A stretch of 64,000 bases of DNA from an uncultured Candidatus Rokubacteria bacterium (GCA_963747235.1 CAVVEU010000008.1:608001-672000); one strand, 5' to 3'; counted from the stretch's first letter, positions 1-64,000 are shown. The notes: generated from the letters alone by a model not told the origin. Program-made: numbers and translations.

Positions 1-766
1 GCACGCCGATCACCCCCGCATGTACCCGCCGGTGAAGTATCCGGAGTACCGCTGGGGCATGACGGTGGACGTGGATCGCTGCACCGGCTGCCAGGCCTGC
101 GTGGTCGCCTGCCAGAGCGAGAACAACGTGCCGACGGTCGGGAAGGCCCAGGTCGCCTACGGGCGCATCCAGCACTGGCTGCGGGTGGAGCGCTGGCAGG
201 AGGGCACGTCCGCCAAGCCGGTCAACATGTTCCTGCCCATGTTCTGCCAGCACTGCGAGATCGCGCCGTGCGAGCCGGTGTGCCCGGTCTACGCCGCCTA
301 CCACACGCGCGAGGGTCTCAACGGGCAGGTCTACAACCGCTGCGTGGGCACGCGCTACTGCGGCAACAACTGCCCCTACCACGTGCGGAAGTTCAACTGG
401 TTCAACTACACGTGGACCGCGCCGCTGGACGTGCAGCTCAACCCGGACGTCACGGTGCGGCAGCTCGGCGTGATGGAGAAGTGCACCATGTGCGTGCAGC
501 GGATCGAGGGCGCCAAGAGCGCGGCGCGCGAGGCGGGCCGCTCGGTGCGCGACGGCGACATGCAGACCGCGTGTCAGCAGACCTGCCCGACCCAGGCCAT
601 CACCTTCGGGAACCGGAAGGACGGCGAGTCGCTCGTGTCCAAGCTGTCGCACTCGGCCCGGAGCTACCACGTGCTCCACGAGCTGGGCACGCTCCCGGGC
701 GTGAGCTACCTGAAGAAGGTCGTCCGCGCCGAGCCGGCGGGCGGACACGGGAAGGCGGGCCACTAG
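1..766 (+). CDS. actB: Alternative complex III iron-sulfur subunit ActB (C-terminal 4Fe-4S dicluster part; 5' end lies outside the window)
   Basis: Cys clusters CTGCQACVVAC, CQHCEIAPCEPVCP, CVGTRYCGNNCP and CTMCVQR...CQQTCP; VMEKCT motif; frame is open back to position 2; followed by NrfD, DUF3341, cytochrome c and NrfD-like genes. Confidence 0.85.
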   Translation, partial: HADHPRMYPPVKYPEYRWGMTVDVDRCTGCQACVVACQSENNVPTVGKAQVAYGRIQHWLRVERWQEGTSAKPVNMFLPMFCQHCEIAPCEPVCPVYAAYHTREGLNGQVYNRCVGTRYCGNNCPYHVRKFNWFNYTWTAPLDVQLNPDVTVRQLGVMEKCTMCVQRIEGAKSAAREAGRSVRDGDMQTACQQTCPTQAITFGNRKDGESLVSKLSHSARSYHVLHELGTLPGVSYLKKVVRAEPAGGHGKAGH

Positions 767-767
767 G

Positions 768-2134
768 ATGAGCGCGCCTCCCGCGCAGGGCGCGACCGCG
801 CCCGCCCAGGCCACCTGGGCCGACGTCAACCGCGACGTCATCCGCACCATCGGCATGCCGGGCGACAAGTACTTCGCCTGGCTCTGCCTGGTGGTCCTGG
901 TCCTCTGCCGCGGGCTTCGGCGCGTGGACCTAGCAGATCTGGGTCGGCATCGGGGCGGCGGGCAAGCGCACGCCCGCTGATGTGGGCGATGTACATCACC
1001 ACCTTCGTGTTCTGGATCGGTATCGGTCACGCGGGGACCCTGATCTCCGCGGTCCTCTACCTGTTCCGGGCGAAGTGGCGGACCTCGATCTACCGCGGGG
1101 CGGAGGCGATGACCGTGTTCGCGGTCATGACCGCCGGCCTCTTCCCGCTGATCCACGCCGGCCGCATGTGGTTCGCCTACTGGCTCATGCCGTATCCCAA
1201 CCAGCGCTACCTCTGGCCCAACTTCAAGTCGCCGCTGGTGTGGGACGTGTTCGCGATCTCGACCTACCTGACCATCAGCGTGGTCTTCTTCATCGTGGGC
1301 CTGGTGCCGGACATCGCGGCCCTGCGCGACAACGCGACCGGCTACAAGCGGAAGATCTACGCGGTGCTCTCGCTCGGGTGGGAGGGCTCGGACCACCAGT
1401 GGCGCCACTACCGCCGGGGCTACGGCCTCCTCGCCGCGCTCGCGACCCCGCTGGTGCTCTCGGTGCACAGCGTGGTGTCCTTCGACTTCGCGATGGCCCT
1501 GGTGCCCGGCTGGCACTCCACGCTGTTCCCCCCGTTCTTCGTGGACGGGGCCATCTTCTCCGGCTTCGCGATGGTGCTGGTGCTGATCCTGCCGATGCGC
1601 TACCTGTTCAACTGGTACCCCTACATCACCGACAAGCACCTGGACGCGATGGCCAAGCTGATCCTCGTGACCAGCCTGGTGCTGACCTACTTCTACGTCT
1701 GCGAGGTCTTCACCGCGTGGTACTCGGGCGACCACTTCGAGCGGGCCAGCGTGTTCGCCAAGGCGAGCAAGCAGTACGCGTGGGCCTACTGGGGCATGTA
1801 CTTCTGCAACTGCCTGGTGCCCCTCGTGCTGTTCATCCGCCGGGCCCGCACCCACGTGGTGACGCTCTACGTGGTCTCGATCTTGGTGCTGATCGGGATG
1901 TGGCTCGAGCGCTTCAACATCATCGTGCCCGGCCTCGCCCACGACTTCTACCCCTACACCTGGGGCACGTACTACCCGACGATCACGGACTCCGCGATCG
2001 TCATCGGCTCCTTCGCCTGGTTCTTCCTGCTCTTCCTGGGCTTCATCCGCGTGATGCCGTCGCTGTCGATCGTGGAGGTCAAGGAAGTGCTGCCCCATCC
2101 CCTGAAGCACGCCGGCCACGGGGGGCACCACTGA
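768..2134 (+). CDS. actC: ACIII quinol-binding membrane subunit ActC (NrfD family); apparent frameshifts near 908 and 975 and an in-frame TAG at 931-933
   Basis: FVFWIGIGHAGTLISA, WPNFKSPLVWD, LVLSVHSVVSFDFA and GWHSTLFPPFFV motifs; ORFs 768-980 and 980-2134 join via the ...GFGAWT*QIWVGIG... frame. Confidence 0.85.
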
Positions 2135-2664
2135 TGACGCCGACGGGTATGACGACGACGGGCACCGCCAACGTGCTGGGCGTCTTCGCCCACGTGGACA
2201 CCACGCTGCAGGCCATCCGCGATCTGCGCGCCAAGGGCTTCTCGAACCTCACCGTCTACACCCCGGTGCCGGTCGAGGAGATCGAGCACGAGATCGACAA
2301 GGTGGAGCCGCTGTCGAAGGTGCGCCTCTTCACCGTGATCGGGGCCCTGACCGGGACCGCGACCGGCTTCTTCCTCACGATCTGGACGTCGCTCAAGTGG
2401 GAGCTGGTGACGGGCGGCAAGGCCCCGGTGTCCATCCCGCCCTTCGTCATCATCGCGTTCGAGCTGACCATCCTGCTCGGCGGCCTCGCCACCGCGCTGG
2501 CGGTGCTGATCCTGGCCCAGCTCCCGAAGCTCAAGCCGTCGCCCACCTACGACCCGCGCTTCAGCGTGGACCGCTTCGGGGTCGCGGTGGCCTGTGCCCC
2601 CGACAAGGTCGACTCGGTGCAGTCGATGCTGTCGGCCGCGGGCGCTGAAGAGGTGCGGCGATGA
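2134..2664 (+). CDS. actD: ACIII subunit ActD (DUF3341)
   Basis: C-terminal part of ORF 982-2664 from ATG 2134, overlapping the actC stop; YTPVPV, GGK...IPPFVIIAFELTIL and YDPRFSVDRF motifs. Confidence 0.85.
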   Translation: MTPTGMTTTGTANVLGVFAHVDTTLQAIRDLRAKGFSNLTVYTPVPVEEIEHEIDKVEPLSKVRLFTVIGALTGTATGFFLTIWTSLKWELVTGGKAPVSIPPFVIIAFELTILLGGLATALAVLILAQLPKLKPSPTYDPRFSVDRFGVAVACAPDKVDSVQSMLSAAGAEEVRR

Positions 2665-3167
2665 TGAAGTACGTCTTCCTCCTCACGCTCCTGCTGTTCG
2701 GGGCGGTGGGCGCCGCGCTCGGCGGGGCGGCCGGCTTCCGGTGGATGAACAACATGACCGCCACCCAGCGCGTGATGCCGGGGGAGTACAACTTCTCGAT
2801 GCCCACGGGCAGCCTGCCGCGGAGCGGCGGGGAGCTCTACCATTCGCCCGCGGAGCGGGACGCCGCGGCGGCCCGCCGCAATCCGGTCGCCGCGTCGACG
2901 GATTCGCTGCGGAAGGGCGGCGAGCTCTTCACGATCTACTGCACCCCGTGCCACGGGGCGTCCGGGCGGGGCGACGGGCCGGTCTCGACCAAGTTCGTGC
3001 CCCCGGCCGACCTGACCAATCCCGAGCTGCACAAGGTGCGGACCGACGGCTACTGGCAGAGCTATCTCTCGGCGGGCGGGGCGGTGATGCCGTCCTACGC
3101 GGAGGCGCTCTCCTCCGAAGAGCGGTGGCACGTGGTGAACTACCTCCGGACCCTGGCCAAGAAATGA
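2661..3167 (+). CDS. actE: ACIII monoheme cytochrome c subunit ActE
   Basis: N-terminal TM segment, single CxxCH (CTPCH), distal Met in AVMPSY, ERWHVVNY. Confidence 0.8.
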   Translation: MMKYVFLLTLLLFGAVGAALGGAAGFRWMNNMTATQRVMPGEYNFSMPTGSLPRSGGELYHSPAERDAAAARRNPVAASTDSLRKGGELFTIYCTPCHGASGRGDGPVSTKFVPPADLTNPELHKVRTDGYWQSYLSAGGAVMPSYAEALSSEERWHVVNYLRTLAKK

Positions 3168-4309
3168 CCGCGATGAACGCGTCTCCGGCGGTCCCGTCCC
3201 GGACCGCGCATCCGCTGCTGGTGCTGCTGGCCATCCTCGGGATCGTGGCCTTCCTCTACGGCGTGCTGCAGGGCTCGGCCCCCCGGGTGTGGGGCATCTA
3301 CCTCGTGAACCTGCTGTTCTGGTCGAGCCTCGCCATCACCGGCCCCGCGCTCGCCGCGATGATCCAGATCACGGAAGGGCGGTGGTCGCCGAGCATCAAG
3401 CGCATCGCGCTCACCACCGCGGGCTTCCTGCCCGTCTCCTTCGTGCTCTTCGTCGTGCTCTTCTTCGGGCGCGCGACGCTCTATCCCTGGGTGAACGAGC
3501 CCCTCCCGATCAAGGCGGCGTGGCTCAACGTGCCCTTCATGTCGCTGCGGATCGGGCTCGGCGTGCTGCTGCTGTACTGGATCGCGATGCGGCTCGTGAA
3601 GGCGGTGCTGGTCGAGGATCAGCCGGGCGGGGACGCACCCGCCGCGGTGAACCGGCGCAACCGGCTCGCGGGCTGGCTGCTCTTCTTCTACGTGGTCGTG
3701 CTCTCGCTCTGGGGCTTCGACCTCCTGATGTCCCTCGACCCGCGCTGGTACAGCGGCCTCTTCGGCGGCTACTACGTGGTCACCTCGATGTACACCGGCT
3801 TCGGGCTCGTCACGTATCTCACCATCCGCGCCAACGAGCGGGGCATGGCCCGGGTGGCGCCTCCCGCGATCCAGGACGTGGCCAAGCTGACCTTCGCGCT
3901 CTGCGTGTTCTGGATGTACTTCTTCTTCTCGCAGTACCTGGTGATCTGGTACGGCCACGTGCCCGTCGAGACCCGCTTCGTGATCCGGCGCTTCTTCACC
4001 CAGCCGTGGGGCACCATCGCGTGGGTCATCTTCATCGTCGGCTGGCTGATCCCGTTCTCGTATTTCCTCAAGCGGCTCACCGGGCGTCCGCCGGAGCGGC
4101 ATCGGGTGTTCAAGGTCATCCTGTTCTTCGGCTGGATCGCCATCTTCTTCGAGCGGATGCTGCTCGTGTTCCCCTCGCTGCTCCGGGACAACACGGTGCC
4201 GATCGGCCCGGTCGAGATCCTGGTCACGCTCGGCTTCTTCTCGCTCTTCGTGCTGAGCCGCAACTGGTTCCTCGCCCACTACAAGCCGGTCCTCAGCCTG
4301 CCCAAGTAG
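3164..4309 (+). CDS. actF: ACIII membrane subunit ActF (NrfD paralog)
   Basis: ATG 3164 overlaps the actE stop; multi-TM protein with AWLNVPF, DLLMSLDPRWYS and FFSQYLVIWYG motifs. Confidence 0.8.
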   Translation: MTAMNASPAVPSRTAHPLLVLLAILGIVAFLYGVLQGSAPRVWGIYLVNLLFWSSLAITGPALAAMIQITEGRWSPSIKRIALTTAGFLPVSFVLFVVLFFGRATLYPWVNEPLPIKAAWLNVPFMSLRIGLGVLLLYWIAMRLVKAVLVEDQPGGDAPAAVNRRNRLAGWLLFFYVVVLSLWGFDLLMSLDPRWYSGLFGGYYVVTSMYTGFGLVTYLTIRANERGMARVAPPAIQDVAKLTFALCVFWMYFFFSQYLVIWYGHVPVETRFVIRRFFTQPWGTIAWVIFIVGWLIPFSYFLKRLTGRPPERHRVFKVILFFGWIAIFFERMLLVFPSLLRDNTVPIGPVEILVTLGFFSLFVLSRNWFLAHYKPVLSLPK

Positions 4310-4335
4310 CCGCGTGGCCCGTCACGCCCCCGGGG

Positions 4336-4341
4336 TAAGAT
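4336..4341 (+). promoter_or_regulatory. Candidate -10 box (TAAGAT) 7 nt before the moeA GTG; putative leaderless transcript
   Basis: TANNNT hexamer in a GC-rich gap; no Shine-Dalgarno. Confidence 0.5.
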
Positions 4342-4348
4342 ACCGGGC

Positions 4349-5577
4349 GTGATCTCCGTCGAGGAAGCGCTCGAACGCATCCTGTCGCGCGTGGCCGTGC
4401 TGGGCGACGAGCGGGTCTCGCTCACCGAGAGCCTCCACCGCGTGCTCGCCGAGGACGTGGACAGCCCGCGCGACATGCCGCCGTGGCCGGCCTCCTCGAT
4501 GGACGGGTACGCCCTCCGCAGCGCCGACACCGCCGCCGCCACGCCCGGGGCCCCCGCGCGCCTGCGTCCTGGCCGGCCGCGTGCCCGCGGGAGCGATGGC
4601 GGAGCGGCCGCTGCGGGACGGGCGAGGCCTTCCGGATCTTCACCGGCGCGCCGCTGCCCGAGGGCGCGGACGCGATCATTCCCCAGGAGGACGTGAGCGA
4701 GGAGGCGGGCGCGCTGCTCGTCCCGCGGCGGGTCGGCGACGGCGACTTCGTGCGGCCCCGCGGCGAGGACATGAAGCGGGGCGACCGCGTGCTCGAGCGC
4801 GGGCGGGTGCTGAGCGCGGCCGACATCGGGATGCTCGCCACGGTGGGCAAGAGCCCGGTGAGCGTGATCCGACGGCCCCGCGTGGGCATCCTCTCCACCG
4901 GCGACGAGCTGGTGGACCTCGGCGGCCGGATCGGCCCCGGCCAGATCCCGAACTCCAACAGCTATTCCCTCATCGCCCAGGTGATCGAGGCCGGCGCCCA
5001 GCCGGTGAGCCTCGGGATCGCGCGCGACCGGCTCGAGGACATCGAGGCGCGCCTCCGCTGGGGGCTCGGGTGCGACCTCGTGATGTCCTCCGCGGGCGTC
5101 TCGGTGGGCGAGCACGACTTCGTGAAGGCCGCGCTGGCGCGGCTCGGAGCGGAGCAGCACCTCTGGCTCGTGGACATGCGCCCCGGCAAGCCGATCGCCT
5201 TCTCGACGATCCCGCAGGAGGGCAAGGGCGCCCTGGCCCTCTTCGCGCTGCCCGGCAACCCCGTCTCCGCCATGGTCACCTTCGAGCTCTTCGTCCGCCC
5301 CGCGATCCTCCGCATGGCCGGCCACACCCGCCTCCACCGCCCAACGCTCAAGGCCCACGCCCTCGCCCCCATCAAGAACGGCGACACCCGCCGCGGCTAC
5401 CTGCGCGTGACCTTGACCCCAGACGGCGAAACCTACGGCGCCCGCCTCACCGGCACGCAGAGCTCCGGCGTGCTGCGATCAATGGTCACCGCCGACGGCC
5501 TCGCCATCGTCCCAGGCGAGACAACAATTCAGCCGGGCGAAGAAGTAAAGGTGATCGTCCTGCGCCCCGGTCTCTGA
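4349..5577 (+). CDS. moeA: Molybdopterin molybdotransferase MoeA (apparent frameshifts near 4569 and 4617)
   Basis: SMDGYAL, IFTGAPLPEGADAII, STGDEL, NSNS, GVSVGEHDFV, RPGKP and LPGNPVS motifs across two ORFs. Confidence 0.9.
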
Positions 5578-5622
5578 GAATCGAAGCGGAAACGGCAAGC
5601 GCAAGCGGCAAGCGGAAACAAG

Positions 5623-5810
5623 GAGCGCAGGACCGGGCGGGCAGCGGCGTGGGGGGCGGGGGTGGGGCGGGTGACCCGTTCCCCGCCAACGGAAGCCCAG
5701 AACCTCTCCATCCCGGATTGGGAACTCCTCCGCGGAACAACGAGTAAGGCGGTCGTGGTCAGAGCCCCACCCCCGCCCCCCGCGCCGCTGCCCGCCCGAC
5801 TCCCGCGCTC
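5623..5810. repeat. Long inverted-repeat element (35-bp arms 5634-5668 and 5764-5798, one G-T mismatch) between convergent genes; MITE-like or structured RNA
   Basis: CGGGCGGGCAGCGGCGTGGGGGGCGGGGGTGGGGC versus GCCCCACCCCCGCCCCCCGCGCCGCTGCCCGCCCG; imperfect pairing extends outward (GAGCGC/GCGCTC) and inward (TGACC/GGTCA). Confidence 0.8.
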
Positions 5811-5817
5811 GCGCGCC

Positions 5818-6816
5818 TCAGGACTTCCGCACGAACAGGAACCAGAGCGTCGCGCAGGCCCCCGCGCACATCGACGCGAACGTGAGCAGGCTGCCGAGCG
5901 CGAGCGTCGCGGAGTTGGTAAGCCCCTGGTTGATGTTGCAGCCCTCGGCGACGAGCGCCGCCGCGCCCATGAGGAGCCCGCCGAGGAAGATCTTCGGCAG
6001 GCTGGACGCCGCGGGGAATTTCCACGCGAACTGGGCGGTGGTCCACGCCGCGACGAAGGCGCCGAGCGGCACGCCGAGGGCCATCAGCATGCTCCAGGTG
6101 ACGCGGTTGGGGTAGCCGACCATCGGGTAGGTGAGCAGGTGGCCGGTATTGGCCGCGAAGGTGATGCCGACCGGGCGGTCGCCGAAGGTCGAGGCCCACC
6201 AGCCCACCGCGATCATCACGCCGACGGCGGCGCCGCTGGCCGGCCAGGGCCACTTGCCGTGCTCGGGCTCGCGCCGGCCGCGCATCAGCCAGATGCCGAT
6301 CCCGACCGCGAGCACCGCGATCACGATCCACGGGGAGAGCCCCGCGATATTGGCCAGCGTCGGGGCCGCGCCGTCCCCGATCGTGATCGCGGGCTTCTGC
6401 AGCGCGGTGCGGATCGGCGCCAGCAGCCCGACGCCGGCGGTGGTGGCGCCGATGGCGAAGCCCACGAGCACGACCCAGGCGCCGACGGCGCCTTCTCCCA
6501 CCCGGTACCAGGTGCTGCCCGAGCAGCCGCCCGAGAGGATCATGCCCACGCCGAAGAGCAGGCCGCCCACGATGTTCGACACCCAGCGCAGGGGGCGCAG
6601 GGGAATGTCCACCAGTCCCAGCGCGTCGATCACCTGCACGCCCACCATCGCGACGAGCAGGGCGAGGATATAGGCGCGCAGGATATTGCCGTCCCGCATC
6701 AGGACCGCGTTCGAGAGCGCGCGGGTGAGGCAGAAGCCGCCACGCTGGATGATGTAGCCGAAGACGGCGCCGGTGCCGAGGGCGGAGACCGCGAGCATCC
6801 AGGGGAGCTCGTCCAT
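5818..6816 (-). CDS. YeeE/YedE family sulfur-compound (thiosulfate) transporter
   Basis: QRGGFC, GGLLFGVGMILSGGCSG and GGLLMG...AEGCNINQG repeats with three conserved Cys; multi-TM. Confidence 0.85.
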   Translation of the reverse strand: MDELPWMLAVSALGTGAVFGYIIQRGGFCLTRALSNAVLMRDGNILRAYILALLVAMVGVQVIDALGLVDIPLRPLRWVSNIVGGLLFGVGMILSGGCSGSTWYRVGEGAVGAWVVLVGFAIGATTAGVGLLAPIRTALQKPAITIGDGAAPTLANIAGLSPWIVIAVLAVGIGIWLMRGRREPEHGKWPWPASGAAVGVMIAVGWWASTFGDRPVGITFAANTGHLLTYPMVGYPNRVTWSMLMALGVPLGAFVAAWTTAQFAWKFPAASSLPKIFLGGLLMGAAALVAEGCNINQGLTNSATLALGSLLTFASMCAGACATLWFLFVRKS

Positions 6817-6824
6817 GGCCCGCC

Positions 6825-6853
6825 ATGCTAGCGAAAAGCCGAATGTCAGTCAA
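6825..6853 (-). promoter_or_regulatory. Sigma70-type promoter TTGACT-N17-TAGCAT for the YeeE gene (8 nt to ATG)
   Basis: Reverse complement of AGTCAA 6848-6853 and ATGCTA 6825-6830, 17-nt spacer. Confidence 0.65.
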
Positions 6854-6903
6854 AGGCTCGTGAAAATTAGCTTTTCGATCGGACAGGTGCTACGGTCAAT
6901 GCC

Positions 6904-7713
6904 ATGGTGACCGGTTTTCGTGAGCGCATCGTGTGCACGGCGCCCCTCATGGGCCTCGTCCTGCTCGCGGCCGCGGGCTGCGGCACCGGGGAGAAGACGC
7001 GCCGCGAGGCCGAGATGGCCGCGCTGGTCAAGCAGGTGGAGGAGCTCAAGAAGGGGCAGGATCAGATCGGGAAGGACGTGGGCAAGCTGGCCGGCGAGAT
7101 GAAGGCCCTCGACGCGCAGGCCGCGTTCCTGGTCGGCGAGACGAAGACCGCGGCCACGGATCGCGAGCAGCTCAAGGCGGCGAGCCAGCAGCAGGACGGC
7201 GCGGTCCGCGCGCTGCGCTCCGCGCTCGACGAGACGAATCAGAAGGTGGCGACGCTCAGCGTGCCGCCGCCGGCCCCGGTGGCGGCCCCGAAGCCGGCCG
7301 CGCCGGCGCCCGGGCGCGAGGTGACGGCCGAGAAGCTCTACGCGACCGCGATGGCCAGCTTCCGCGCCGACGAGCACGGCCAGGCGGTGCTCGAGTTCAC
7401 CGAGCTCATCGACAAGTTCCCCAAGCACAACCTGGCCGCGAGCTCGCAGTACTGGATCGGCGAGGCCTACTATCGCCAGCGCGACTTCAACCAGGCGGTG
7501 ACCGAGTTCCAGAAGGTGTCCGATCTCTACCCGCAGAGCGCGCCGGTCGCGGAGTCGCTCCTCAAGCTCGGCATGTGCTACCGCGCGCTGCACGACCTGC
7601 CGCGCGCGCGCGAGACGTGGGAGCAGGTGGTGAAGTCGCATCCGCGGACCGAGGCCGCCACCCAGGCGCGCACGCTCCTCGCGTCTCTCGGCGGAGGCCG
7701 CTCGCCGCGGTGA
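6904..7713 (+). CDS. cpoB: Tol-Pal cell-division coordinator CpoB/YbgF-like lipoprotein
   Basis: Lipobox AAGC, coiled coil, Pro/Ala linker, C-terminal TPRs ([18 protein letters not shown]); extended -10 TGcTACGGT 7 nt upstream. Confidence 0.75.
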
Positions 7714-7729
7714 TCGCGCCCGCCCGGTT

Positions 7730-7757
7730 TTGCCCCAATTGGACGGTCCGGTATACT
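7730..7757 (+). promoter_or_regulatory. Candidate promoter TTGCCC-N16-TATACT for the dprA-topA operon
   Basis: Hexamers at 7730-7735 and 7752-7757. Confidence 0.5.
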
Positions 7758-7781
7758 GAAGCGCACCGATGCGATGGAGTG

Positions 7782-8757
7782 ATGTCCGTGATACATGAGC
7801 GTATCCACGACGAGACGGGGTCCATCCCGCGCGCGATCGCGCGCGGGGACGCCGGGTTTCCGTCGCGGCTCGCGGAGATTCCCGACGCGCCCGCCGCGCT
7901 TCACGTGCGCGGCACGCTCGTGGACGCGGACGCGCTCGCGGTCGCCATCGTGGGCTCCCGACGGGCGACGCCCTACGGCCTCGAGGTCGCCGAGACGCTC
8001 GCGGCGGACCTCGCCGCGCGCGGCGTCACCATCGTGAGCGGGCTCGCGCGCGGCATCGACAGCGCGGCCCATCGCGGCGCGCTCCGCGTCGGCGGGCGCA
8101 CCATCGCGGTGCTCGGCTCGGGCGTGGACGTGATCTATCCGCCCGAGAACCGGCGGCTCGCGGCGCGAGATCGCGGCGCGCGGCGCCCTGCTCTCCCAGT
8201 TCGCGCCGGGGACGCCGCCGCTGCCGCACAACTTCCCGATCCGCAACCAGGTGATCGCGGGGATATCGCTCGCGGTGGTGGTCGTCGAGGCGGCCGAGAA
8301 GAGCGGCTCGCTCATCACCGCGCGCCTCGCCGCCGAGCTCGGCCGCGAGGTGCTCGCGGTGCCGGGACGCATCACCGCGCCGGAGAGTCGCGGGGCCAAC
8401 CGGCTGATCCAGGACGGGGCGCACGTGGCGATGGGCTGGGAGGACGTGGTCGCGGTCCTGCCCGAGCGCTGGAAGGCCTGCGTGACCACTGACGGACGAG
8501 TTGGAACGGCAGGAGGCGCCGCAGTGGCAGGGCGAGGCGCAGCCGCAGGCGAGCCGAGCGAATACGAGAAAGAAGTTACGGTAGCGACCCGGAACATCCT
8601 CGGCATCCTCGGCGAGGATCCGATCGACATCGACCACGTGATCGAGCGCAGTGGGCTGGGCGCCGGGCGCGTGTCGGCCGCGCTGCTGGAGCTGGAGCTC
8701 GAGGGGCGGGTGCGGCAGATCGAGGGCAAGCGGTTCGTCCGGATCGGACGAGGATAG
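7782..8757 (+). CDS. dprA: DNA-processing protein DprA (apparent frameshift near 8165; contains a family A repeat in its linker)
   Basis: [40 protein letters not shown] and C-terminal w[11 protein letters not shown]; directly upstream of topA. Confidence 0.9.
8521..8585 (+). repeat. Family A repeat, diverged copy, in frame within dprA
   Basis: GCAGTGGCAGGGCGAGGCGCAGCCGCAGGCGAGCCGAGCGAATACGAGAAAGAAGTTACGGTAGC aligns with the 61644-61709 copy. Confidence 0.85.
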
Positions 8758-8768
8758 GAGACCGGCGG

Positions 8769-11027
<2,259 letters not shown>

Positions 11028-11049
11028 GGAGCCTCCCGGTTCATCCACG

Positions 11050-11922
11050 ATGGACGCGGCGGTCGGATCCTTCCTCGAATACCAGGCGGTCGAGCGTGGC
11101 GCGTCTCCCCATACCCTCCGGGGCTACACCGCCGATCTGACCGAGTTTTCCCGCTTCCTCGCCGCCGAGAAGATCGCGGGCTGGGAGACGGCGGATACGC
11201 GCGTGGTCCGGGCCTACCTGGTGTGGCTCCACAAGCGGAAGCTGGCCAAGGCCACCATCGCGCGCAAGCTGGCCGCGGTGCGGAGCTGCTTTCGCTTCCT
11301 CGGCCGCCGCGGCGCCATGGAGGTGAATCCGGCGCGCCAGGTGCGCGGCCCGCGCCTGGGCCGGCGGCTCCCGTCGTTCCTGCCGGTGGACGAGACCGCG
11401 GTGCTCTTGAGTCCCGAGCCGGAGCCGTCCCTGGCCGGCGCGCGCGATCGCGCGCTGCTCGAGCTGCTCTACGCGAGCGGGCTCCGGGTGGCCGAGGGCT
11501 GCGGCCTCGACGTGGACGACCTGGATGAGGACCGGCGCACCGTGCGCGTCCTCGGCAAGGGCAGCAAGGAGCGCGTGGTGCCGGTCGGCGAGTCCGCGCT
11601 GGAGGCCCTCGCGGCCTACCTGGCACTCCGCGGGCGCCGGCGCGGGCCGCTCTTCCTCAACCCGCGCGGCGGCCGGCTCACCACGCGGAGCGCGCTGCGC
11701 ATCGTGCGCGCCCGCGCGCGCCGGGCCGGGATCGCCCAGCGGGTGACGCCCCACACCCTCCGCCACAGCTTCGCCACGCACATGCTGGGGGCGGGCGCGG
11801 ATCTCCGGCTCATCCAGGAGCTGCTGGGCCACAGCCGCCTCTCCACCACCCAGCGCTACACCCACGTGAGCCCGGAGCACCTGATGCGCGTGTACGACGC
11901 CGCGCATCCGCGGGCGACCTGA
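11050..11922 (+). CDS. xerC: Tyrosine recombinase XerC
   Basis: [26 protein letters not shown] and LLGH...TTQRY catalytic set; topA-xerC-hslVU context. Confidence 0.9.
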
Positions 11923-11940
11923 GAGGACTCGGAGCTCGCC

Positions 11941-12489
11941 ATGACGTCGCCGACCGCCCCGTCGATCCACGCCACCACCGTGGTCTGCGTCCGGCACAAG
12001 GGCCGCGTGGCGGTGGCGGGCGATGGGCAGGTCACCTTCGGCCAGACCATCATGAAGGCGGGCGCGCGCAAGGTGCGCAAGATGCACCACGACCGCGTGC
12101 TCGCCGGCTTCGCGGGCGCGGCCGCCGACGCGTTCACGCTCTTCGCGCGCTTCGAGGCGAAGCTCGAGGAGCACCGGGGCAATCTCCCGCGCGCCGCCGT
12201 CGAGCTGGCCAAGGAGTGGCGCATGGACCGCGTGCTCCGGCGGCTCGAGGCGCTGCTGGCGGTGGCCGACGCGGAGACGAGCTTCATCGTGTCGGGCACC
12301 GGCGACGTGATCGAGCCCGACGACGGCCTGGTCGGGATCGGCTCGGGCGGGCCCTACGCCCTCGCCGCGGCGCGGGCGCTGCGGGCGCACTCCACGCTCG
12401 AGGCGCCGCAGATCGCGGAGGAGTCTCTCCGCATCGCGGCCGGCATCTGCGTCTACACGAACGATCAGATCACGGTGCTGAGCCTGTGA
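11941..12489 (+). CDS. hslV: ATP-dependent protease subunit HslV
   Basis: [21 protein letters not shown] and GSGG motifs. Confidence 0.95.
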
Positions 12490-13877
12490 CCGACCAGCCC
12501 GCTCCGCCGCTCGGCCAACCGCTCGGAACAAGCGGCCTCACGCCGGCCCAGATCACCGCCGAGCTCGACCGCTTCATCGTGGGCCAGGGCAAGGCCAAGC
12601 GCGCGGTCGCCATCGCGCTCCGCAACCGGTGGCGGCGGCAGAACCTGCCCGCCGAGCTGCGCGACGAGGTCGCGCCGAAGAACATCATCATGATCGGGCC
12701 CACCGGGGTCGGGAAGACCGAGATCGCCCGGCGCCTCGCCAAGCTCGCCCAGGCCCCGTTCCTCAAGGTGGAGGCGTCCAAGTACACCGAGGTGGGCTAC
12801 GTGGGCCGGGACGTCGAGTCCATGATCCGCGACCTGACCGAGCTGGGCGTGAGCATGGTCAAGGCGGAGATGGCGGCCGCGGTGCGCGAGCGGGCGGAGA
12901 CGCTGGCCGAGGAGCGGCTCCTCGACCTGCTGCTGCCCCGCCGCCCCGGCGAAGCCTACGTGAGCGGCACGCTCGAGGAGGTGTCGCCCGACGCCTCCCG
13001 CGATGCGACCCGGGACAAGCTCCGGGCCCAGCTCCGCTCCGGCAAGCTCGACGAGCGGCCCATCGAGATGGACGTGCAGCAGGCCGGGCCCATGCTGGAG
13101 GTCCTCCCGGGCCAGGGCATGGAGGAGATCGGGATCAACCTCAAGGACATGCTCTCGCACCTCATGCCCGGCCGCACGCGGCGGCGGCGGGTCAAGGTGG
13201 GGGAGGCGCGGCGGCTGCTGGCCCAGGAGGAAGCCCAGAAGCTGGTGGACATGGACGAGGCGGTGGGCCAGGCGGTCCGCCGGGTGGAGAACTCGGGCAT
13301 CATCTTCCTGGACGAGCTGGACAAGATCGCGGGCCGGGAGGGCGGCCGGGGCCCCGACGTGTCGCGGGAAGGGGTGCAGCGCGACCTCCTGCCGATCGTC
13401 GAGGGCTCGACGGTGACCACGAAATACGGCGCGGTCCGGACCGACCACATCCTGTTCATCGCGGCGGGGGCCTTCCACGTGGCCAAGCCGGCGGACCTGA
13501 TCCCGGAGCTGCAGGGGCGCTTCCCGATCCGGGTCGAGCTGGAGCCCTTGACGCGGCCGGATTTTATCCGCATTCTGAGCGAACCTCAGAACGCCCTGAT
13601 ACGGCAATATGTTGAGCTGCTGAGGACGGAAGGGGTGACGCTGCGCTTCACCACCGACGCGGTGGAGGCCATCGCCGAGATCGCGTTCACGGTGAACCAG
13701 CGGGCCGAGAACATCGGGGCCCGGCGCCTGTACACGGTGATGGAGCGGCTGCTGGAGGAGATCTCCTTCGACGCCCCCAACCTGGTCGGGCGGGAGCTCG
13801 TGATCGACGCGGAGTACGTGCACGCGCAGCTGGCCGACGTGGTGAAGGACGAGGATCTCTCCCGCTACATCTTATAA
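12486..13877 (+). CDS. hslU: ATP-dependent protease ATPase subunit HslU
   Basis: [32 protein letters not shown] and C-terminal LSRYIL. Confidence 0.96.
13548..13591 (+). promoter_or_regulatory. Candidate internal promoter TTGACG-N17-CATTCT inside hslU, overlapped by inverted repeat TTCTGAG-N5-CTCAGAA
   Basis: AT-rich patch 13548-13625 in an otherwise GC3-rich gene, ~300 nt upstream of argB. Confidence 0.5.
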
Positions 13878-13878
13878 A

Positions 13879-14766
13879 GTGAACGAGCGCATGATGCCGA
13901 TCCCGGAGCTGGTGCAGCGCGCCGAGCTGCTCATCGAGGCGCTGCCCTATATCCGTGCCTTCCAGGGCAAGACCCTCGTGATCAAGTACGGGGGGGCCGC
14001 CATGGAGCAGGCGGATCTCAAGGAGCAGTTCGCCAAGGACGTGCTCCTCCTCCGCCTCGTCGGCATCCGGCCGGTCATCGTGCACGGCGGTGGTCCCCAG
14101 ATCGGCGCCCTCATGAAGCGGCTCGGCAAGGAGCCGAAGTTCGTGGGCGGCATGCGCGTCACCGACGAGGAGACGGTCGAGATCGTCGAGATGGTGCTGG
14201 TCGGCAAGATCAACAAGGAGATCGTGGGCCTGATCAACCTGCACGGGGGCCGGGCGGTGGGGCTCTCCGGCAAGGACGCGAGCCTGCTGCGGGCCCACAA
14301 GCGGCTGCACAAGATGCCCGACGGGACCTCGGTGGACATCGGGCTGGTGGGCGAGGTGGAAGCGGTCAATCCCGAGCCGATCCGGCTGCTCGAGGAGAAC
14401 GGGTTCATCCCGGTGATCGCGCCGGTCGGGGTGGGGGCGGCGGGCGAGACCTACAACATCAACGCGGACCTGGTGGCGGGCGACGTGGCCGCCGCGCTCT
14501 TCGCGGAGAAGCTGATCCACCTCACGGACGTCACCGGCATCAACGGCGAGGACGGCCGCCTGATCTCGACGCTCACCAAGCGTGACGCGGAGCGGCTGAT
14601 CAAGGCGGGCGTGATCGACGGGGGCATGCTGCCCAAGGTGGAGTCCTCGCTGCGAGCCCTCGGCGGCGGCGCCCAGAAGGCGCACATCATCGACGGCCGC
14701 GTGCCCCACGCGATCCTGCTCGAGGTCCTCACCAAAGAAGGTATCGGGACCGAAATCGTCCTATGA
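13879..14766 (+). CDS. argB: Acetylglutamate kinase
   Basis: KYGG, VHGGGP, GMRVTD, YNINAD and GGMLPKV motifs. Confidence 0.95.
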   Translation: MNERMMPIPELVQRAELLIEALPYIRAFQGKTLVIKYGGAAMEQADLKEQFAKDVLLLRLVGIRPVIVHGGGPQIGALMKRLGKEPKFVGGMRVTDEETVEIVEMVLVGKINKEIVGLINLHGGRAVGLSGKDASLLRAHKRLHKMPDGTSVDIGLVGEVEAVNPEPIRLLEENGFIPVIAPVGVGAAGETYNINADLVAGDVAAALFAEKLIHLTDVTGINGEDGRLISTLTKRDAERLIKAGVIDGGMLPKVESSLRALGGGAQKAHIIDGRVPHAILLEVLTKEGIGTEIVL

Positions 14767-14773
14767 GGGAGCC

Positions 14774-15976
14774 ATGACGGATACCAAGACGCTGATCGAG
14801 TGGGCGGACAAGCACCTGATGTACACCGCCAAGCGCGCCCCGGTGGTGCTGGTGCGCGGCGACGGGGCGCGGGTGTGGGACAGCGACGGCAAGGAGTACC
14901 TCGACTTCACCGGCGGCATCGCGGTGACCGCGCTCGGGCACTCCCATCCCAAGGTGGTGGGGACGATGCGGGAGCAGGCGGCCACGCTGCTCCACGTGTC
15001 GAACCTCTTCTACATCCCGCAGCAGACCCAGCTCGCCAAGCTGCTCTGCGATCATTCGTTCGCCGACCGGGTGTTCTTCTCCAACTCGGGCGCGGAGGCC
15101 AACGAGACCGCGATCAAGCTCGCGCGGAAGTGGGCCAAGGAGCACGGGGCCAGCGACCGCGGGGACATCATCACGATGCGGGGCGGCTTCCACGGGCGGA
15201 CGCTGGCCACCGTGACCGCCACCGCGCAGGAGAAGTACCACCACGGGTTCGAGCCGCTGCCCGGCGGGTTCAAGTACGTGCCGTTCAACGACCTGCGCGC
15301 GGTGGAGCGGGCCATCGACAGCCACACCGCCGCGGTGATGGTCGAGCCGATCCAGGGCGAGGGCGGCGTCAACATCCCGGACGACGGCTACCTGCCCGGG
15401 CTGCGCAAGCTCTGCGACGAGGCGGGGATCCTGCTCGTGCTGGACGAGATCCAGACCGGCATGGGGCGCACCGGCCGGCTCTGGGGCTACGAGCACTCCG
15501 GCATCGAGCCCGACATCATGACGCTGGCCAAGGCGCTGGCCAACGGGGTGCCGATCGGGGCCACCCTCGCCACCGAGAGCGTGGCGTCCGCGTTCACGCC
15601 GGGCACCCACGGCTCCACCTTCGGCGGCAACCCGTTCGTCACCGCGGTGGGCCTGACCGTGTTCACGACGCTGATGGAGGAGCGGCTGCCCGAGCGCGCG
15701 GCCACCACCGGCCGCCTGCTGCGCGATCAGCTCGAGGCGGTGCGCGGCCGGCACCCGAAGGCGGCGACCGCGGTGCGGGGGCGCGGTCTGCTCGTGGGCA
15801 TGGACCTGGTGCCGCCGGTGGGCGAGGTCATCGGGGCCTGCCGCGAGCGCGGCCTGCTCGTGCTCAGCGCGGGCGACAATACGTTGCGGCTGGCTCCGCC
15901 TTTGATTACCGACGAGGCCACCGTGCGCCGCGCGGTCGAGATCATCGATCAGGTCCTGAGCGGCTTCGTGAAGTGA
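14774..15976 (+). CDS. argD: Acetylornithine aminotransferase
   Basis: [27 protein letters not shown] and PLP Lys in TLAKALANG. Confidence 0.93.
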
Positions 15977-16886
15977 AGCATTTCCTGTCCATCCGCGACA
16001 TCGCCCGGGAGGATCTCCCGCGCCTGTTCGCCCTCACGGCCGATCTCAAGGCCCGGCAGAAGGCCCGCGACGGCTGGACCCCGCTGCCCGGGCGCACCAT
16101 GGCCCTGATCTTCGAGAAGCCCTCGCTGCGCACGCGGGTCACCTTCGAGGTGGCGATGGTGCAGCTCGGGGGCGCGGCGGTGTACCTGGCCGCCCAGGAG
16201 ATCGGGATGGGCAAGCGCGAGTCGGTGCCCGACGTGGCCCGCAACCTCTCGCGCTGGGTGGACGTGGTGGCGGCGCGCGTGTTCTCGCACAAGACGCTCG
16301 AGCAGCTCGCGGCCCACGCCACGATCCCGGTGATCAACGGCCTGTCCGACCTCGAGCATCCCTGCCAGGCGATGGCGGACTTCTTCACGCTCTACGAGCG
16401 CGGGCTGGACCCGGCGAAGCTGCGCCTGGCCTGGGTGGGCGACGGCAACAACGTGTGCAACTCGCTCCTGCTGCTGGGCTCCATGCTCGGGACCACACTG
16501 GTGGTCGCGTGCCCGCCCGGCTACGAGCCGGATGCGGGTGTCCTGGAAGCCTGCCGCGCCATGGGTGGGCGCGTCCAGGTCACCACCGAGGTGCGCGACG
16601 CGGTGGAGGACGCCGACGTGATCTACACCGACACCTGGATCAGCATGGGCCAGGAAGGCGACCGCGAGCAGCGCCTGGAGGCCTTCCAGCGCTACCAGGT
16701 CAACGACCGGCTGCTGAGCTTCGCGCCCGGCGACGCGCTCGTGATGCACTGCCTGCCCGCGCACCGGGGCGAGGAGATCACCGACGCGGTGCTCGACGGG
16801 CCCCGCAGCCTGATCCTCGACCAGGCCGAGAATCGCCTGCACGCGCAGAAGGCCATCATCGTCAACCTGCTGGGTGGAGAGCAGCC

Positions 16887-16890
<4 letters not shown>
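15973..16890 (+). CDS. argF: Ornithine carbamoyltransferase
   Basis: [24 protein letters not shown] and HCLP motifs; GTG overlaps the argD stop. Confidence 0.95.
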
Positions 16891-18095
<1,205 letters not shown>

Positions 18096-18110
18096 GCGGT
18101 CGCGCTCCCG

Positions 18111-18869
18111 ATGCGGGTCCACGTGGCGCTGACTCCGGCGGAATTCCCCGACGCGCCCCTCACGGGGTGTGTCGCGCTCGCGGTGGACGTGCTGCGGGCC
18201 ACCACCGCATCGGTGGCCGCGTGCGACGCAGGCTGCCGGCGCCTGGTGCCGGTGCCCGACGCGGCGGCGGCCGAAGCGCTCGCCGCGCGCGACGGGGCCG
18301 ACACCGTGCTGGCCGGGGAGCGGGGCGGGGAAGCGCTCGCCGGCTTCGATCTCGGCAACTCGCCCGCGGAGTTCACCGCGGACCGTGTCGGCGGCCGCAC
18401 GGTGGTGCTGACCACGACCAACGGCACCGCCGCGATGCTCACCGCCGCGCGGGCGGCGGCGGCCGGGCTCGCCGCGCTCACCAATGTCACCGCGGCCGCG
18501 CGCTGGGCGCTCGAGCAGGGGCGCGACGTGACCGTCCTGTGCGCGGGCGACAACGGGGCGTTCTCGCTGGAGGATACGGTGTGCGCGGGTCTGCTGGTGG
18601 CCCGCCTGGCCGACGCTTCCCCGGGAGCCGTGCTCTCCGAGGGCGCCCAGGCCGCGCTCGGTCTGGGTCGGCACTACGGAGCCCGGCTCGAGCGTCTCGC
18701 GGAGGACTCGGGCTGGGGCCGGAAGCTCCAGCGCCTGGGCCGGGCCGCCGACCTCGCCTGGTGCCTCCGGGCGGACGTGAGCCTGGTGGTGCCGGTGTTC
18801 GTCGCGGGCGGCTTCGTTCCCCGCCGCGCCGGGGCGACCGCGGCGGTCGGCTCGGAGTCGCGCGCGTGA
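18111..18869 (+). CDS. comB: 2-phosphosulfolactate phosphatase family protein (ComB)
   Basis: DVLRATT, LAGERGG, GFDLGNSP, TTTNGT and FSLED.VCAG motifs. Confidence 0.85.
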   Translation: MRVHVALTPAEFPDAPLTGCVALAVDVLRATTASVAACDAGCRRLVPVPDAAAAEALAARDGADTVLAGERGGEALAGFDLGNSPAEFTADRVGGRTVVLTTTNGTAAMLTAARAAAAGLAALTNVTAAARWALEQGRDVTVLCAGDNGAFSLEDTVCAGLLVARLADASPGAVLSEGAQAALGLGRHYGARLERLAEDSGWGRKLQRLGRAADLAWCLRADVSLVVPVFVAGGFVPRRAGATAAVGSESRA

Positions 18870-19441
18870 ACCTCCCGATCGCGCTGACCCTGTTCCGCAT
18901 CGTGCTGGTGCCGCCCATCATGGTCTTCCTCATCTCGTCGGACCGGGTCAGCGTGCTGATCGCCGCCGTCATCTTCGCGACCGCGTCGCTCACCGACTGG
19001 CTCGACGGGCGGATGGCGCGGCGGTGGAATCAGGTCACCAAGCTCGGCACGCTGCTGGACCCGGTCGCCGACAAGCTGCTGGTGGCGGCGGCGCTGATCT
19101 CGCTCGTGCACATCGACATGATCTCCGCGTGGATGGCGGTGGTGATCATCGGCCGCGAGCTGGCGGTGACCGGCCTGCGGGGAGTCGCGCTGTCCATGGG
19201 CGCGGTGGTGCCGGCGTCATCGCTGGGCAAGGCGAAGACGGTGTCGCAGTACGTGGCCCTGACGCTGCTGATCCTCGAGAAGGGGGTCTCGCAGGACCTG
19301 GCGCTCTTCCACCTCGTCGCGCGCTCGGCCCTCTGGATCGCGCTGGCCCTCACCGTGATCTCGGGCGCCGACTACTTCTACCGGTTCTTCCTCCATACCA
19401 ACCCGAAGGACCTGGTGCGGGACCGCGAGCGATGGCCCTGA
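18866..19441 (+). CDS. pgsA: CDP-diacylglycerol--glycerol-3-phosphate 3-phosphatidyltransferase
   Basis: DWLDGRMAR...GTLLDPVADK CDP-alcohol phosphotransferase motif; RELAVTGLR. Confidence 0.92.
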   Translation: MNLPIALTLFRIVLVPPIMVFLISSDRVSVLIAAVIFATASLTDWLDGRMARRWNQVTKLGTLLDPVADKLLVAAALISLVHIDMISAWMAVVIIGRELAVTGLRGVALSMGAVVPASSLGKAKTVSQYVALTLLILEKGVSQDLALFHLVARSALWIALALTVISGADYFYRFFLHTNPKDLVRDRERWP

Positions 19442-20034
19442 CCGTGCTCGGGCTCCTCGCCGCCTACCTGATCGGGGCGATCCCGATCGGCTTCCTGGTG
19501 GCCCGCGCCGCGGGCGGCACCGACATCCGCCGCGCGGGCAGCGGCAGTATCGGCGCCACCAATGTCCTGCGCACGCTCGGCACCGGCCCCGCGGTGCTCA
19601 CGCTGGTCGGCGACATCGTGAAGGGTTACGTGGCGGTGCGGGTCGCCCGCTCCATCGGGCCGGAGGTGTGGGCGGCGGCGGGCGGCACGGTGGCCGCCAT
19701 CGCGGGCAACTGCTGGCCGGTCTTCCTCCGGTTCCGGGGCGGCAAGGGCGTGGCCACCGGCCTCGGCGCGTTCCTCGCGCTCATCCCGTGGGCGGTCGGC
19801 CCCGCGGCGCTGCTGTGGATCGCGGTGACCGCGGTGTCGCGCTACGTGTCCATGGCCTCCGTGGTGGCCTGTCTCAGCCTGCCGGTGGCTGCGTGGGTGT
19901 TCGGCTACCCGCGCCACGCGGTCGTCGCGGCGGTGGTGGCGGCGCTGATCATCGTCTGGCGTCACCGGGAGAACATCGCGCGCCTGGTCAGCGGCACCGA
20001 GCGGCGGCTCGGCGAGCGCACCCGCCTCGCGTGA
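19432..20034 (+). CDS. plsY: Glycerol-3-phosphate acyltransferase PlsY
   Basis: GSGSIGATN, FRGGKGVAT and HRENI.RL..G.E motifs. Confidence 0.93.
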   Translation: MALTVLGLLAAYLIGAIPIGFLVARAAGGTDIRRAGSGSIGATNVLRTLGTGPAVLTLVGDIVKGYVAVRVARSIGPEVWAAAGGTVAAIAGNCWPVFLRFRGGKGVATGLGAFLALIPWAVGPAALLWIAVTAVSRYVSMASVVACLSLPVAAWVFGYPRHAVVAAVVAALIIVWRHRENIARLVSGTERRLGERTRLA

Positions 20035-21074
20035 GTCGCCCGGCCGACGCGGGCGACGCCCGGCGCGCGCCGGTGGCCGTGCTCGGCGCCGGGAGCTGGG
20101 GCACCGCGCTCGCGATGCACCTGGGCCGCGTGGGCGTGCCGGTGCGGTTGTGGGTGCGCGATCCGGCCCTCGCCGCGTCCATGCGGGCCCGGCGCGAGAA
20201 CCCGCGCTACCTTCCGGGGATCGCGCTGCCGGATGGCGTGACCGTGACCGCGGACGCGGGCCTGGCGCTGGCCGGGAGCCGGACCGTGCTGGTCGCGGTG
20301 CCGTCGCACTTCGTCGAGGACGTGCTCGCGGCGGTGGGCGACCGCGTCGCGGGAGACGCGGTGCTGGTGTCGGCGACGAAGGGCCTCGAGCCGCGGCACG
20401 GGCTGCGCATGTCGGAGCTCCTGGCCGGGCGGCTGCCCGGCCGGCCGGTGGCGGTGCTCTCCGGCCCGTCGTTCGCGCGCGAGGTCGCCCAGGGCCGGCC
20501 CACCGCGCTCGTGGTCGCGTCGTCGGACGAGGGGATCGCGGCCGATCTGCAGCGCCGTCTGGCCGGCCCCACGCTCCGCCTGTACACGAACCGCGACGTG
20601 GTCGGCGTGGAGCTGGGCGGCGCGGTGAAGAACGTGATGGCCATCGCGACCGGGCTGGTGGATGGGCTCGAGCTGGGCGAGAACGCGCGGGCGGCGCTGA
20701 TCACGCGGGGCCTCGCCGAGATCGTGCGGCTCGGCACCGCGGCCGGGGCGCAGCCCGCGACCTTCGCGGGGCTGGCCGGTCTCGGCGACCTCGTGCTGAC
20801 CTGCACCGGCTCGCAGAGCCGCAATCGCGCGCTCGGCGGTGCGATCGCGCGGGGCCGCTCGCTGGCGGAGGTGGAGGCGGGCACGCCGATGGTGGCGGAG
20901 GGCGTGCGCACCGTCTCCTCGGTGCTGCGGATGGCGCGGGCGCGCGGCGTGACGATGCCGATCTGCGAGGAGGTGGCGGCGGTGCTCTTCGAGGGCAAGC
21001 CGGTCGCGGAGTCGCTGGCCTCGCTGCTGGCCCGTGAGCCGAGGCCGGAAGAGGAGGGGGTGTCGCGTGCCTGA
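20031..21074 (+). CDS. gpsA: NAD(P)H-dependent glycerol-3-phosphate dehydrogenase
   Basis: GAGSWGTALA, LSGPSFA, GGAVKNVMAIA and GLGDLVLTC...SRN motifs. Confidence 0.95.
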   Translation: MSRPADAGDARRAPVAVLGAGSWGTALAMHLGRVGVPVRLWVRDPALAASMRARRENPRYLPGIALPDGVTVTADAGLALAGSRTVLVAVPSHFVEDVLAAVGDRVAGDAVLVSATKGLEPRHGLRMSELLAGRLPGRPVAVLSGPSFAREVAQGRPTALVVASSDEGIAADLQRRLAGPTLRLYTNRDVVGVELGGAVKNVMAIATGLVDGLELGENARAALITRGLAEIVRLGTAAGAQPATFAGLAGLGDLVLTCTGSQSRNRALGGAIARGRSLAEVEAGTPMVAEGVRTVSSVLRMARARGVTMPICEEVAAVLFEGKPVAESLASLLAREPRPEEEGVSRA

Positions 21075-22074
21075 GCTGCGCCGGGATCCCGTCGTGGGCC
21101 GGTGGGTGATCATCTCCACCGAGCGCGCCCGCCGCCCGTCCGACTTCACGCCGGCCCCGCGCCTGCGCAAGGGCGGGCCCTGCGTGTTCTGCGGAGGGCA
21201 GGAGCATCGCACGCCGGAGGAGGTCTGGGCGCTCCGTCCGGGCCGGAGCGAGCCCAACACGCCGGGCTGGCTCCTGCGCGTGGTGCCCAACAAGTTCCCG
21301 GCGCTCCGCATCGAGGGCGAGCTGGAGCCGGCGGCGGAAGGCCTCTACGATCGGATGAACGGGGTGGGTGCCCACGAGGTGGTCATCGAGTCGCCCGATC
21401 ACGACGCGGTCATCGAGCGCCTGCCGCCCGCGCAGCTGGCCGAGGTGTTCCGCGCCTACCGGGACCGGATCGTGGACCTGTCCAAGGATCCGCGCCTCGA
21501 GTACGTGATGGTCTTCAAGAACCACGGAGATCCGGCCGGCGCCTCGCTCGAGCACACCCATTCGCAGCTCATCGCCACGCCGGTGGTGCCGCTCATGGTC
21601 GAGGAGGAGCTGGCGGGCGCGCTCCAGCACCTGCGGATCAAGAAGCGCTGCATCTGGTGCGACATCATCCGGCAGGAGCGGCAGGAGGGCGGGCGCGTCA
21701 TCCTGGACCAGGACGGGTTCATGGCGCTGTCCCCCTTCGCGCCCCGGTTCCCGTTCGAGACCTGGATCCTGCCCACCGTGCACCGGTCGCGCTACGAGGA
21801 CACGCCGCCGGGCGACTTCGCCCGGCTGGCCGTGGCGGTCCGGCAGGTGCTCGGCCGGATGGGGCAGTTCCTGGACGACCCCCCGTACAACTTCATGCTC
21901 CACAGCGCGCCCCTGCGGGCCCCGGCCCTCGACCACTTCCACTGGCACCTCGAGATCATCCCCAAGCTGACCAGAGTGGCCGGATTCGAATGGGGAACCG
22001 GGTTCTTCATCAACCCGACCCCTCCCGAGGAGGCCGCGAAATACTTGCGGGGCGAGCCCCCGGATCGGCCGTAA
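21067..22074 (+). CDS. galT: Galactose-1-phosphate uridylyltransferase (GalT family)
   Basis: CVFC, VVPNKFP, HEVVIES, GASLEHTHSQ (HxHxQ) and GFEWGTG motifs. Confidence 0.88.
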   Translation: MPELRRDPVVGRWVIISTERARRPSDFTPAPRLRKGGPCVFCGGQEHRTPEEVWALRPGRSEPNTPGWLLRVVPNKFPALRIEGELEPAAEGLYDRMNGVGAHEVVIESPDHDAVIERLPPAQLAEVFRAYRDRIVDLSKDPRLEYVMVFKNHGDPAGASLEHTHSQLIATPVVPLMVEEELAGALQHLRIKKRCIWCDIIRQERQEGGRVILDQDGFMALSPFAPRFPFETWILPTVHRSRYEDTPPGDFARLAVAVRQVLGRMGQFLDDPPYNFMLHSAPLRAPALDHFHWHLEIIPKLTRVAGFEWGTGFFINPTPPEEAAKYLRGEPPDRP

Positions 22075-22075
22075 A

Positions 22076-22104
22076 TTGACACTACTCAAGGCGTTTGTTA
22101 CACT
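22076..22104 (+). promoter_or_regulatory. Strong sigma70 promoter TTGACA-N17-(TG)TACACT for the tRNA operon
   Basis: Consensus -35, 17-nt spacer, extended -10. Confidence 0.8.
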
Positions 22105-22132
22105 TCCTCGCGGTTCTGTGACAGGATGTTTT

Positions 22133-22207
22133 GCGGGAATAGCTCAGTGGTAGAGCACAACCTTGCCAAGGTTGGGGTCGCGGGTTCGAATCCCGTTTCC
22201 CGCTCCA
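22133..22207 (+). tRNA. tRNA-Gly(GCC)
   Basis: GCGGGAA/TTCCCGC acceptor stem, anticodon loop TTGCCAA, GGTTCGAATCC T arm, encoded CCA. Confidence 0.97.
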
Positions 22208-22241
22208 TATAGCAGGCGGAGTAGTCGGCGGACAGTGCAAG

Positions 22242-22317
22242 GGCGGCGTAGCCAAGTGGCTAAGGCGGAGGTCTGCAAAACCTCTATTCAGCGGTTCGAA
22301 TCCGCTCGCCGCCTCCA
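22242..22317 (+). tRNA. tRNA-Cys(GCA)
   Basis: GGCGGCG/CGCCGCC acceptor stem, loop CTGCAAA, T arm GGTTCGAATCC, U73 discriminator, CCA. Confidence 0.96.
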
Positions 22318-22348
22318 CTAAGTTGGGGGCGGTCCAGCGGTGGGTTGG

Positions 22349-22437
22349 GCCGGGGTGGCGGAACTGGGAGACGCAGCGAACTTAAAATTCGCTGGTCCGT
22401 AAGGGCCGTGGGGGTTCGATTCCCTCCCTCGGCACCA
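22349..22437 (+). tRNA. tRNA-Leu(TAA)
   Basis: GCCGGGG/CCTCGGC acceptor stem, loop CTTAAAA, long variable arm, GGTTCGATTCC, CCA. Confidence 0.95.
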
Positions 22438-22473
22438 GAAGTCGAAGCGCACTCAAGCACGGAGGCAATCAAG

Positions 22474-22929
22474 GTGGAAACCTTGAAGGTAGTCCGGAAG
22501 ACCTTCACGATGTTGAGCGAGAAGCGGACCCAGGTCCTGGACATCACCAAGCAGATCCGGGACATCGTGCTGGGCGCCGACATCAAGGAGGGCATCATTC
22601 TGGTCAACTCCCTCCACACCACCTGCGCGCTCTTCGTCAATGAGTTCCAGGGCGCACTGGTCGACGACCTCAAGGCCATGATGGAGCGCCTGGTCGCCGA
22701 TAATGCGGGGTACAAGCACGACGATCCGCGCTTCTCCGACTGCGAGCGAGGCAATGCGACCTCGCACCTGCGGGCTGCGCTGCTCGGCCGGAGCGTGGCG
22801 GTGGGGATCAGCGGCGGCGAGCTCTCGCTGGGCCGCTTCCAGTCGATCCTGTTCGCCGAGCTCGACGGCCCGCGGCCGCGGAGCATCGACATCCAGATCA
22901 TGGGGGTCGGGCCCATCGCCGGGAACTAG
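22474..22929 (+). CDS. YjbQ / UPF0047 family protein
   Basis: HTTCAL..NE, NATSHLRA.LLG and LGRFQ.I.F.ELDGPR motifs; GGAGG upstream. Confidence 0.88.
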   Translation: METLKVVRKTFTMLSEKRTQVLDITKQIRDIVLGADIKEGIILVNSLHTTCALFVNEFQGALVDDLKAMMERLVADNAGYKHDDPRFSDCERGNATSHLRAALLGRSVAVGISGGELSLGRFQSILFAELDGPRPRSIDIQIMGVGPIAGN

Positions 22930-23005
22930 ATCGCCGCCCGCTTACCGGCGCCACGAATGCCCGCAGCGCCTGGGTATCGGTTTAAGTCCTTAGGCTCTAT
23001 CTAAC

Positions 23006-23052
23006 GCGGGGGCCCATGAAATGGCCCCCGCACTCCCCCAGGCCGCGGACAC
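23006..23052 (+). repeat. Family B hairpin repeat, intergenic, bracketed by 9-bp direct repeats GTTTAAGTC (22980-22988 and 23055-23063)
   Basis: GCGGGGGCCCATGAAATGGCCCCCGCACTCCCCCAGGCCGCGGACAC matches the copies at 55101 and 59769. Confidence 0.85.
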
Positions 23053-23128
23053 TCGTTTAAGTCGCGCCCGCGTACCGGCCGCTCCCGCGTCTCTGGCTCG
23101 TTCCTGCCGTGGTAGACTTACCGTCCGT

Positions 23129-24856
23129 ATGTCCTGGAAACTCAAGAAGAAGGCTCAGGAGCTGGTCGCCTCGGAAGAGGGCGTGGTCCGCAAGGATTGG
23201 GGCGGACGCGTGACCATCGCGCTCGTGTACCCGAACACCTACGCGGTCGGCATGTCGAACCTGGGCTTCCAGACCATCTACAGCCATCTGAACGCGCTCC
23301 CGAACGTGGTGTGCGAGCGTGTCTTCTTCCCGGACCCCGAGGACGTGGACGAGTACGCTCGCACCGGGACCACGCCCTTCTCGCTCGAGTCCCACCGGCC
23401 GCTGACCGACTTCAACCTGGTCGGCTTCTCGATGACCTACGAGGGCGACTACATCAACGCGGTCCGGATGCTGCGGATGGCGGGGCTTCCCCTCCGCGCG
23501 GTCGATCGCGGCCCCGGCGACCCGGTCGTGATGATGGGCGGCGTGTGCGCCTTCTCCAATCCCGAGCCCATCGCCCCCTTCATGGACTTCGTGGTGGTCG
23601 GGGAAGGCGAGGAAGTGGTGGGCGAGATCGTCACGGCCTGGCTCCAGAGCGATCCGGGCGACGACGGGAGCCGCCGCCGCTTCATCGACCGGCTGAAGCC
23701 GCTGGCCGGCATCTACGTGCCCGACGCGTACCGGGTGGACTACGGGGCCGATGGGCTGATCGAGGCGGTCACGCCGCTCGCGGACGACGTGCCCGCGCTG
23801 GTGATCAAGCGCCGGCTGAAGGACGTCAATCGCTTCGAGACGCGCTCCTCGCTCAAGACGCCCAAGGCCGAGTACGGCCACATGGAGCTGCTGGAGGTCG
23901 GCAAGGGCTGCGGCCGCGGCTGCCGGTTCTGCCTGGAAGGCCAGGTCTACCGGCCGGTGCGGCACCGGAGCCTCGAATCCCTGCGCGAGTCGGTGGCGAA
24001 GATCGCGAAGGAGTCGAAGCGGGTCGGGCTCGTGGGCGCCTGCGTGTCCGACTATCCCTGGATCGGCGACCTCATGCGCCTGCTCGAGGAGGCCGGGGTC
24101 GAGGTGTCCATCTCCTCGCTCCGGGCCGACAGCCTGACCGAGGAGCTGGTGGCGTCGCTGCAGCGCGGCGGGCACCGGACCCTCACGATGGCGCCGGAGG
24201 CGGGCACCGAGCGGCTGCGCCGCGTCGTCCGCAAGGCCATCACCGACGAGCAGCTCTACGAGGCCTGCCACCTGCTCCGCCGTTACGGCATTCCGAACCT
24301 CAAGTGCTACTTCATGATCGGGCTGCCCACCGAGACCCGCGAGGACATCGAGGCGATCCCCGACCTGGCCGCGCGGCTGATCGAGCGGCTGCGGGCCCTG
24401 GGCCCCGACGGCCACTCCTTCGGCAAGCTGACGCTCTCGGTGTCCTCCTTCGTGCCCAAGCCGTGGACGCCGTTCCAGTGGGCGCCCTTCGACGATCCGC
24501 GGGCCCTCGAGGAGAAGCTCGACATCATCAAGCGGGCGGCCCGTCGGCTCGACACGATCCGGGTGGTCCACGAGAACCCGCGCGAGGCCGCGCTCCAGGC
24601 CCTGCTGGCCCGCGGCGACCGGCGGGTGGCCGACTTCGTGGAGCTGGCCGCGGGGCTCGACGGCGACTGGCGCCACGCCCTCCGCGAATGGGACGGCGAC
24701 CCCGCGTCCTTCACGCGGCGGCATCGCGAGCCGACCGAGATCATGCCCTGGGACCACTTCGACGTGGGGGTGAAGAAGGCCGGGCTCCTGCGCGAGTGGG
24801 AGCGGGCGCTCGAGCCCGCGGCGACCCCCGCGGGGCCCGCTGTCGCGACGGTCTAG
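23129..24856 (+). CDS. B12-binding-domain radical SAM protein (TIGR03960-like family)
   Basis: YPNTY.VGMSNLG, CGRGCRFC, APEAGTERLR, YFMIGLP.E and FVPKP.TPFQW motifs; ORF-caller start 23021 lies inside the repeat, while ATG 23129 follows TGgTAGACT. Confidence 0.8.
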   Translation: MSWKLKKKAQELVASEEGVVRKDWGGRVTIALVYPNTYAVGMSNLGFQTIYSHLNALPNVVCERVFFPDPEDVDEYARTGTTPFSLESHRPLTDFNLVGFSMTYEGDYINAVRMLRMAGLPLRAVDRGPGDPVVMMGGVCAFSNPEPIAPFMDFVVVGEGEEVVGEIVTAWLQSDPGDDGSRRRFIDRLKPLAGIYVPDAYRVDYGADGLIEAVTPLADDVPALVIKRRLKDVNRFETRSSLKTPKAEYGHMELLEVGKGCGRGCRFCLEGQVYRPVRHRSLESLRESVAKIAKESKRVGLVGACVSDYPWIGDLMRLLEEAGVEVSISSLRADSLTEELVASLQRGGHRTLTMAPEAGTERLRRVVRKAITDEQLYEACHLLRRYGIPNLKCYFMIGLPTETREDIEAIPDLAARLIERLRALGPDGHSFGKLTLSVSSFVPKPWTPFQWAPFDDPRALEEKLDIIKRAARRLDTIRVVHENPREAALQALLARGDRRVADFVELAAGLDGDWRHALREWDGDPASFTRRHREPTEIMPWDHFDVGVKKAGLLREWERALEPAATPAGPAVATV

Positions 24857-24860
24857 CGCC

Positions 24861-25166
24861 ATGCCGTCCTTCAAGGTCGCCAAGGCTACCGAGGTGCCGC
24901 CCGGGCAGGGGCTCGTGGTCCAGGCGGGGGCGAAGACCCTCGCGCTCTGGAACGTCGAGGGCGCCTACCACGCGATCGACAACACCTGCCCCCACCGCGG
25001 CGGCCCCATGGGCGAAGGGGATCTCGACGGCCGGCTCGCGATCTGCCCGTGGCACGGCTGGCGCTGGGACGTGACCACCGGGGCCAACGCCAACAACCCC
25101 GCGGTCAAGATCGGCTGCTTCCCGGCCGCGGTGGTGGACGGCGACGTGTACGTGGAGATGCCGTGA
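24861..25166 (+). CDS. Rieske (2Fe-2S) ferredoxin, NirD-like
   Basis: CPH...CPWH motifs, 101 aa. Confidence 0.9.
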
Positions 25167-26183
25167 TCCGCGACGCGCTCGATCGCCCGCTGCGCAACCT
25201 GCGGCTCTCGGTCACCGACCGCTGCAACCTGCGCTGCCAGTACTGCATGCCCGAGGAGGAGTACGTCTGGCTGCCCCGGGACGACGTCCTGACCTTCGAG
25301 GAGATGGACCGGCTCGTGGACGTCTTCGCCGACCTGGGCGTGGACAAGGTGCGCCTCACCGGCGGCGAGCCGCTGCTCCGCCGCGACCTCGACCGCCTCG
25401 TGCGGCTGCTCGCGGCCAACCCGCGCATCCGGGACCTGGCCATGACCACGAACGGGGTGCTGCTCGCCGAGCAGGCGCCCGCGCTGCGCGCGGCGGGCCT
25501 CCATCGCGTCACGGTCAGCCTCGACACGCTGCGCGAGGACCGCTTCAAGGCGCTGACCCGGCGCGACACCCACGCCCGCGTGCTCGAGGGCATCGCGGCG
25601 GTGGGGAAGACGGGCTGGCCCGGACTGAAGCTCGACACCGTGGTCATGCGCGGGGTCAACGACGACGAGCTGGCCGACCTGATCGAGTACGGGGCGACCG
25701 TCTCCGCCGAGGTGCGCTTCATCGAGTACATGGACGTCGGCGGCGCCACCCACTGGAGCATGGAGCGCGTGGTGTCGCGCCAGGAGATGCTGACGCGTCT
25801 GACCGAGCGCTACGGGCCGATCGAGCCGATCGTGGAGGAGAGCTCGGCGCCCGCCGACCGCTTCCGCCTCTCCGACGGCCGCGTGTTCGGCATCATCTCG
25901 TCCACCACCGCGCCCTTCTGCCGCGCCTGCGACCGGAGCCGCCTCACCGCCGACGGTCTGTGGTATCTCTGCCTGTACGCCGCGCGCGGCACCGACCTGC
26001 GCAAGCCGCTGCGGGAACGGCGCCTCGCGCGAGGAGCTGCTGGCCCTCATCCGCTCCACCTGGCAGGGCCGCCGCGATCGCGGGGCGGAGGAGCGGCTGG
26101 CGACGCCCGACCGGAGCCCGCTCATGCAGATCGGCGAGCTCAAGCGCGATCCGCACCTCGAGATGCACACCCGCGGAGGGTAA
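25163..26183 (+). CDS. moaA: GTP 3',8-cyclase MoaA (apparent frameshift near 26015-26030)
   Basis: [44 protein letters not shown]; shifted frame ends MHTRGG. Confidence 0.92.
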
Positions 26184-26187
26184 GGCC

Positions 26188-26889
26188 GTGGACGAGCCCG
26201 GCGTGGACGTGCGGGAGAAGGGCGCCAACCAGCAGATCTCCGAGCGCCGGCTGTTCATGCAGCTCCAGGTCTGGACGGGCTGTCCCGACGGCAAGCCGCT
26301 GGTGGGGGCGATGGAGCGGAGCCGCATCGAGGGCGTGCTCTACCACGACGTCAACGATCCCGCCGGTGTGGCGCTGCTCGCCTTCCACGAGGATCCCGCC
26401 TTCTTCGCGAGCACGCTCCGCGGGCTGCTGGCCGCCGAGCCGTTCGCTTCGCTCCGGCATCGCCCCGAGCTGACCATGCTCGGCCGCACCTACGCGTCCG
26501 GCTTCGAGCCGGACCTCGAGGACTGGCTGCTCGCGCGCCCGCGCCGCACCGTGCTGAATCCGGCCTGGCCCTGGGGGATCTGGTACCCGCTGCGCCGGGG
26601 CGGCGCCTTCGCGCGGCTGACCCCGCAGGAGCAGGGGGCGATCCTCCGCGAGCACGGCACGATGGGCCGCGCCTACGGCGACGCGGACCTGGCCCACGAC
26701 GTGCGGCTCGCCTGCCACGGCCTGGACACGCACGACAACGACTTCGTGATCGGACTCGTCGGGCGCGAGCTCCACCCGCTGTCCCACCTGGTGCAGGCCA
26801 TGCGCCGGACCGCGCAGACTTCCCAGTACCTCCAGAGCCTGGGGCCCTTCTTCGTGGGCCATGCGCTCTGGCAGAGCCCGCTGCGGTGA
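26188..26889 (+). CDS. Chlorite dismutase / coproheme decarboxylase (ChdC/HemQ) superfamily heme protein
   Basis: WYPLRR, EHG.MGR.Y (proximal His), HGLD..D.DF, MR...TS.Y...GPFFVG. Confidence 0.75.
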
Positions 26890-27281
26890 GCCGGCGGGCC
26901 GTCACCGGGCGCGCGGGGCAGGCGCTGTGCGCGGCGCTCCTCGTGCTGGCCGCGCTCGTGCCCGCGGGGTGCGCGCCGCTGCCGCCCGCGCGGCAGGTCA
27001 CCGACCTCAACCTCATCGCGGGCCGCTGGCGCGGGCAGATCGTGTTCAGCCGGGGGTCGTACCAGCTCTTCTACCTGACGATCAACCCCGACGGCACCCT
27101 GATCGCGTCGTGGGACGGCGGGACGCGCTGGGGCAAGGTCACGCTCGAGGGCGGGCGCACGCGCTTCAGCTTCTACATCTGGAGCGGCAACCTGGACTAC
27201 CTCGAAGGCAACGGGGACCGCGTCATCCTCCTCAAGGAGGATTTCTCCCACTGGGACGCGATCGTCCGGCCGCTCACCTAG
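26886..27281 (+). CDS. Hypothetical lipoprotein
   Basis: Signal peptide with PAGC lipobox, beta-rich mature part, typical codon usage, overlaps the upstream stop. Confidence 0.65.
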   Translation: MSRRAVTGRAGQALCAALLVLAALVPAGCAPLPPARQVTDLNLIAGRWRGQIVFSRGSYQLFYLTINPDGTLIASWDGGTRWGKVTLEGGRTRFSFYIWSGNLDYLEGNGDRVILLKEDFSHWDAIVRPLT

Positions 27282-27771
27282 GGCGGCCGGCGGCCTCCCA
27301 CGCGGCCAGGTTGGCCTCGATCTGCCTGGCGTGGATCTCCAGATGCTCGGCATAGATCGTCAGCCAGTCCAGCGCGGTGTAGCGGCCCGACGCGGTGTGA
27401 CGTCCTTCTCGCGCCCAGGCCTCCTCGGGCAGGCGCCGCAGGACCACCAGGGTATTGGCGCGCACCGCCCGCACGGTGGCCAGCGCGACGTCCACCGGAT
27501 GCCCGTGATAGTCGAGCGCGACCGCCCAGACGTTCTCGTCGTAACCCAGGACCAGCGGCTCGGGCTCGCAGACCACGTAGCGGATGCGGGCGGCCCCATT
27601 GGTCTCCGAGTCCGCGCAGTGGCAGGCCACTTCGTGCGCCGACCACTCGCCGGGAGCCGGCCGCCACTTCCGCGCCTCGGCGGGGACGCGGGCCAGGGCG
27701 CCTTCGAGGCGCGCGGGGCCGTCGGCGTACTGCTGGATCAGTCGTTCTCGCTCGGATCGCGTGAGGCTCAT
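27274..27771 (-). CDS. DinB/YfiT family protein
   Basis: PGEWSAHEV..HCAD.E, YDEN.W and HLEIH..QI metal-binding His pattern. Confidence 0.85.
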   Translation of the reverse strand: MSLTRSERERLIQQYADGPARLEGALARVPAEARKWRPAPGEWSAHEVACHCADSETNGAARIRYVVCEPEPLVLGYDENVWAVALDYHGHPVDVALATVRAVRANTLVVLRRLPEEAWAREGRHTASGRYTALDWLTIYAEHLEIHARQIEANLAAWEAAGRPR

Positions 27772-27773
27772 CG

Positions 27774-28301
27774 ATGATCATCTCCTTCCGGATGCGGGTG
27801 ATGGGACGGGCGCTGGCCACCGCGGCCGTGGCCGGTATCCTCTTCACGGCCGCGGCCCACGCGCAGCCCGAGCGCGGCACCGCGCGGCTCGATCACGCGG
27901 GCGTGCAGGCCTTGCTCACGACCCTCGGCTACCATCCGCGCGAGGCGCGCAACGAGTCGGGACCCGAGTACGAGATCGTGCTGCGCCCGCCGGGCGGCCT
28001 CGCGGTCACCACCCGGGTGACCCTGTCCAAGGACGGCACGCTGGTCTGGCTCGTGGCCTGGCTCAAGAAGGTGCCGCCCGGCCGGACCATCAGCGGCAAC
28101 GCGATCCTCACCATGCTGACCGAGAACGACGCGATCGGTCCCACCCATTTCTCCTACAACGAGAGCCGGCGCTGGTTCTTCCTCAACAAGCCGGTGCCGA
28201 ATCAGGGGCTGACCGCGGAGCGCCTGCAGGCCGAGCTGCAGACGCTCGGGGCGACGATCGCGCGGACCGAGGCGCTCTGGGATTTCGACCGCTGGAAGTG
28301 A
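27774..28301 (+). CDS. Exported hypothetical protein, possibly YbjN/chaperone-like fold (start may be 27792 or later)
   Basis: Signal peptide ending AAHA, typical codon usage; ML..ND.IGP..F pattern is only a weak resemblance. Confidence 0.55.
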   Translation: MIISFRMRVMGRALATAAVAGILFTAAAHAQPERGTARLDHAGVQALLTTLGYHPREARNESGPEYEIVLRPPGGLAVTTRVTLSKDGTLVWLVAWLKKVPPGRTISGNAILTMLTENDAIGPTHFSYNESRRWFFLNKPVPNQGLTAERLQAELQTLGATIARTEALWDFDRWK

Positions 28302-28305
28302 CGCC

Positions 28306-29754
28306 TCAGGGCAGGGGCGCGGGCAGGTCCGAGCGCCCCATCAGGTAGCGGTCCACCCCGCGCGCGGCGCTCCGGCCCTCCGCGATGGCCCACACGATCA
28401 GCGACTGGCCGCGCTGCATGTCCCCCGCGGTGAACACGCCGGGCACGCTCGTCATCCAGTTCAGGTCGCGCTTGACGTTTCCGCGGTCGGTGAGGGTGAC
28501 GCCGAGCTGCTCGAGCAGGCCCGGCCGCTCGGGGCCCACGAAGCCCATCGCCAGCAGCACCAGCTCGCACGGCAGGACGAACGTCGAATCCGGGACGTTC
28601 CGGAACACCACGCGCCCCTCTTCGCGCACCGGCTCCACGCGCGCCACCTCGAGGGCCTTCACGCGCCCGCGCTCGTCGCCGACGAAGCGGGTGGTGGACA
28701 CCGAGTAGACGCGCTCGCCGCCCTCCGCGTGGGCCGAGGAGACGCGGTAGATGTTCGGCCACTGCGGCCACGGGTTGTCGGCCGCGCGCGTCTCCGGCGG
28801 GCGCGGCAGGATCTCGAGCTGGTGGACGTCCAGGGCGCCTTGACGATGCGTGGTCCCCAGGCAGTCGGCCCCGGTGTCGCCGCCGCCGATGATCACCACG
28901 CGCTTGCCCTGGGCGCTGATGAAGGCCTCGTCGGGCACCACGTCGCCCTCGCAGCGCCGGTTCTGCGGCGTGAGGTAGTCCATCGCGAAGTGCACGCCGC
29001 CCAGCTCCCGCCCGGGAATCGGCAGGTCCCGCGGGGCGCAGGCGCCACCGCAGAGCACGAGGGCGTCGAACTCGCGCCGTAGCGCCTCCACCGGCCGATC
29101 CACGCCCACGTGCGCGCCGACCACGAAGCGCACGCCCTCCGCCTCCATCTGGGCGAGCCGCCGGTCCAGCACGCGCTTCTCCATCTTGAACTCGGGGATG
29201 CCGTAGCGGAGCAGCCCGCCGATCCGGTCCGCACGCTCGAAGACGGTGACCTGGTGTCCGGCCCGCGCGAGCTGCTGGGCGGCCGCGAGGCCGGCGGGGC
29301 CGGAGCCGATCACCGCGACCGTCTTGCCGGTCAGGCTCGCGGGCGGCTCGGGCGCGATCCAGCCTTCCTCGAACGCGCGGTCGATGATCGCGAGCTCGAC
29401 CGCCTTGATCGTCACCGCGTCGTCGTTGATGCCGAGCACGCAGGAGCCCTCGCAGGGCGCCGGGCAGAGCGTGCCGGTGAACTCCGGGAAGTTGTTGGTG
29501 GCGTGCAGGCGGTCGATGGCCTCGCGCCACTTGTCCCGGTAGACGAGATCGTTCCAGTCCGGGATCAGGTTGCCGAGCGGGCAGCCCTGGTGGCAGAAGG
29601 GGATGCCGCAGTCCATGCAGCGCGCGCCCTGCTTGCGCAGGCCGTCGACCGGCCACGGCAGCATGACCTGCCGCCAGTCGTGCGTGCGCTCCTCGACCGG
29701 CCGGTACGGCTGCTTGTCGCGCTTCCACTCGATGAATCCGGTGACCTTGCCCAT
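28306..29754 (-). CDS. gltD: Glutamate synthase small subunit
   Basis: [40 protein letters not shown] and [10 protein letters not shown] motifs. Confidence 0.96.
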
Positions 29755-29771
29755 GGCGGAGTCCGGACGCT

Positions 29772-34391
<4,620 letters not shown>

Positions 34392-34518
34392 GTCTTCTCT
34401 CTCCACCCCGCGTCCTCGCCGGGGCCCCGAGCGGTGAGTGCTGCGCCGCGGCCAAACTTGTCCCGTGAGACTACACGGAAGCGGATCATTAGCCAAGCGC
34501 GAAGTGAAAAAACACGGC

Positions 34519-34533
34519 ATTAGCGCTGCTAAT
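34519..34533. promoter_or_regulatory. LysR-type operator ATTAGC-N3-GCTAAT (T-N11-A) in the gltB/lysR divergent region
   Basis: Perfect 6-bp-arm palindrome just upstream of the lysR extended -10 (TGgTAAATT 34536-34544). Confidence 0.65.
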
Positions 34534-34551
34534 AGTGGTAAATTGCCGGCC

Positions 34552-35445
34552 GTGAACCTCGAGACGCTCAAGCTCTACTGCGACGTGGTCCGCCTCCGCA
34601 GCTTCTCGCGCGGGGCGGCCACCAACGCGGTCTCCCAGTCCGCGGCGAGCCAGGCGATCCAGCAGCTCGAGGCCGAGCTCGACGCGGCGCTGCTCGACCG
34701 CTCGCGGCGCCCGCTGCTGCCCACCGAGCAGGGCCAGGCCTTCTACGATGCCTGCCGCGCCCTCCTGCAGGGCTTCGAGAAGGCGCGCGCCGACCTCGCG
34801 GCCGCGCGCGAGCGGGTGGAGGGCACGGTCCGGGTCGCCGCGATCTACTCGGTCGGCCTGCACGACATGAGCCGCCACATGCAGCCCTTCATGTCGGACT
34901 ACCCGCAGGCGCGGGTGCTGCTCGAATGCCTGCATCCCCACAAGGTGGTGGAGGCGGTGCTCAACGACGAGGCCGACCTCGGCATCCTGTCGTACCCCGC
35001 GGCCACCCGCGCGCTGACCGTGCTGCCCCTGCGCGACGAGCCCATGGTCCTGGTCGCGCACCCGGCGCATCGCCTGGCCCGCCGCCGCTCGGTGACCCCG
35101 GGCGACCTGCAGGGCGAGAAGTTCGTGGCCTTCGATCGCGACCTGGCGGTGCGCAAGGCGATCGACCGCGCGCTCAAGCAGCACGACGTCAAGGTCGAGG
35201 TGGTGATGGAGTTCGACAACGTGGAGACGATCAAGCAGGCGATCGGGATCAACGCGGGCATCAGCATCCTGCCGCGCCCCACCGTGCTCAACGAATCCGG
35301 GATGCGCACGCTGGCGGTCACCCCGCTCGCGCTGCCCGGGCTGGTGCGGCCGGTCGGGATCATCCACCGTCGCGGCCGGCGGCTCACGCCGGTGGTGGCG
35401 CGCTTCATCGCGCAGCTCCAGAAGCCCGTCGACCCGGCCTCGTGA
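34552..35445 (+). CDS. LysR family regulator divergent from gltBD (GltC-like role inferred)
   Basis: N-terminal HTH SFSRGA...VSQSAASQAIQQLE; LysR substrate-binding domain. Confidence 0.9.
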   Translation: MNLETLKLYCDVVRLRSFSRGAATNAVSQSAASQAIQQLEAELDAALLDRSRRPLLPTEQGQAFYDACRALLQGFEKARADLAAARERVEGTVRVAAIYSVGLHDMSRHMQPFMSDYPQARVLLECLHPHKVVEAVLNDEADLGILSYPAATRALTVLPLRDEPMVLVAHPAHRLARRRSVTPGDLQGEKFVAFDRDLAVRKAIDRALKQHDVKVEVVMEFDNVETIKQAIGINAGISILPRPTVLNESGMRTLAVTPLALPGLVRPVGIIHRRGRRLTPVVARFIAQLQKPVDPAS

Positions 35446-35489
35446 TACCCCAGCCTCGTGATAACGTAGTCCCCGAAAGGAGCCGTCGC

Positions 35490-36620
35490 ATGAGCGATGC
35501 CCCCGCGTCCCTGATCATCGCGGCCAGCGAGGCCGACTCGAACCTCTACTACGCGTGCCGCTTCCTGGCGCCGGATTCCTTCGTCTTCCTCCAGGTGGAC
35601 GGGCGGAAGATCCTGCTCATGTCCGACCTCGAGGTGGATCGGGCCCGATCCCAGGCGAGCGTGGACGAGGTGCTCTCGCTCTCCGAATGGGACGCCAAGG
35701 CGCGCCAGCGGTGGTCTTCGCCCAAGCTCACCGACATCGTGAGCCTGCTGCTCGAGGACTACGGGGCCAAGGCGGTCGAGGTCCCCGGCGACTTCCCGCT
35801 CGAGCTGGCCGACCGGCTGCGCGAGCGGGGCATCACCGTGACGCCGCGACCGAGCCCGTTCCTGCCCGAGCGGGTGGTGAAGACCTCGGAGGAAGTGGCG
35901 GCCATCGAGGAGGCCCAGCGGCACACCGAGACCGCGCTGGAAGCGGCGCTCCAGATGCTGCGCGAGAGCGTCATCAAGGGCGACCAGGTGCTCTACAAGG
36001 GTCGGCCGCTCACGTCCGAGGATCTCAAGAAGACGGTCAACGTCTCCCTGATGGAGAACGACTGCATCGCGGAGCACACGATCATCGCCTGCGGCGACCA
36101 GGGCGTGGATCCCCACAACCAGGGCACCGGGGCCATCCGGCCCAACCAGGGGATCATCTTCGACATCTTCCCCCGTTCCTCCAGGTCCCGCTACTACGCC
36201 GACATGACCCGGACGGTCGTCAAGGGCAAGGCGTCGGACGAGCTGCGCCGTCTGTACGACGCGGTGCTGGCCAGCCAGATGCGCGGGATCGAGCTGATCC
36301 GCGACGGGGCCTCGGGCGGCGCGATCCACACCGAGGTCAACCGGACGCTCGAGAGCCGGGGCTACATGACCGGGGTGGTCAATGGCCGGAACCAGGGATT
36401 CTTCCACGGGACGGGCCACGGCGTGGGCCTCGACATCCACGAGCTGCCGCGGATCAGCCGGCTGGACTACGAGCTCAAGACCGGGCACGTGGTGACGGTG
36501 GAGCCGGGGCTGTACTACCCCGGGAAGGGGGCCGTCCGGATCGAGGACATGGTCCTGGTCGAGCCCGGAGGCTGCCGGAATCTCACCCGGTCCCCCAAGA
36601 TGGAGCTGCTCGAGCTCTAG
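35490..36620 (+). CDS. Xaa-Pro aminopeptidase (M24 family)
   Basis: DPH, FDIFP, YYADMTRT, HGTGHGVGLDIHE, TVEPGLY and RIED motifs. Confidence 0.9.
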   Translation: MSDAPASLIIAASEADSNLYYACRFLAPDSFVFLQVDGRKILLMSDLEVDRARSQASVDEVLSLSEWDAKARQRWSSPKLTDIVSLLLEDYGAKAVEVPGDFPLELADRLRERGITVTPRPSPFLPERVVKTSEEVAAIEEAQRHTETALEAALQMLRESVIKGDQVLYKGRPLTSEDLKKTVNVSLMENDCIAEHTIIACGDQGVDPHNQGTGAIRPNQGIIFDIFPRSSRSRYYADMTRTVVKGKASDELRRLYDAVLASQMRGIELIRDGASGGAIHTEVNRTLESRGYMTGVVNGRNQGFFHGTGHGVGLDIHELPRISRLDYELKTGHVVTVEPGLYYPGKGAVRIEDMVLVEPGGCRNLTRSPKMELLEL

Positions 36621-36676
36621 GTCCCCAGGGACGGGCCTCGGGCGCCACTGGTCTGGCGGTCCGACCGAAGTCAACC

Positions 36677-36705
36677 TTGCTTCTATTCAGACGTTTGGGT
36701 AGCAT
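36677..36705 (+). promoter_or_regulatory. Candidate promoter TTGCTT-N17-TAGCAT for korAB
   Basis: Hexamers at 36677-36682 and 36700-36705 in an AT-rich gap. Confidence 0.55.
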
Positions 36706-36822
36706 GACCTAGGAGTGTCACGCGTCTGATCGTTGTTCCCAAGACTTAGGGTGACCAGAGCCACTCCGCCTGGAATCTGCCGTTGAAAGGGGCACGCCCC
36801 TGGACGGAAAGGATATGGACCG

Positions 36823-38694
36823 ATGAGTGACAGCGTGACCACGACCCCGGCGGCGCAGAAACCCCGCCGCACCCTGACCCGCGCGGTGATTCGCTTCGCG
36901 GGGGACTCGGGTGACGGCATGCAGGTGACGGGGGAGCAGTTCACGACCGAGGCGGCCTGGGCCGGCAACGACATCTCGACGCTGCCCAATTTCCCGGCCG
37001 AGATCCGCGCCCCCGCCGGCACCCTCTTCGGGGTGTCGAGCTTCCAGCTCCAGTTCGGCAGCCAGCGCGTCTACACGCCGGGGGATCAGCTCGACGCCCT
37101 GGTGGTGATGAACCCGGCCGCCTTCAAGGTGCACCTGGCCGATCTCAAGCCGGGCGGCATCCTGATCGTGAATCCCTCCGCGTTCGACAAGCGGAACCTC
37201 GACAAGGCCGGCTACGCCGCCAACCCTCTCGAAGACCCGAACCTGGGCGAGAAGTACCGCCTGCACCAGGTCGACATGGAGGGCCTCACCAAGAAGGCGC
37301 TCGAGGACATGCCGCTGAACGCCAAGGAGAAGGACCGCTGCAAGAACTTCTTCGCGCTCGGCCTCGTGTCGTGGGTGTACACGCGCCCGCTCGACCCGAC
37401 CCTGGACGCGATCAAGAAGCGGTTCGCCAAGCGGCCCGAGTTCGTGGAGGCCAACATCCGCGCGCTCAAGGCCGGCCACGCCTTCGGCGAGACGGCGGAG
37501 ATGTTCGCCGAGCACTACGGCGTCGAGGCGGCCGAGATGCCGCCCGGGACCTATCGCAGCATGACCGGCAATCGCGCGCTCGCGTGGGGGCTGCTCGCCG
37601 CCGCGGAGCGCACCAAGATCCCGGTGGTGTTCGGCGCCTATCCGATCACGCCCGCGAGCGACATCCTGCACGAGCTGGCGCTGCACAAGCGCTTCCGCGT
37701 GCGCACCTTCCAGGCCGAGGACGAGATCGCGGCGGCCACCGCGGCGATCGGCGCCTCCTTCGGCGGCTGCATCGGGGTCACCGCCTCGAGCGGCCCGGGC
37801 ATCGCGCTGAAGGGCGAGGCCATCGGGCTCGCGGTCACCGCGGAGCTCCCGCTGGTGATCTTCAACATCCAGCGCGGCGGGCCCAGCACCGGCCTGCCCA
37901 CCAAGACCGAGCAGGCCGACCTGATGCAGGCCCTCTACGGACGCAACAGCGAGTCGCCGGTCGTGGTGATCGCTCCGTCCACGCCGGGGGACTGCTTCTA
38001 CATGGCCTACGAGGCGGTGCGGCTGGCCATCAAGTACATGGTGCCGGTCATGGTGCTCTCGGACGGCTATCTGGCCAACGGCTCGGAGCCGTGGCTGATC
38101 CCGGATGTCAAGACGCTGCCCGACATTCCGGTCAGCTTCCGCACCGAGAAGGAAGGGTTCTTCCCCTACATGCGCGACGCGGCCACGCTCGCGCGGCCCT
38201 GGGTGCGCCCGGGGACGCCGGGGCTCGAGCACCGCATCGGCGGCCTCGAGAAGCAGGACGTGACCGGCAACATCTCGTACGAGCCGGACAACCACGACCA
38301 CATGGTGCGCACGCGCGCGGAGAAGGTGCGGCGCGTGGCCCAGGAGATCCCGCCGACCACGATCAACGGGCTCCCCGAGGGCGACGTGCTGGTGGTCGGC
38401 TGGGGCGGGACGTACGGCGCCATCACCGCCGCGGTGGAGGAGGCGCAGGCCGAGGGCAAGTCGGTGGCCGCGGTGCACCTGCGCTATCTGAATCCGCTGC
38501 CGCCCGACCTCGGGCACATCCTGCGGCAGTACCGCCGGGTGCTGGTGCCGGAGATCAACAGCGGGCAGCTCGTCCGGATCCTCCGGGCGGAGTACCTCGT
38601 GGACGCGGTGGGCTTCAACCGCGTGCGCGGCCTGCCGCTCGCGAGCCAGGAAATCTACGAAGCCATCGACCAACTGCTGGAGGCCAAGCGGTGA
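36823..38694 (+). CDS. korA: 2-oxoacid:ferredoxin oxidoreductase alpha subunit (KorA type)
   Basis: AGDSGDGMQ, YPITPAS, QAEDEIAA and QRGGPSTGLPTK motifs. Confidence 0.93.
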   Translation: MSDSVTTTPAAQKPRRTLTRAVIRFAGDSGDGMQVTGEQFTTEAAWAGNDISTLPNFPAEIRAPAGTLFGVSSFQLQFGSQRVYTPGDQLDALVVMNPAAFKVHLADLKPGGILIVNPSAFDKRNLDKAGYAANPLEDPNLGEKYRLHQVDMEGLTKKALEDMPLNAKEKDRCKNFFALGLVSWVYTRPLDPTLDAIKKRFAKRPEFVEANIRALKAGHAFGETAEMFAEHYGVEAAEMPPGTYRSMTGNRALAWGLLAAAERTKIPVVFGAYPITPASDILHELALHKRFRVRTFQAEDEIAAATAAIGASFGGCIGVTASSGPGIALKGEAIGLAVTAELPLVIFNIQRGGPSTGLPTKTEQADLMQALYGRNSESPVVVIAPSTPGDCFYMAYEAVRLAIKYMVPVMVLSDGYLANGSEPWLIPDVKTLPDIPVSFRTEKEGFFPYMRDAATLARPWVRPGTPGLEHRIGGLEKQDVTGNISYEPDNHDHMVRTRAEKVRRVAQEIPPTTINGLPEGDVLVVGWGGTYGAITAAVEEAQAEGKSVAAVHLRYLNPLPPDLGHILRQYRRVLVPEINSGQLVRILRAEYLVDAVGFNRVRGLPLASQEIYEAIDQLLEAKR

Positions 38695-39722
38695 GCTCTG
38701 TCACGGGAGTGCCCGGCGCGACCCCGAAGTACACCAAGAAGGATTTCGAATCCGACCAGGACGTGCGGTGGTGCCCCGGCTGCGGGGACTACGCGATCCT
38801 GAGCGCGGTGCAGAAGATGATGCCCGACCTGGGCATCCCCAGGGAAGACATCGTGTTCATCTCCGGGATCGGCTGCTCGAGCCGGTTCCCGTACTACATG
38901 AACACGTACGGCTTCCACACCATCCACGGCCGGGCGCCCGCGGTCGCCACCGGGCTCAAGCTGGCGCGGCCGGAGCTGAAGATCTTCGTCGTCACGGGTG
39001 ACGGCGACGGGCTCAGCATCGGCGGCAACCACCTGCTGCACGTGCTGCGGCGCAACGTGGACCTGACGATCCTGCTCTTCAACAACAAGATCTACGGCCT
39101 CACCAAGGGCCAGTACTCGCCGACCAGCGAGCTGGGCAAGGTGACCAAGTCCACGCCGATCGGCTCGGCGGACCGGCCGCTCAGCCCGTGCGCGTTCGCG
39201 CTGGCCGCGGGGGCCACCTTCGTGGCCCGGACGGTGGACCGCAACATCGCCCACATGGAGGAGACGCTCAAGCGCGCCTCCGCCCACAAGGGCGCCGCGT
39301 TCGTCGAGATCCTCCAGAACTGCAACGTGTACAACGACATGGCCTGGGGCGTGCTCTACGACCGCGAGTCGAAGGTGATGCACGAGCTGCGCCTGCAGCA
39401 CGGCAAGCCGCTGGTCTTCGGGCCGCTCGACGACCGCCGCGGGCTCGTGCTCGAGGGCGTCAAGCCGAAGGTGGTCAAGGTCAAGGACGTCCCGGAGAGC
39501 TCGCTGTGGGTGCACGACGAGACCGACGGCGGCACCGCGCTGGTGCTGGCGCAGCTCGCTTCCCCCGACTACCCGATCCCGATCGGGGTGCTCGCCAGCC
39601 GGCCGGGCGACACCACCTACGAGGAGATCCTGATCCAGCAGGAGCAGAAGGCGGTATCCGAGCGGGGCCCCGGCGACATCGCCAAGCTACTCATGTCGGG
39701 CGACACCTGGAAGATCGGCTGA
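38691..39722 (+). CDS. korB: 2-oxoacid:ferredoxin oxidoreductase beta subunit
   Basis: WCPGCGD, GIGCSSR, GDGDGLSIGGNH and NNKIYGLTKGQ TPP motif. Confidence 0.93.
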   Translation: MSSVTGVPGATPKYTKKDFESDQDVRWCPGCGDYAILSAVQKMMPDLGIPREDIVFISGIGCSSRFPYYMNTYGFHTIHGRAPAVATGLKLARPELKIFVVTGDGDGLSIGGNHLLHVLRRNVDLTILLFNNKIYGLTKGQYSPTSELGKVTKSTPIGSADRPLSPCAFALAAGATFVARTVDRNIAHMEETLKRASAHKGAAFVEILQNCNVYNDMAWGVLYDRESKVMHELRLQHGKPLVFGPLDDRRGLVLEGVKPKVVKVKDVPESSLWVHDETDGGTALVLAQLASPDYPIPIGVLASRPGDTTYEEILIQQEQKAVSERGPGDIAKLLMSGDTWKIG

Positions 39723-39761
39723 CCTCAGGCCTCTCAGGAGGCCTCGTGACCCTACGCAGAT

Positions 39762-39797
39762 CGCCGGCCCTCCTCCGGGGGGCCGGTGGTATTTTGT
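39762..39797 (+). terminator. Possible intrinsic terminator after korB (GC stem followed by GTATTTT); a second hairpin lies at 39727-39744
   Basis: CGCCGGCCCTCC/GGGGGGCCGGTG stem. Confidence 0.4.
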
Positions 39798-39815
39798 CAG
39801 CCTGAGACGCCCCCC

Positions 39816-41261
39816 ATGGCCCTGACTCCCCAGCTCCTCCGCGCGCTCCAGGACATCGTCGGCCCCGCCGGCCTCGTGATCTCCGCGGAGGGGCGGCTCA
39901 CCTACGAGTGCGACATGCACACGTTCTACAAGGGCACCCCCGACGCGGTGGTGCTCCCCGAGTCGGCGACGCAGGTGGCGGCCATCGTCCGCCTCTGCCG
40001 CCGGGAGCACGTGCCGATCGTGCCGCGCGGCTCGGGCACCGGCCTCATCGGCGGCGCGATGGCGCCGGAGGGCGGGGTCATGGTCTCGATGACCCGCATG
40101 AATCGCATCGTCGAGCTGGACTTCGCGAACCGCTGCGCCACCGTGCAGCCCGGCCTCATCAACCTGTGGCTGAGCCAGGCCACCCGCGAGCGGGGCTATT
40201 TCTTCGCGCCCGATCCCTCGAGCCAGATGGTGTCCTCGATCGGCGGGAACGCCTCGACCAACGCGGGCGGCCCGCACTGCCTCAAGTACGGGATCACCGT
40301 GAATCACGTCCTCGGGCTCGAGGTGGTCACCGGCGCCGGCGAGCTGGTCCAGCTCGGTGGCAAGACCCACGAGCGGCCGGGCTACGACCTCACCGGGGTC
40401 ATGGTGGGCGCCGAGGGCACGCTGGGCCTGGTGACCGGGGTGATCGTGCGTCTCACGCATCTGCCGGAAGGGGTGAAGACGATCCTGGCGTCCTTTCCCA
40501 CCATCGAGGACGCCTCGGAGGCGGTCTCCGCGATCATCCGGGCCGGCATCATCCCGGCCGCGCTCGAGATGCTCGACGAGGTCGTCATCCGCGCGATCGA
40601 GGAAGGCGTGGGCGCCGGCTATCCCAAGGGCGCGGGCGCGGTGCTGCTGATCGAGCTGGACGGCCCCACCGCGGAGATCGAGGCCCAGTCCGGCCCGATC
40701 GAGGCGATCTGCCGCGATCATCTGGCGCTCGAGATCCGCGTGGCCCAGAGCGAGGCGGAGCGGGCCCTGCTCTGGAAGGGACGCAAGGAGGCGGCGGGCG
40801 TCTTCGGGCGGCTCACGCCCAACTGGCTGCTCCAGGACGCGGTGGTGCCGCGCTCGAAGCTGCCCCAGATCATGAAGGAGGTCGCGGCCATCGGGGCGCG
40901 GCATCGCCTCGTCATCGCCAACGTGTTCCACGCGGGCGACGGCAACCTCCACCCGCTGATCTGCTACGACGACCGCGTGCCCGGCGAGCTCGAGCGCGCC
41001 AAGCAGGCGAACGAGGAGCTGCTGGGCGCCTGCCTGCGCCTGGGCGGCAGCGTGACCGGCGAGCACGGGGTGGGGCTCGACAAGCGGGCGAGCCTGCCGA
41101 TGCAGTTCGCGGACGCGGATCTCAACTTCATGGCGCGGCTGCGGCGCGTGTTCGATCCCGACTCCATCATGAATCCCGGCAAGCTGCTGCCCTCGCATCC
41201 CGCCTGCGGCGAGGGCTTCCGGCCCGCCGCGCGCCCGCTGCCCGCCGGCACCTGGATCTGA
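39816..41261 (+). CDS. glcD: Glycolate oxidase subunit GlcD (FAD-linked)
   Basis: PRGSGTG, APDPSSQ, NAGGPHCLKYG, HAGDGNLHP and GEHGVG motifs. Confidence 0.9.
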   Translation: MALTPQLLRALQDIVGPAGLVISAEGRLTYECDMHTFYKGTPDAVVLPESATQVAAIVRLCRREHVPIVPRGSGTGLIGGAMAPEGGVMVSMTRMNRIVELDFANRCATVQPGLINLWLSQATRERGYFFAPDPSSQMVSSIGGNASTNAGGPHCLKYGITVNHVLGLEVVTGAGELVQLGGKTHERPGYDLTGVMVGAEGTLGLVTGVIVRLTHLPEGVKTILASFPTIEDASEAVSAIIRAGIIPAALEMLDEVVIRAIEEGVGAGYPKGAGAVLLIELDGPTAEIEAQSGPIEAICRDHLALEIRVAQSEAERALLWKGRKEAAGVFGRLTPNWLLQDAVVPRSKLPQIMKEVAAIGARHRLVIANVFHAGDGNLHPLICYDDRVPGELERAKQANEELLGACLRLGGSVTGEHGVGLDKRASLPMQFADADLNFMARLRRVFDPDSIMNPGKLLPSHPACGEGFRPAARPLPAGTWI

Positions 41262-41263
41262 GC

Positions 41264-42575
41264 GTGGCCGTCTCCACGGTGGCGGTGCACGAGGCGCTGG
41301 CCGACATCGCCGGGCGCGAGCACTGCCTGCGCGAGGCGCCCGAGCTGGCCCGCCACGCCATCGACGGGATGATCCCCTCGCTGGTGGTGCGCCCCGCGAG
41401 CGCCGACGAGGTGAGTCGCGTCGTCACGCTCTGCGCGGCGGAGCGCCTGGCGATGGCGCCGCGCGGGGCAGGCACGAGCATGGGGCTCGGCAATCCGCCG
41501 CGCCGGCTCGACGTGGTGCTCGATCTCGGCCGGATGCGCGCGGTGCGCGAGTACGTGCCGGAGGACATGGTGGCGACGGTGGAGGCGGGCGCGACGCTCG
41601 CCCAGCTCGCGGCCCACTTCGCCCCGCACCGCCAGGCGCTGACGCTCGACCCGCCCGGCGGCGGCGCGCGCAGCGTGGGCGGCGTGCTGGCCACGCACGC
41701 CAGCGGGCCGCTCCGCTTCCGCTACGGCACCGGGCGCGATCTCCTGCTGGGCGCGCGCTTCGTGCAGGCGGACGGCACGCTCACCTGGGGCGGCGCCAAG
41801 GTCGTCAAGTCGGTGACGGGCTACGACGTACCGAAGCTCCTGGTCGGCTCGCTCGGCACCCTCGGCGTGCTCGTCGAGGCGACGCTGCGCCTGCACCCGA
41901 TGCCGCCCGCCTCGCGCTCGTGGCGGCTCGGCTTTCCCTCGCGGGAGGCCGCCGCCGCGTTCCTGGCCGCCCTGCTCGATTCGCCGCTCCAGCCCGATCG
42001 GGCCGCGCTGCTCGACGGCGCGGCCCTGCGCCGGGCCGGGCTGGCGGTCGATGCGATCGGGCTGCTCCTCTCGATCAGCAGCGCGGCGGAGGCGGTGGAG
42101 CACCAGGGCCAGTCCCTGGTCAGGCTCGCGCGCGAGCACGGAGGCCGCGGCGACGAGGTGCCCGACACGGTGTGGGGCGGCCTTGGCGCGGTGGTGGACG
42201 GGGCCCTCCTGCTGCGCGCGATCGGTGAGCCCCGGCGCCTGCTGGACTGGGTCGGGGAGGCGCACGAGGCGGCCGCCCGCGCCGGCGTCGAGGTGATGCT
42301 GCTCGCGCAGCCCGGCCATGGCGTGCTGCAGCTCTCCATCCGGGGCGGCTTCGACGCGGGCCGCGTCGTGGGTGATCTGGTGCAGCCACTGCGGCGCGCG
42401 CTCGAGGGGGAAGGCGGGCAGCCTGATCGTCGAGCGGGGGCCGATCGAGCTTAAGAGTCAGTGTGATGCGTGGGGTACTATCAATCCGGAAATATTGGCT
42501 ATCATGACCCGGATAAAATCCGAGTTCGATCCCGCGGGCCTGCTCAATCCCGGCCGCTTCGTGGGAGGCCTGTGA
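41264..42575 (+). CDS. glcE: Glycolate oxidase FAD subunit GlcE (apparent frameshift near 42420)
   Basis: GPLRFRYG..RD, GAKVVKSVTGYD.PKL..GS.GTLG; C-terminal K..FDP.GLLNPGRF in the shifted frame. Confidence 0.85.
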
Positions 42576-43857
42576 GCCAGACGCAGCCGGTCGGCTCCGG
42601 GCTCGGGGCCTTCGACGCCCAGGATCCGCCGTCCATGGATGGCCTTCGCGCCTGCGTGCACTGCGGGATCTGCCTGCCGCAGTGCCCGACCTACCGGGTT
42701 CTCGGCGAGGAGATGGACTCGCCGCGGGGTCGGGTCTATCTCATGCGTGCCGCCGCCGAGGACCGGATCGGGCTCACGCCCACCATGGCGCGCCACCTCG
42801 ATCTCTGTCTCGGCTGTCGGGCCTGCGAGACCGCCTGCCCCTCCGGCGTGCCATTCGGCCAGCTTCTCGAGGCCACGCGGGGGCAGTTCGAGCGCCGCGG
42901 CGTCACGGCGCCCACGCGCGACAGCGCGACGCTGCGGTTCATCCTCGGGACGTTCCCGCATCCCGGGCGGCTCGGGCCCATCCTCCACGTGCTCCGCATG
43001 TACCAGCGGACCGGCCTGCAGGCGGTGGTGCGCGGCCTCGGTCTGCTGGCCCCCTTCAAGAAGCTGTGGGCGATGGAAGCGCTGCTCCCGCGGGTGCCGC
43101 GCCCCGGCGCGCCGCTTCCGGAGTTGATCCCGGCACGTGCCCCTCGCCGCGGACGTGCCGGCCTGCTGCTCGGCTGCGCGCAGCGCTTCTTCTATCCCGA
43201 CGTCAACGCCGACACCGCGCGGCTCCTCTCGGCGGCCGGGTATGACGTCGTGATCCCGCGCGCCCAGGCATGCTGCGGGGCCCTGCACCTGCACGCCGGC
43301 CGCATCGACGAGTTCCGCGCGATGGCCCGGCGCATGATGCCGGCCTTCGCCGACGTGGACGTCGTGGTGGTGAACGCGGCGGGCTGCGGCTCGGCGCTCA
43401 AGGAATACGGCCACTGGCTGCCGGACGACACGGCCCGGCGGTTTTGCCGAGCGCGTGCAGGATGTTTCCGAGGTGCTGGCCGGGTGCGAGTCTGCCGCTG
43501 CGCGCCCTGCCGCAGACCGTGACCTACCACGACGCCTGCCATCTGGTGCATGGCCAGAAGGTCCGCGCGCAGCCGCGCGAGCTGCTGCGTCGCATCCCCG
43601 GCCTCACCCTCGTGGACCTGACCGACTCCGAGCTCTGCTGCGGGAGCGCGGGGGTCTACAATCTGCTCGAGCCCGAGATGGCCGGTGAGCTGGGCCGCCG
43701 TAAGGCGGCGCGCATCCGCGAGACCGGCGCCCGGGTGGTCACGGCGGGCAATCCCGGCTGCCTGATGCAGATCCACCAGCACTGCCGGGAGGCGGGGCTG
43801 GACGTCGAGGTCGTGCACCCGGTCACGCTCCTGGCCCGGGCGCTGGAGGAGCGATGA
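42572..43857 (+). CDS. glcF: Glycolate oxidase Fe-S subunit GlcF (apparent frameshifts near 43445 and 43491)
   Basis: CVHCGICLPQCP, CLGCRACETACP, CCGAL, YHDACHL and CCGSAG motifs. Confidence 0.88.
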
Positions 43858-44183
43858 AGATTCGCGTGCGGGATCACGTGAAGGTCGCGGCGGACAAGAT
43901 GGCCAAGATCGGCCTCTCCACCACCGCGCGTACCCAGCTCGATCTCTACTGCGTGGCGCCGGGCCAGGCGCAGACGCCCCACCGGCACGACGGTGAGGAC
44001 AAGATCTACTACGTGCTCGAGGGATCCGGGCGCTTCTCGATCGATGGCGCCGAGGAGCGGCTGGTGGCCGGCGAGGCGGTGGTGGCCGCCGCGGGCGTCG
44101 AGCACGGTCTCGTCAACGACTCGGCCGAGCTGCTCCTGGTGCTGGTGCTGGTCGCGCCGCCCCCGCCGCACATGAAGCGGTAG
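43854..44183 (+). CDS. Cupin domain protein
   Basis: PHRH..EDKIYYVLEG and GVEHG motifs. Confidence 0.85.
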   Translation: MKIRVRDHVKVAADKMAKIGLSTTARTQLDLYCVAPGQAQTPHRHDGEDKIYYVLEGSGRFSIDGAEERLVAGEAVVAAAGVEHGLVNDSAELLLVLVLVAPPPPHMKR

Positions 44184-44190
44184 CCGGCTC

Positions 44191-44931
44191 ATGGCCGCCC
44201 CGGTCCGCGCCTCGCTGATGATCACCTGCCTGGGGGACATGCTCTTCCCCGAGGTGGGCGTCGCGATGGTGCGGCTCCTCCGGCGGCTCGGCGTGCAGGT
44301 GGAGTTCCCCGAGGGCCAGACCTGTTGCGGGATGCCACTCTTCAACTCGGGCTACCACCACGACGCGGCGCTGGTGGCCGCCCGCACCGTGAAGCTCTTC
44401 GAGGGCGCGGAGCATGTGGTGGTGCCGTCCGGCTCCTGCGCCTGGATGGTGCGGACCGAGTACCCGGGATTGCTCAAGCACGATCCGGCCCTGCGCGCGG
44501 CGGCGGATTCGCTGGCCCGGCGCACGCGGGAGCTCTCGCAGTTCATCGTGGAGGTGCTCGGCGTCACCACGATCGAGTCGCCGTTCACGGGGACGGTGAC
44601 CTACCACGACTCCTGCCACCTGCTCCGCGGACTCGGCGAATCGGCCGCGCCCCGCGCGCTGCTCCGTGGGGTGCCCGGCGTGGAGCTGGTCGAGCTGCCG
44701 GGCGCGGACGAGTGCTGCGGCTTCGGCGGCTCCTTCTCGGTCCGGCTGCCCGAGGTGTCCTCGTCGATCCTCGACAAGAAGCTCGCGAACGTCGAGTCCA
44801 CCGGGGCGCGCTGCCTGGTGGCGTGCGACGCGGGCTGCCTCATGCAGATGGGCGGGGGGCTGTCCCGGCGCGGCTCCAAGGTGAAGGCGGTGCACCTGGC
44901 CCAGGTGCTGGCGGGCGAGGTCGACGGGTGA
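44191..44931 (+). CDS. lutA: Lactate utilization protein A (CCG domains)
   Basis: QTCCG, SGSC, YHDSCH and CCGFGGSF motifs. Confidence 0.88.
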   Translation: MAAPVRASLMITCLGDMLFPEVGVAMVRLLRRLGVQVEFPEGQTCCGMPLFNSGYHHDAALVAARTVKLFEGAEHVVVPSGSCAWMVRTEYPGLLKHDPALRAAADSLARRTRELSQFIVEVLGVTTIESPFTGTVTYHDSCHLLRGLGESAAPRALLRGVPGVELVELPGADECCGFGGSFSVRLPEVSSSILDKKLANVESTGARCLVACDAGCLMQMGGGLSRRGSKVKAVHLAQVLAGEVDG

Positions 44932-46334
44932 GCGACGCGCTGCTGCGGACGCCCTTTCCGGAGCGGGCCGGCGCGGCCCTCAAGGACACCTTCCTGCAGG
45001 AAGCGCTCAAGATCGCCACCACCAAGTTCATCGATCTCCGCAAGGAGTCGTTTGCGGGCTTCCCGCAGGGCGAGGCGCTGCGGGACCGGGCGCGCGCGAT
45101 CAAGGAAGCGACGCTCCAGCATCTCGACGTCCACCTGGAGCGGCTCGCCGACAACGTCGAGCGGCTGGGCGGGCACGTGCACTGGGCCACCACCGCCGAG
45201 GAGGCGCGCGAGATGGTGCTGCGCCTCTGCCGGGACCGCGGCGTGCGCATGGCGGTGAAGTCGAAGTCCATGGCCACCGAGGAGATCGACCTCAACGAGG
45301 CGCTCGAGCACGCCGGGGTCACCCCGGTGGAGACCGACCTGGGCGAGTACATCATCCAGCTCGCCCACGAGAAGCCGTCGCACATCATCGCGCCCGCCAT
45401 CCACAAGACCAAGGGACAGGTGGCCGAGCTCTTCTCGCGCGAGCTCAAGGGTAACTTCGAGGCCGACCCCGAGATCCTGACCGCGGTGGCGCGGAAGGCG
45501 CTGCGCGAGAAGTTCCTCCAGGCCGACATGGGCATCACCGGCGCGAACTTCGCGGTGGCCGACACCGGCACCGTGGTCCTCGTCACCAACGAGGGCAATG
45601 GCCGGATGGTGACCTCGCTGCCGCGGATCCACGTGGCGCTGATGGGCGTGGAGAAGGTGATCCCGTCCATGACCGACCTGATGGTCTTCCTGGCCATCCT
45701 GGCCCGGAGCGCGACGGGGCAGAAGCTCTCCTCCTACACGACGCTGGTGCGCGGGCCCCGGCAGGTGGGGGAGCTCGAGGGGCCGGAGGAGTTCCACCTG
45801 ATCCTCCTCGACAACGGCCGCTCGCGCCAGATCGCCTCGACTCTCCGGGAAGCGCTCTATTGCCTTCGGTGCGGCGCCTGCCTCAACGTCTGTCCGGTGT
45901 ATCGCCAGATCGGGGGCCACGCCTACGGCTACACGTATCCGGGGCCCATCGGCATCCTCCTCACCGCGATGCTCAAGGGCAACGCGTCGGTGCGCGAGCT
46001 GGCCCACGCCTCGTCCCTGTGCGGCGCGTGCAAGGACGTGTGCCCGGTGCGGATCGACATCCCGCGCATGCTGGTCGAGCTGCGCGAGCACCTCGATCGG
46101 GAGAAGATCGCGCCGTGGACGGAGCGGGTGGCGTTCAAGGCCCTCCGGCGCCTGCTCCTGTCGCCGACCGCCTACCGGCTCTCCGCGACGGTCGGGCGAT
46201 GGGCACAGCGGCCATTCATCCGAGACGGCCGCCTGCGCGGCCTCCCGCTCGTCTTCGGCAAGTGGACGAAGACCCGCGATCTCCCGCCGGTGGCCGCCCG
46301 GACCTTCCGCGAGCGGTGGACGGAGCTGCGGTGA
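44928..46334 (+). CDS. lutB: Lactate utilization protein B (Fe-S)
   Basis: KSKSM.TEEI, ETDLGEYIIQL, TNEGNG, CLRCGACLNVCP and SLCGACKDVCP motifs. Confidence 0.92.
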   Translation: MSDALLRTPFPERAGAALKDTFLQEALKIATTKFIDLRKESFAGFPQGEALRDRARAIKEATLQHLDVHLERLADNVERLGGHVHWATTAEEAREMVLRLCRDRGVRMAVKSKSMATEEIDLNEALEHAGVTPVETDLGEYIIQLAHEKPSHIIAPAIHKTKGQVAELFSRELKGNFEADPEILTAVARKALREKFLQADMGITGANFAVADTGTVVLVTNEGNGRMVTSLPRIHVALMGVEKVIPSMTDLMVFLAILARSATGQKLSSYTTLVRGPRQVGELEGPEEFHLILLDNGRSRQIASTLREALYCLRCGACLNVCPVYRQIGGHAYGYTYPGPIGILLTAMLKGNASVRELAHASSLCGACKDVCPVRIDIPRMLVELREHLDREKIAPWTERVAFKALRRLLLSPTAYRLSATVGRWAQRPFIRDGRLRGLPLVFGKWTKTRDLPPVAARTFRERWTELR

Positions 46335-47062
46335 CCGGCCGCGCCGAGTTCATCGAGCGGATCCGCCGCGAGGTCTCGAAGACCCCGGGTCTCTTCGGCG
46401 CCTCGACGGCGCCCCGCCCCGCCGATCCGATCGCGGCGGCGGAGACGGTGCGGCGCGAGCTGACCGAGCGGTGGCCGGAGGCGCTCGAGCGGTTTCGCGT
46501 GGAGTTCGAGCGCGTCGCCGGCGTGTTCCATCGCGTCCCGGACCTGGCCGCGGTGCCGGCCGCGATCGGCGCCATCGCCCGCGTCTACGGCGCGACGAGC
46601 CTGGTCACCTGGGACCCCGTCGCGCTCGGCTTCGACGCGGCGCCCGCGCTGACCCGCGAGGGCCTCGAGGTCGTCGCGGCGCGCGCGGGGGAGGAGGACG
46701 AGGCGGCGCGCCTCTGCCACCGCGAGCAGGCGGCCCGGGCCCAGGTCGGCGTTACCGGGGCCGACTTCGTGCTCGGAGAGACCGGGACGCTCGTCCTGCT
46801 GTCCGGCTCGGGCCGGCCCCGCTCGACCTCGCTGCTGCCCGACGTGCACGTGGCGGTGTTCGGTCGCGACCGGCTGCTCGAGACGCTGGAGCAGGTGGGC
46901 ATCATGCTCGAGGCCCTCCACGTGGATCCGGACCGATCCATGTCGGGCGCGATGATCAACTTCATCACCGGGCCCTCGCGAACCGCCGACATCGAGCTCA
47001 CCTTGACCCGCGGCGTGCACGGCCCGAAGGAAGTGCACGCGGTCTTCGTGGAGGCCCCGTGA
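46331..47062 (+). CDS. lutC: Lactate utilization protein C (LUD domain)
   Basis: ETGTLV, SLLP..H and ITGPSRTADIE..L..GVHGP motifs. Confidence 0.88.
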   Translation: MTGRAEFIERIRREVSKTPGLFGASTAPRPADPIAAAETVRRELTERWPEALERFRVEFERVAGVFHRVPDLAAVPAAIGAIARVYGATSLVTWDPVALGFDAAPALTREGLEVVAARAGEEDEAARLCHREQAARAQVGVTGADFVLGETGTLVLLSGSGRPRSTSLLPDVHVAVFGRDRLLETLEQVGIMLEALHVDPDRSMSGAMINFITGPSRTADIELTLTRGVHGPKEVHAVFVEAP

Positions 47063-47479
47063 GCGAGCGGAAGCTCTTCACCCCGGACGAGGTCAATCGT
47101 CTGATCCCGCGGCTGACCGAGCTGATGGAGACCGCCATCGAGCGCCATGGGCAGGCCCTGGCGCTGCAGGAGCGCCTCCGCGACGATCGCGCGCGGGTGT
47201 CGGCCTCCGGAGGCGAGCCACGCGACACGATGGACTGGAAGGCGCGCGCGGAGCGCCTCGACGGGCTCGGCATCGAGGTGCGCCAGGTCCTGCAGGACGT
47301 GCAGGCCATGGGCGGCGTCGTGAAGGATCTCGAGACGGGCCTGGTGGACTTTCCCGGGCCGCGGGCCCGCCGAGCCGGGCGGGCCGGTCGTGAATCTCTG
47401 CTGGAAGCTCGGGGAGGACGCGGTGCGGTTCTGGCACGGGATGGACGAGGGCTTCGCCCAGCGGAAACCGCTCCCATGA
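47059..47479 (+). CDS. DUF2203 family protein (apparent frameshift near 47355-47390)
   Basis: FT..E.N.L.P, VKD...GLVDFP, then shifted LCWKLGE..V.FWH...EGF..RKPL. Confidence 0.75.
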
Positions 47480-47559
47480 TTGGCGAGGCGCAGCCGAAGG
47501 CGAGCCGAGCGGATACATGATTGGCGAGGCGCAGCCGAAGGCGAGCCGAGCGGATACAT
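47475..47559 (+). repeat. Two exact tandem 41-bp family A units plus CAT
   Basis: CATGATTGGCGAGGCGCAGCCGAAGGCGAGCCGAGCGGATA at 47475-47515 and 47516-47556. Confidence 0.95.
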
Positions 47560-48302
47560 CGACCTACCAGGCCGTCCTCTTCGATCTGTTCGACACCCTG
47601 GTGCTCTTCCACCGGGAGCGCCTGCCGGAGATCCACGTCAACGGGCGGACCGTCCGGAGCACCGCCGGCTACCTGCACGCCGCGTTCCGGCCTTTCGCGC
47701 CGCACGTGGAGCTGCCCGCCTTCATGGACGCGCTCTTCTGGAGCTGGCAGGAGGCCGAGCGCATTCGCGCAGAGGCCCATCGAGAAGTCACGGCCCCGGA
47801 GCGGTTCGGGATGCTGTTCGGGCGCCTCGAGCTCGAGCCGTCCGTGGAGGCGCGCGATCTGCTGCTCGCCACCCACATGCGCGAGCTGTCCAAGGTGGTC
47901 GAGTGCCCCGAGCACCACGCCCCGCTGCTCAAGGCGCTCCGCGAGCGGTACCGGCTCGCGGTGGTCTCGAACTTCGACTACTCGCCCACCTGCCTGGCCA
48001 TCCTCGAGCGCGAGGGCATCGCCGATCTCTTCGAGACCATCGTGATCTCGGACGAGGTGGGCTGGCGCAAGCCCAAGCCGGTCATCTTCGAGACCGCGCT
48101 CGACCGGATGAAGTCGCTCCGCCCCGCCGACGCCCTCTTCGTGGGGGACCGTGCCGACATCGACGTGATCGGCGCCCGGGGGGTGGGCATGCCGACCGCC
48201 TGGATCAACCGGGAGGCCGAGCGCCTCCCCACCGACATTCAACCGCCCGACTTCGAGATCCGCGACCTGGCGGACCTCCGGGCGATTCTTCGCATCCCGT
48301 AG
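47517..48302 (+). CDS. HAD family hydrolase; first 14 aa are encoded by the repeat
   Basis: LFDLFDTL, VSNF, RKP..IF and FVGD...D..GA motifs. Confidence 0.88.
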   Translation: MIGEAQPKASRADTSTYQAVLFDLFDTLVLFHRERLPEIHVNGRTVRSTAGYLHAAFRPFAPHVELPAFMDALFWSWQEAERIRAEAHREVTAPERFGMLFGRLELEPSVEARDLLLATHMRELSKVVECPEHHAPLLKALRERYRLAVVSNFDYSPTCLAILEREGIADLFETIVISDEVGWRKPKPVIFETALDRMKSLRPADALFVGDRADIDVIGARGVGMPTAWINREAERLPTDIQPPDFEIRDLADLRAILRIP

Positions 48303-48347
48303 ACCGCTCCGCGCATCTCAAGGCGCGAGACGAACAAGGAGGACGAC

Positions 48348-49286
48348 GTGGCCACGACACGCAAGGTGATCATCATCGGATCGGGACCATCCGGCTATAC
48401 CGCGGCCATTTACGCGGCACGCGCCAACCTGTCGCCGGTCATGTTCACCGGCATCCAGGCCGGGGGCCAGCTCATGCTGACGACCCTGGTCGAGAACTAT
48501 CCCGGCTTCGTGGACGGCATCGACGGGCCGCCGCTGATGGAGACGTTCCAGAAGCAGGCGGAGCGCTTCGGCACCGAGATGATCGCCGACGACGTGACCG
48601 AGGTGGACTTTCGCAGCCGGCCCTTCAAGGTCACCGGCGGCGACGTCACCATGGAGGCGCATACCGTCATCGTGGCCACCGGGGCCTCCGCCAAGCTGCT
48701 CGGCCTGCCCAACGAGGCCAAGCTGATGGGGCGGGGGGTGTCGACCTGCGCCACCTGCGATGGGTTCTTCTTCAAGGACCAGAACATCATGGTGGTGGGA
48801 GGCGGAGACTCGGCCCTGGAGGAGGCGCTCTACCTGTCTCGCCTCGGCCGAAAGGTCGATGTCGTGCACCGGCGCGAGGCCCTGCGCGGGTCGAAGATCA
48901 TGCAGGAGCGCGCGTTCAAGAACTCCAAGATCACGTTCCTCTGGAACACGGTGGTGGAGGACGTGCTGGATCCCGACAAGGGCAAGGTCACCACGGTGCG
49001 GCTGCAGAACATCAAGACCGGCGCCCGCTCCGAGTCCCAGGTGGACGGCCTCTTCGTGGCGATCGGCCACCAGCCGAATACCGCGCTCTTCAAGGGCCAG
49101 CTCGATCTGCACCCGAACGAGTACATCAAGGTGACGCCGGGGACCACGCAGACGTCGGTGGCGGGTGTGTTCGCGGCCGGCGACGTCCAGGACTTCACCT
49201 ACCGCCAGGCGGTCACCGCGGCGGGCACCGGGTGCATGGCGGCCCTCGAGGCCGAGCGGTATCTGGAGGCCAACGGGCTCGAATAG
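48348..49286 (+). CDS. trxB: Thioredoxin-disulfide reductase
   Basis: GSGPSG, CATCDG, GGGDSALEE and FAAGDV motifs. Confidence 0.96.
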   Translation: MATTRKVIIIGSGPSGYTAAIYAARANLSPVMFTGIQAGGQLMLTTLVENYPGFVDGIDGPPLMETFQKQAERFGTEMIADDVTEVDFRSRPFKVTGGDVTMEAHTVIVATGASAKLLGLPNEAKLMGRGVSTCATCDGFFFKDQNIMVVGGGDSALEEALYLSRLGRKVDVVHRREALRGSKIMQERAFKNSKITFLWNTVVEDVLDPDKGKVTTVRLQNIKTGARSESQVDGLFVAIGHQPNTALFKGQLDLHPNEYIKVTPGTTQTSVAGVFAAGDVQDFTYRQAVTAAGTGCMAALEAERYLEANGLE

Positions 49287-49293
49287 CAGGGCC

Positions 49294-49344
49294 GCAGGGC
49301 GAGGCGCAGCCGAAGGCGAGCCGAGCGGATAAATAAGGAAGCTT
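49294..49344 (+). repeat. Family A repeat just after the trxB stop
   Basis: GCAGGGCGAGGCGCAGCCGAAGGCGAGCCGAGCGGATAAATAAGGAAGCT. Confidence 0.92.
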
Positions 49345-49348
49345 CCCG

Positions 49349-49661
49349 CTATTTGCCCGCCGCGGCACCCGGCACTGGCTCCGGGAGCCGCGGTCCGTCC
49401 CGTCCGGCCGCCTCGAGGCATCCGAGTATCCGGTCGCGCTCGTTCAGCGCCACGTAGGTGAACCGGATCCGTCCGTCGGTATCCACCCGATCGAGCTTGA
49501 CGTCGCGCAGCCCCTTCGACGCACTGCCGCCAGCGTCGGTTGGCGAGTTCCTGCTCCGGCGTGTCCCGGAAGTACTCGCAGCCCGTCGCGGTCGCCGCGA
49601 CCGCGAGGAGTGCTGCCGCGGCTGCTGGCGAGCCGAGAACGTCGCGCACCCCGATGCGCAT
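49349..49661 (-). CDS. Small hypothetical lipoprotein (~103 aa; apparent +1 frameshift in a G run near 49512)
   Basis: MRIG...AATATGC lipobox; corrected frame continues LRDVKLDRVDTDGRIRFTY...CLE...AGK-stop. Confidence 0.55.
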
Positions 49662-49663
49662 GA

Positions 49664-49715
49664 TACCGGACGCTTCTTTACTTATCCGTTCGGCTTGCCT
49701 TCGGCTCACCTCACC
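49664..49715 (-). repeat. Degenerate family A copy on the minus strand containing the mscL stop codon
   Basis: Reverse complement reads GGTGAGGTGAGCCGAAGGCAAGCCGAACGGATAAGTAAAGAAGCGTCCGGTA. Confidence 0.75.
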
Positions 49716-50140
49716 GAGCGAAGCCTCAGCAGGTCTCGGATCTCGCCCAGCAGCTTGACCTCGGCGGTGGGCTCGGGGGGGGCGGCGGGCGCGGCCTCTT
49801 CCTGGCGCCGGAGCCGGTTGAGCATCTTCACGACGAAGAACAGGGCCCCCGAGACGATCAGGAAGGAGATGACCGCGTTGATCAGGAGGCCCACGGCCAG
49901 GACCACCGCGCCCCCGTCGCGGGCCGCCTTCACCGACGCGTAGGTGGCGCCGCTCGGATTGCGCAGCACCATGTACAGGTTGCTGAAGTCGGGGCTGCCG
50001 ATGATGCCCGAGATCAGCGGCATCAGGACGTCGTTGACCAGCGAGGTGACCACCGTCCCGAAGGCCGCGCCGATGATGATGCCGACGGCCATGTCCATCA
50101 TGTTGCCCTTGATCGCGAACTCCTTGAACTCCTTCAGCAT
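49706..50140 (-). CDS. mscL: Large-conductance mechanosensitive channel
   Basis: EFKEFAIKGN..DMAVGIIIGAAF and LL.EIRDLL motifs. Confidence 0.96.
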   Translation of the reverse strand: MLKEFKEFAIKGNMMDMAVGIIIGAAFGTVVTSLVNDVLMPLISGIIGSPDFSNLYMVLRNPSGATYASVKAARDGGAVVLAVGLLINAVISFLIVSGALFFVVKMLNRLRRQEEAAPAAPPEPTAEVKLLGEIRDLLRLRSVR

Positions 50141-50165
50141 GTGCTCGTCTCCTCCTCGTTGAGGC

Positions 50166-50945
50166 TCAGTTGCCGACGTGGACCGGAGCGCCCAGCTCCC
50201 GCAGCATCGCGATCGCGGACATGTACGAGAGCCGGCCGGTCCGCGGGTTCTCCGACGGGACGTTCTCGACCTCGATGCGCAGGGTGCCGAACTCGCCCTC
50301 GACCGTGATCCGATGCTGGTTGCGTGCCTGGCCCGGCACCGCGTAGAGCTTGATCCGGGTGAGCGTTGGCCCGATGCCGGCCAGGGACAGGGCGGCCACC
50401 ACGTTGACGTTGGCCGGGAACGCCTTGACCGCGTCGGTGGCCGGCCCCTCGAAGATCAGCGTCTCGGTGGTGATGGCGTCGAGATCGATGCGGTGCTGCT
50501 CGATGTAGGGCGCGCCCGCTAGCCCGTGCGGCGGCTTCCGCGTCTCCATGGTGACGGAGGTGATCGCGCCTTCGCGCGCGCCCTTCACCCCGTCGAGGCC
50601 CGCGATCGCGCCGGACGGTACCAGGATGCGGCACCCGTGCTTCTCGGCCAGTTGCGCCCACTCGTCCAGCACGCCAACCAGGGCGCCGACCGAGAGCACC
50701 ATCAGGTGTTTGCCGGCCGCGAGCACCGCGGGGCCGAACTCGCGCAGCGAGGCCTGGGTGGCGGCCTCCACGATCAGGTCCGCGCGCTCGATCAGCGTCG
50801 GCAGCGGCAACAGGGGGTAGCCGCCGGCGGTCGCCGCATCCCGCACGCTCACGCCCACCAGGACGGTCCCGGGAATGCCGCGCGTCACCGCCTCCGCGAC
50901 GCGGTGCCCGATGACACCCATGCCGACGATTCCGATCTTGAGCAT
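50166..50945 (-). CDS. nadX: L-aspartate dehydrogenase (NadX family)
   Basis: G.G.IG, VEAA, LSVGAL, PSGAIAGLD, RKPP, FPANVNV.A and NPRTG motifs. Confidence 0.85.
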   Translation of the reverse strand: MLKIGIVGMGVIGHRVAEAVTRGIPGTVLVGVSVRDAATAGGYPLLPLPTLIERADLIVEAATQASLREFGPAVLAAGKHLMVLSVGALVGVLDEWAQLAEKHGCRILVPSGAIAGLDGVKGAREGAITSVTMETRKPPHGLAGAPYIEQHRIDLDAITTETLIFEGPATDAVKAFPANVNVVAALSLAGIGPTLTRIKLYAVPGQARNQHRITVEGEFGTLRIEVENVPSENPRTGRLSYMSAIAMLRELGAPVHVGN

Positions 50946-51053
50946 GACGCGGCGTCCCTTTCCCTTCGGAGAGTGCGGCCCCGATCTGAGAGTGCGGGGA
51001 TGATAGCAGCCGCCCACCGACGGCCACAAGGGACGTGCTAGAATCAGCGGCGG

Positions 51054-51938
51054 ATGCGTTCTTCGCCCCGGCTCCAGGAGCCGCTCGACCGGCTCTACCG
51101 CGAGTTCGACTGGGCGGCCCGCGCCGACCTGGACGCCATCCGTTTCCCGATGCGCTATGCCGCCCCGGCCGACCGCGAGGTGGTCGCGCTGCTCTCCACG
51201 TGCATGGCCTATGGCCGCGTGGATCTCTTCGGGCCCTGGGTCGACTGGGCCCTCGCCCGCATGGGGGAGTCGCCCGCCCGCTTCATCCTGGGCTTCGATC
51301 CGGCCAAGCACGCCGCGCGCTTCGAGGGGTTCCGCTACCGGTTCAATCGCCCGCGTGACGTCGCCGCCTTCTGCCTGGCCACCCAGCGTGTCCTGATCCG
51401 CCACGGCTCGCTCGGCGCCTCCTTCCGCGCCGGCTTCTCCCCGGAGGATCCGCACGTGGGCCCCGCGCTCGAGCGCTTCGTCGGCGAGTTCCTCGCCCAG
51501 GATCTCTCGGCGGTGTTCCCGCGCAACCGGCTGTCGTACGGCTTCCGGCACTGGTTCCCGCGGCCGTCCACCGGCGGGCCGTGCAAGCGCCTGCATCTCT
51601 TCCTGCGCTGGATGGTGCGTCGCGAGCCGCCGGACTTCGGCCTCTGGACGGACGTCCCGCCGGCCGCGCTGCTGATCCCGGTGGACACGCACATCGAGAA
51701 CATGGCGCGGTCGCTCGGGCTCACGCGCCGGCGCAGCCGGAACTGGAAGATGGCGGAGGAGATCACGTCCGGACTGCGCTTGCTCGATCCGGCCGATCCG
51801 GTGAAGTACGACTTCTCGCTCTGCCACACCCGGATGTCGGGGCAGTGCCTCGACCGGCGGGTCGAGGCGGTGTGCGCGCCCTGCGGGCTCCGGCCGGTGT
51901 GCCGTCACTGGCGCGGCCGGCGTGGAGGCCGCGCGTGA
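51054..51938 (+). CDS. TIGR02757/DUF2400 family protein
   Basis: AYGRV, CKRLHLFLRWMVR, D.GLW, IPVDTH and DPVKYDF motifs. Confidence 0.85.
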   Translation: MRSSPRLQEPLDRLYREFDWAARADLDAIRFPMRYAAPADREVVALLSTCMAYGRVDLFGPWVDWALARMGESPARFILGFDPAKHAARFEGFRYRFNRPRDVAAFCLATQRVLIRHGSLGASFRAGFSPEDPHVGPALERFVGEFLAQDLSAVFPRNRLSYGFRHWFPRPSTGGPCKRLHLFLRWMVRREPPDFGLWTDVPPAALLIPVDTHIENMARSLGLTRRRSRNWKMAEEITSGLRLLDPADPVKYDFSLCHTRMSGQCLDRRVEAVCAPCGLRPVCRHWRGRRGGRA

Positions 51939-53038
51939 GCGCCGCCTGGCCGTGGGTCGTCGTCGTGGTCCTCGCGATCCTGGTAGGGGTCACCGCGCTG
52001 GCCCTGTGGCGGGCGGTGGCGCGGCTCGGGGCCCTCGAGGCGGCGCGCCAGCAGCCGGACCAGGCCCTGCTGCTCCTGCAGCGCGACATCCAGACCGCGC
52101 GCACCGAGGCCCACCAGGCCCGGAGCGAGACGCTGGCCACCGTGAAGGAGGAATTGCACCAGTTCGCGAGCCGGATGACGGCGGAGATGGGGCAGGTGGG
52201 CAGCGGGGTGCAGCAGCAGCTCCAGCACGTGGGGCAGGTGGTGGGCGCGGTGCAGGGTAGCCTCGGCAAGCTCGGCGAGGTGACCCAGCGCGTCTTCGAC
52301 GTGGGGCGCGACATCGCGGGCCTCGAGCAATTGCTCAAGTCGCCGAAGATCCGGGGCGGGGTCGGCGAGACCCTGCTGGAGAACCTGCTGGCCCAGATGC
52401 TGCCGCGCGAGCAGTACATGCTGCAGCACGCGTTCGCCACCGGGGACCGCGTCGACGCGGCCATCCGCATCGGCGAGCGGCTCGTGCCGGTGGACGCCAA
52501 GTTCCCGCTCGAGGGCTTCCGCCGCATCCTGGACGAGACCGACGAGGAGCGGCGGCCCGCCCTGCGCCGCGCGTTCCTGCGCGACGTCAAGAACCGGGTG
52601 GACGAGATCGCCAAGAAGTACATCCTGCCGGACGAGGGCACGTTCGACTTCGCCCTGATGTACATCCCGGCCGAGAACATCTACTACGAGATCATCGTGA
52701 AGGAGGACAGCGAGGAGGAGCCCCCCGCGGCCTACGCCCTGGGGCGCCGGGTGGTGCCGGTCTCGCCCAACACCTTCTATGCCTACCTGCGGGTGATCGT
52801 GATGGGCCTCCGGGGCCTCCGGATCGAGCGCGATGCCCAGGAGATCCAGGCCCGGCTGGGCCGCCTGCGGGGCGACCTGGACAAGTTCCGGGAGTCCTTC
52901 GACGTGGTCGGCCGGCACCTGACCAATGCCCGGAACAAGTATGACGACGCGGCCTCCGGGCTGGGGCGGCTCGAGGGCAAGATGGAGGGGATCGAGCGCG
53001 ATGGCGACCAGGGGGCGCTGCCCGGAATCGGCGCGTGA
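51935..53038 (+). CDS. rmuC: DNA recombination protein RmuC
   Basis: N-terminal TM plus coiled coil; K.RG..GE..LE, PVDAKFP, KYI and FALMYIP.E motifs. Confidence 0.9.
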   Translation: MSAAWPWVVVVVLAILVGVTALALWRAVARLGALEAARQQPDQALLLLQRDIQTARTEAHQARSETLATVKEELHQFASRMTAEMGQVGSGVQQQLQHVGQVVGAVQGSLGKLGEVTQRVFDVGRDIAGLEQLLKSPKIRGGVGETLLENLLAQMLPREQYMLQHAFATGDRVDAAIRIGERLVPVDAKFPLEGFRRILDETDEERRPALRRAFLRDVKNRVDEIAKKYILPDEGTFDFALMYIPAENIYYEIIVKEDSEEEPPAAYALGRRVVPVSPNTFYAYLRVIVMGLRGLRIERDAQEIQARLGRLRGDLDKFRESFDVVGRHLTNARNKYDDAASGLGRLEGKMEGIERDGDQGALPGIGA

Positions 53039-53124
53039 TCAGGCACTTGGCCGAGCCCGCCCCCTGGCCATTCGGGAACAATCGCCTGTGGTAGTATCGA
53101 AGAAATCCACCATCAGAGGGATCC

Positions 53125-53427
53125 ATGCCTGATATCCAGTTCCAGGTGTACGGCATCAACCTCCTCGTGCGGCTCATGGTCGAGCCCCCCGCGGATGTGC
53201 GCGTGCACTGTCCGAAGGGCTCGCCGATCCGCTACGGCGAGGTGGTGGGCCGCGGCGACGGCTTCGACGAGGGGGCCAATGCCTTCCGCGACATGCCGCC
53301 GATCCGCTCGGTGGTGGCCTTCGAGGAGAACCCCGAAGAGGTGGAAGGGCACTACTTCTACATCGCCGGGGAAGAGCATCGCGTGATCCGGCTCGACGCG
53401 ATCATCCTCTCGTTCCCGCTGGAATAG
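53125..53427 (+). CDS. Hypothetical protein (100 aa, acidic, beta-rich)
   Basis: GAGGGA RBS, typical codon usage, upstream TGgTAGTAT -10. Confidence 0.65.
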   Translation: MPDIQFQVYGINLLVRLMVEPPADVRVHCPKGSPIRYGEVVGRGDGFDEGANAFRDMPPIRSVVAFEENPEEVEGHYFYIAGEEHRVIRLDAIILSFPLE

Positions 53428-53442
53428 GCGCCCGCTCTCGCT

Positions 53443-54675
53443 GTGACCGCGCTGTCGCAAGTCCTCCGCAAGATCGACGCGGACGAGGTCGTGGAGCTGA
53501 CCCGCTCGCTCGTCCGCATCCCCAGCGTCTATCGCCCCGGCGACCCCGAAGCGACCGAGGCCCGCGTGGCCGCCTTCGTCGAGGCCTGGATGCGGCGCGA
53601 GGGCTTCCAGGTGGAGGTGCAGCAGGTCGCCCCCGGCCGTCCGAACATCATCGGCTGGCTCGGCGAGAAGCGCCCCGGGGGCAAGAGCCTGCTGCTCGAG
53701 GGGCACACCGACGTGGTGACCGAGGGCGATCCGGCCGAGTGGTCGCACCCGCCGTTCGGCGCCGACATGGTGGACGGTCGCATCTACGGCCGCGGCACCG
53801 CCGACATGAAGAGCGGGCTGGCCGCGGCCATGGTCGCGGCCGCCGCGTTCAAGCGGGCCGGCGTCGCGCTGCGGGGCAAGCTGGTCGTCGGCGCCCTGGT
53901 GGACGAGGAGGACGGCATGATCGGCGTCCGCCACCTCTGCGGCACCGCGGTGGGCCGCGAGCTGGACGCCGCCATCATCTGCGAGCCGGAGGAGAACGAG
54001 CTCTGCCTCGAGCAGCGCGGCGTGGTCTGGGCGCGCTTCCGCGTGCGCGGCAAGATGGCGCACGGGGCCATGCCCCAGGCGGGCGTGAATCCGATCACCG
54101 GCCTCGGGCGACTGCTGGCCGCGGCGCCCGGCCTCGAGCGACGGCTGCGGAAGGCCTGCGAGAAGAGCCGCTATCTCAAGCCGCCGACCGTGACGCCGAC
54201 CATCATCCAGGGGCCGCCGCCCGGCGTGGGCGTGCCGCAATCGAACGTCATCCCCGCGCTGGCCGAGACCACGTTCGACATCCGGCTGACCCCGGGCATC
54301 GGCGCGGACGGCATCCGCGCCGAGCTGGAGGCGATCTGCCGCGACGCGGCGGCCGCCCAGCCCGGGATCAAGGTGGAGTGGGAGCCGGTCAACGCCTTCC
54401 GCCTGGCCACCAAGGTGGACCGCTCCGAGGCCCTGGTGGCGGCGATGGTCCGCGGGGTGAAGCAGGCGACGCGCCGGGCCGCGAAGTACGGCGGAGTGCC
54501 GGGCTCGACGGATGGCACGATCCTCCGGATGGAGCTGGGCATTCCGATCGTCACCTGTGGGCCCGGGGACCGGCTGATTCCCCACCAGGTCGACGAGTTC
54601 GTCCGAGCCGAAGAAGTGGTCGAGGCGGCGAAGATTTACGCCGCATCGGCTCTGAACTATCTCGAAGCCGAGTGA
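53443..54675 (+). CDS. M20 family metallopeptidase (ArgE/DapE-like)
   Basis: GHTDVV, GRG.ADMK, VDEE, CEP, AHGA.P and H..DE motifs. Confidence 0.88.
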   Translation: MTALSQVLRKIDADEVVELTRSLVRIPSVYRPGDPEATEARVAAFVEAWMRREGFQVEVQQVAPGRPNIIGWLGEKRPGGKSLLLEGHTDVVTEGDPAEWSHPPFGADMVDGRIYGRGTADMKSGLAAAMVAAAAFKRAGVALRGKLVVGALVDEEDGMIGVRHLCGTAVGRELDAAIICEPEENELCLEQRGVVWARFRVRGKMAHGAMPQAGVNPITGLGRLLAAAPGLERRLRKACEKSRYLKPPTVTPTIIQGPPPGVGVPQSNVIPALAETTFDIRLTPGIGADGIRAELEAICRDAAAAQPGIKVEWEPVNAFRLATKVDRSEALVAAMVRGVKQATRRAAKYGGVPGSTDGTILRMELGIPIVTCGPGDRLIPHQVDEFVRAEEVVEAAKIYAASALNYLEAE

Positions 54676-55929
54676 CCCCCGCCGGCAACCCGAGGCTCCG
54701 GGCCCTCGAGGCCTTCCCGGTCGAGCAGCAAGGGCAGCGCTGCGTGGCCCTGCGAGATCCCGCCGGCTTCACCGATCAGATCGCCGTGCTCCCGCCGCCC
54801 CTGCTGGATCTGGTGTCGCTCTTCGATGGGGAGCATTCGATCGAGGAGATCCGGGAGATCCTGCAGCGCCGACACGGCAAGGCGCCCACCCTCAAGCGCA
54901 TCACCGACGTCGTCGAGCGATTCGATGCCGCGGGGTTCCTCGACAGCGAGCGGTTCCGGCAGCGGCGCCGGGCGCTCGAGGACGCCTTCCGGCAGAACCC
55001 GGTGCGCCCCGCCGCTCACGCGGGCGGCGCCTACGCGGGCGACGCGGCGGAGCTCCGGGCGCAGATCGACGGGTTCTTCTCCGGCCCTGACGGGCCGGAT
55101 TGCGAGAGCCCAGAAATGGCCCCCGCACTCCCCCAGTCCGCGGCCAACCGATCCAGTCTTTCCGCCTTGGTTGCTCCGCATATAGATTTTCACCGCGGGG
55201 GCTCGACCTACGCGTGGGCGTACCGCGAGATTCTCGAGCGGTCGGACGCGGACCTCTACGTCGTGCTGGGCACCTGTCACGCGGGCATGCCGGATCCGTT
55301 CGCGGTGACCCTCAAGCCCTACGAGACGCCGCTCGGCCCCGTCCCGGTGGACCGCGAGTTCTACGAGGCGCTCGACCGGCGGGCCGGGCAGGACCTGCTG
55401 GCCTCCGAGCCGGCGCACCGCGCGGAGCACTCGATCGAGTTCCAGGCCGTGATGCTCCAGCACATCGTGGGCGCCCCGCCGCCCGTTCGCCATCCTGCCC
55501 GTGCTCGCCTCGTACCTGCACGAATCGCTGGGGCGCGGCGGCGATCCCGAGGCGGATCCGCGCATCCCGCGCTTCCTGGACGCGCTGCGGGAGACGATGG
55601 CGGCGTCCTCGCGCCGGGTGTGCCTGGTCGCGGGCGTGGACCTGGCCCACGTGGGCCCCCGGTTCGGCGATCGCGAGCCCAATAGCGCCGCGTCGCTCGC
55701 GCGGGTCGAGCGGGACGATCGCGCCATGCTGGAGTCGGTGGTGGGGGTGGACCCGCGCGGCTTCTACGCGGGGATCGCCGCCGACCACGACGCCCGCCGC
55801 ATCTGCGGCCTCTCGCCGATCTACACGCTGCTGCGGCTCCTGCCGGAGGCCCCGGGCCGCCTGGTGCGCTACACGCAGTGGCCGGACCCGCAGGGCGCGG
55901 TGACCTTCTGCGCGGTGACCTTCCCGTGA
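54672..55929 (+). CDS. MEMO1 / AmmeMemoRadiSam protein B family with N-terminal extension (apparent frameshift near 55470; contains a family B repeat)
   Basis: RPAAHAG..Y, APHID, LGTCH, EHSIEFQ, DLAHVGPRFGD and ICG motifs. Confidence 0.85.
55101..55150 (+). repeat. Family B repeat in frame in the MEMO gene (CESPEMAPALPQSAANR)
   Basis: TGCGAGAGCCCAGAAATGGCCCCCGCACTCCCCCAGTCCGCGGCCAACCG. Confidence 0.88.
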
Positions 55930-56394
55930 GCCCGGGCCCCACGCCCGATCCCTCGACCTGGACCCTGCCGAAGCTGCGCATCGATCGCGACGGCCTGTGG
56001 TTCCACGACGACGCCGAGGTCACGCACCCGGGCATCATCGCCAACCTGCGCGAGAACCTCCGGGTGGACGAGCGCGGTCACCATCTGCAGATCGGGCCCG
56101 CGCGGGTGCCGGTGGAGGTGGAGGACGCGCCGTACGTCGTCGAGCGCGTGGAGGCGCAGGGTGAGGGGCTCACGGCCACGCTCAACGACCTGACGCCGGG
56201 AGCCGGTGGCGCTCGACACGCTCCGGGTGGACGAGCGGGGCATCCCGCGCTGCCGGGTGAAGGAGGGCCGCTTCGCCGCGCGGCTGAGCCGGGCCGCGAC
56301 CTATCAGCTCCTCCAGCACGTGCAGCCCGACGAGGGGGCCGGCCGGTCCAGCCTCGTGCTGGGCGGGCGCCGCTACCCGGTGCCGGGCCTCTAG
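55926..56394 (+). CDS. DUF1285-like protein (apparent frameshift near 56197)
   Basis: RIDRDG.WFH, V.VEDAP.V, then shifted C.VK.GRF.ARL.R..YQL. Confidence 0.65.
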
Positions 56395-56966
56395 GGAGCG
56401 GGCTCCGGCCCGGGCGGGTAGGCGGAGAGCCCGCGCAGCCCCGCCTCGTCGCCCGCCTCGATCAGCCGGTGCAGCGGGCCGTTCTCCCGCCAGGCCTGGC
56501 AGGTGTTGACGAACCACGGGGCGCCCTCGGCGGGGCGCTCGTAATCCGCGAAGGCGACGCCGGCCCCCTGCCGCACCGCCGGGGCCACCGCGTGGATCAA
56601 CGCGGTGAAGTGGGCGCAGCCGCGCTGCCGGCCGAAGCGCTCGTTGATCTCCCGCGTGAAGCCGCGCGAGATGGACAGGCCCACGAGCTGCTGGAGGGGC
56701 GGCAGGGCGTCCGGGCAGATCGTGTACGGATGCGAGGCCATCTCGCTGCGCGCCTCCGTGATGACCAGATCGGGATGGCGCACGCGCAGGCCGAGCCGCA
56801 TGTCGTGGATCACGCGCGGCGGCTCGGCGCCGAACCAGCGTGGGTTGTCGCGCGGCCGCTCGTCCACGAGCGTCGCGGTGATGTCGAGCTCGTGCTCGCC
56901 CGCCCGCGCGACCTCGATGCGGATGGTCCTCACGTGCACCGGCGGGATCTTCGTCTTCTCGGTCAT
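56391..56966 (-). CDS. DUF2889 family protein
   Basis: H.RTI, IHDM.L, HPY..C, GL.I..GF, GC.H and NTC..W motifs. Confidence 0.75.
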   Translation of the reverse strand: MTEKTKIPPVHVRTIRIEVARAGEHELDITATLVDERPRDNPRWFGAEPPRVIHDMRLGLRVRHPDLVITEARSEMASHPYTICPDALPPLQQLVGLSISRGFTREINERFGRQRGCAHFTALIHAVAPAVRQGAGVAFADYERPAEGAPWFVNTCQAWRENGPLHRLIEAGDEAGLRGLSAYPPGPEPAP

Positions 56967-57754
56967 GAAGCGGCCGCGACCTCCTTGAGGGCTTGGAGCA
57001 AGTCGGAATGGATCGGGCCGTTCGAGGCCGCGATGGTGGGCGCCGCCAGGTCGAGCGGGGCCCCGTGCACGGCGGTCACGGTGCCGCCCGCCTCCCGGAT
57101 CAGCAGCGCGCCCGCCGCGATGTCCCAGGCGCCCAGGTGCTGCTCCCAGTAGCCGTCGAGCCGCCCGGCCGCGACCGCGGCGAGCCCGAGCGCGGCGGAG
57201 CCGAGGCTGCGCACGCTGCGGCAGCGCTGGATGAGGGCGGCGTGCTCGGCGAGATTGTTGCGCGGGGCGGCCAGCAGGTCGTTCGGGTAACTCGTGCCGA
57301 GCAGGCTCAGGCCGAGGGTGGGCGTCGCGGAGACGCGCAGGGGCGCGCCGTTCAGCGTGGCGCCGCGGCCGCGCTCGGCCACGAAGCACTCGTCGCGACT
57401 GGGATCGTAGAGGACGCCGACGGCCAGATCGCCGTCCAGCTCGAGCGCGATCGACACGCAGTAGATCGGCAGCCCGTGGGCGTAGTTGGTGGTGCCGTCG
57501 AGCGGGTCCACGATCCAGCGATGCGGCTCGGTCCCGCTCCGCGCGCCGCTCTCCTCGGCGAGGACCGCGTGCCCCGGGAACCGGGCGTGAATGGCGTCGA
57601 GGATGATGGTCTCGGCGCCGCGGTCCATCTCGGTGACGAGATTCGTGGGGCTGCCCTTGTAGCTGATGTCGTGTCGCGCGCCGAAGCCGGATCGGAGGAA
57701 CGCGCCGGCCTGGAGAGCCGCCTCCACGGCGACGTCGCGGAAGGAATCGTTCAC
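56963..57754 (-). CDS. suhB: Inositol monophosphatase family (SuhB)
   Basis: LAEE, WIVDPLDGTTNY, R.LGSAAL and WDIAAG motifs; GTG lies 8 nt after TGgTATCCT. Confidence 0.88.
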   Translation of the reverse strand: MNDSFRDVAVEAALQAGAFLRSGFGARHDISYKGSPTNLVTEMDRGAETIILDAIHARFPGHAVLAEESGARSGTEPHRWIVDPLDGTTNYAHGLPIYCVSIALELDGDLAVGVLYDPSRDECFVAERGRGATLNGAPLRVSATPTLGLSLLGTSYPNDLLAAPRNNLAEHAALIQRCRSVRSLGSAALGLAAVAAGRLDGYWEQHLGAWDIAAGALLIREAGGTVTAVHGAPLDLAAPTIAASNGPIHSDLLQALKEVAAAS

Positions 57755-57780
57755 GGGGATCGAGGATACCACGGCGCCGC

Positions 57781-57809
57781 TTGACAACCCGGCGACCCTC
57801 TCGCAGCAT
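57781..57809 (+). promoter_or_regulatory. Promoter TTGACA-N17-CAGCAT, 7 nt before the panE ATG
   Basis: Consensus -35 at 57781-57786 with 17-nt spacer. Confidence 0.55.
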
Positions 57810-57816
57810 GGCGCCC

Positions 57817-58750
57817 ATGCGCATCGTGGTGATGGGATCGGGCGGGACCGGTGGATTCTTCGGCGCGAAGCTGGCGCGGGCGGGGGAGGACGTGACGTTC
57901 GTGGCGCGTGGCGCGCACCTGGCCGCGCTGCGCGCGAACGGCATGCGGATCAAGTCCGCGGTCGAAGGGGAATGGGTCGTGCGGGCGCCCGCGGTGGAGC
58001 GCCTGGACGGGCTGCCGCCCGCCGACCTCGTGCTGTTCTGCGTGAAGTCCTTCGACACGGAGGAGGCCGCCGCGCTGATCCGGCCCGTGGTGGGTCCCGA
58101 CACCGGTGTGCTCTCGATCCAGAACGGAGTGGACAACGAGGAGAAGCTCGCGCGGGTGCTGGGCGCCGGCCACGTGCTGGGGGGCGCGGTCCGGGTCTTC
58201 GCCACCATCGAGGCGCCGGGCGTCATCACGCACACCTTCGGGGGGCATCTCGCCTTCGGCGAGATGGACGGGCGCGAGACCGCGCGCGCCCAGGCCCTGC
58301 GGGCCGCGTGCCAGAAGGCCTCCATTCCCGGTCGAGCTCGTGGGCGACGTGACCCGCACCCTCTGGGACAAGTACGTGTTCCTGACCACGCACGCCGGGA
58401 TGACCGCGCTGACCCGCTGCTCGGCCGGGGTGCTGCGGGCGGTTCCGGAGGTGCGGGAGGTCTACCGGCGCATCGCGACCGAGATCATCGCGGTCGGACG
58501 GGCCGCCGGGGTGAAGCTCGACGACGCGATGCTGGAGCAGGGGTTCAAGTTCCTCGACACGGTGGCCCCGAACGCGTTCTCGTCGCTCCACTACGACCTG
58601 ACTCACGGCAAGCGGCTCGAGCTGGAGGCCCTCCACGGGCACGTGGTGCGGCTCGCCGAGCGCCACCACGTGCCCGCGCCCACCGTCTTCGCGATCTACG
58701 CGGCGCTGCTCCCGTACCGGGACGGCGCGCCCGCCACTCCCGCGCGGTAG
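57817..58750 (+). CDS. panE: 2-dehydropantoate 2-reductase (apparent frameshift near 58330)
   Basis: GSGGTGG, VKS, QNG, W.K and SSL..D...G.RLE motifs. Confidence 0.85.
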
Positions 58751-58811
58751 CTGCGGCGGTCGCGCCCGCGCCCGGGCTGGCGCCGGCGCGCGGCTGGTCT
58801 ATACTGACTCG

Positions 58812-60581
58812 GTGTCGTCGCTCAGACGTCTCCTGCCGTATCTGGACCGCTACCGGCTCCGCTACCTCGGGGGCGCGGCCTGTCTGCTCCTCGCCACCGC
58901 GTTCTCGCTGAGCATCCCGTGGACGGTGAAGAGCGCGGTGGACGCGCTCGAGCGCGACGGCACCGCCGCCCGCATCGGTCCCTACGTCCTCCTGATCCTG
59001 GCCCTGGCCGTGGCGCACGGCGCCGCGCGCCTGGGCTCACGCTTCGCCATGCTGGGGGCCGGCCAGTGGGTGGAGCACGACATCCGCGCCGATCTGTACG
59101 CGCGGCTCCTCGTGCTGCCGCCCGCGTTCTATCACCGGCATCGGACCGGCGATCTGATGTCGCGCGTGTCCAACGACATCTCCACCCTGCGGGCGCTGGC
59201 GGGCTTCGGCACCGTGATGCTCATCGGCACCACGCTCGCCTTCGGGGGCGCGCTGACCGCCATGTGGCTCATCGACCCGTGGCTCACCCTGTTCGCGATG
59301 GCGCCGTTCCCCGCGCTCGTGATCATCGCCAAGCGCTTTCACCACGACACGGAGGTGCGCTCCACGGCCGTGCAGGAGCAGCTCGGCGCCCTCTCCGCCA
59401 AGGTCCAGGAGAACCTGACCGGCATGCCGGTGGTGCGCGCGTACACGATGGAGGCGCGCGAGGTGGCCGAGTTCGAGCGCCTCAACGCGGAGTACCTCAC
59501 GCGCAACATGGCCCTGGCGCGGATCCAGTCGGTGTCCTGGCCGCTGATGGGGCTGGTGTCGGGCATGGGCGTGCTGATCGTGATGTGGCTCGGCGGCAAG
59601 GCGGTGGTGGACGGCCGCATCTCGCTCGGCTCCTTCGTGGCCTTCAACGGCTATCTCACCCAGCTCGCCTGGCCCACCATCGCGCTGGGCTGGACGCTGG
59701 CGAGCATCCAGCGCGGCCTGGCCGCCATGGCGCGGGTGACCGAGGTGCTCGACGAGCGGGCTATTGAATGCGGGGGCCCAGAAATGGCCCCCGCACTCCC
59801 CCAGTCGGCGGACAACCGGGAACTCCTGCCTCGCGGCGCGGTCGAGTTCAGGAACCTCACGTTCTCCTACGACGGCGACCGGGGTCTCGTGCTGCGCGAT
59901 GTGTCGTTCGCGGTGCCGGCGGGCGCGGTGGTGGCGGTGGTGGGCCCGACGGGCAGCGGCAAGTCCACGCTGGGCATGCTGTTATGTCGTCTCTACGAGC
60001 CGCCGCGCGGCACGGTGTGGGTCGGGGGGCGGGACGTGCTCGACCTCCCGCTGGGCCGCCTCCGGCGGTCGGTGGGCTACGTGCCGCAGGAGTCGTTTCT
60101 CTTCTCCCGCCCGCTGCGCGACAACGTGCGGCTGGCCGACGAGAGCGCGGACGCGGAGCGCCTGGAGGCGGTGGCCCGGACCGCGGGGTTGACGGACGAT
60201 CTGGGCGCGCTGCCGCGCGGCTGGGACACGGTGGTCGGCGAGCGCGGCCTCACCCTCTCGGGCGGCCAGCGGCAGCGGGTGGCGCTGGCACGCGCGCTGG
60301 TGGCGGATCCGCCCTTCCTCGTGCTGGACGACGTGCTGGCCTCGGTGGACGCGGCCAAGGAGTGGGAGATCACCCGCGCGCTCCGGGGAGCGGCCAGCGG
60401 CCGCACCACGCTGCTGATGACCCATCGCCTCAAGGCGGCCGCCGAGGCCGACGCGATCGTGGTGCTCGACGAGGGCCGCGTGGTCGAGCAGGGCCGCCAC
60501 GCCGATCTCCTCGCGGCCGGCGGCCTCTACGCCCGCCTCTGGCGTGTCCAGCAACTGGAGGACGAGCTCGCCAGTGCCTGA
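58812..60581 (+). CDS. ABC exporter subunit 1 (fused TMD-NBD), with a family B repeat in the linker
   Basis: TGDLMSR, GPTGSGKST, LSGGQRQR, non-canonical Walker B VLDD; TATACT 6 nt upstream of GTG. Confidence 0.92.
   Translation: MSSLRRLLPYLDRYRLRYLGGAACLLLATAFSLSIPWTVKSAVDALERDGTAARIGPYVLLILALAVAHGAARLGSRFAMLGAGQWVEHDIRADLYARLLVLPPAFYHRHRTGDLMSRVSNDISTLRALAGFGTVMLIGTTLAFGGALTAMWLIDPWLTLFAMAPFPALVIIAKRFHHDTEVRSTAVQEQLGALSAKVQENLTGMPVVRAYTMEAREVAEFERLNAEYLTRNMALARIQSVSWPLMGLVSGMGVLIVMWLGGKAVVDGRISLGSFVAFNGYLTQLAWPTIALGWTLASIQRGLAAMARVTEVLDERAIECGGPEMAPALPQSADNRELLPRGAVEFRNLTFSYDGDRGLVLRDVSFAVPAGAVVAVVGPTGSGKSTLGMLLCRLYEPPRGTVWVGGRDVLDLPLGRLRRSVGYVPQESFLFSRPLRDNVRLADESADAERLEAVARTAGLTDDLGALPRGWDTVVGERGLTLSGGQRQRVALARALVADPPFLVLDDVLASVDAAKEWEITRALRGAASGRTTLLMTHRLKAAAEADAIVVLDEGRVVEQGRHADLLAAGGLYARLWRVQQLEDELASA
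59769..59819 (+). repeat. Family B repeat in frame (CGGPEMAPALPQSADNR)
   Basis: TGCGGGGGCCCAGAAATGGCCCCCGCACTCCCCCAGTCGGCGGACAACCGG. Confidence 0.92.
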
Positions 60582-62461
60582 GCCAGTGCGTGAGCCCGAG
60601 CAGGAAGACGAGGTTCTCGGCAAGGCGTACGACGCGCGCCTGATGGGCCGCCTGTGGGCGTTCACGCGCCCACACCTCCGGCTCGTGCTGGCGACCTGCG
60701 CCCTCTTCCCGGCGGTGGCCCTGCTGGAGCTGTCGCAGCCCTACCTGATCAAGATCGCGATCGACGATCACATCCTCCGTCGCGACTGGGCGGGCCTCGG
60801 GGGCGTCGCGGCGCTGTTCCTCGTGGTCCTCGTCGTCCTCTACGCGCTGCGGGCGACGCAGGCCTATCTCACCCAGCTCACCGGCCAGCGCGTCATCCAC
60901 GATCTGCGCGCGGCGCTGTTCGCGCATCTCCAGCGCCAGGATGCGCGCTTCTACGACCGGAGCCCGGTCGGGCGGCTCATGACCCGGGTCCTGAACGACG
61001 GCGAGGCGATCCAGGAGCTGTTCACGAGCGGCGCCGTGGCGCTCCTGGGCGACGTCGTCGTCCTCACCGGAGTCGTCGTGATCATGCTCGGAATGAACTG
61101 GAAGCTGGCCCTCGTCACGTTCGCGCTGGTGCCCCTGCTGGTGCTGGCCGCGGCGTACTTCCGGGTGCGCGCGCGGGACAGCTATCGGGTGGTCCGCACC
61201 CGCCTGGCCAGGATGAACGGGTTCCTGCAGGAGTCGCTCCAGGGCATGAGCGTGATCCAGCTCTTCGCGCGCGAGGCCCGGGAGCGGGAGACGTTCGCGC
61301 AGCTCTCCGGCGCGCTGCGCGCCGGCCAGTTCCGCTCGACGTTCTACGACGCTTCCCTCTACGCGACGGTGGAGGCCCTGGGCTCCGCCGCGGTGGCCCT
61401 GCTGCTCTGGTACGGGGGCGGGCAGGTGGTGACCGGGGCGCTCACCTTCGGCGGCCTCGTGGCCTTCCTCGAGTACACCGGCCGCTTTTTCCTCCCCATC
61501 CGGGATCTGGGCGCCAAGTACACGGTCATGCAGGCGGCCATGGTCTCGGCCGAGCGCATCTTCGCCCTGCTCGACACCCACCCCTCCATCACCTCGCCGG
61601 TCGGCGGAAACGGTGGATCGGGCAGGCAGTTGCAGGGCGAGGCGCAGTTGCAGGGCGAGGCGCAGCCGAAGGCGAGCCGAGCGGATACAAGAAAAGAAGC
61701 TCCGGTAGCAACGCCCCCAACCTCCCGCCATAGAATTCCGCAACGTCTGGTTCGCGTACGAAGACGAGCAGTGGGTCCTCCGCGACTGCTCGTTCACGCT
61801 CGCGGCGGGCGAGCGTGTCGCCCTGGTCGGCCCCACCGGCGAGGGCAAGACCACGATCGCCCGCCTCATGATCCGGGCCTACGACGTGACCCGCGGCCGG
61901 GTCCTGGTGGACGGCGTGGACGTGCGCGAGTGGGATCTGAAGACGCTGCGCCGGCACGTGGGCCTGGTGCCGCAGGAGGTGTTCCTCTTCTCCGGCACCG
62001 TCGAGGACAACCTGCGCCTGGCCGGCGACGGCGCGGCGGATCGCCCGACGATCGATCGCGCGCTCGAAGCCGCGAACGCGGAGCGCTTCGTGGCGGCGCT
62101 GCCGCGCGGGCTGGGCGAGGAGCTGCGCGAGCGCGGCGTCAATCTCTCGCAGGGACAGCGCCAGCTGCTGGCCATCGCCCGCGCCATCATCTATAATCCA
62201 CGCGTTCTCGCGCTGGACGAGGCGACGTCCAGCATCGATCCCGAAGCGGAGGCGCAGGTGCGGATCGGTCTCGCGCGGCTGCTGGAGGGACGGACGAGCC
62301 TCGTCATCGCGCATCGGCTGTCCACGATCCAGCGGGCGGATCGCATTCTCGTGCTGCACCGCGGAGAGATCCGGGAGGCGGGCGCGCACGCGGAGCTGCT
62401 CGCGCAGGGCGGGCTCTACTCGCGGCTGTACGAGCTCCAGTTCGGCGTGGGGCGGACATGA
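60574..62461 (+). CDS. ABC exporter subunit 2 (fused TMD-NBD), with a family A repeat in the linker; frameshift between 61709 and 61730
   Basis: GKAYD.RL, PVGRLMTR, GPTGEGKTT, LSQGQRQL, LDEATS and IAHRLST motifs. Confidence 0.88.
61626..61709 (+). repeat. Family A repeat with an internal 18-bp tandem duplication
   Basis: (GCAGTTGCAGGGCGAGGC)x2 followed by GCAGCCGAAGGCGAGCCGAGCGGATACAAGAAAAGAAGCTCCGGTAGC. Confidence 0.92.
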
Positions 62462-62802
62462 AGGCGTTTCACTCGGCGGTATACCGGCTGGTCGGGCGGA
62501 TCCCGAAGGGGCAGGTGGCGACCTACGGGCAGATCGCGGCGCTCCTCGGGTATCCGAGGGCGGCCCGCGCGGTGGGCCAGGCGATGAAGCAGGTGCCCGC
62601 GCATCTGCCGTGGCACCGGGTGGTCAACGCCCAGGGCGGGATCAGCCTCAGGCGCAATGTCGGGAGCATGCTGACGCAGCGGCTCCTGCTCGAGCAGGAA
62701 GGCGTGCCGGTCCGTCGGGGACGGATCCGGCTCCGGCAGCATCGGTGGGCGGGGCCAGGGCGCACCCGCCGGCTGTCCATCGCGGCGCTCGAGCGGCTCT
62801 GA
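62458..62802 (+). CDS. Alkyltransferase-like protein (ATL/YbaZ, MGMT family)
   Basis: IPKGQVATYGQIA, ARAVG and PWHRVVN (Trp in place of the catalytic Cys). Confidence 0.88.
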   Translation: MKAFHSAVYRLVGRIPKGQVATYGQIAALLGYPRAARAVGQAMKQVPAHLPWHRVVNAQGGISLRRNVGSMLTQRLLLEQEGVPVRRGRIRLRQHRWAGPGRTRRLSIAALERL

Positions 62803-62814
62803 TCGGAGGGCACC

Positions 62815-63843
62815 ATGCGGCTCGGACTGAATATCGGCTACTCGCGCTCGCAGCTCGGCATCGACCTGTCGCTGGTCCAGCACGCGGACCGGCTGGGCTT
62901 CCACTCGGTGTGGTCGGCCGAAGCCTATGGCTCGGACGCGGTCTCGCCGCTCTGCTGGATCGCGGCCCAGACCTCGCGCATCAAGGTCGGCACCGCGATC
63001 ATGCAGATCCCGGCCCGCACCCCGACGCTCACCGCCACCACCGCGATGACGATCGACCAGCTCTCGGGCGGCCGCTTCATTCTCGGCCTGGGCGTGTCGG
63101 GCCCCCAGGTCGTCGAAGGCTGGCACGGCGTGGCCTTCGGCAAGCCGCTGGCCAAGACGCGTGAGTACGTGGATATCGTCAGGATGGTGTGGCGGCGCGA
63201 GCGCCCGGTCGAGCACAAGGGCGAGTACTACCAGATCCCGTACGCGGGGCCCGACGCGACCGGGCTCGGCAAGCCGCTCAAGTCCATCCTGCACGGCCGC
63301 GCCGACATCCCGATCTACCTCGCCGCGATCGGTCCGAGGAACGTGGCGCTCGCCGCCGAGATCGCCGACGGGCTCCTGCCCGTGTTCTTCTCGCCGGAGC
63401 GGATGGCGGTGTTCACCCCGAGCCTCGAGGCCGGCTTCAAGGCGGCGGGCGGCGGGAAGTCGCTCGCGAGCTTCGACATCGCGCCGACCGTGCCGATCGT
63501 GCTGGGCCCGGACGCGGCCGCCTGCCGCGCGATGGTGAAGCCGCGCCTGGCGCTCTACGTGGGCGGCATGGGCGCCCGGGGCAAGAACTTCTACAACGAG
63601 CTGGTGACGCGGTACGGCTACGAGGCGGACGCCAAGCGCATCCAGGATCTCTACCTGGGCGGCAAGAAGGACGAGGCGGCGGCCGCGGTGCCCGACGCGC
63701 TCGTGGACGAGGTCGCGCTCTGCGGGCCCAAGGAGCGGATCCGGGAGCGGCTGCCGCGCTGGAAGAGCTCCGGCATCACCACGCTGATCTGCGGCGCGGT
63801 GCAGGCGGAAGCGCTCGAGCTGATGGCCGAGCTGGTGCTCTAG
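62815..63843 (+). CDS. LLM class F420-dependent oxidoreductase
   Basis: [34 protein letters not shown] and YVGGMGA motifs. Confidence 0.88.
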
Positions 63844-63846
63844 GCG

Positions 63847-64000
63847 GTGAAGCCGGCGGTCCAGAAGGTGCAGGCGGCGATCGCCGAGCACGGCCTCGAT
63901 CGGCAGGTGATCGAGCTGGAGGTCCACGCGCGGACCTCGCAGCAGGCCGCCGACGCGCTGGGCGTCACCGTCGGCCAGATCGTGAAGTCGCTCGTCTTCA
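63847..64000 (+). CDS. YbaK/EbsC family aminoacyl-tRNA deacylase (partial; runs off the window)
   Basis: Manual translation: VKPAVQKV...ARTSQQAADALGVTVGQIVKSLVF. Confidence 0.8.
   Translation, partial: MKPAVQKVQAAIAEHGLDRQVIELEVHARTSQQAADALGVTVGQIVKSLVF

Follow-up and report, generated by a model that had tools for sequence, protein, structure and literature searches.

What are the short hairpin sequences that recur across this stretch of DNA, and what are we to make of those that lie inside genes? Rokubacteria are abundant uncultured soil bacteria that, to our knowledge, are known from metagenome assemblies only. The window analysed here, the whole stretch of 64,000 nucleotides, comes from a Rokubacteria/Methylomirabilota MAG (G000; 88% complete; a soil phylum of 71% GC) and holds two families of such sequences, A and B. 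We propose, with a probability of roughly 0.78 for the explanation as a whole, that A and B are short interspersed repeats of the REP-like kind, non-autonomous and able to form hairpins, which persist where they do little harm and a minority of which is read through in proteins. The core idea of the initial annotation, that of non-autonomous repeats which also lie in frame in linkers and termini in the manner of RPEs, is thus supported by empty sites, kept frames and polymorphism resolved to the base.

Family A has a core of 34 nt, GGCGAGGCGCAGCCGAAGGCGAGCCGAGCGGATA, which is found in the window at five places with at most three mismatches (starts 8531, 47482, 47523, 49298 and 61654), versus none across 100 shuffles. 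A profile search recovered a diverged minus-strand copy between mscL and a lipoprotein gene (49657..49730, E 1.5e-8) and a partial duplicate at 61617-61647; with these, all six A places named earlier (8521, 47475, 47516, 49294, 49715 on the minus strand, and 61626) are present. Three plus-strand copies are of a long form and lie in the DprA linker (8506..8599, core 8531-8564, in frame), after trxB (49289..49362, core 49298-49331, beginning 3 nt past the stop codon) and in the linker of ABC exporter 2 (61617..61719, core 61654-61687, in frame before an indel). Two short plus-strand units follow one another at the HAD hydrolase gene, the first being ATGA plus 37 nt (47476..47516, core 47482-47515) and the second lying at the HAD start (47517..47562, core 47523-47556). 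The A hairpin is imperfect, with 8 pairs, two of which covary among 59 unique sequences: pair 14-31 is G-C in 51 and C-G in 8, and pair 10-35 is C-G in 50, G-C in 5, T-A in 3 and T-G in 1, all of them canonical. Upstream of A, 4 nt off the stem, the consensus reads gCAGTgGCag, mostly with GTGG and in a few copies with GTAG. A sigma-54 promoter in the GCAGTGGCAG flank was dropped for its unfit spacing, as was an outer stem closing the long form, which is present in one or two copies only.

The unit of family B measures about 50-95 nt and contains a perfect 9-bp GC stem. A 24-mer, GAAATGGCCCCCGCACTCCCCCAG, occurs exactly at 23018, 55113 and 59781 (0 in 100 shuffles), that is, at each of the three B places reported before (23006, 55101 and 59769). 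All three copies are on the plus strand: a full unit in the spacer of two co-directional genes (22970..23066), a hairpin with 3' module in the gene for a MEMO-family protein (55098..55161, in frame, with two mismatches in the stem), and a copy in the linker of ABC exporter 1 (59742..59824, in frame). At its end, B has the direct motif GCGGACAnnCG. This motif is enriched around B: of its 137 genome copies, 45 lie within 150 nt of a B hairpin. No motif fits integron attC-like or IS91/helitron-like ends, and we dropped both ideas for B.

Beyond the window, profile searches find about 50 A and 49 B matches in the 5.57 Mb of the source genome. The projection of hundreds of copies per genome was therefore too high, the total being about 99, and the window is a hotspot with nine copies where about 1.1 would be expected per 64 kb from that total. 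Both families are present in 20 of 20 same-genus genomes searched, and A has many matches in three other genera as well; the two families belong to a single genus-level clade of Rokubacteriales together with a few sister genera. Neither core has an exact match among viral contigs. An assembly or binning artefact of the source MAG might be suspected from several 1-nt indels in its genes and from the way in which relatives' short-read assemblies break at the repeats. Since, however, the same repeats are found in all 20 independent same-genus assemblies and also occur in contigs from four public runs that belong to different studies, we consider the chance of such an artefact negligible.

Where do the copies lie? 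Intergenic copies are the majority for both families, and the intragenic share is roughly 10-18 of 99, as judged by our own crude gene caller, which miscounts copies in frameshifted genes. A is oriented with its genes in 30 cases and against them in 4; its spacers are tandem (21), convergent (5) or divergent (6), and many copies fall 0-60 nt past a stop codon or ahead of a start codon. A is found on the transcribed strand, mainly at operon junctions beside stop and start codons. B runs with its genes in 21 cases and against them in 18, and its 38 intergenic copies occupy 32 tandem, 6 convergent and no divergent spacers, although 16% of the spacers of the genome are divergent; it sits in 3' and convergent spacers in both orientations.

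That A is so strongly biased in strand might be due to a function at the RNA level rather than to mere tolerance. Taken further, A and B might mainly be functional cis-acting RNA elements under selection, with A as an intercistronic or 5' mRNA hairpin bearing a purine-rich, ribosome-binding-like tail, B as a 3' stabiliser or terminator hairpin, and the coding copies as by-products. Besides the strand bias, the closeness of A to stop and start codons, the covariation in its hairpin and the avoidance of divergent spacers by B all speak for this, as does core identity between species of about 85-98% where proteins of the same species are about 83-94% identical. On the other hand, close relatives have empty sites without a replacement element, B is used in both orientations and lacks a U-tract 3' of its stem in either of them, and coding copies and tandem arrays would be unexpected for regulators. 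Nor is there an Rfam family: at the gathering threshold, the whole window gave three tRNAs only, and a permissive search gave no match for one A copy and a chance-level Yfr1 match for one B copy (17.2 bits against a cut-off of 38, E 0.22). We regard a mainly regulatory nature of the repeats as unlikely, and B as an intrinsic terminator was dropped for want of a U-tract and of an orientation preference.

A minority of copies falls in the linkers, loops or termini of proteins; the frames used there are open across the GC-rich unit. The initial annotation had placed four window copies inside genes, and all four are present together with the peptides quoted for them; relatives provide empty sites for each of the four host genes. 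In DprA, the insert lies between the Rossmann-like domain and the C-terminal domain, in a linker of 132 nt as opposed to 78-96 nt in 15 repeat-free loci, and 29 of 30 orthologous loci are in frame. The MEMO insert reads CESPEMAPALPQSAANR; all 26 orthologues keep the frame, with the linker occupied by forward B in 3, reverse B in 1 and reverse A-like sequence in 4, and empty in 18. In ABC1, B lies in the linker that joins the membrane domain to the ATPase domain; the peptide was quoted as CGGPEMAPALPQSADNR and the whole insert reads AIECGGPEMAPALPQSADNREL, with 27 of 27 evaluated loci in frame and B forward in 2 genomes and reverse in 9. ABC2 has A in the equivalent linker, along with an 18-nt partial duplication of the 5' part of A. 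Its peptide was given as QGEAQPKASRADT, the whole insert reads QLQGEAQLQGEAQPKASRADTRKEAPVATP, and 28 of 29 orthologous loci are in frame (A present in 5, absent in 24). At least six further in-gene copies have Pfam domain homology on both sides, and the host genes include the DNA repair genes DprA, MutL and RuvC. The preserved frames suggest that in-gene copies are translated into additional peptide. Both repeats occur in contigs from RNA libraries, one of which spans the MEMO linker; peaks in depth over the repeats sum contigs of many loci and organisms and are not counted as evidence of expression.

Might the peptide, rather than the DNA, be the selected unit, as in a conserved linker motif? 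The same frame does recur, with CGGPEMAPALPQ shared by ABC1 and MEMO and WGSAGAISGPPH by ABC1, MEMO, SPOR, MutL and ABC-F proteins. Yet A is read as GEAQPKASRAD in ABC2 and HAD but as GRGAAEGEPS in DprA, and the DprA linker of one relative (G016) uses two frames by itself. Moreover, most copies are non-coding and conservation reaches into non-coding flanks. Because several frames and both orientations are in use, the conserved unit is the DNA and not the peptide, as had been proposed, and we hold peptide modules to be very improbable.

Repeats also meet gene ends. As described before, one copy supplies a start codon and another contains a stop codon: the sole in-frame start of the HAD gene, the ATG at 47517, abuts an A unit, whereby the N-terminus becomes MIGEAQPKASRADTS, and the TGA of mscL is located inside the minus-strand A core (GGTGAGGTGAGCC). 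In the first short unit, the TGA terminates the upstream DUF2203-like gene, and the unit's own ATG opens a frame of just 14 codons.

At exact sites, the number of copies varies among close relatives between 0, 1 and 2. At the HAD junction, where 0, 1 or 2 A units are resolved to the base, L052 has one unit, and L051, L053, L057, G013 and G007 have none. An operon junction that is empty here (14753..14773, plus strand, CTATGAGGGAGCCATG) carries A in G013, G020 and G007, the last with two copies, bounded by TGAG...TGAG. The trxB site has a truncated A copy in L057, and the fabF junction is filled in four cases and empty in two. For B, the spacer site at 22970..23066 has one copy in G020, two in G007 and a decayed copy in G013, and the sites C24:430726, C24:431570 and C8:277562 vary between 0, 1 and 2 copies. 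Tandem units have flanks that differ between sites and periods of 41, 44 or 45 nt; the flanking direct repeats vary likewise, being ATGA (4), TGAG (4), (C/G)AGAAC (5-6) or a 22-nt host duplication. Between close relatives, A and B are thus gained and lost, duplicated in tandem, and subject to decay.

How might such repeats spread? Copies persist where their insertion does little harm, and we envision that local amplification and loss would proceed by slipped-strand events between the short flanking direct repeats. Dispersal to new sites might rely on the single-stranded hairpin as the recognised feature, with either a trans-supplied enzyme or hairpin-stimulated template switching at microhomology as the agent. 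Occupied sites may also attract further copies, which would explain why one linker can hold different families or orientations in different species. B has opposite orientations between species at three orthologous sites (the ABC1 linker, the MEMO linker and one intergenic spacer), and the MEMO linker carries family A in some species. Conceivably, though we doubt it, hairpins are re-targeted to the same few sites, either by structure-directed integration or by inversion or replacement in place, with an existing hairpin as the landing pad and an agent that is neither a RAYT nor a classical transposase. If so, conserved proteins would have a standing supply of alternative linker peptides.

A more familiar arrangement would be the classical REP/RAYT system, in which A, B or both are REPs mobilised in trans by the RAYT-like Y1 transposase of the genus. 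The hairpins are of REP size, a single-copy PF01797 gene exists in 12 of 20 same-genus genomes and also in genera g5 and g9, both of which hold A, and the 3' tail GGGGTCAGGGTT of some A copies resembles the start of a third family, C. It is family C, however, that flanks the RAYT-like gene in relatives as perfect inverted copies and forms inverted doublets, unlike A and B; in 12 loci, a search at E<=1 found neither A nor B within about 1.5 kb of the gene. Furthermore, the tag upstream of A is mostly GTGG and not GTAG, genus g10 has the gene in 5 of 8 genomes yet an A match in one genome and B in none, and in G023, which holds A and B, the Y1 gene was not found. The lead from REP/RAYT thus failed for A and B, and we consider this system improbable as their source. 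Matches to PF01797, PF01385, PF01548 and PF01609 (Y1_Tnp, OrfB_IS605, IS110, DDE_Tnp_1) were absent from G000, which says little for an 88% complete MAG from which a further 16,000 bases were withheld, and no paired partial matches 1-2 kb apart, as expected of a parent insertion sequence, were found in that same incomplete genome. Genes between nearby B copies (C24:286.5-288.7 kb, C24:430.7-431.7 kb and C8:95.1-98.1 kb) were rejected as mobilisers, all being housekeeping genes with no transposase among them. No terminal inverted repeats appear when 39 A and 44 B copies are aligned; this absence, together with the variable flanking direct repeats, is unlike a classical transposase.

How do A and B relate to known systems? 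According to excerpts of PMC10969869, RPEs too are short palindromic repeats, which occur both in spacers and, in frame, within unrelated housekeeping genes, where the frame is kept and a peptide is added to the host protein at a site that tolerates it (an addition that is predicted here), and one genome can contain several families. RPE hosts, however, are AT-rich obligate intracellular Alphaproteobacteria rather than a free-living soil phylum of 71% GC; since host phylum and base composition differ, A and B are treated as analogues rather than as members, and relatedness in sequence would be unexpected. A and B units are also shorter (37-95 nt against about 100-150 bp) and have a lower intragenic share, and the occupation of one linker by different families or orientations was not found for RPEs in the excerpted text (PMC10969869). 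REPs, in the excerpts of PMC3733652 (Di Nocera et al. 2013), are imperfect palindromes of 20-40 nt with tens of copies, mostly between co-directional or convergent genes, clustered or in tandem, with ends that can supply stop codons and with some copies inside genes, often those of DNA repair, as here. They bear a GTAG or CGTC tag at the palindrome end (PMC3733652, in the same excerpts), whereas none abuts the stem of A or B; inverted doublets of the kind that characterises REPINs are formed by family C. Bacterial MITEs (ERIC, Correia and QMITE among others) are similarly non-autonomous, structured and mostly intergenic, with occasional in-frame fusions and varying copy number and size (PMC10969869, in part). 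Unlike MITEs, which are AT-rich, A and B are GC-rich and have neither terminal inverted repeats nor a fixed-length target duplication; no parent insertion sequence with matching ends was found in the 88% complete source genome.

A and B are REP-like repeats with RPE-like intragenic copies, a known selfish-DNA behaviour in a new bacterial group. As intragenic REPs have already been described in several phyla, according to the portions of the sources at hand (PMC3733652, PMC10969869), the phenomenon is not new in kind; listings and abstracts of the literature yielded nothing on genomic repeats in Rokubacteria. Rokubacteria genomes hold at least three short hairpin repeat families (A, B and C). 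Selfish DNA that is predicted to be read as protein, the phenomenon seen in Rickettsia, is hereby extended to a phylum that is free-living and rich in GC, which makes it less plausible that reduced intracellular genomes are peculiar in this respect. The spread of REP-like sequences can be approached through two observations: the same linkers are occupied repeatedly, and neither A nor B is linked to the resident RAYT. For annotators, it is relevant that the repeats break short-read assemblies and add predicted peptides to proteins; they are also usable as strain-level markers.

Three of the host genes are frameshifted in this assembly, ABC2 at the repeat and DprA and MEMO elsewhere. The extra base that frameshifts MEMO (55473..55473, plus strand) is absent in independent contigs from runs X1 and X16, and the one past a C run that puts the ABC2 ATPase domain out of frame (61723..61723, plus strand) is absent in two contigs from run X15.

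The nine repeat copies proposed by the initial annotation were recovered at their positions by core matching combined with a profile search of the window. The 34-nt core of family A, with up to three mismatches permitted, matched five times (8531, 47482, 47523, 49298 and 61654) against none in 100 shuffles, and a 24-mer of family B occurred exactly at 23018, 55113 and 59781, again with none in 100 shuffles. The profile search added the diverged A copy on the minus strand (49657-49730) and a partial A duplicate (61617-61647). Three tRNA genes are clustered at 22133-22434, about 540 nt upstream of an intergenic B copy. Both families continue beyond the window, which lies at C8:608001-672000 of the assembly (G000; 5.57 Mb, 42 contigs, 71% GC): assembly-wide, exact-to-fuzzy matching yielded between 13 and 41 A cores and between 21 and 68 B cores according to how many mismatches were permitted, and profile searching yielded 50 A and 49 B hits. 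These profile totals fall short of the extrapolation to hundreds of copies per genome; set against them, the nine copies make the window about eightfold denser than the genome mean. All 20 same-genus genomes searched contained both families, as did two of four other genera in the family, and A gave 14 hits in one genus belonging to another family. Neither core was found in a viral contig collection, and Rfam contained no family matching A or B. Four contigs from short-read assemblies of relatives (G011:C275, G020:C88, G011:C681 and G014:C231) terminate at B copies, implying that the repeats fragment metagenome-assembled genomes (MAGs) of this genus and that copy numbers there are underestimates.

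Each family has a recognizable architecture. The strongly conserved core of A (34-36 nt) forms an imperfect eight-pair hairpin with a GAA loop; it is preceded by a more weakly conserved 5' part, gCAGTgGCag, and in one subfamily followed by a purine-rich 3' tail (CAAGAAAAGAAGCTCCGGTAGC), so that copies carrying both extensions form a long version of about 80 nt. Among 59 unique A sequences from G000 and the fetched loci, pair 14-31 was G-C in 51 and C-G in 8, and pair 10-35 was C-G in 50, G-C in 5, T-A in 3 and T-G in 1, with no non-canonical combination at either; because the variants may be subfamilies, this amounts to few independent covariation events. Family B contains a perfect 9-bp stem (GCGGGGGCC, a 7-nt loop and GGCCCCCGC); after it come ACTCCCCCAG and the motif GCGGACAnnCG, and a 5' module (GCGGACAaCCGTtTAGTTCTTCAAGCTCT) is an additional feature of many copies. 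Where B is in tandem, it recurs about every 72 nt. The GCGGACAnnCG motif goes together with B: of its 137 genomic copies, 45 are no more than 150 nt from a B hairpin.

How do proteins accommodate such elements? The repeat-derived peptides reported initially are all present in the translations, and comparison of the four in-gene copies with 40 relatives uncovered repeat-free sites for every one of them. In the ABC exporter ABC1, the repeat occupies the linker joining the membrane domain and the ATPase domain; both anchors were found in 27 of 30 loci, all 27 in frame. Two of these linkers contain forward B (G000, G004), nine contain reverse B read as WGSAGAISGPP (G020, G013, G001, G003, G009, G010, G019, G017, G007), and the remaining 16 are 54-69 nt long without a repeat. 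MEMO is likewise in frame at all 26 loci with both anchors (out of 30), its linker holding forward B in G000, G019 and G012 (degraded in the last), reverse B in G001, a reverse A-like unit (YPVASPSAAAP) with tandem repeats in G013, G015, G020 and G005, and 42-72 nt without a repeat in 18. The DprA linker, in frame at 29 of 30 loci, carries A in G000, G014, G018, G001, G016 and G005, with two copies in two different frames in G016 and a duplicated copy in G005; decayed A copies are seen in G010, G009 and G017, and 15 repeat-free loci have linkers of 78-96 nt. The second exporter, ABC2, is in frame at 28 of 29 loci and contains A in five genomes (G000, G020, G014, G013, G005) and not in the other 24; among the latter, G011 combines a 94% identical ATPase domain with a linker of 54 nt.

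The sole out-of-frame ABC2 locus is that of G000, which also has 1-nt frameshifts in DprA (window ~8166), a DUF2203-like gene (~47340) and MEMO (55473), in addition to that in ABC2 (61723); the orthologues in relatives are intact. Independent contigs from public sequencing runs lack one base relative to G000 at 55473 (X1, X16) and 61723 (X15), and also at 56195 and 58327. Since dropping the bases at 55473 and 61723 restores the MEMO and ABC2 frames, the G000 frameshifts are probably assembly indel errors or strain-private changes. A 12-nt tandem duplication (CCAGTGCCTGAG / CCAGTGCGTGAG) spans the ABC1 stop and ABC2 start at 60558-60581, and one X1 contig lacks 12 nt at 60570.

Elsewhere in G000, A is found within the region of a CoxM-like protein that matches CO_deh_flav_C, in the stretch separating TPP_enzyme_N from TPP_enzyme_C domains, within a Glyoxalase_3 match and, reversed, within DUF748. 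The B sites are the central loop of an MFS transporter, the stretch between Epimerase and SQS_PSY domains, the linker preceding a SPOR domain and the interdomain region of MutL. One in-gene case had no Pfam match. Repeat copies also make the C-terminal tails of RuvC, an ABC-F protein, RidA, riboflavin synthase and an aminotransferase. Of the 99 copies in all, about 10 lie internally, flanked on either side by homologous sequence, and about 7 at a terminus. All three frames of forward A are used (GEAQPKASRAD, GRGAAEGEPSGY and RRAERI), and B is read in two frames in each orientation, upholding the proposal that the conserved unit is the DNA.

Gene context was assessed with our own codon-statistics caller (5245 genes, 81% coding) for 45 A copies at E<=1e-5 and 45 B copies. 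Of the A copies, 21 lay in tandem, 6 in divergent and 5 in convergent spacers, 5 at the edge of a gene and 8 deep within one. Of the B copies, 32 lay in tandem and 6 in convergent spacers and 7 deep within genes. The in-gene counts are minima, because the caller splits frameshifted genes and thereby scores the MEMO and ABC2 copies as spacers. No B copy occupied a divergent spacer, whereas such spacers make up 16% of those in the genome. Relative to the gene, A was in the same orientation 30 times and opposite 4 times, and B 21 and 18 times; A often lies 0-60 nt past a stop codon or ahead of a start codon.

Related genomes also differ in the presence of repeats at gene junctions. The junction at the start of the HAD hydrolase gene is empty, with a bare overlap CC(A/G)TGACCTACC, in L051, L053, L057, G013 and G007; L052, with 94% identical DNA, has a single 42-nt unit after ATGA, and G000 has this unit plus a 41-nt tandem copy. 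The start codon is supplied by the host's own ATGA overlap, and the N-terminus gains 14 residues from the repeat. At window position 14753 G000 reads CTATGAGGGAGCCATG without A. In G013, G020 and G007, the last more distant, A is present with TGAG at both ends and the upstream gene's stop within its core; this is most simply read as loss from G000. At the fabF junction, A occurs in G000, G014, G020 and, as two cores, G011, and not in G013 or G015. Family B is present at C24:430726 in G000 and G011 and absent from three others, and numbers 0, 1 (truncated), 1 or 2 copies at C8:277562 among the genomes compared. At C24:431570, G000 has two reverse copies, G013 and G015 have decayed reverse copies, G014 has a forward copy and G011 has none. 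An extra reverse B at the ABC1/ABC2 junction of G020 is bordered by a duplicated 22-nt stretch of the host. As the direct repeats flanking inserts vary (4, 4, 5-6 and 22 nt), no single transposase's fixed stagger is apparent, and microhomology-mediated gain and loss would suit them at least as well as such a stagger. Across species, B lies in opposite orientations at three sites, and one linker holds both families; reinsertion at hot spots beside an existing hairpin, or inversion in place, would explain both patterns.

What might mobilize the repeats? G000 gave no match to Y1_Tnp, OrfB_IS605, IS110 or DDE_Tnp_1, which is weak evidence in an 88%-complete MAG of which 16,000 bases were withheld, and a single Y1_Tnp gene was found in 12 of 20 same-genus genomes. 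The initial annotation had suggested looking for a transposase flanked by A or B; in relatives, the RAYT-like gene (a 297-aa ORF in L239) is flanked instead by a third family, C (GGGGTCAGGTCTTGAATTACGACATTTCC), as perfect inverted repeats of 29 nt in L239 (1327-1355 and 2334-2362) and 39 nt in L241 (1355-1393 and 2322-2360). A and B were absent from all 12 RAYT loci (E<=1), and on these grounds we assign the RAYT/REPIN of the genus to C, which looks like its REPIN/RAYT or 'TIRYT' system. In G000, 13 copies of C were counted with two or fewer mismatches and 52 with six or fewer, most of them paired in inverted orientation some 55 nt apart, as is typical of REPINs (for example C3:46353/46408 and C40:291939/291995, outside the window) and often directly past stop codons. 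Four A copies (C14:97944, C24:541157, C24:552003 and C40:545974) are followed by AAAGGGGTCAGGGTT, which in sequence resembles the first 9-10 nt of C and may also serve as a ribosome-binding-like stretch ahead of the next start codon.

Our findings confirm the initial observation and support its interpretation as non-autonomous hairpin repeats with in-frame copies similar to Rickettsia palindromic elements (RPEs). In-frame fusions by intragenic MITEs are called 'not unusual' in PMC10969869, where RPEs are presented as the most extreme example. Passages of Di Nocera et al. (PMC3733652) describe REPs that lie wholly inside ORFs of several species, with many of these in genes for replication and repair, stop codons supplied by REP ends, preferential location in unidirectional and convergent spacers, and long inverted repeats flanking tyrosine transposase genes; the in-ORF copies, stop supply, spacer preference and flanked tyrosine transposase described there are all paralleled here. 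A and B differ from REP/RAYT systems in neither flanking a RAYT gene nor carrying a GTAG/CGTC tag, and from MITEs in having neither inverted ends nor a duplication of fixed length. We therefore regard them as REP-like repeats with RPE-like behavior rather than as members of either class, and our searches of the Rokubacteria literature turned up no account of such repeats. Repeat-derived peptide also occurs in the repair and recombination genes MutL, RuvC and DprA (C20:13116, C24:751197 and window 8506-8599), echoing the frequent intragenic REPs in repair genes described in those passages (PMC3733652).
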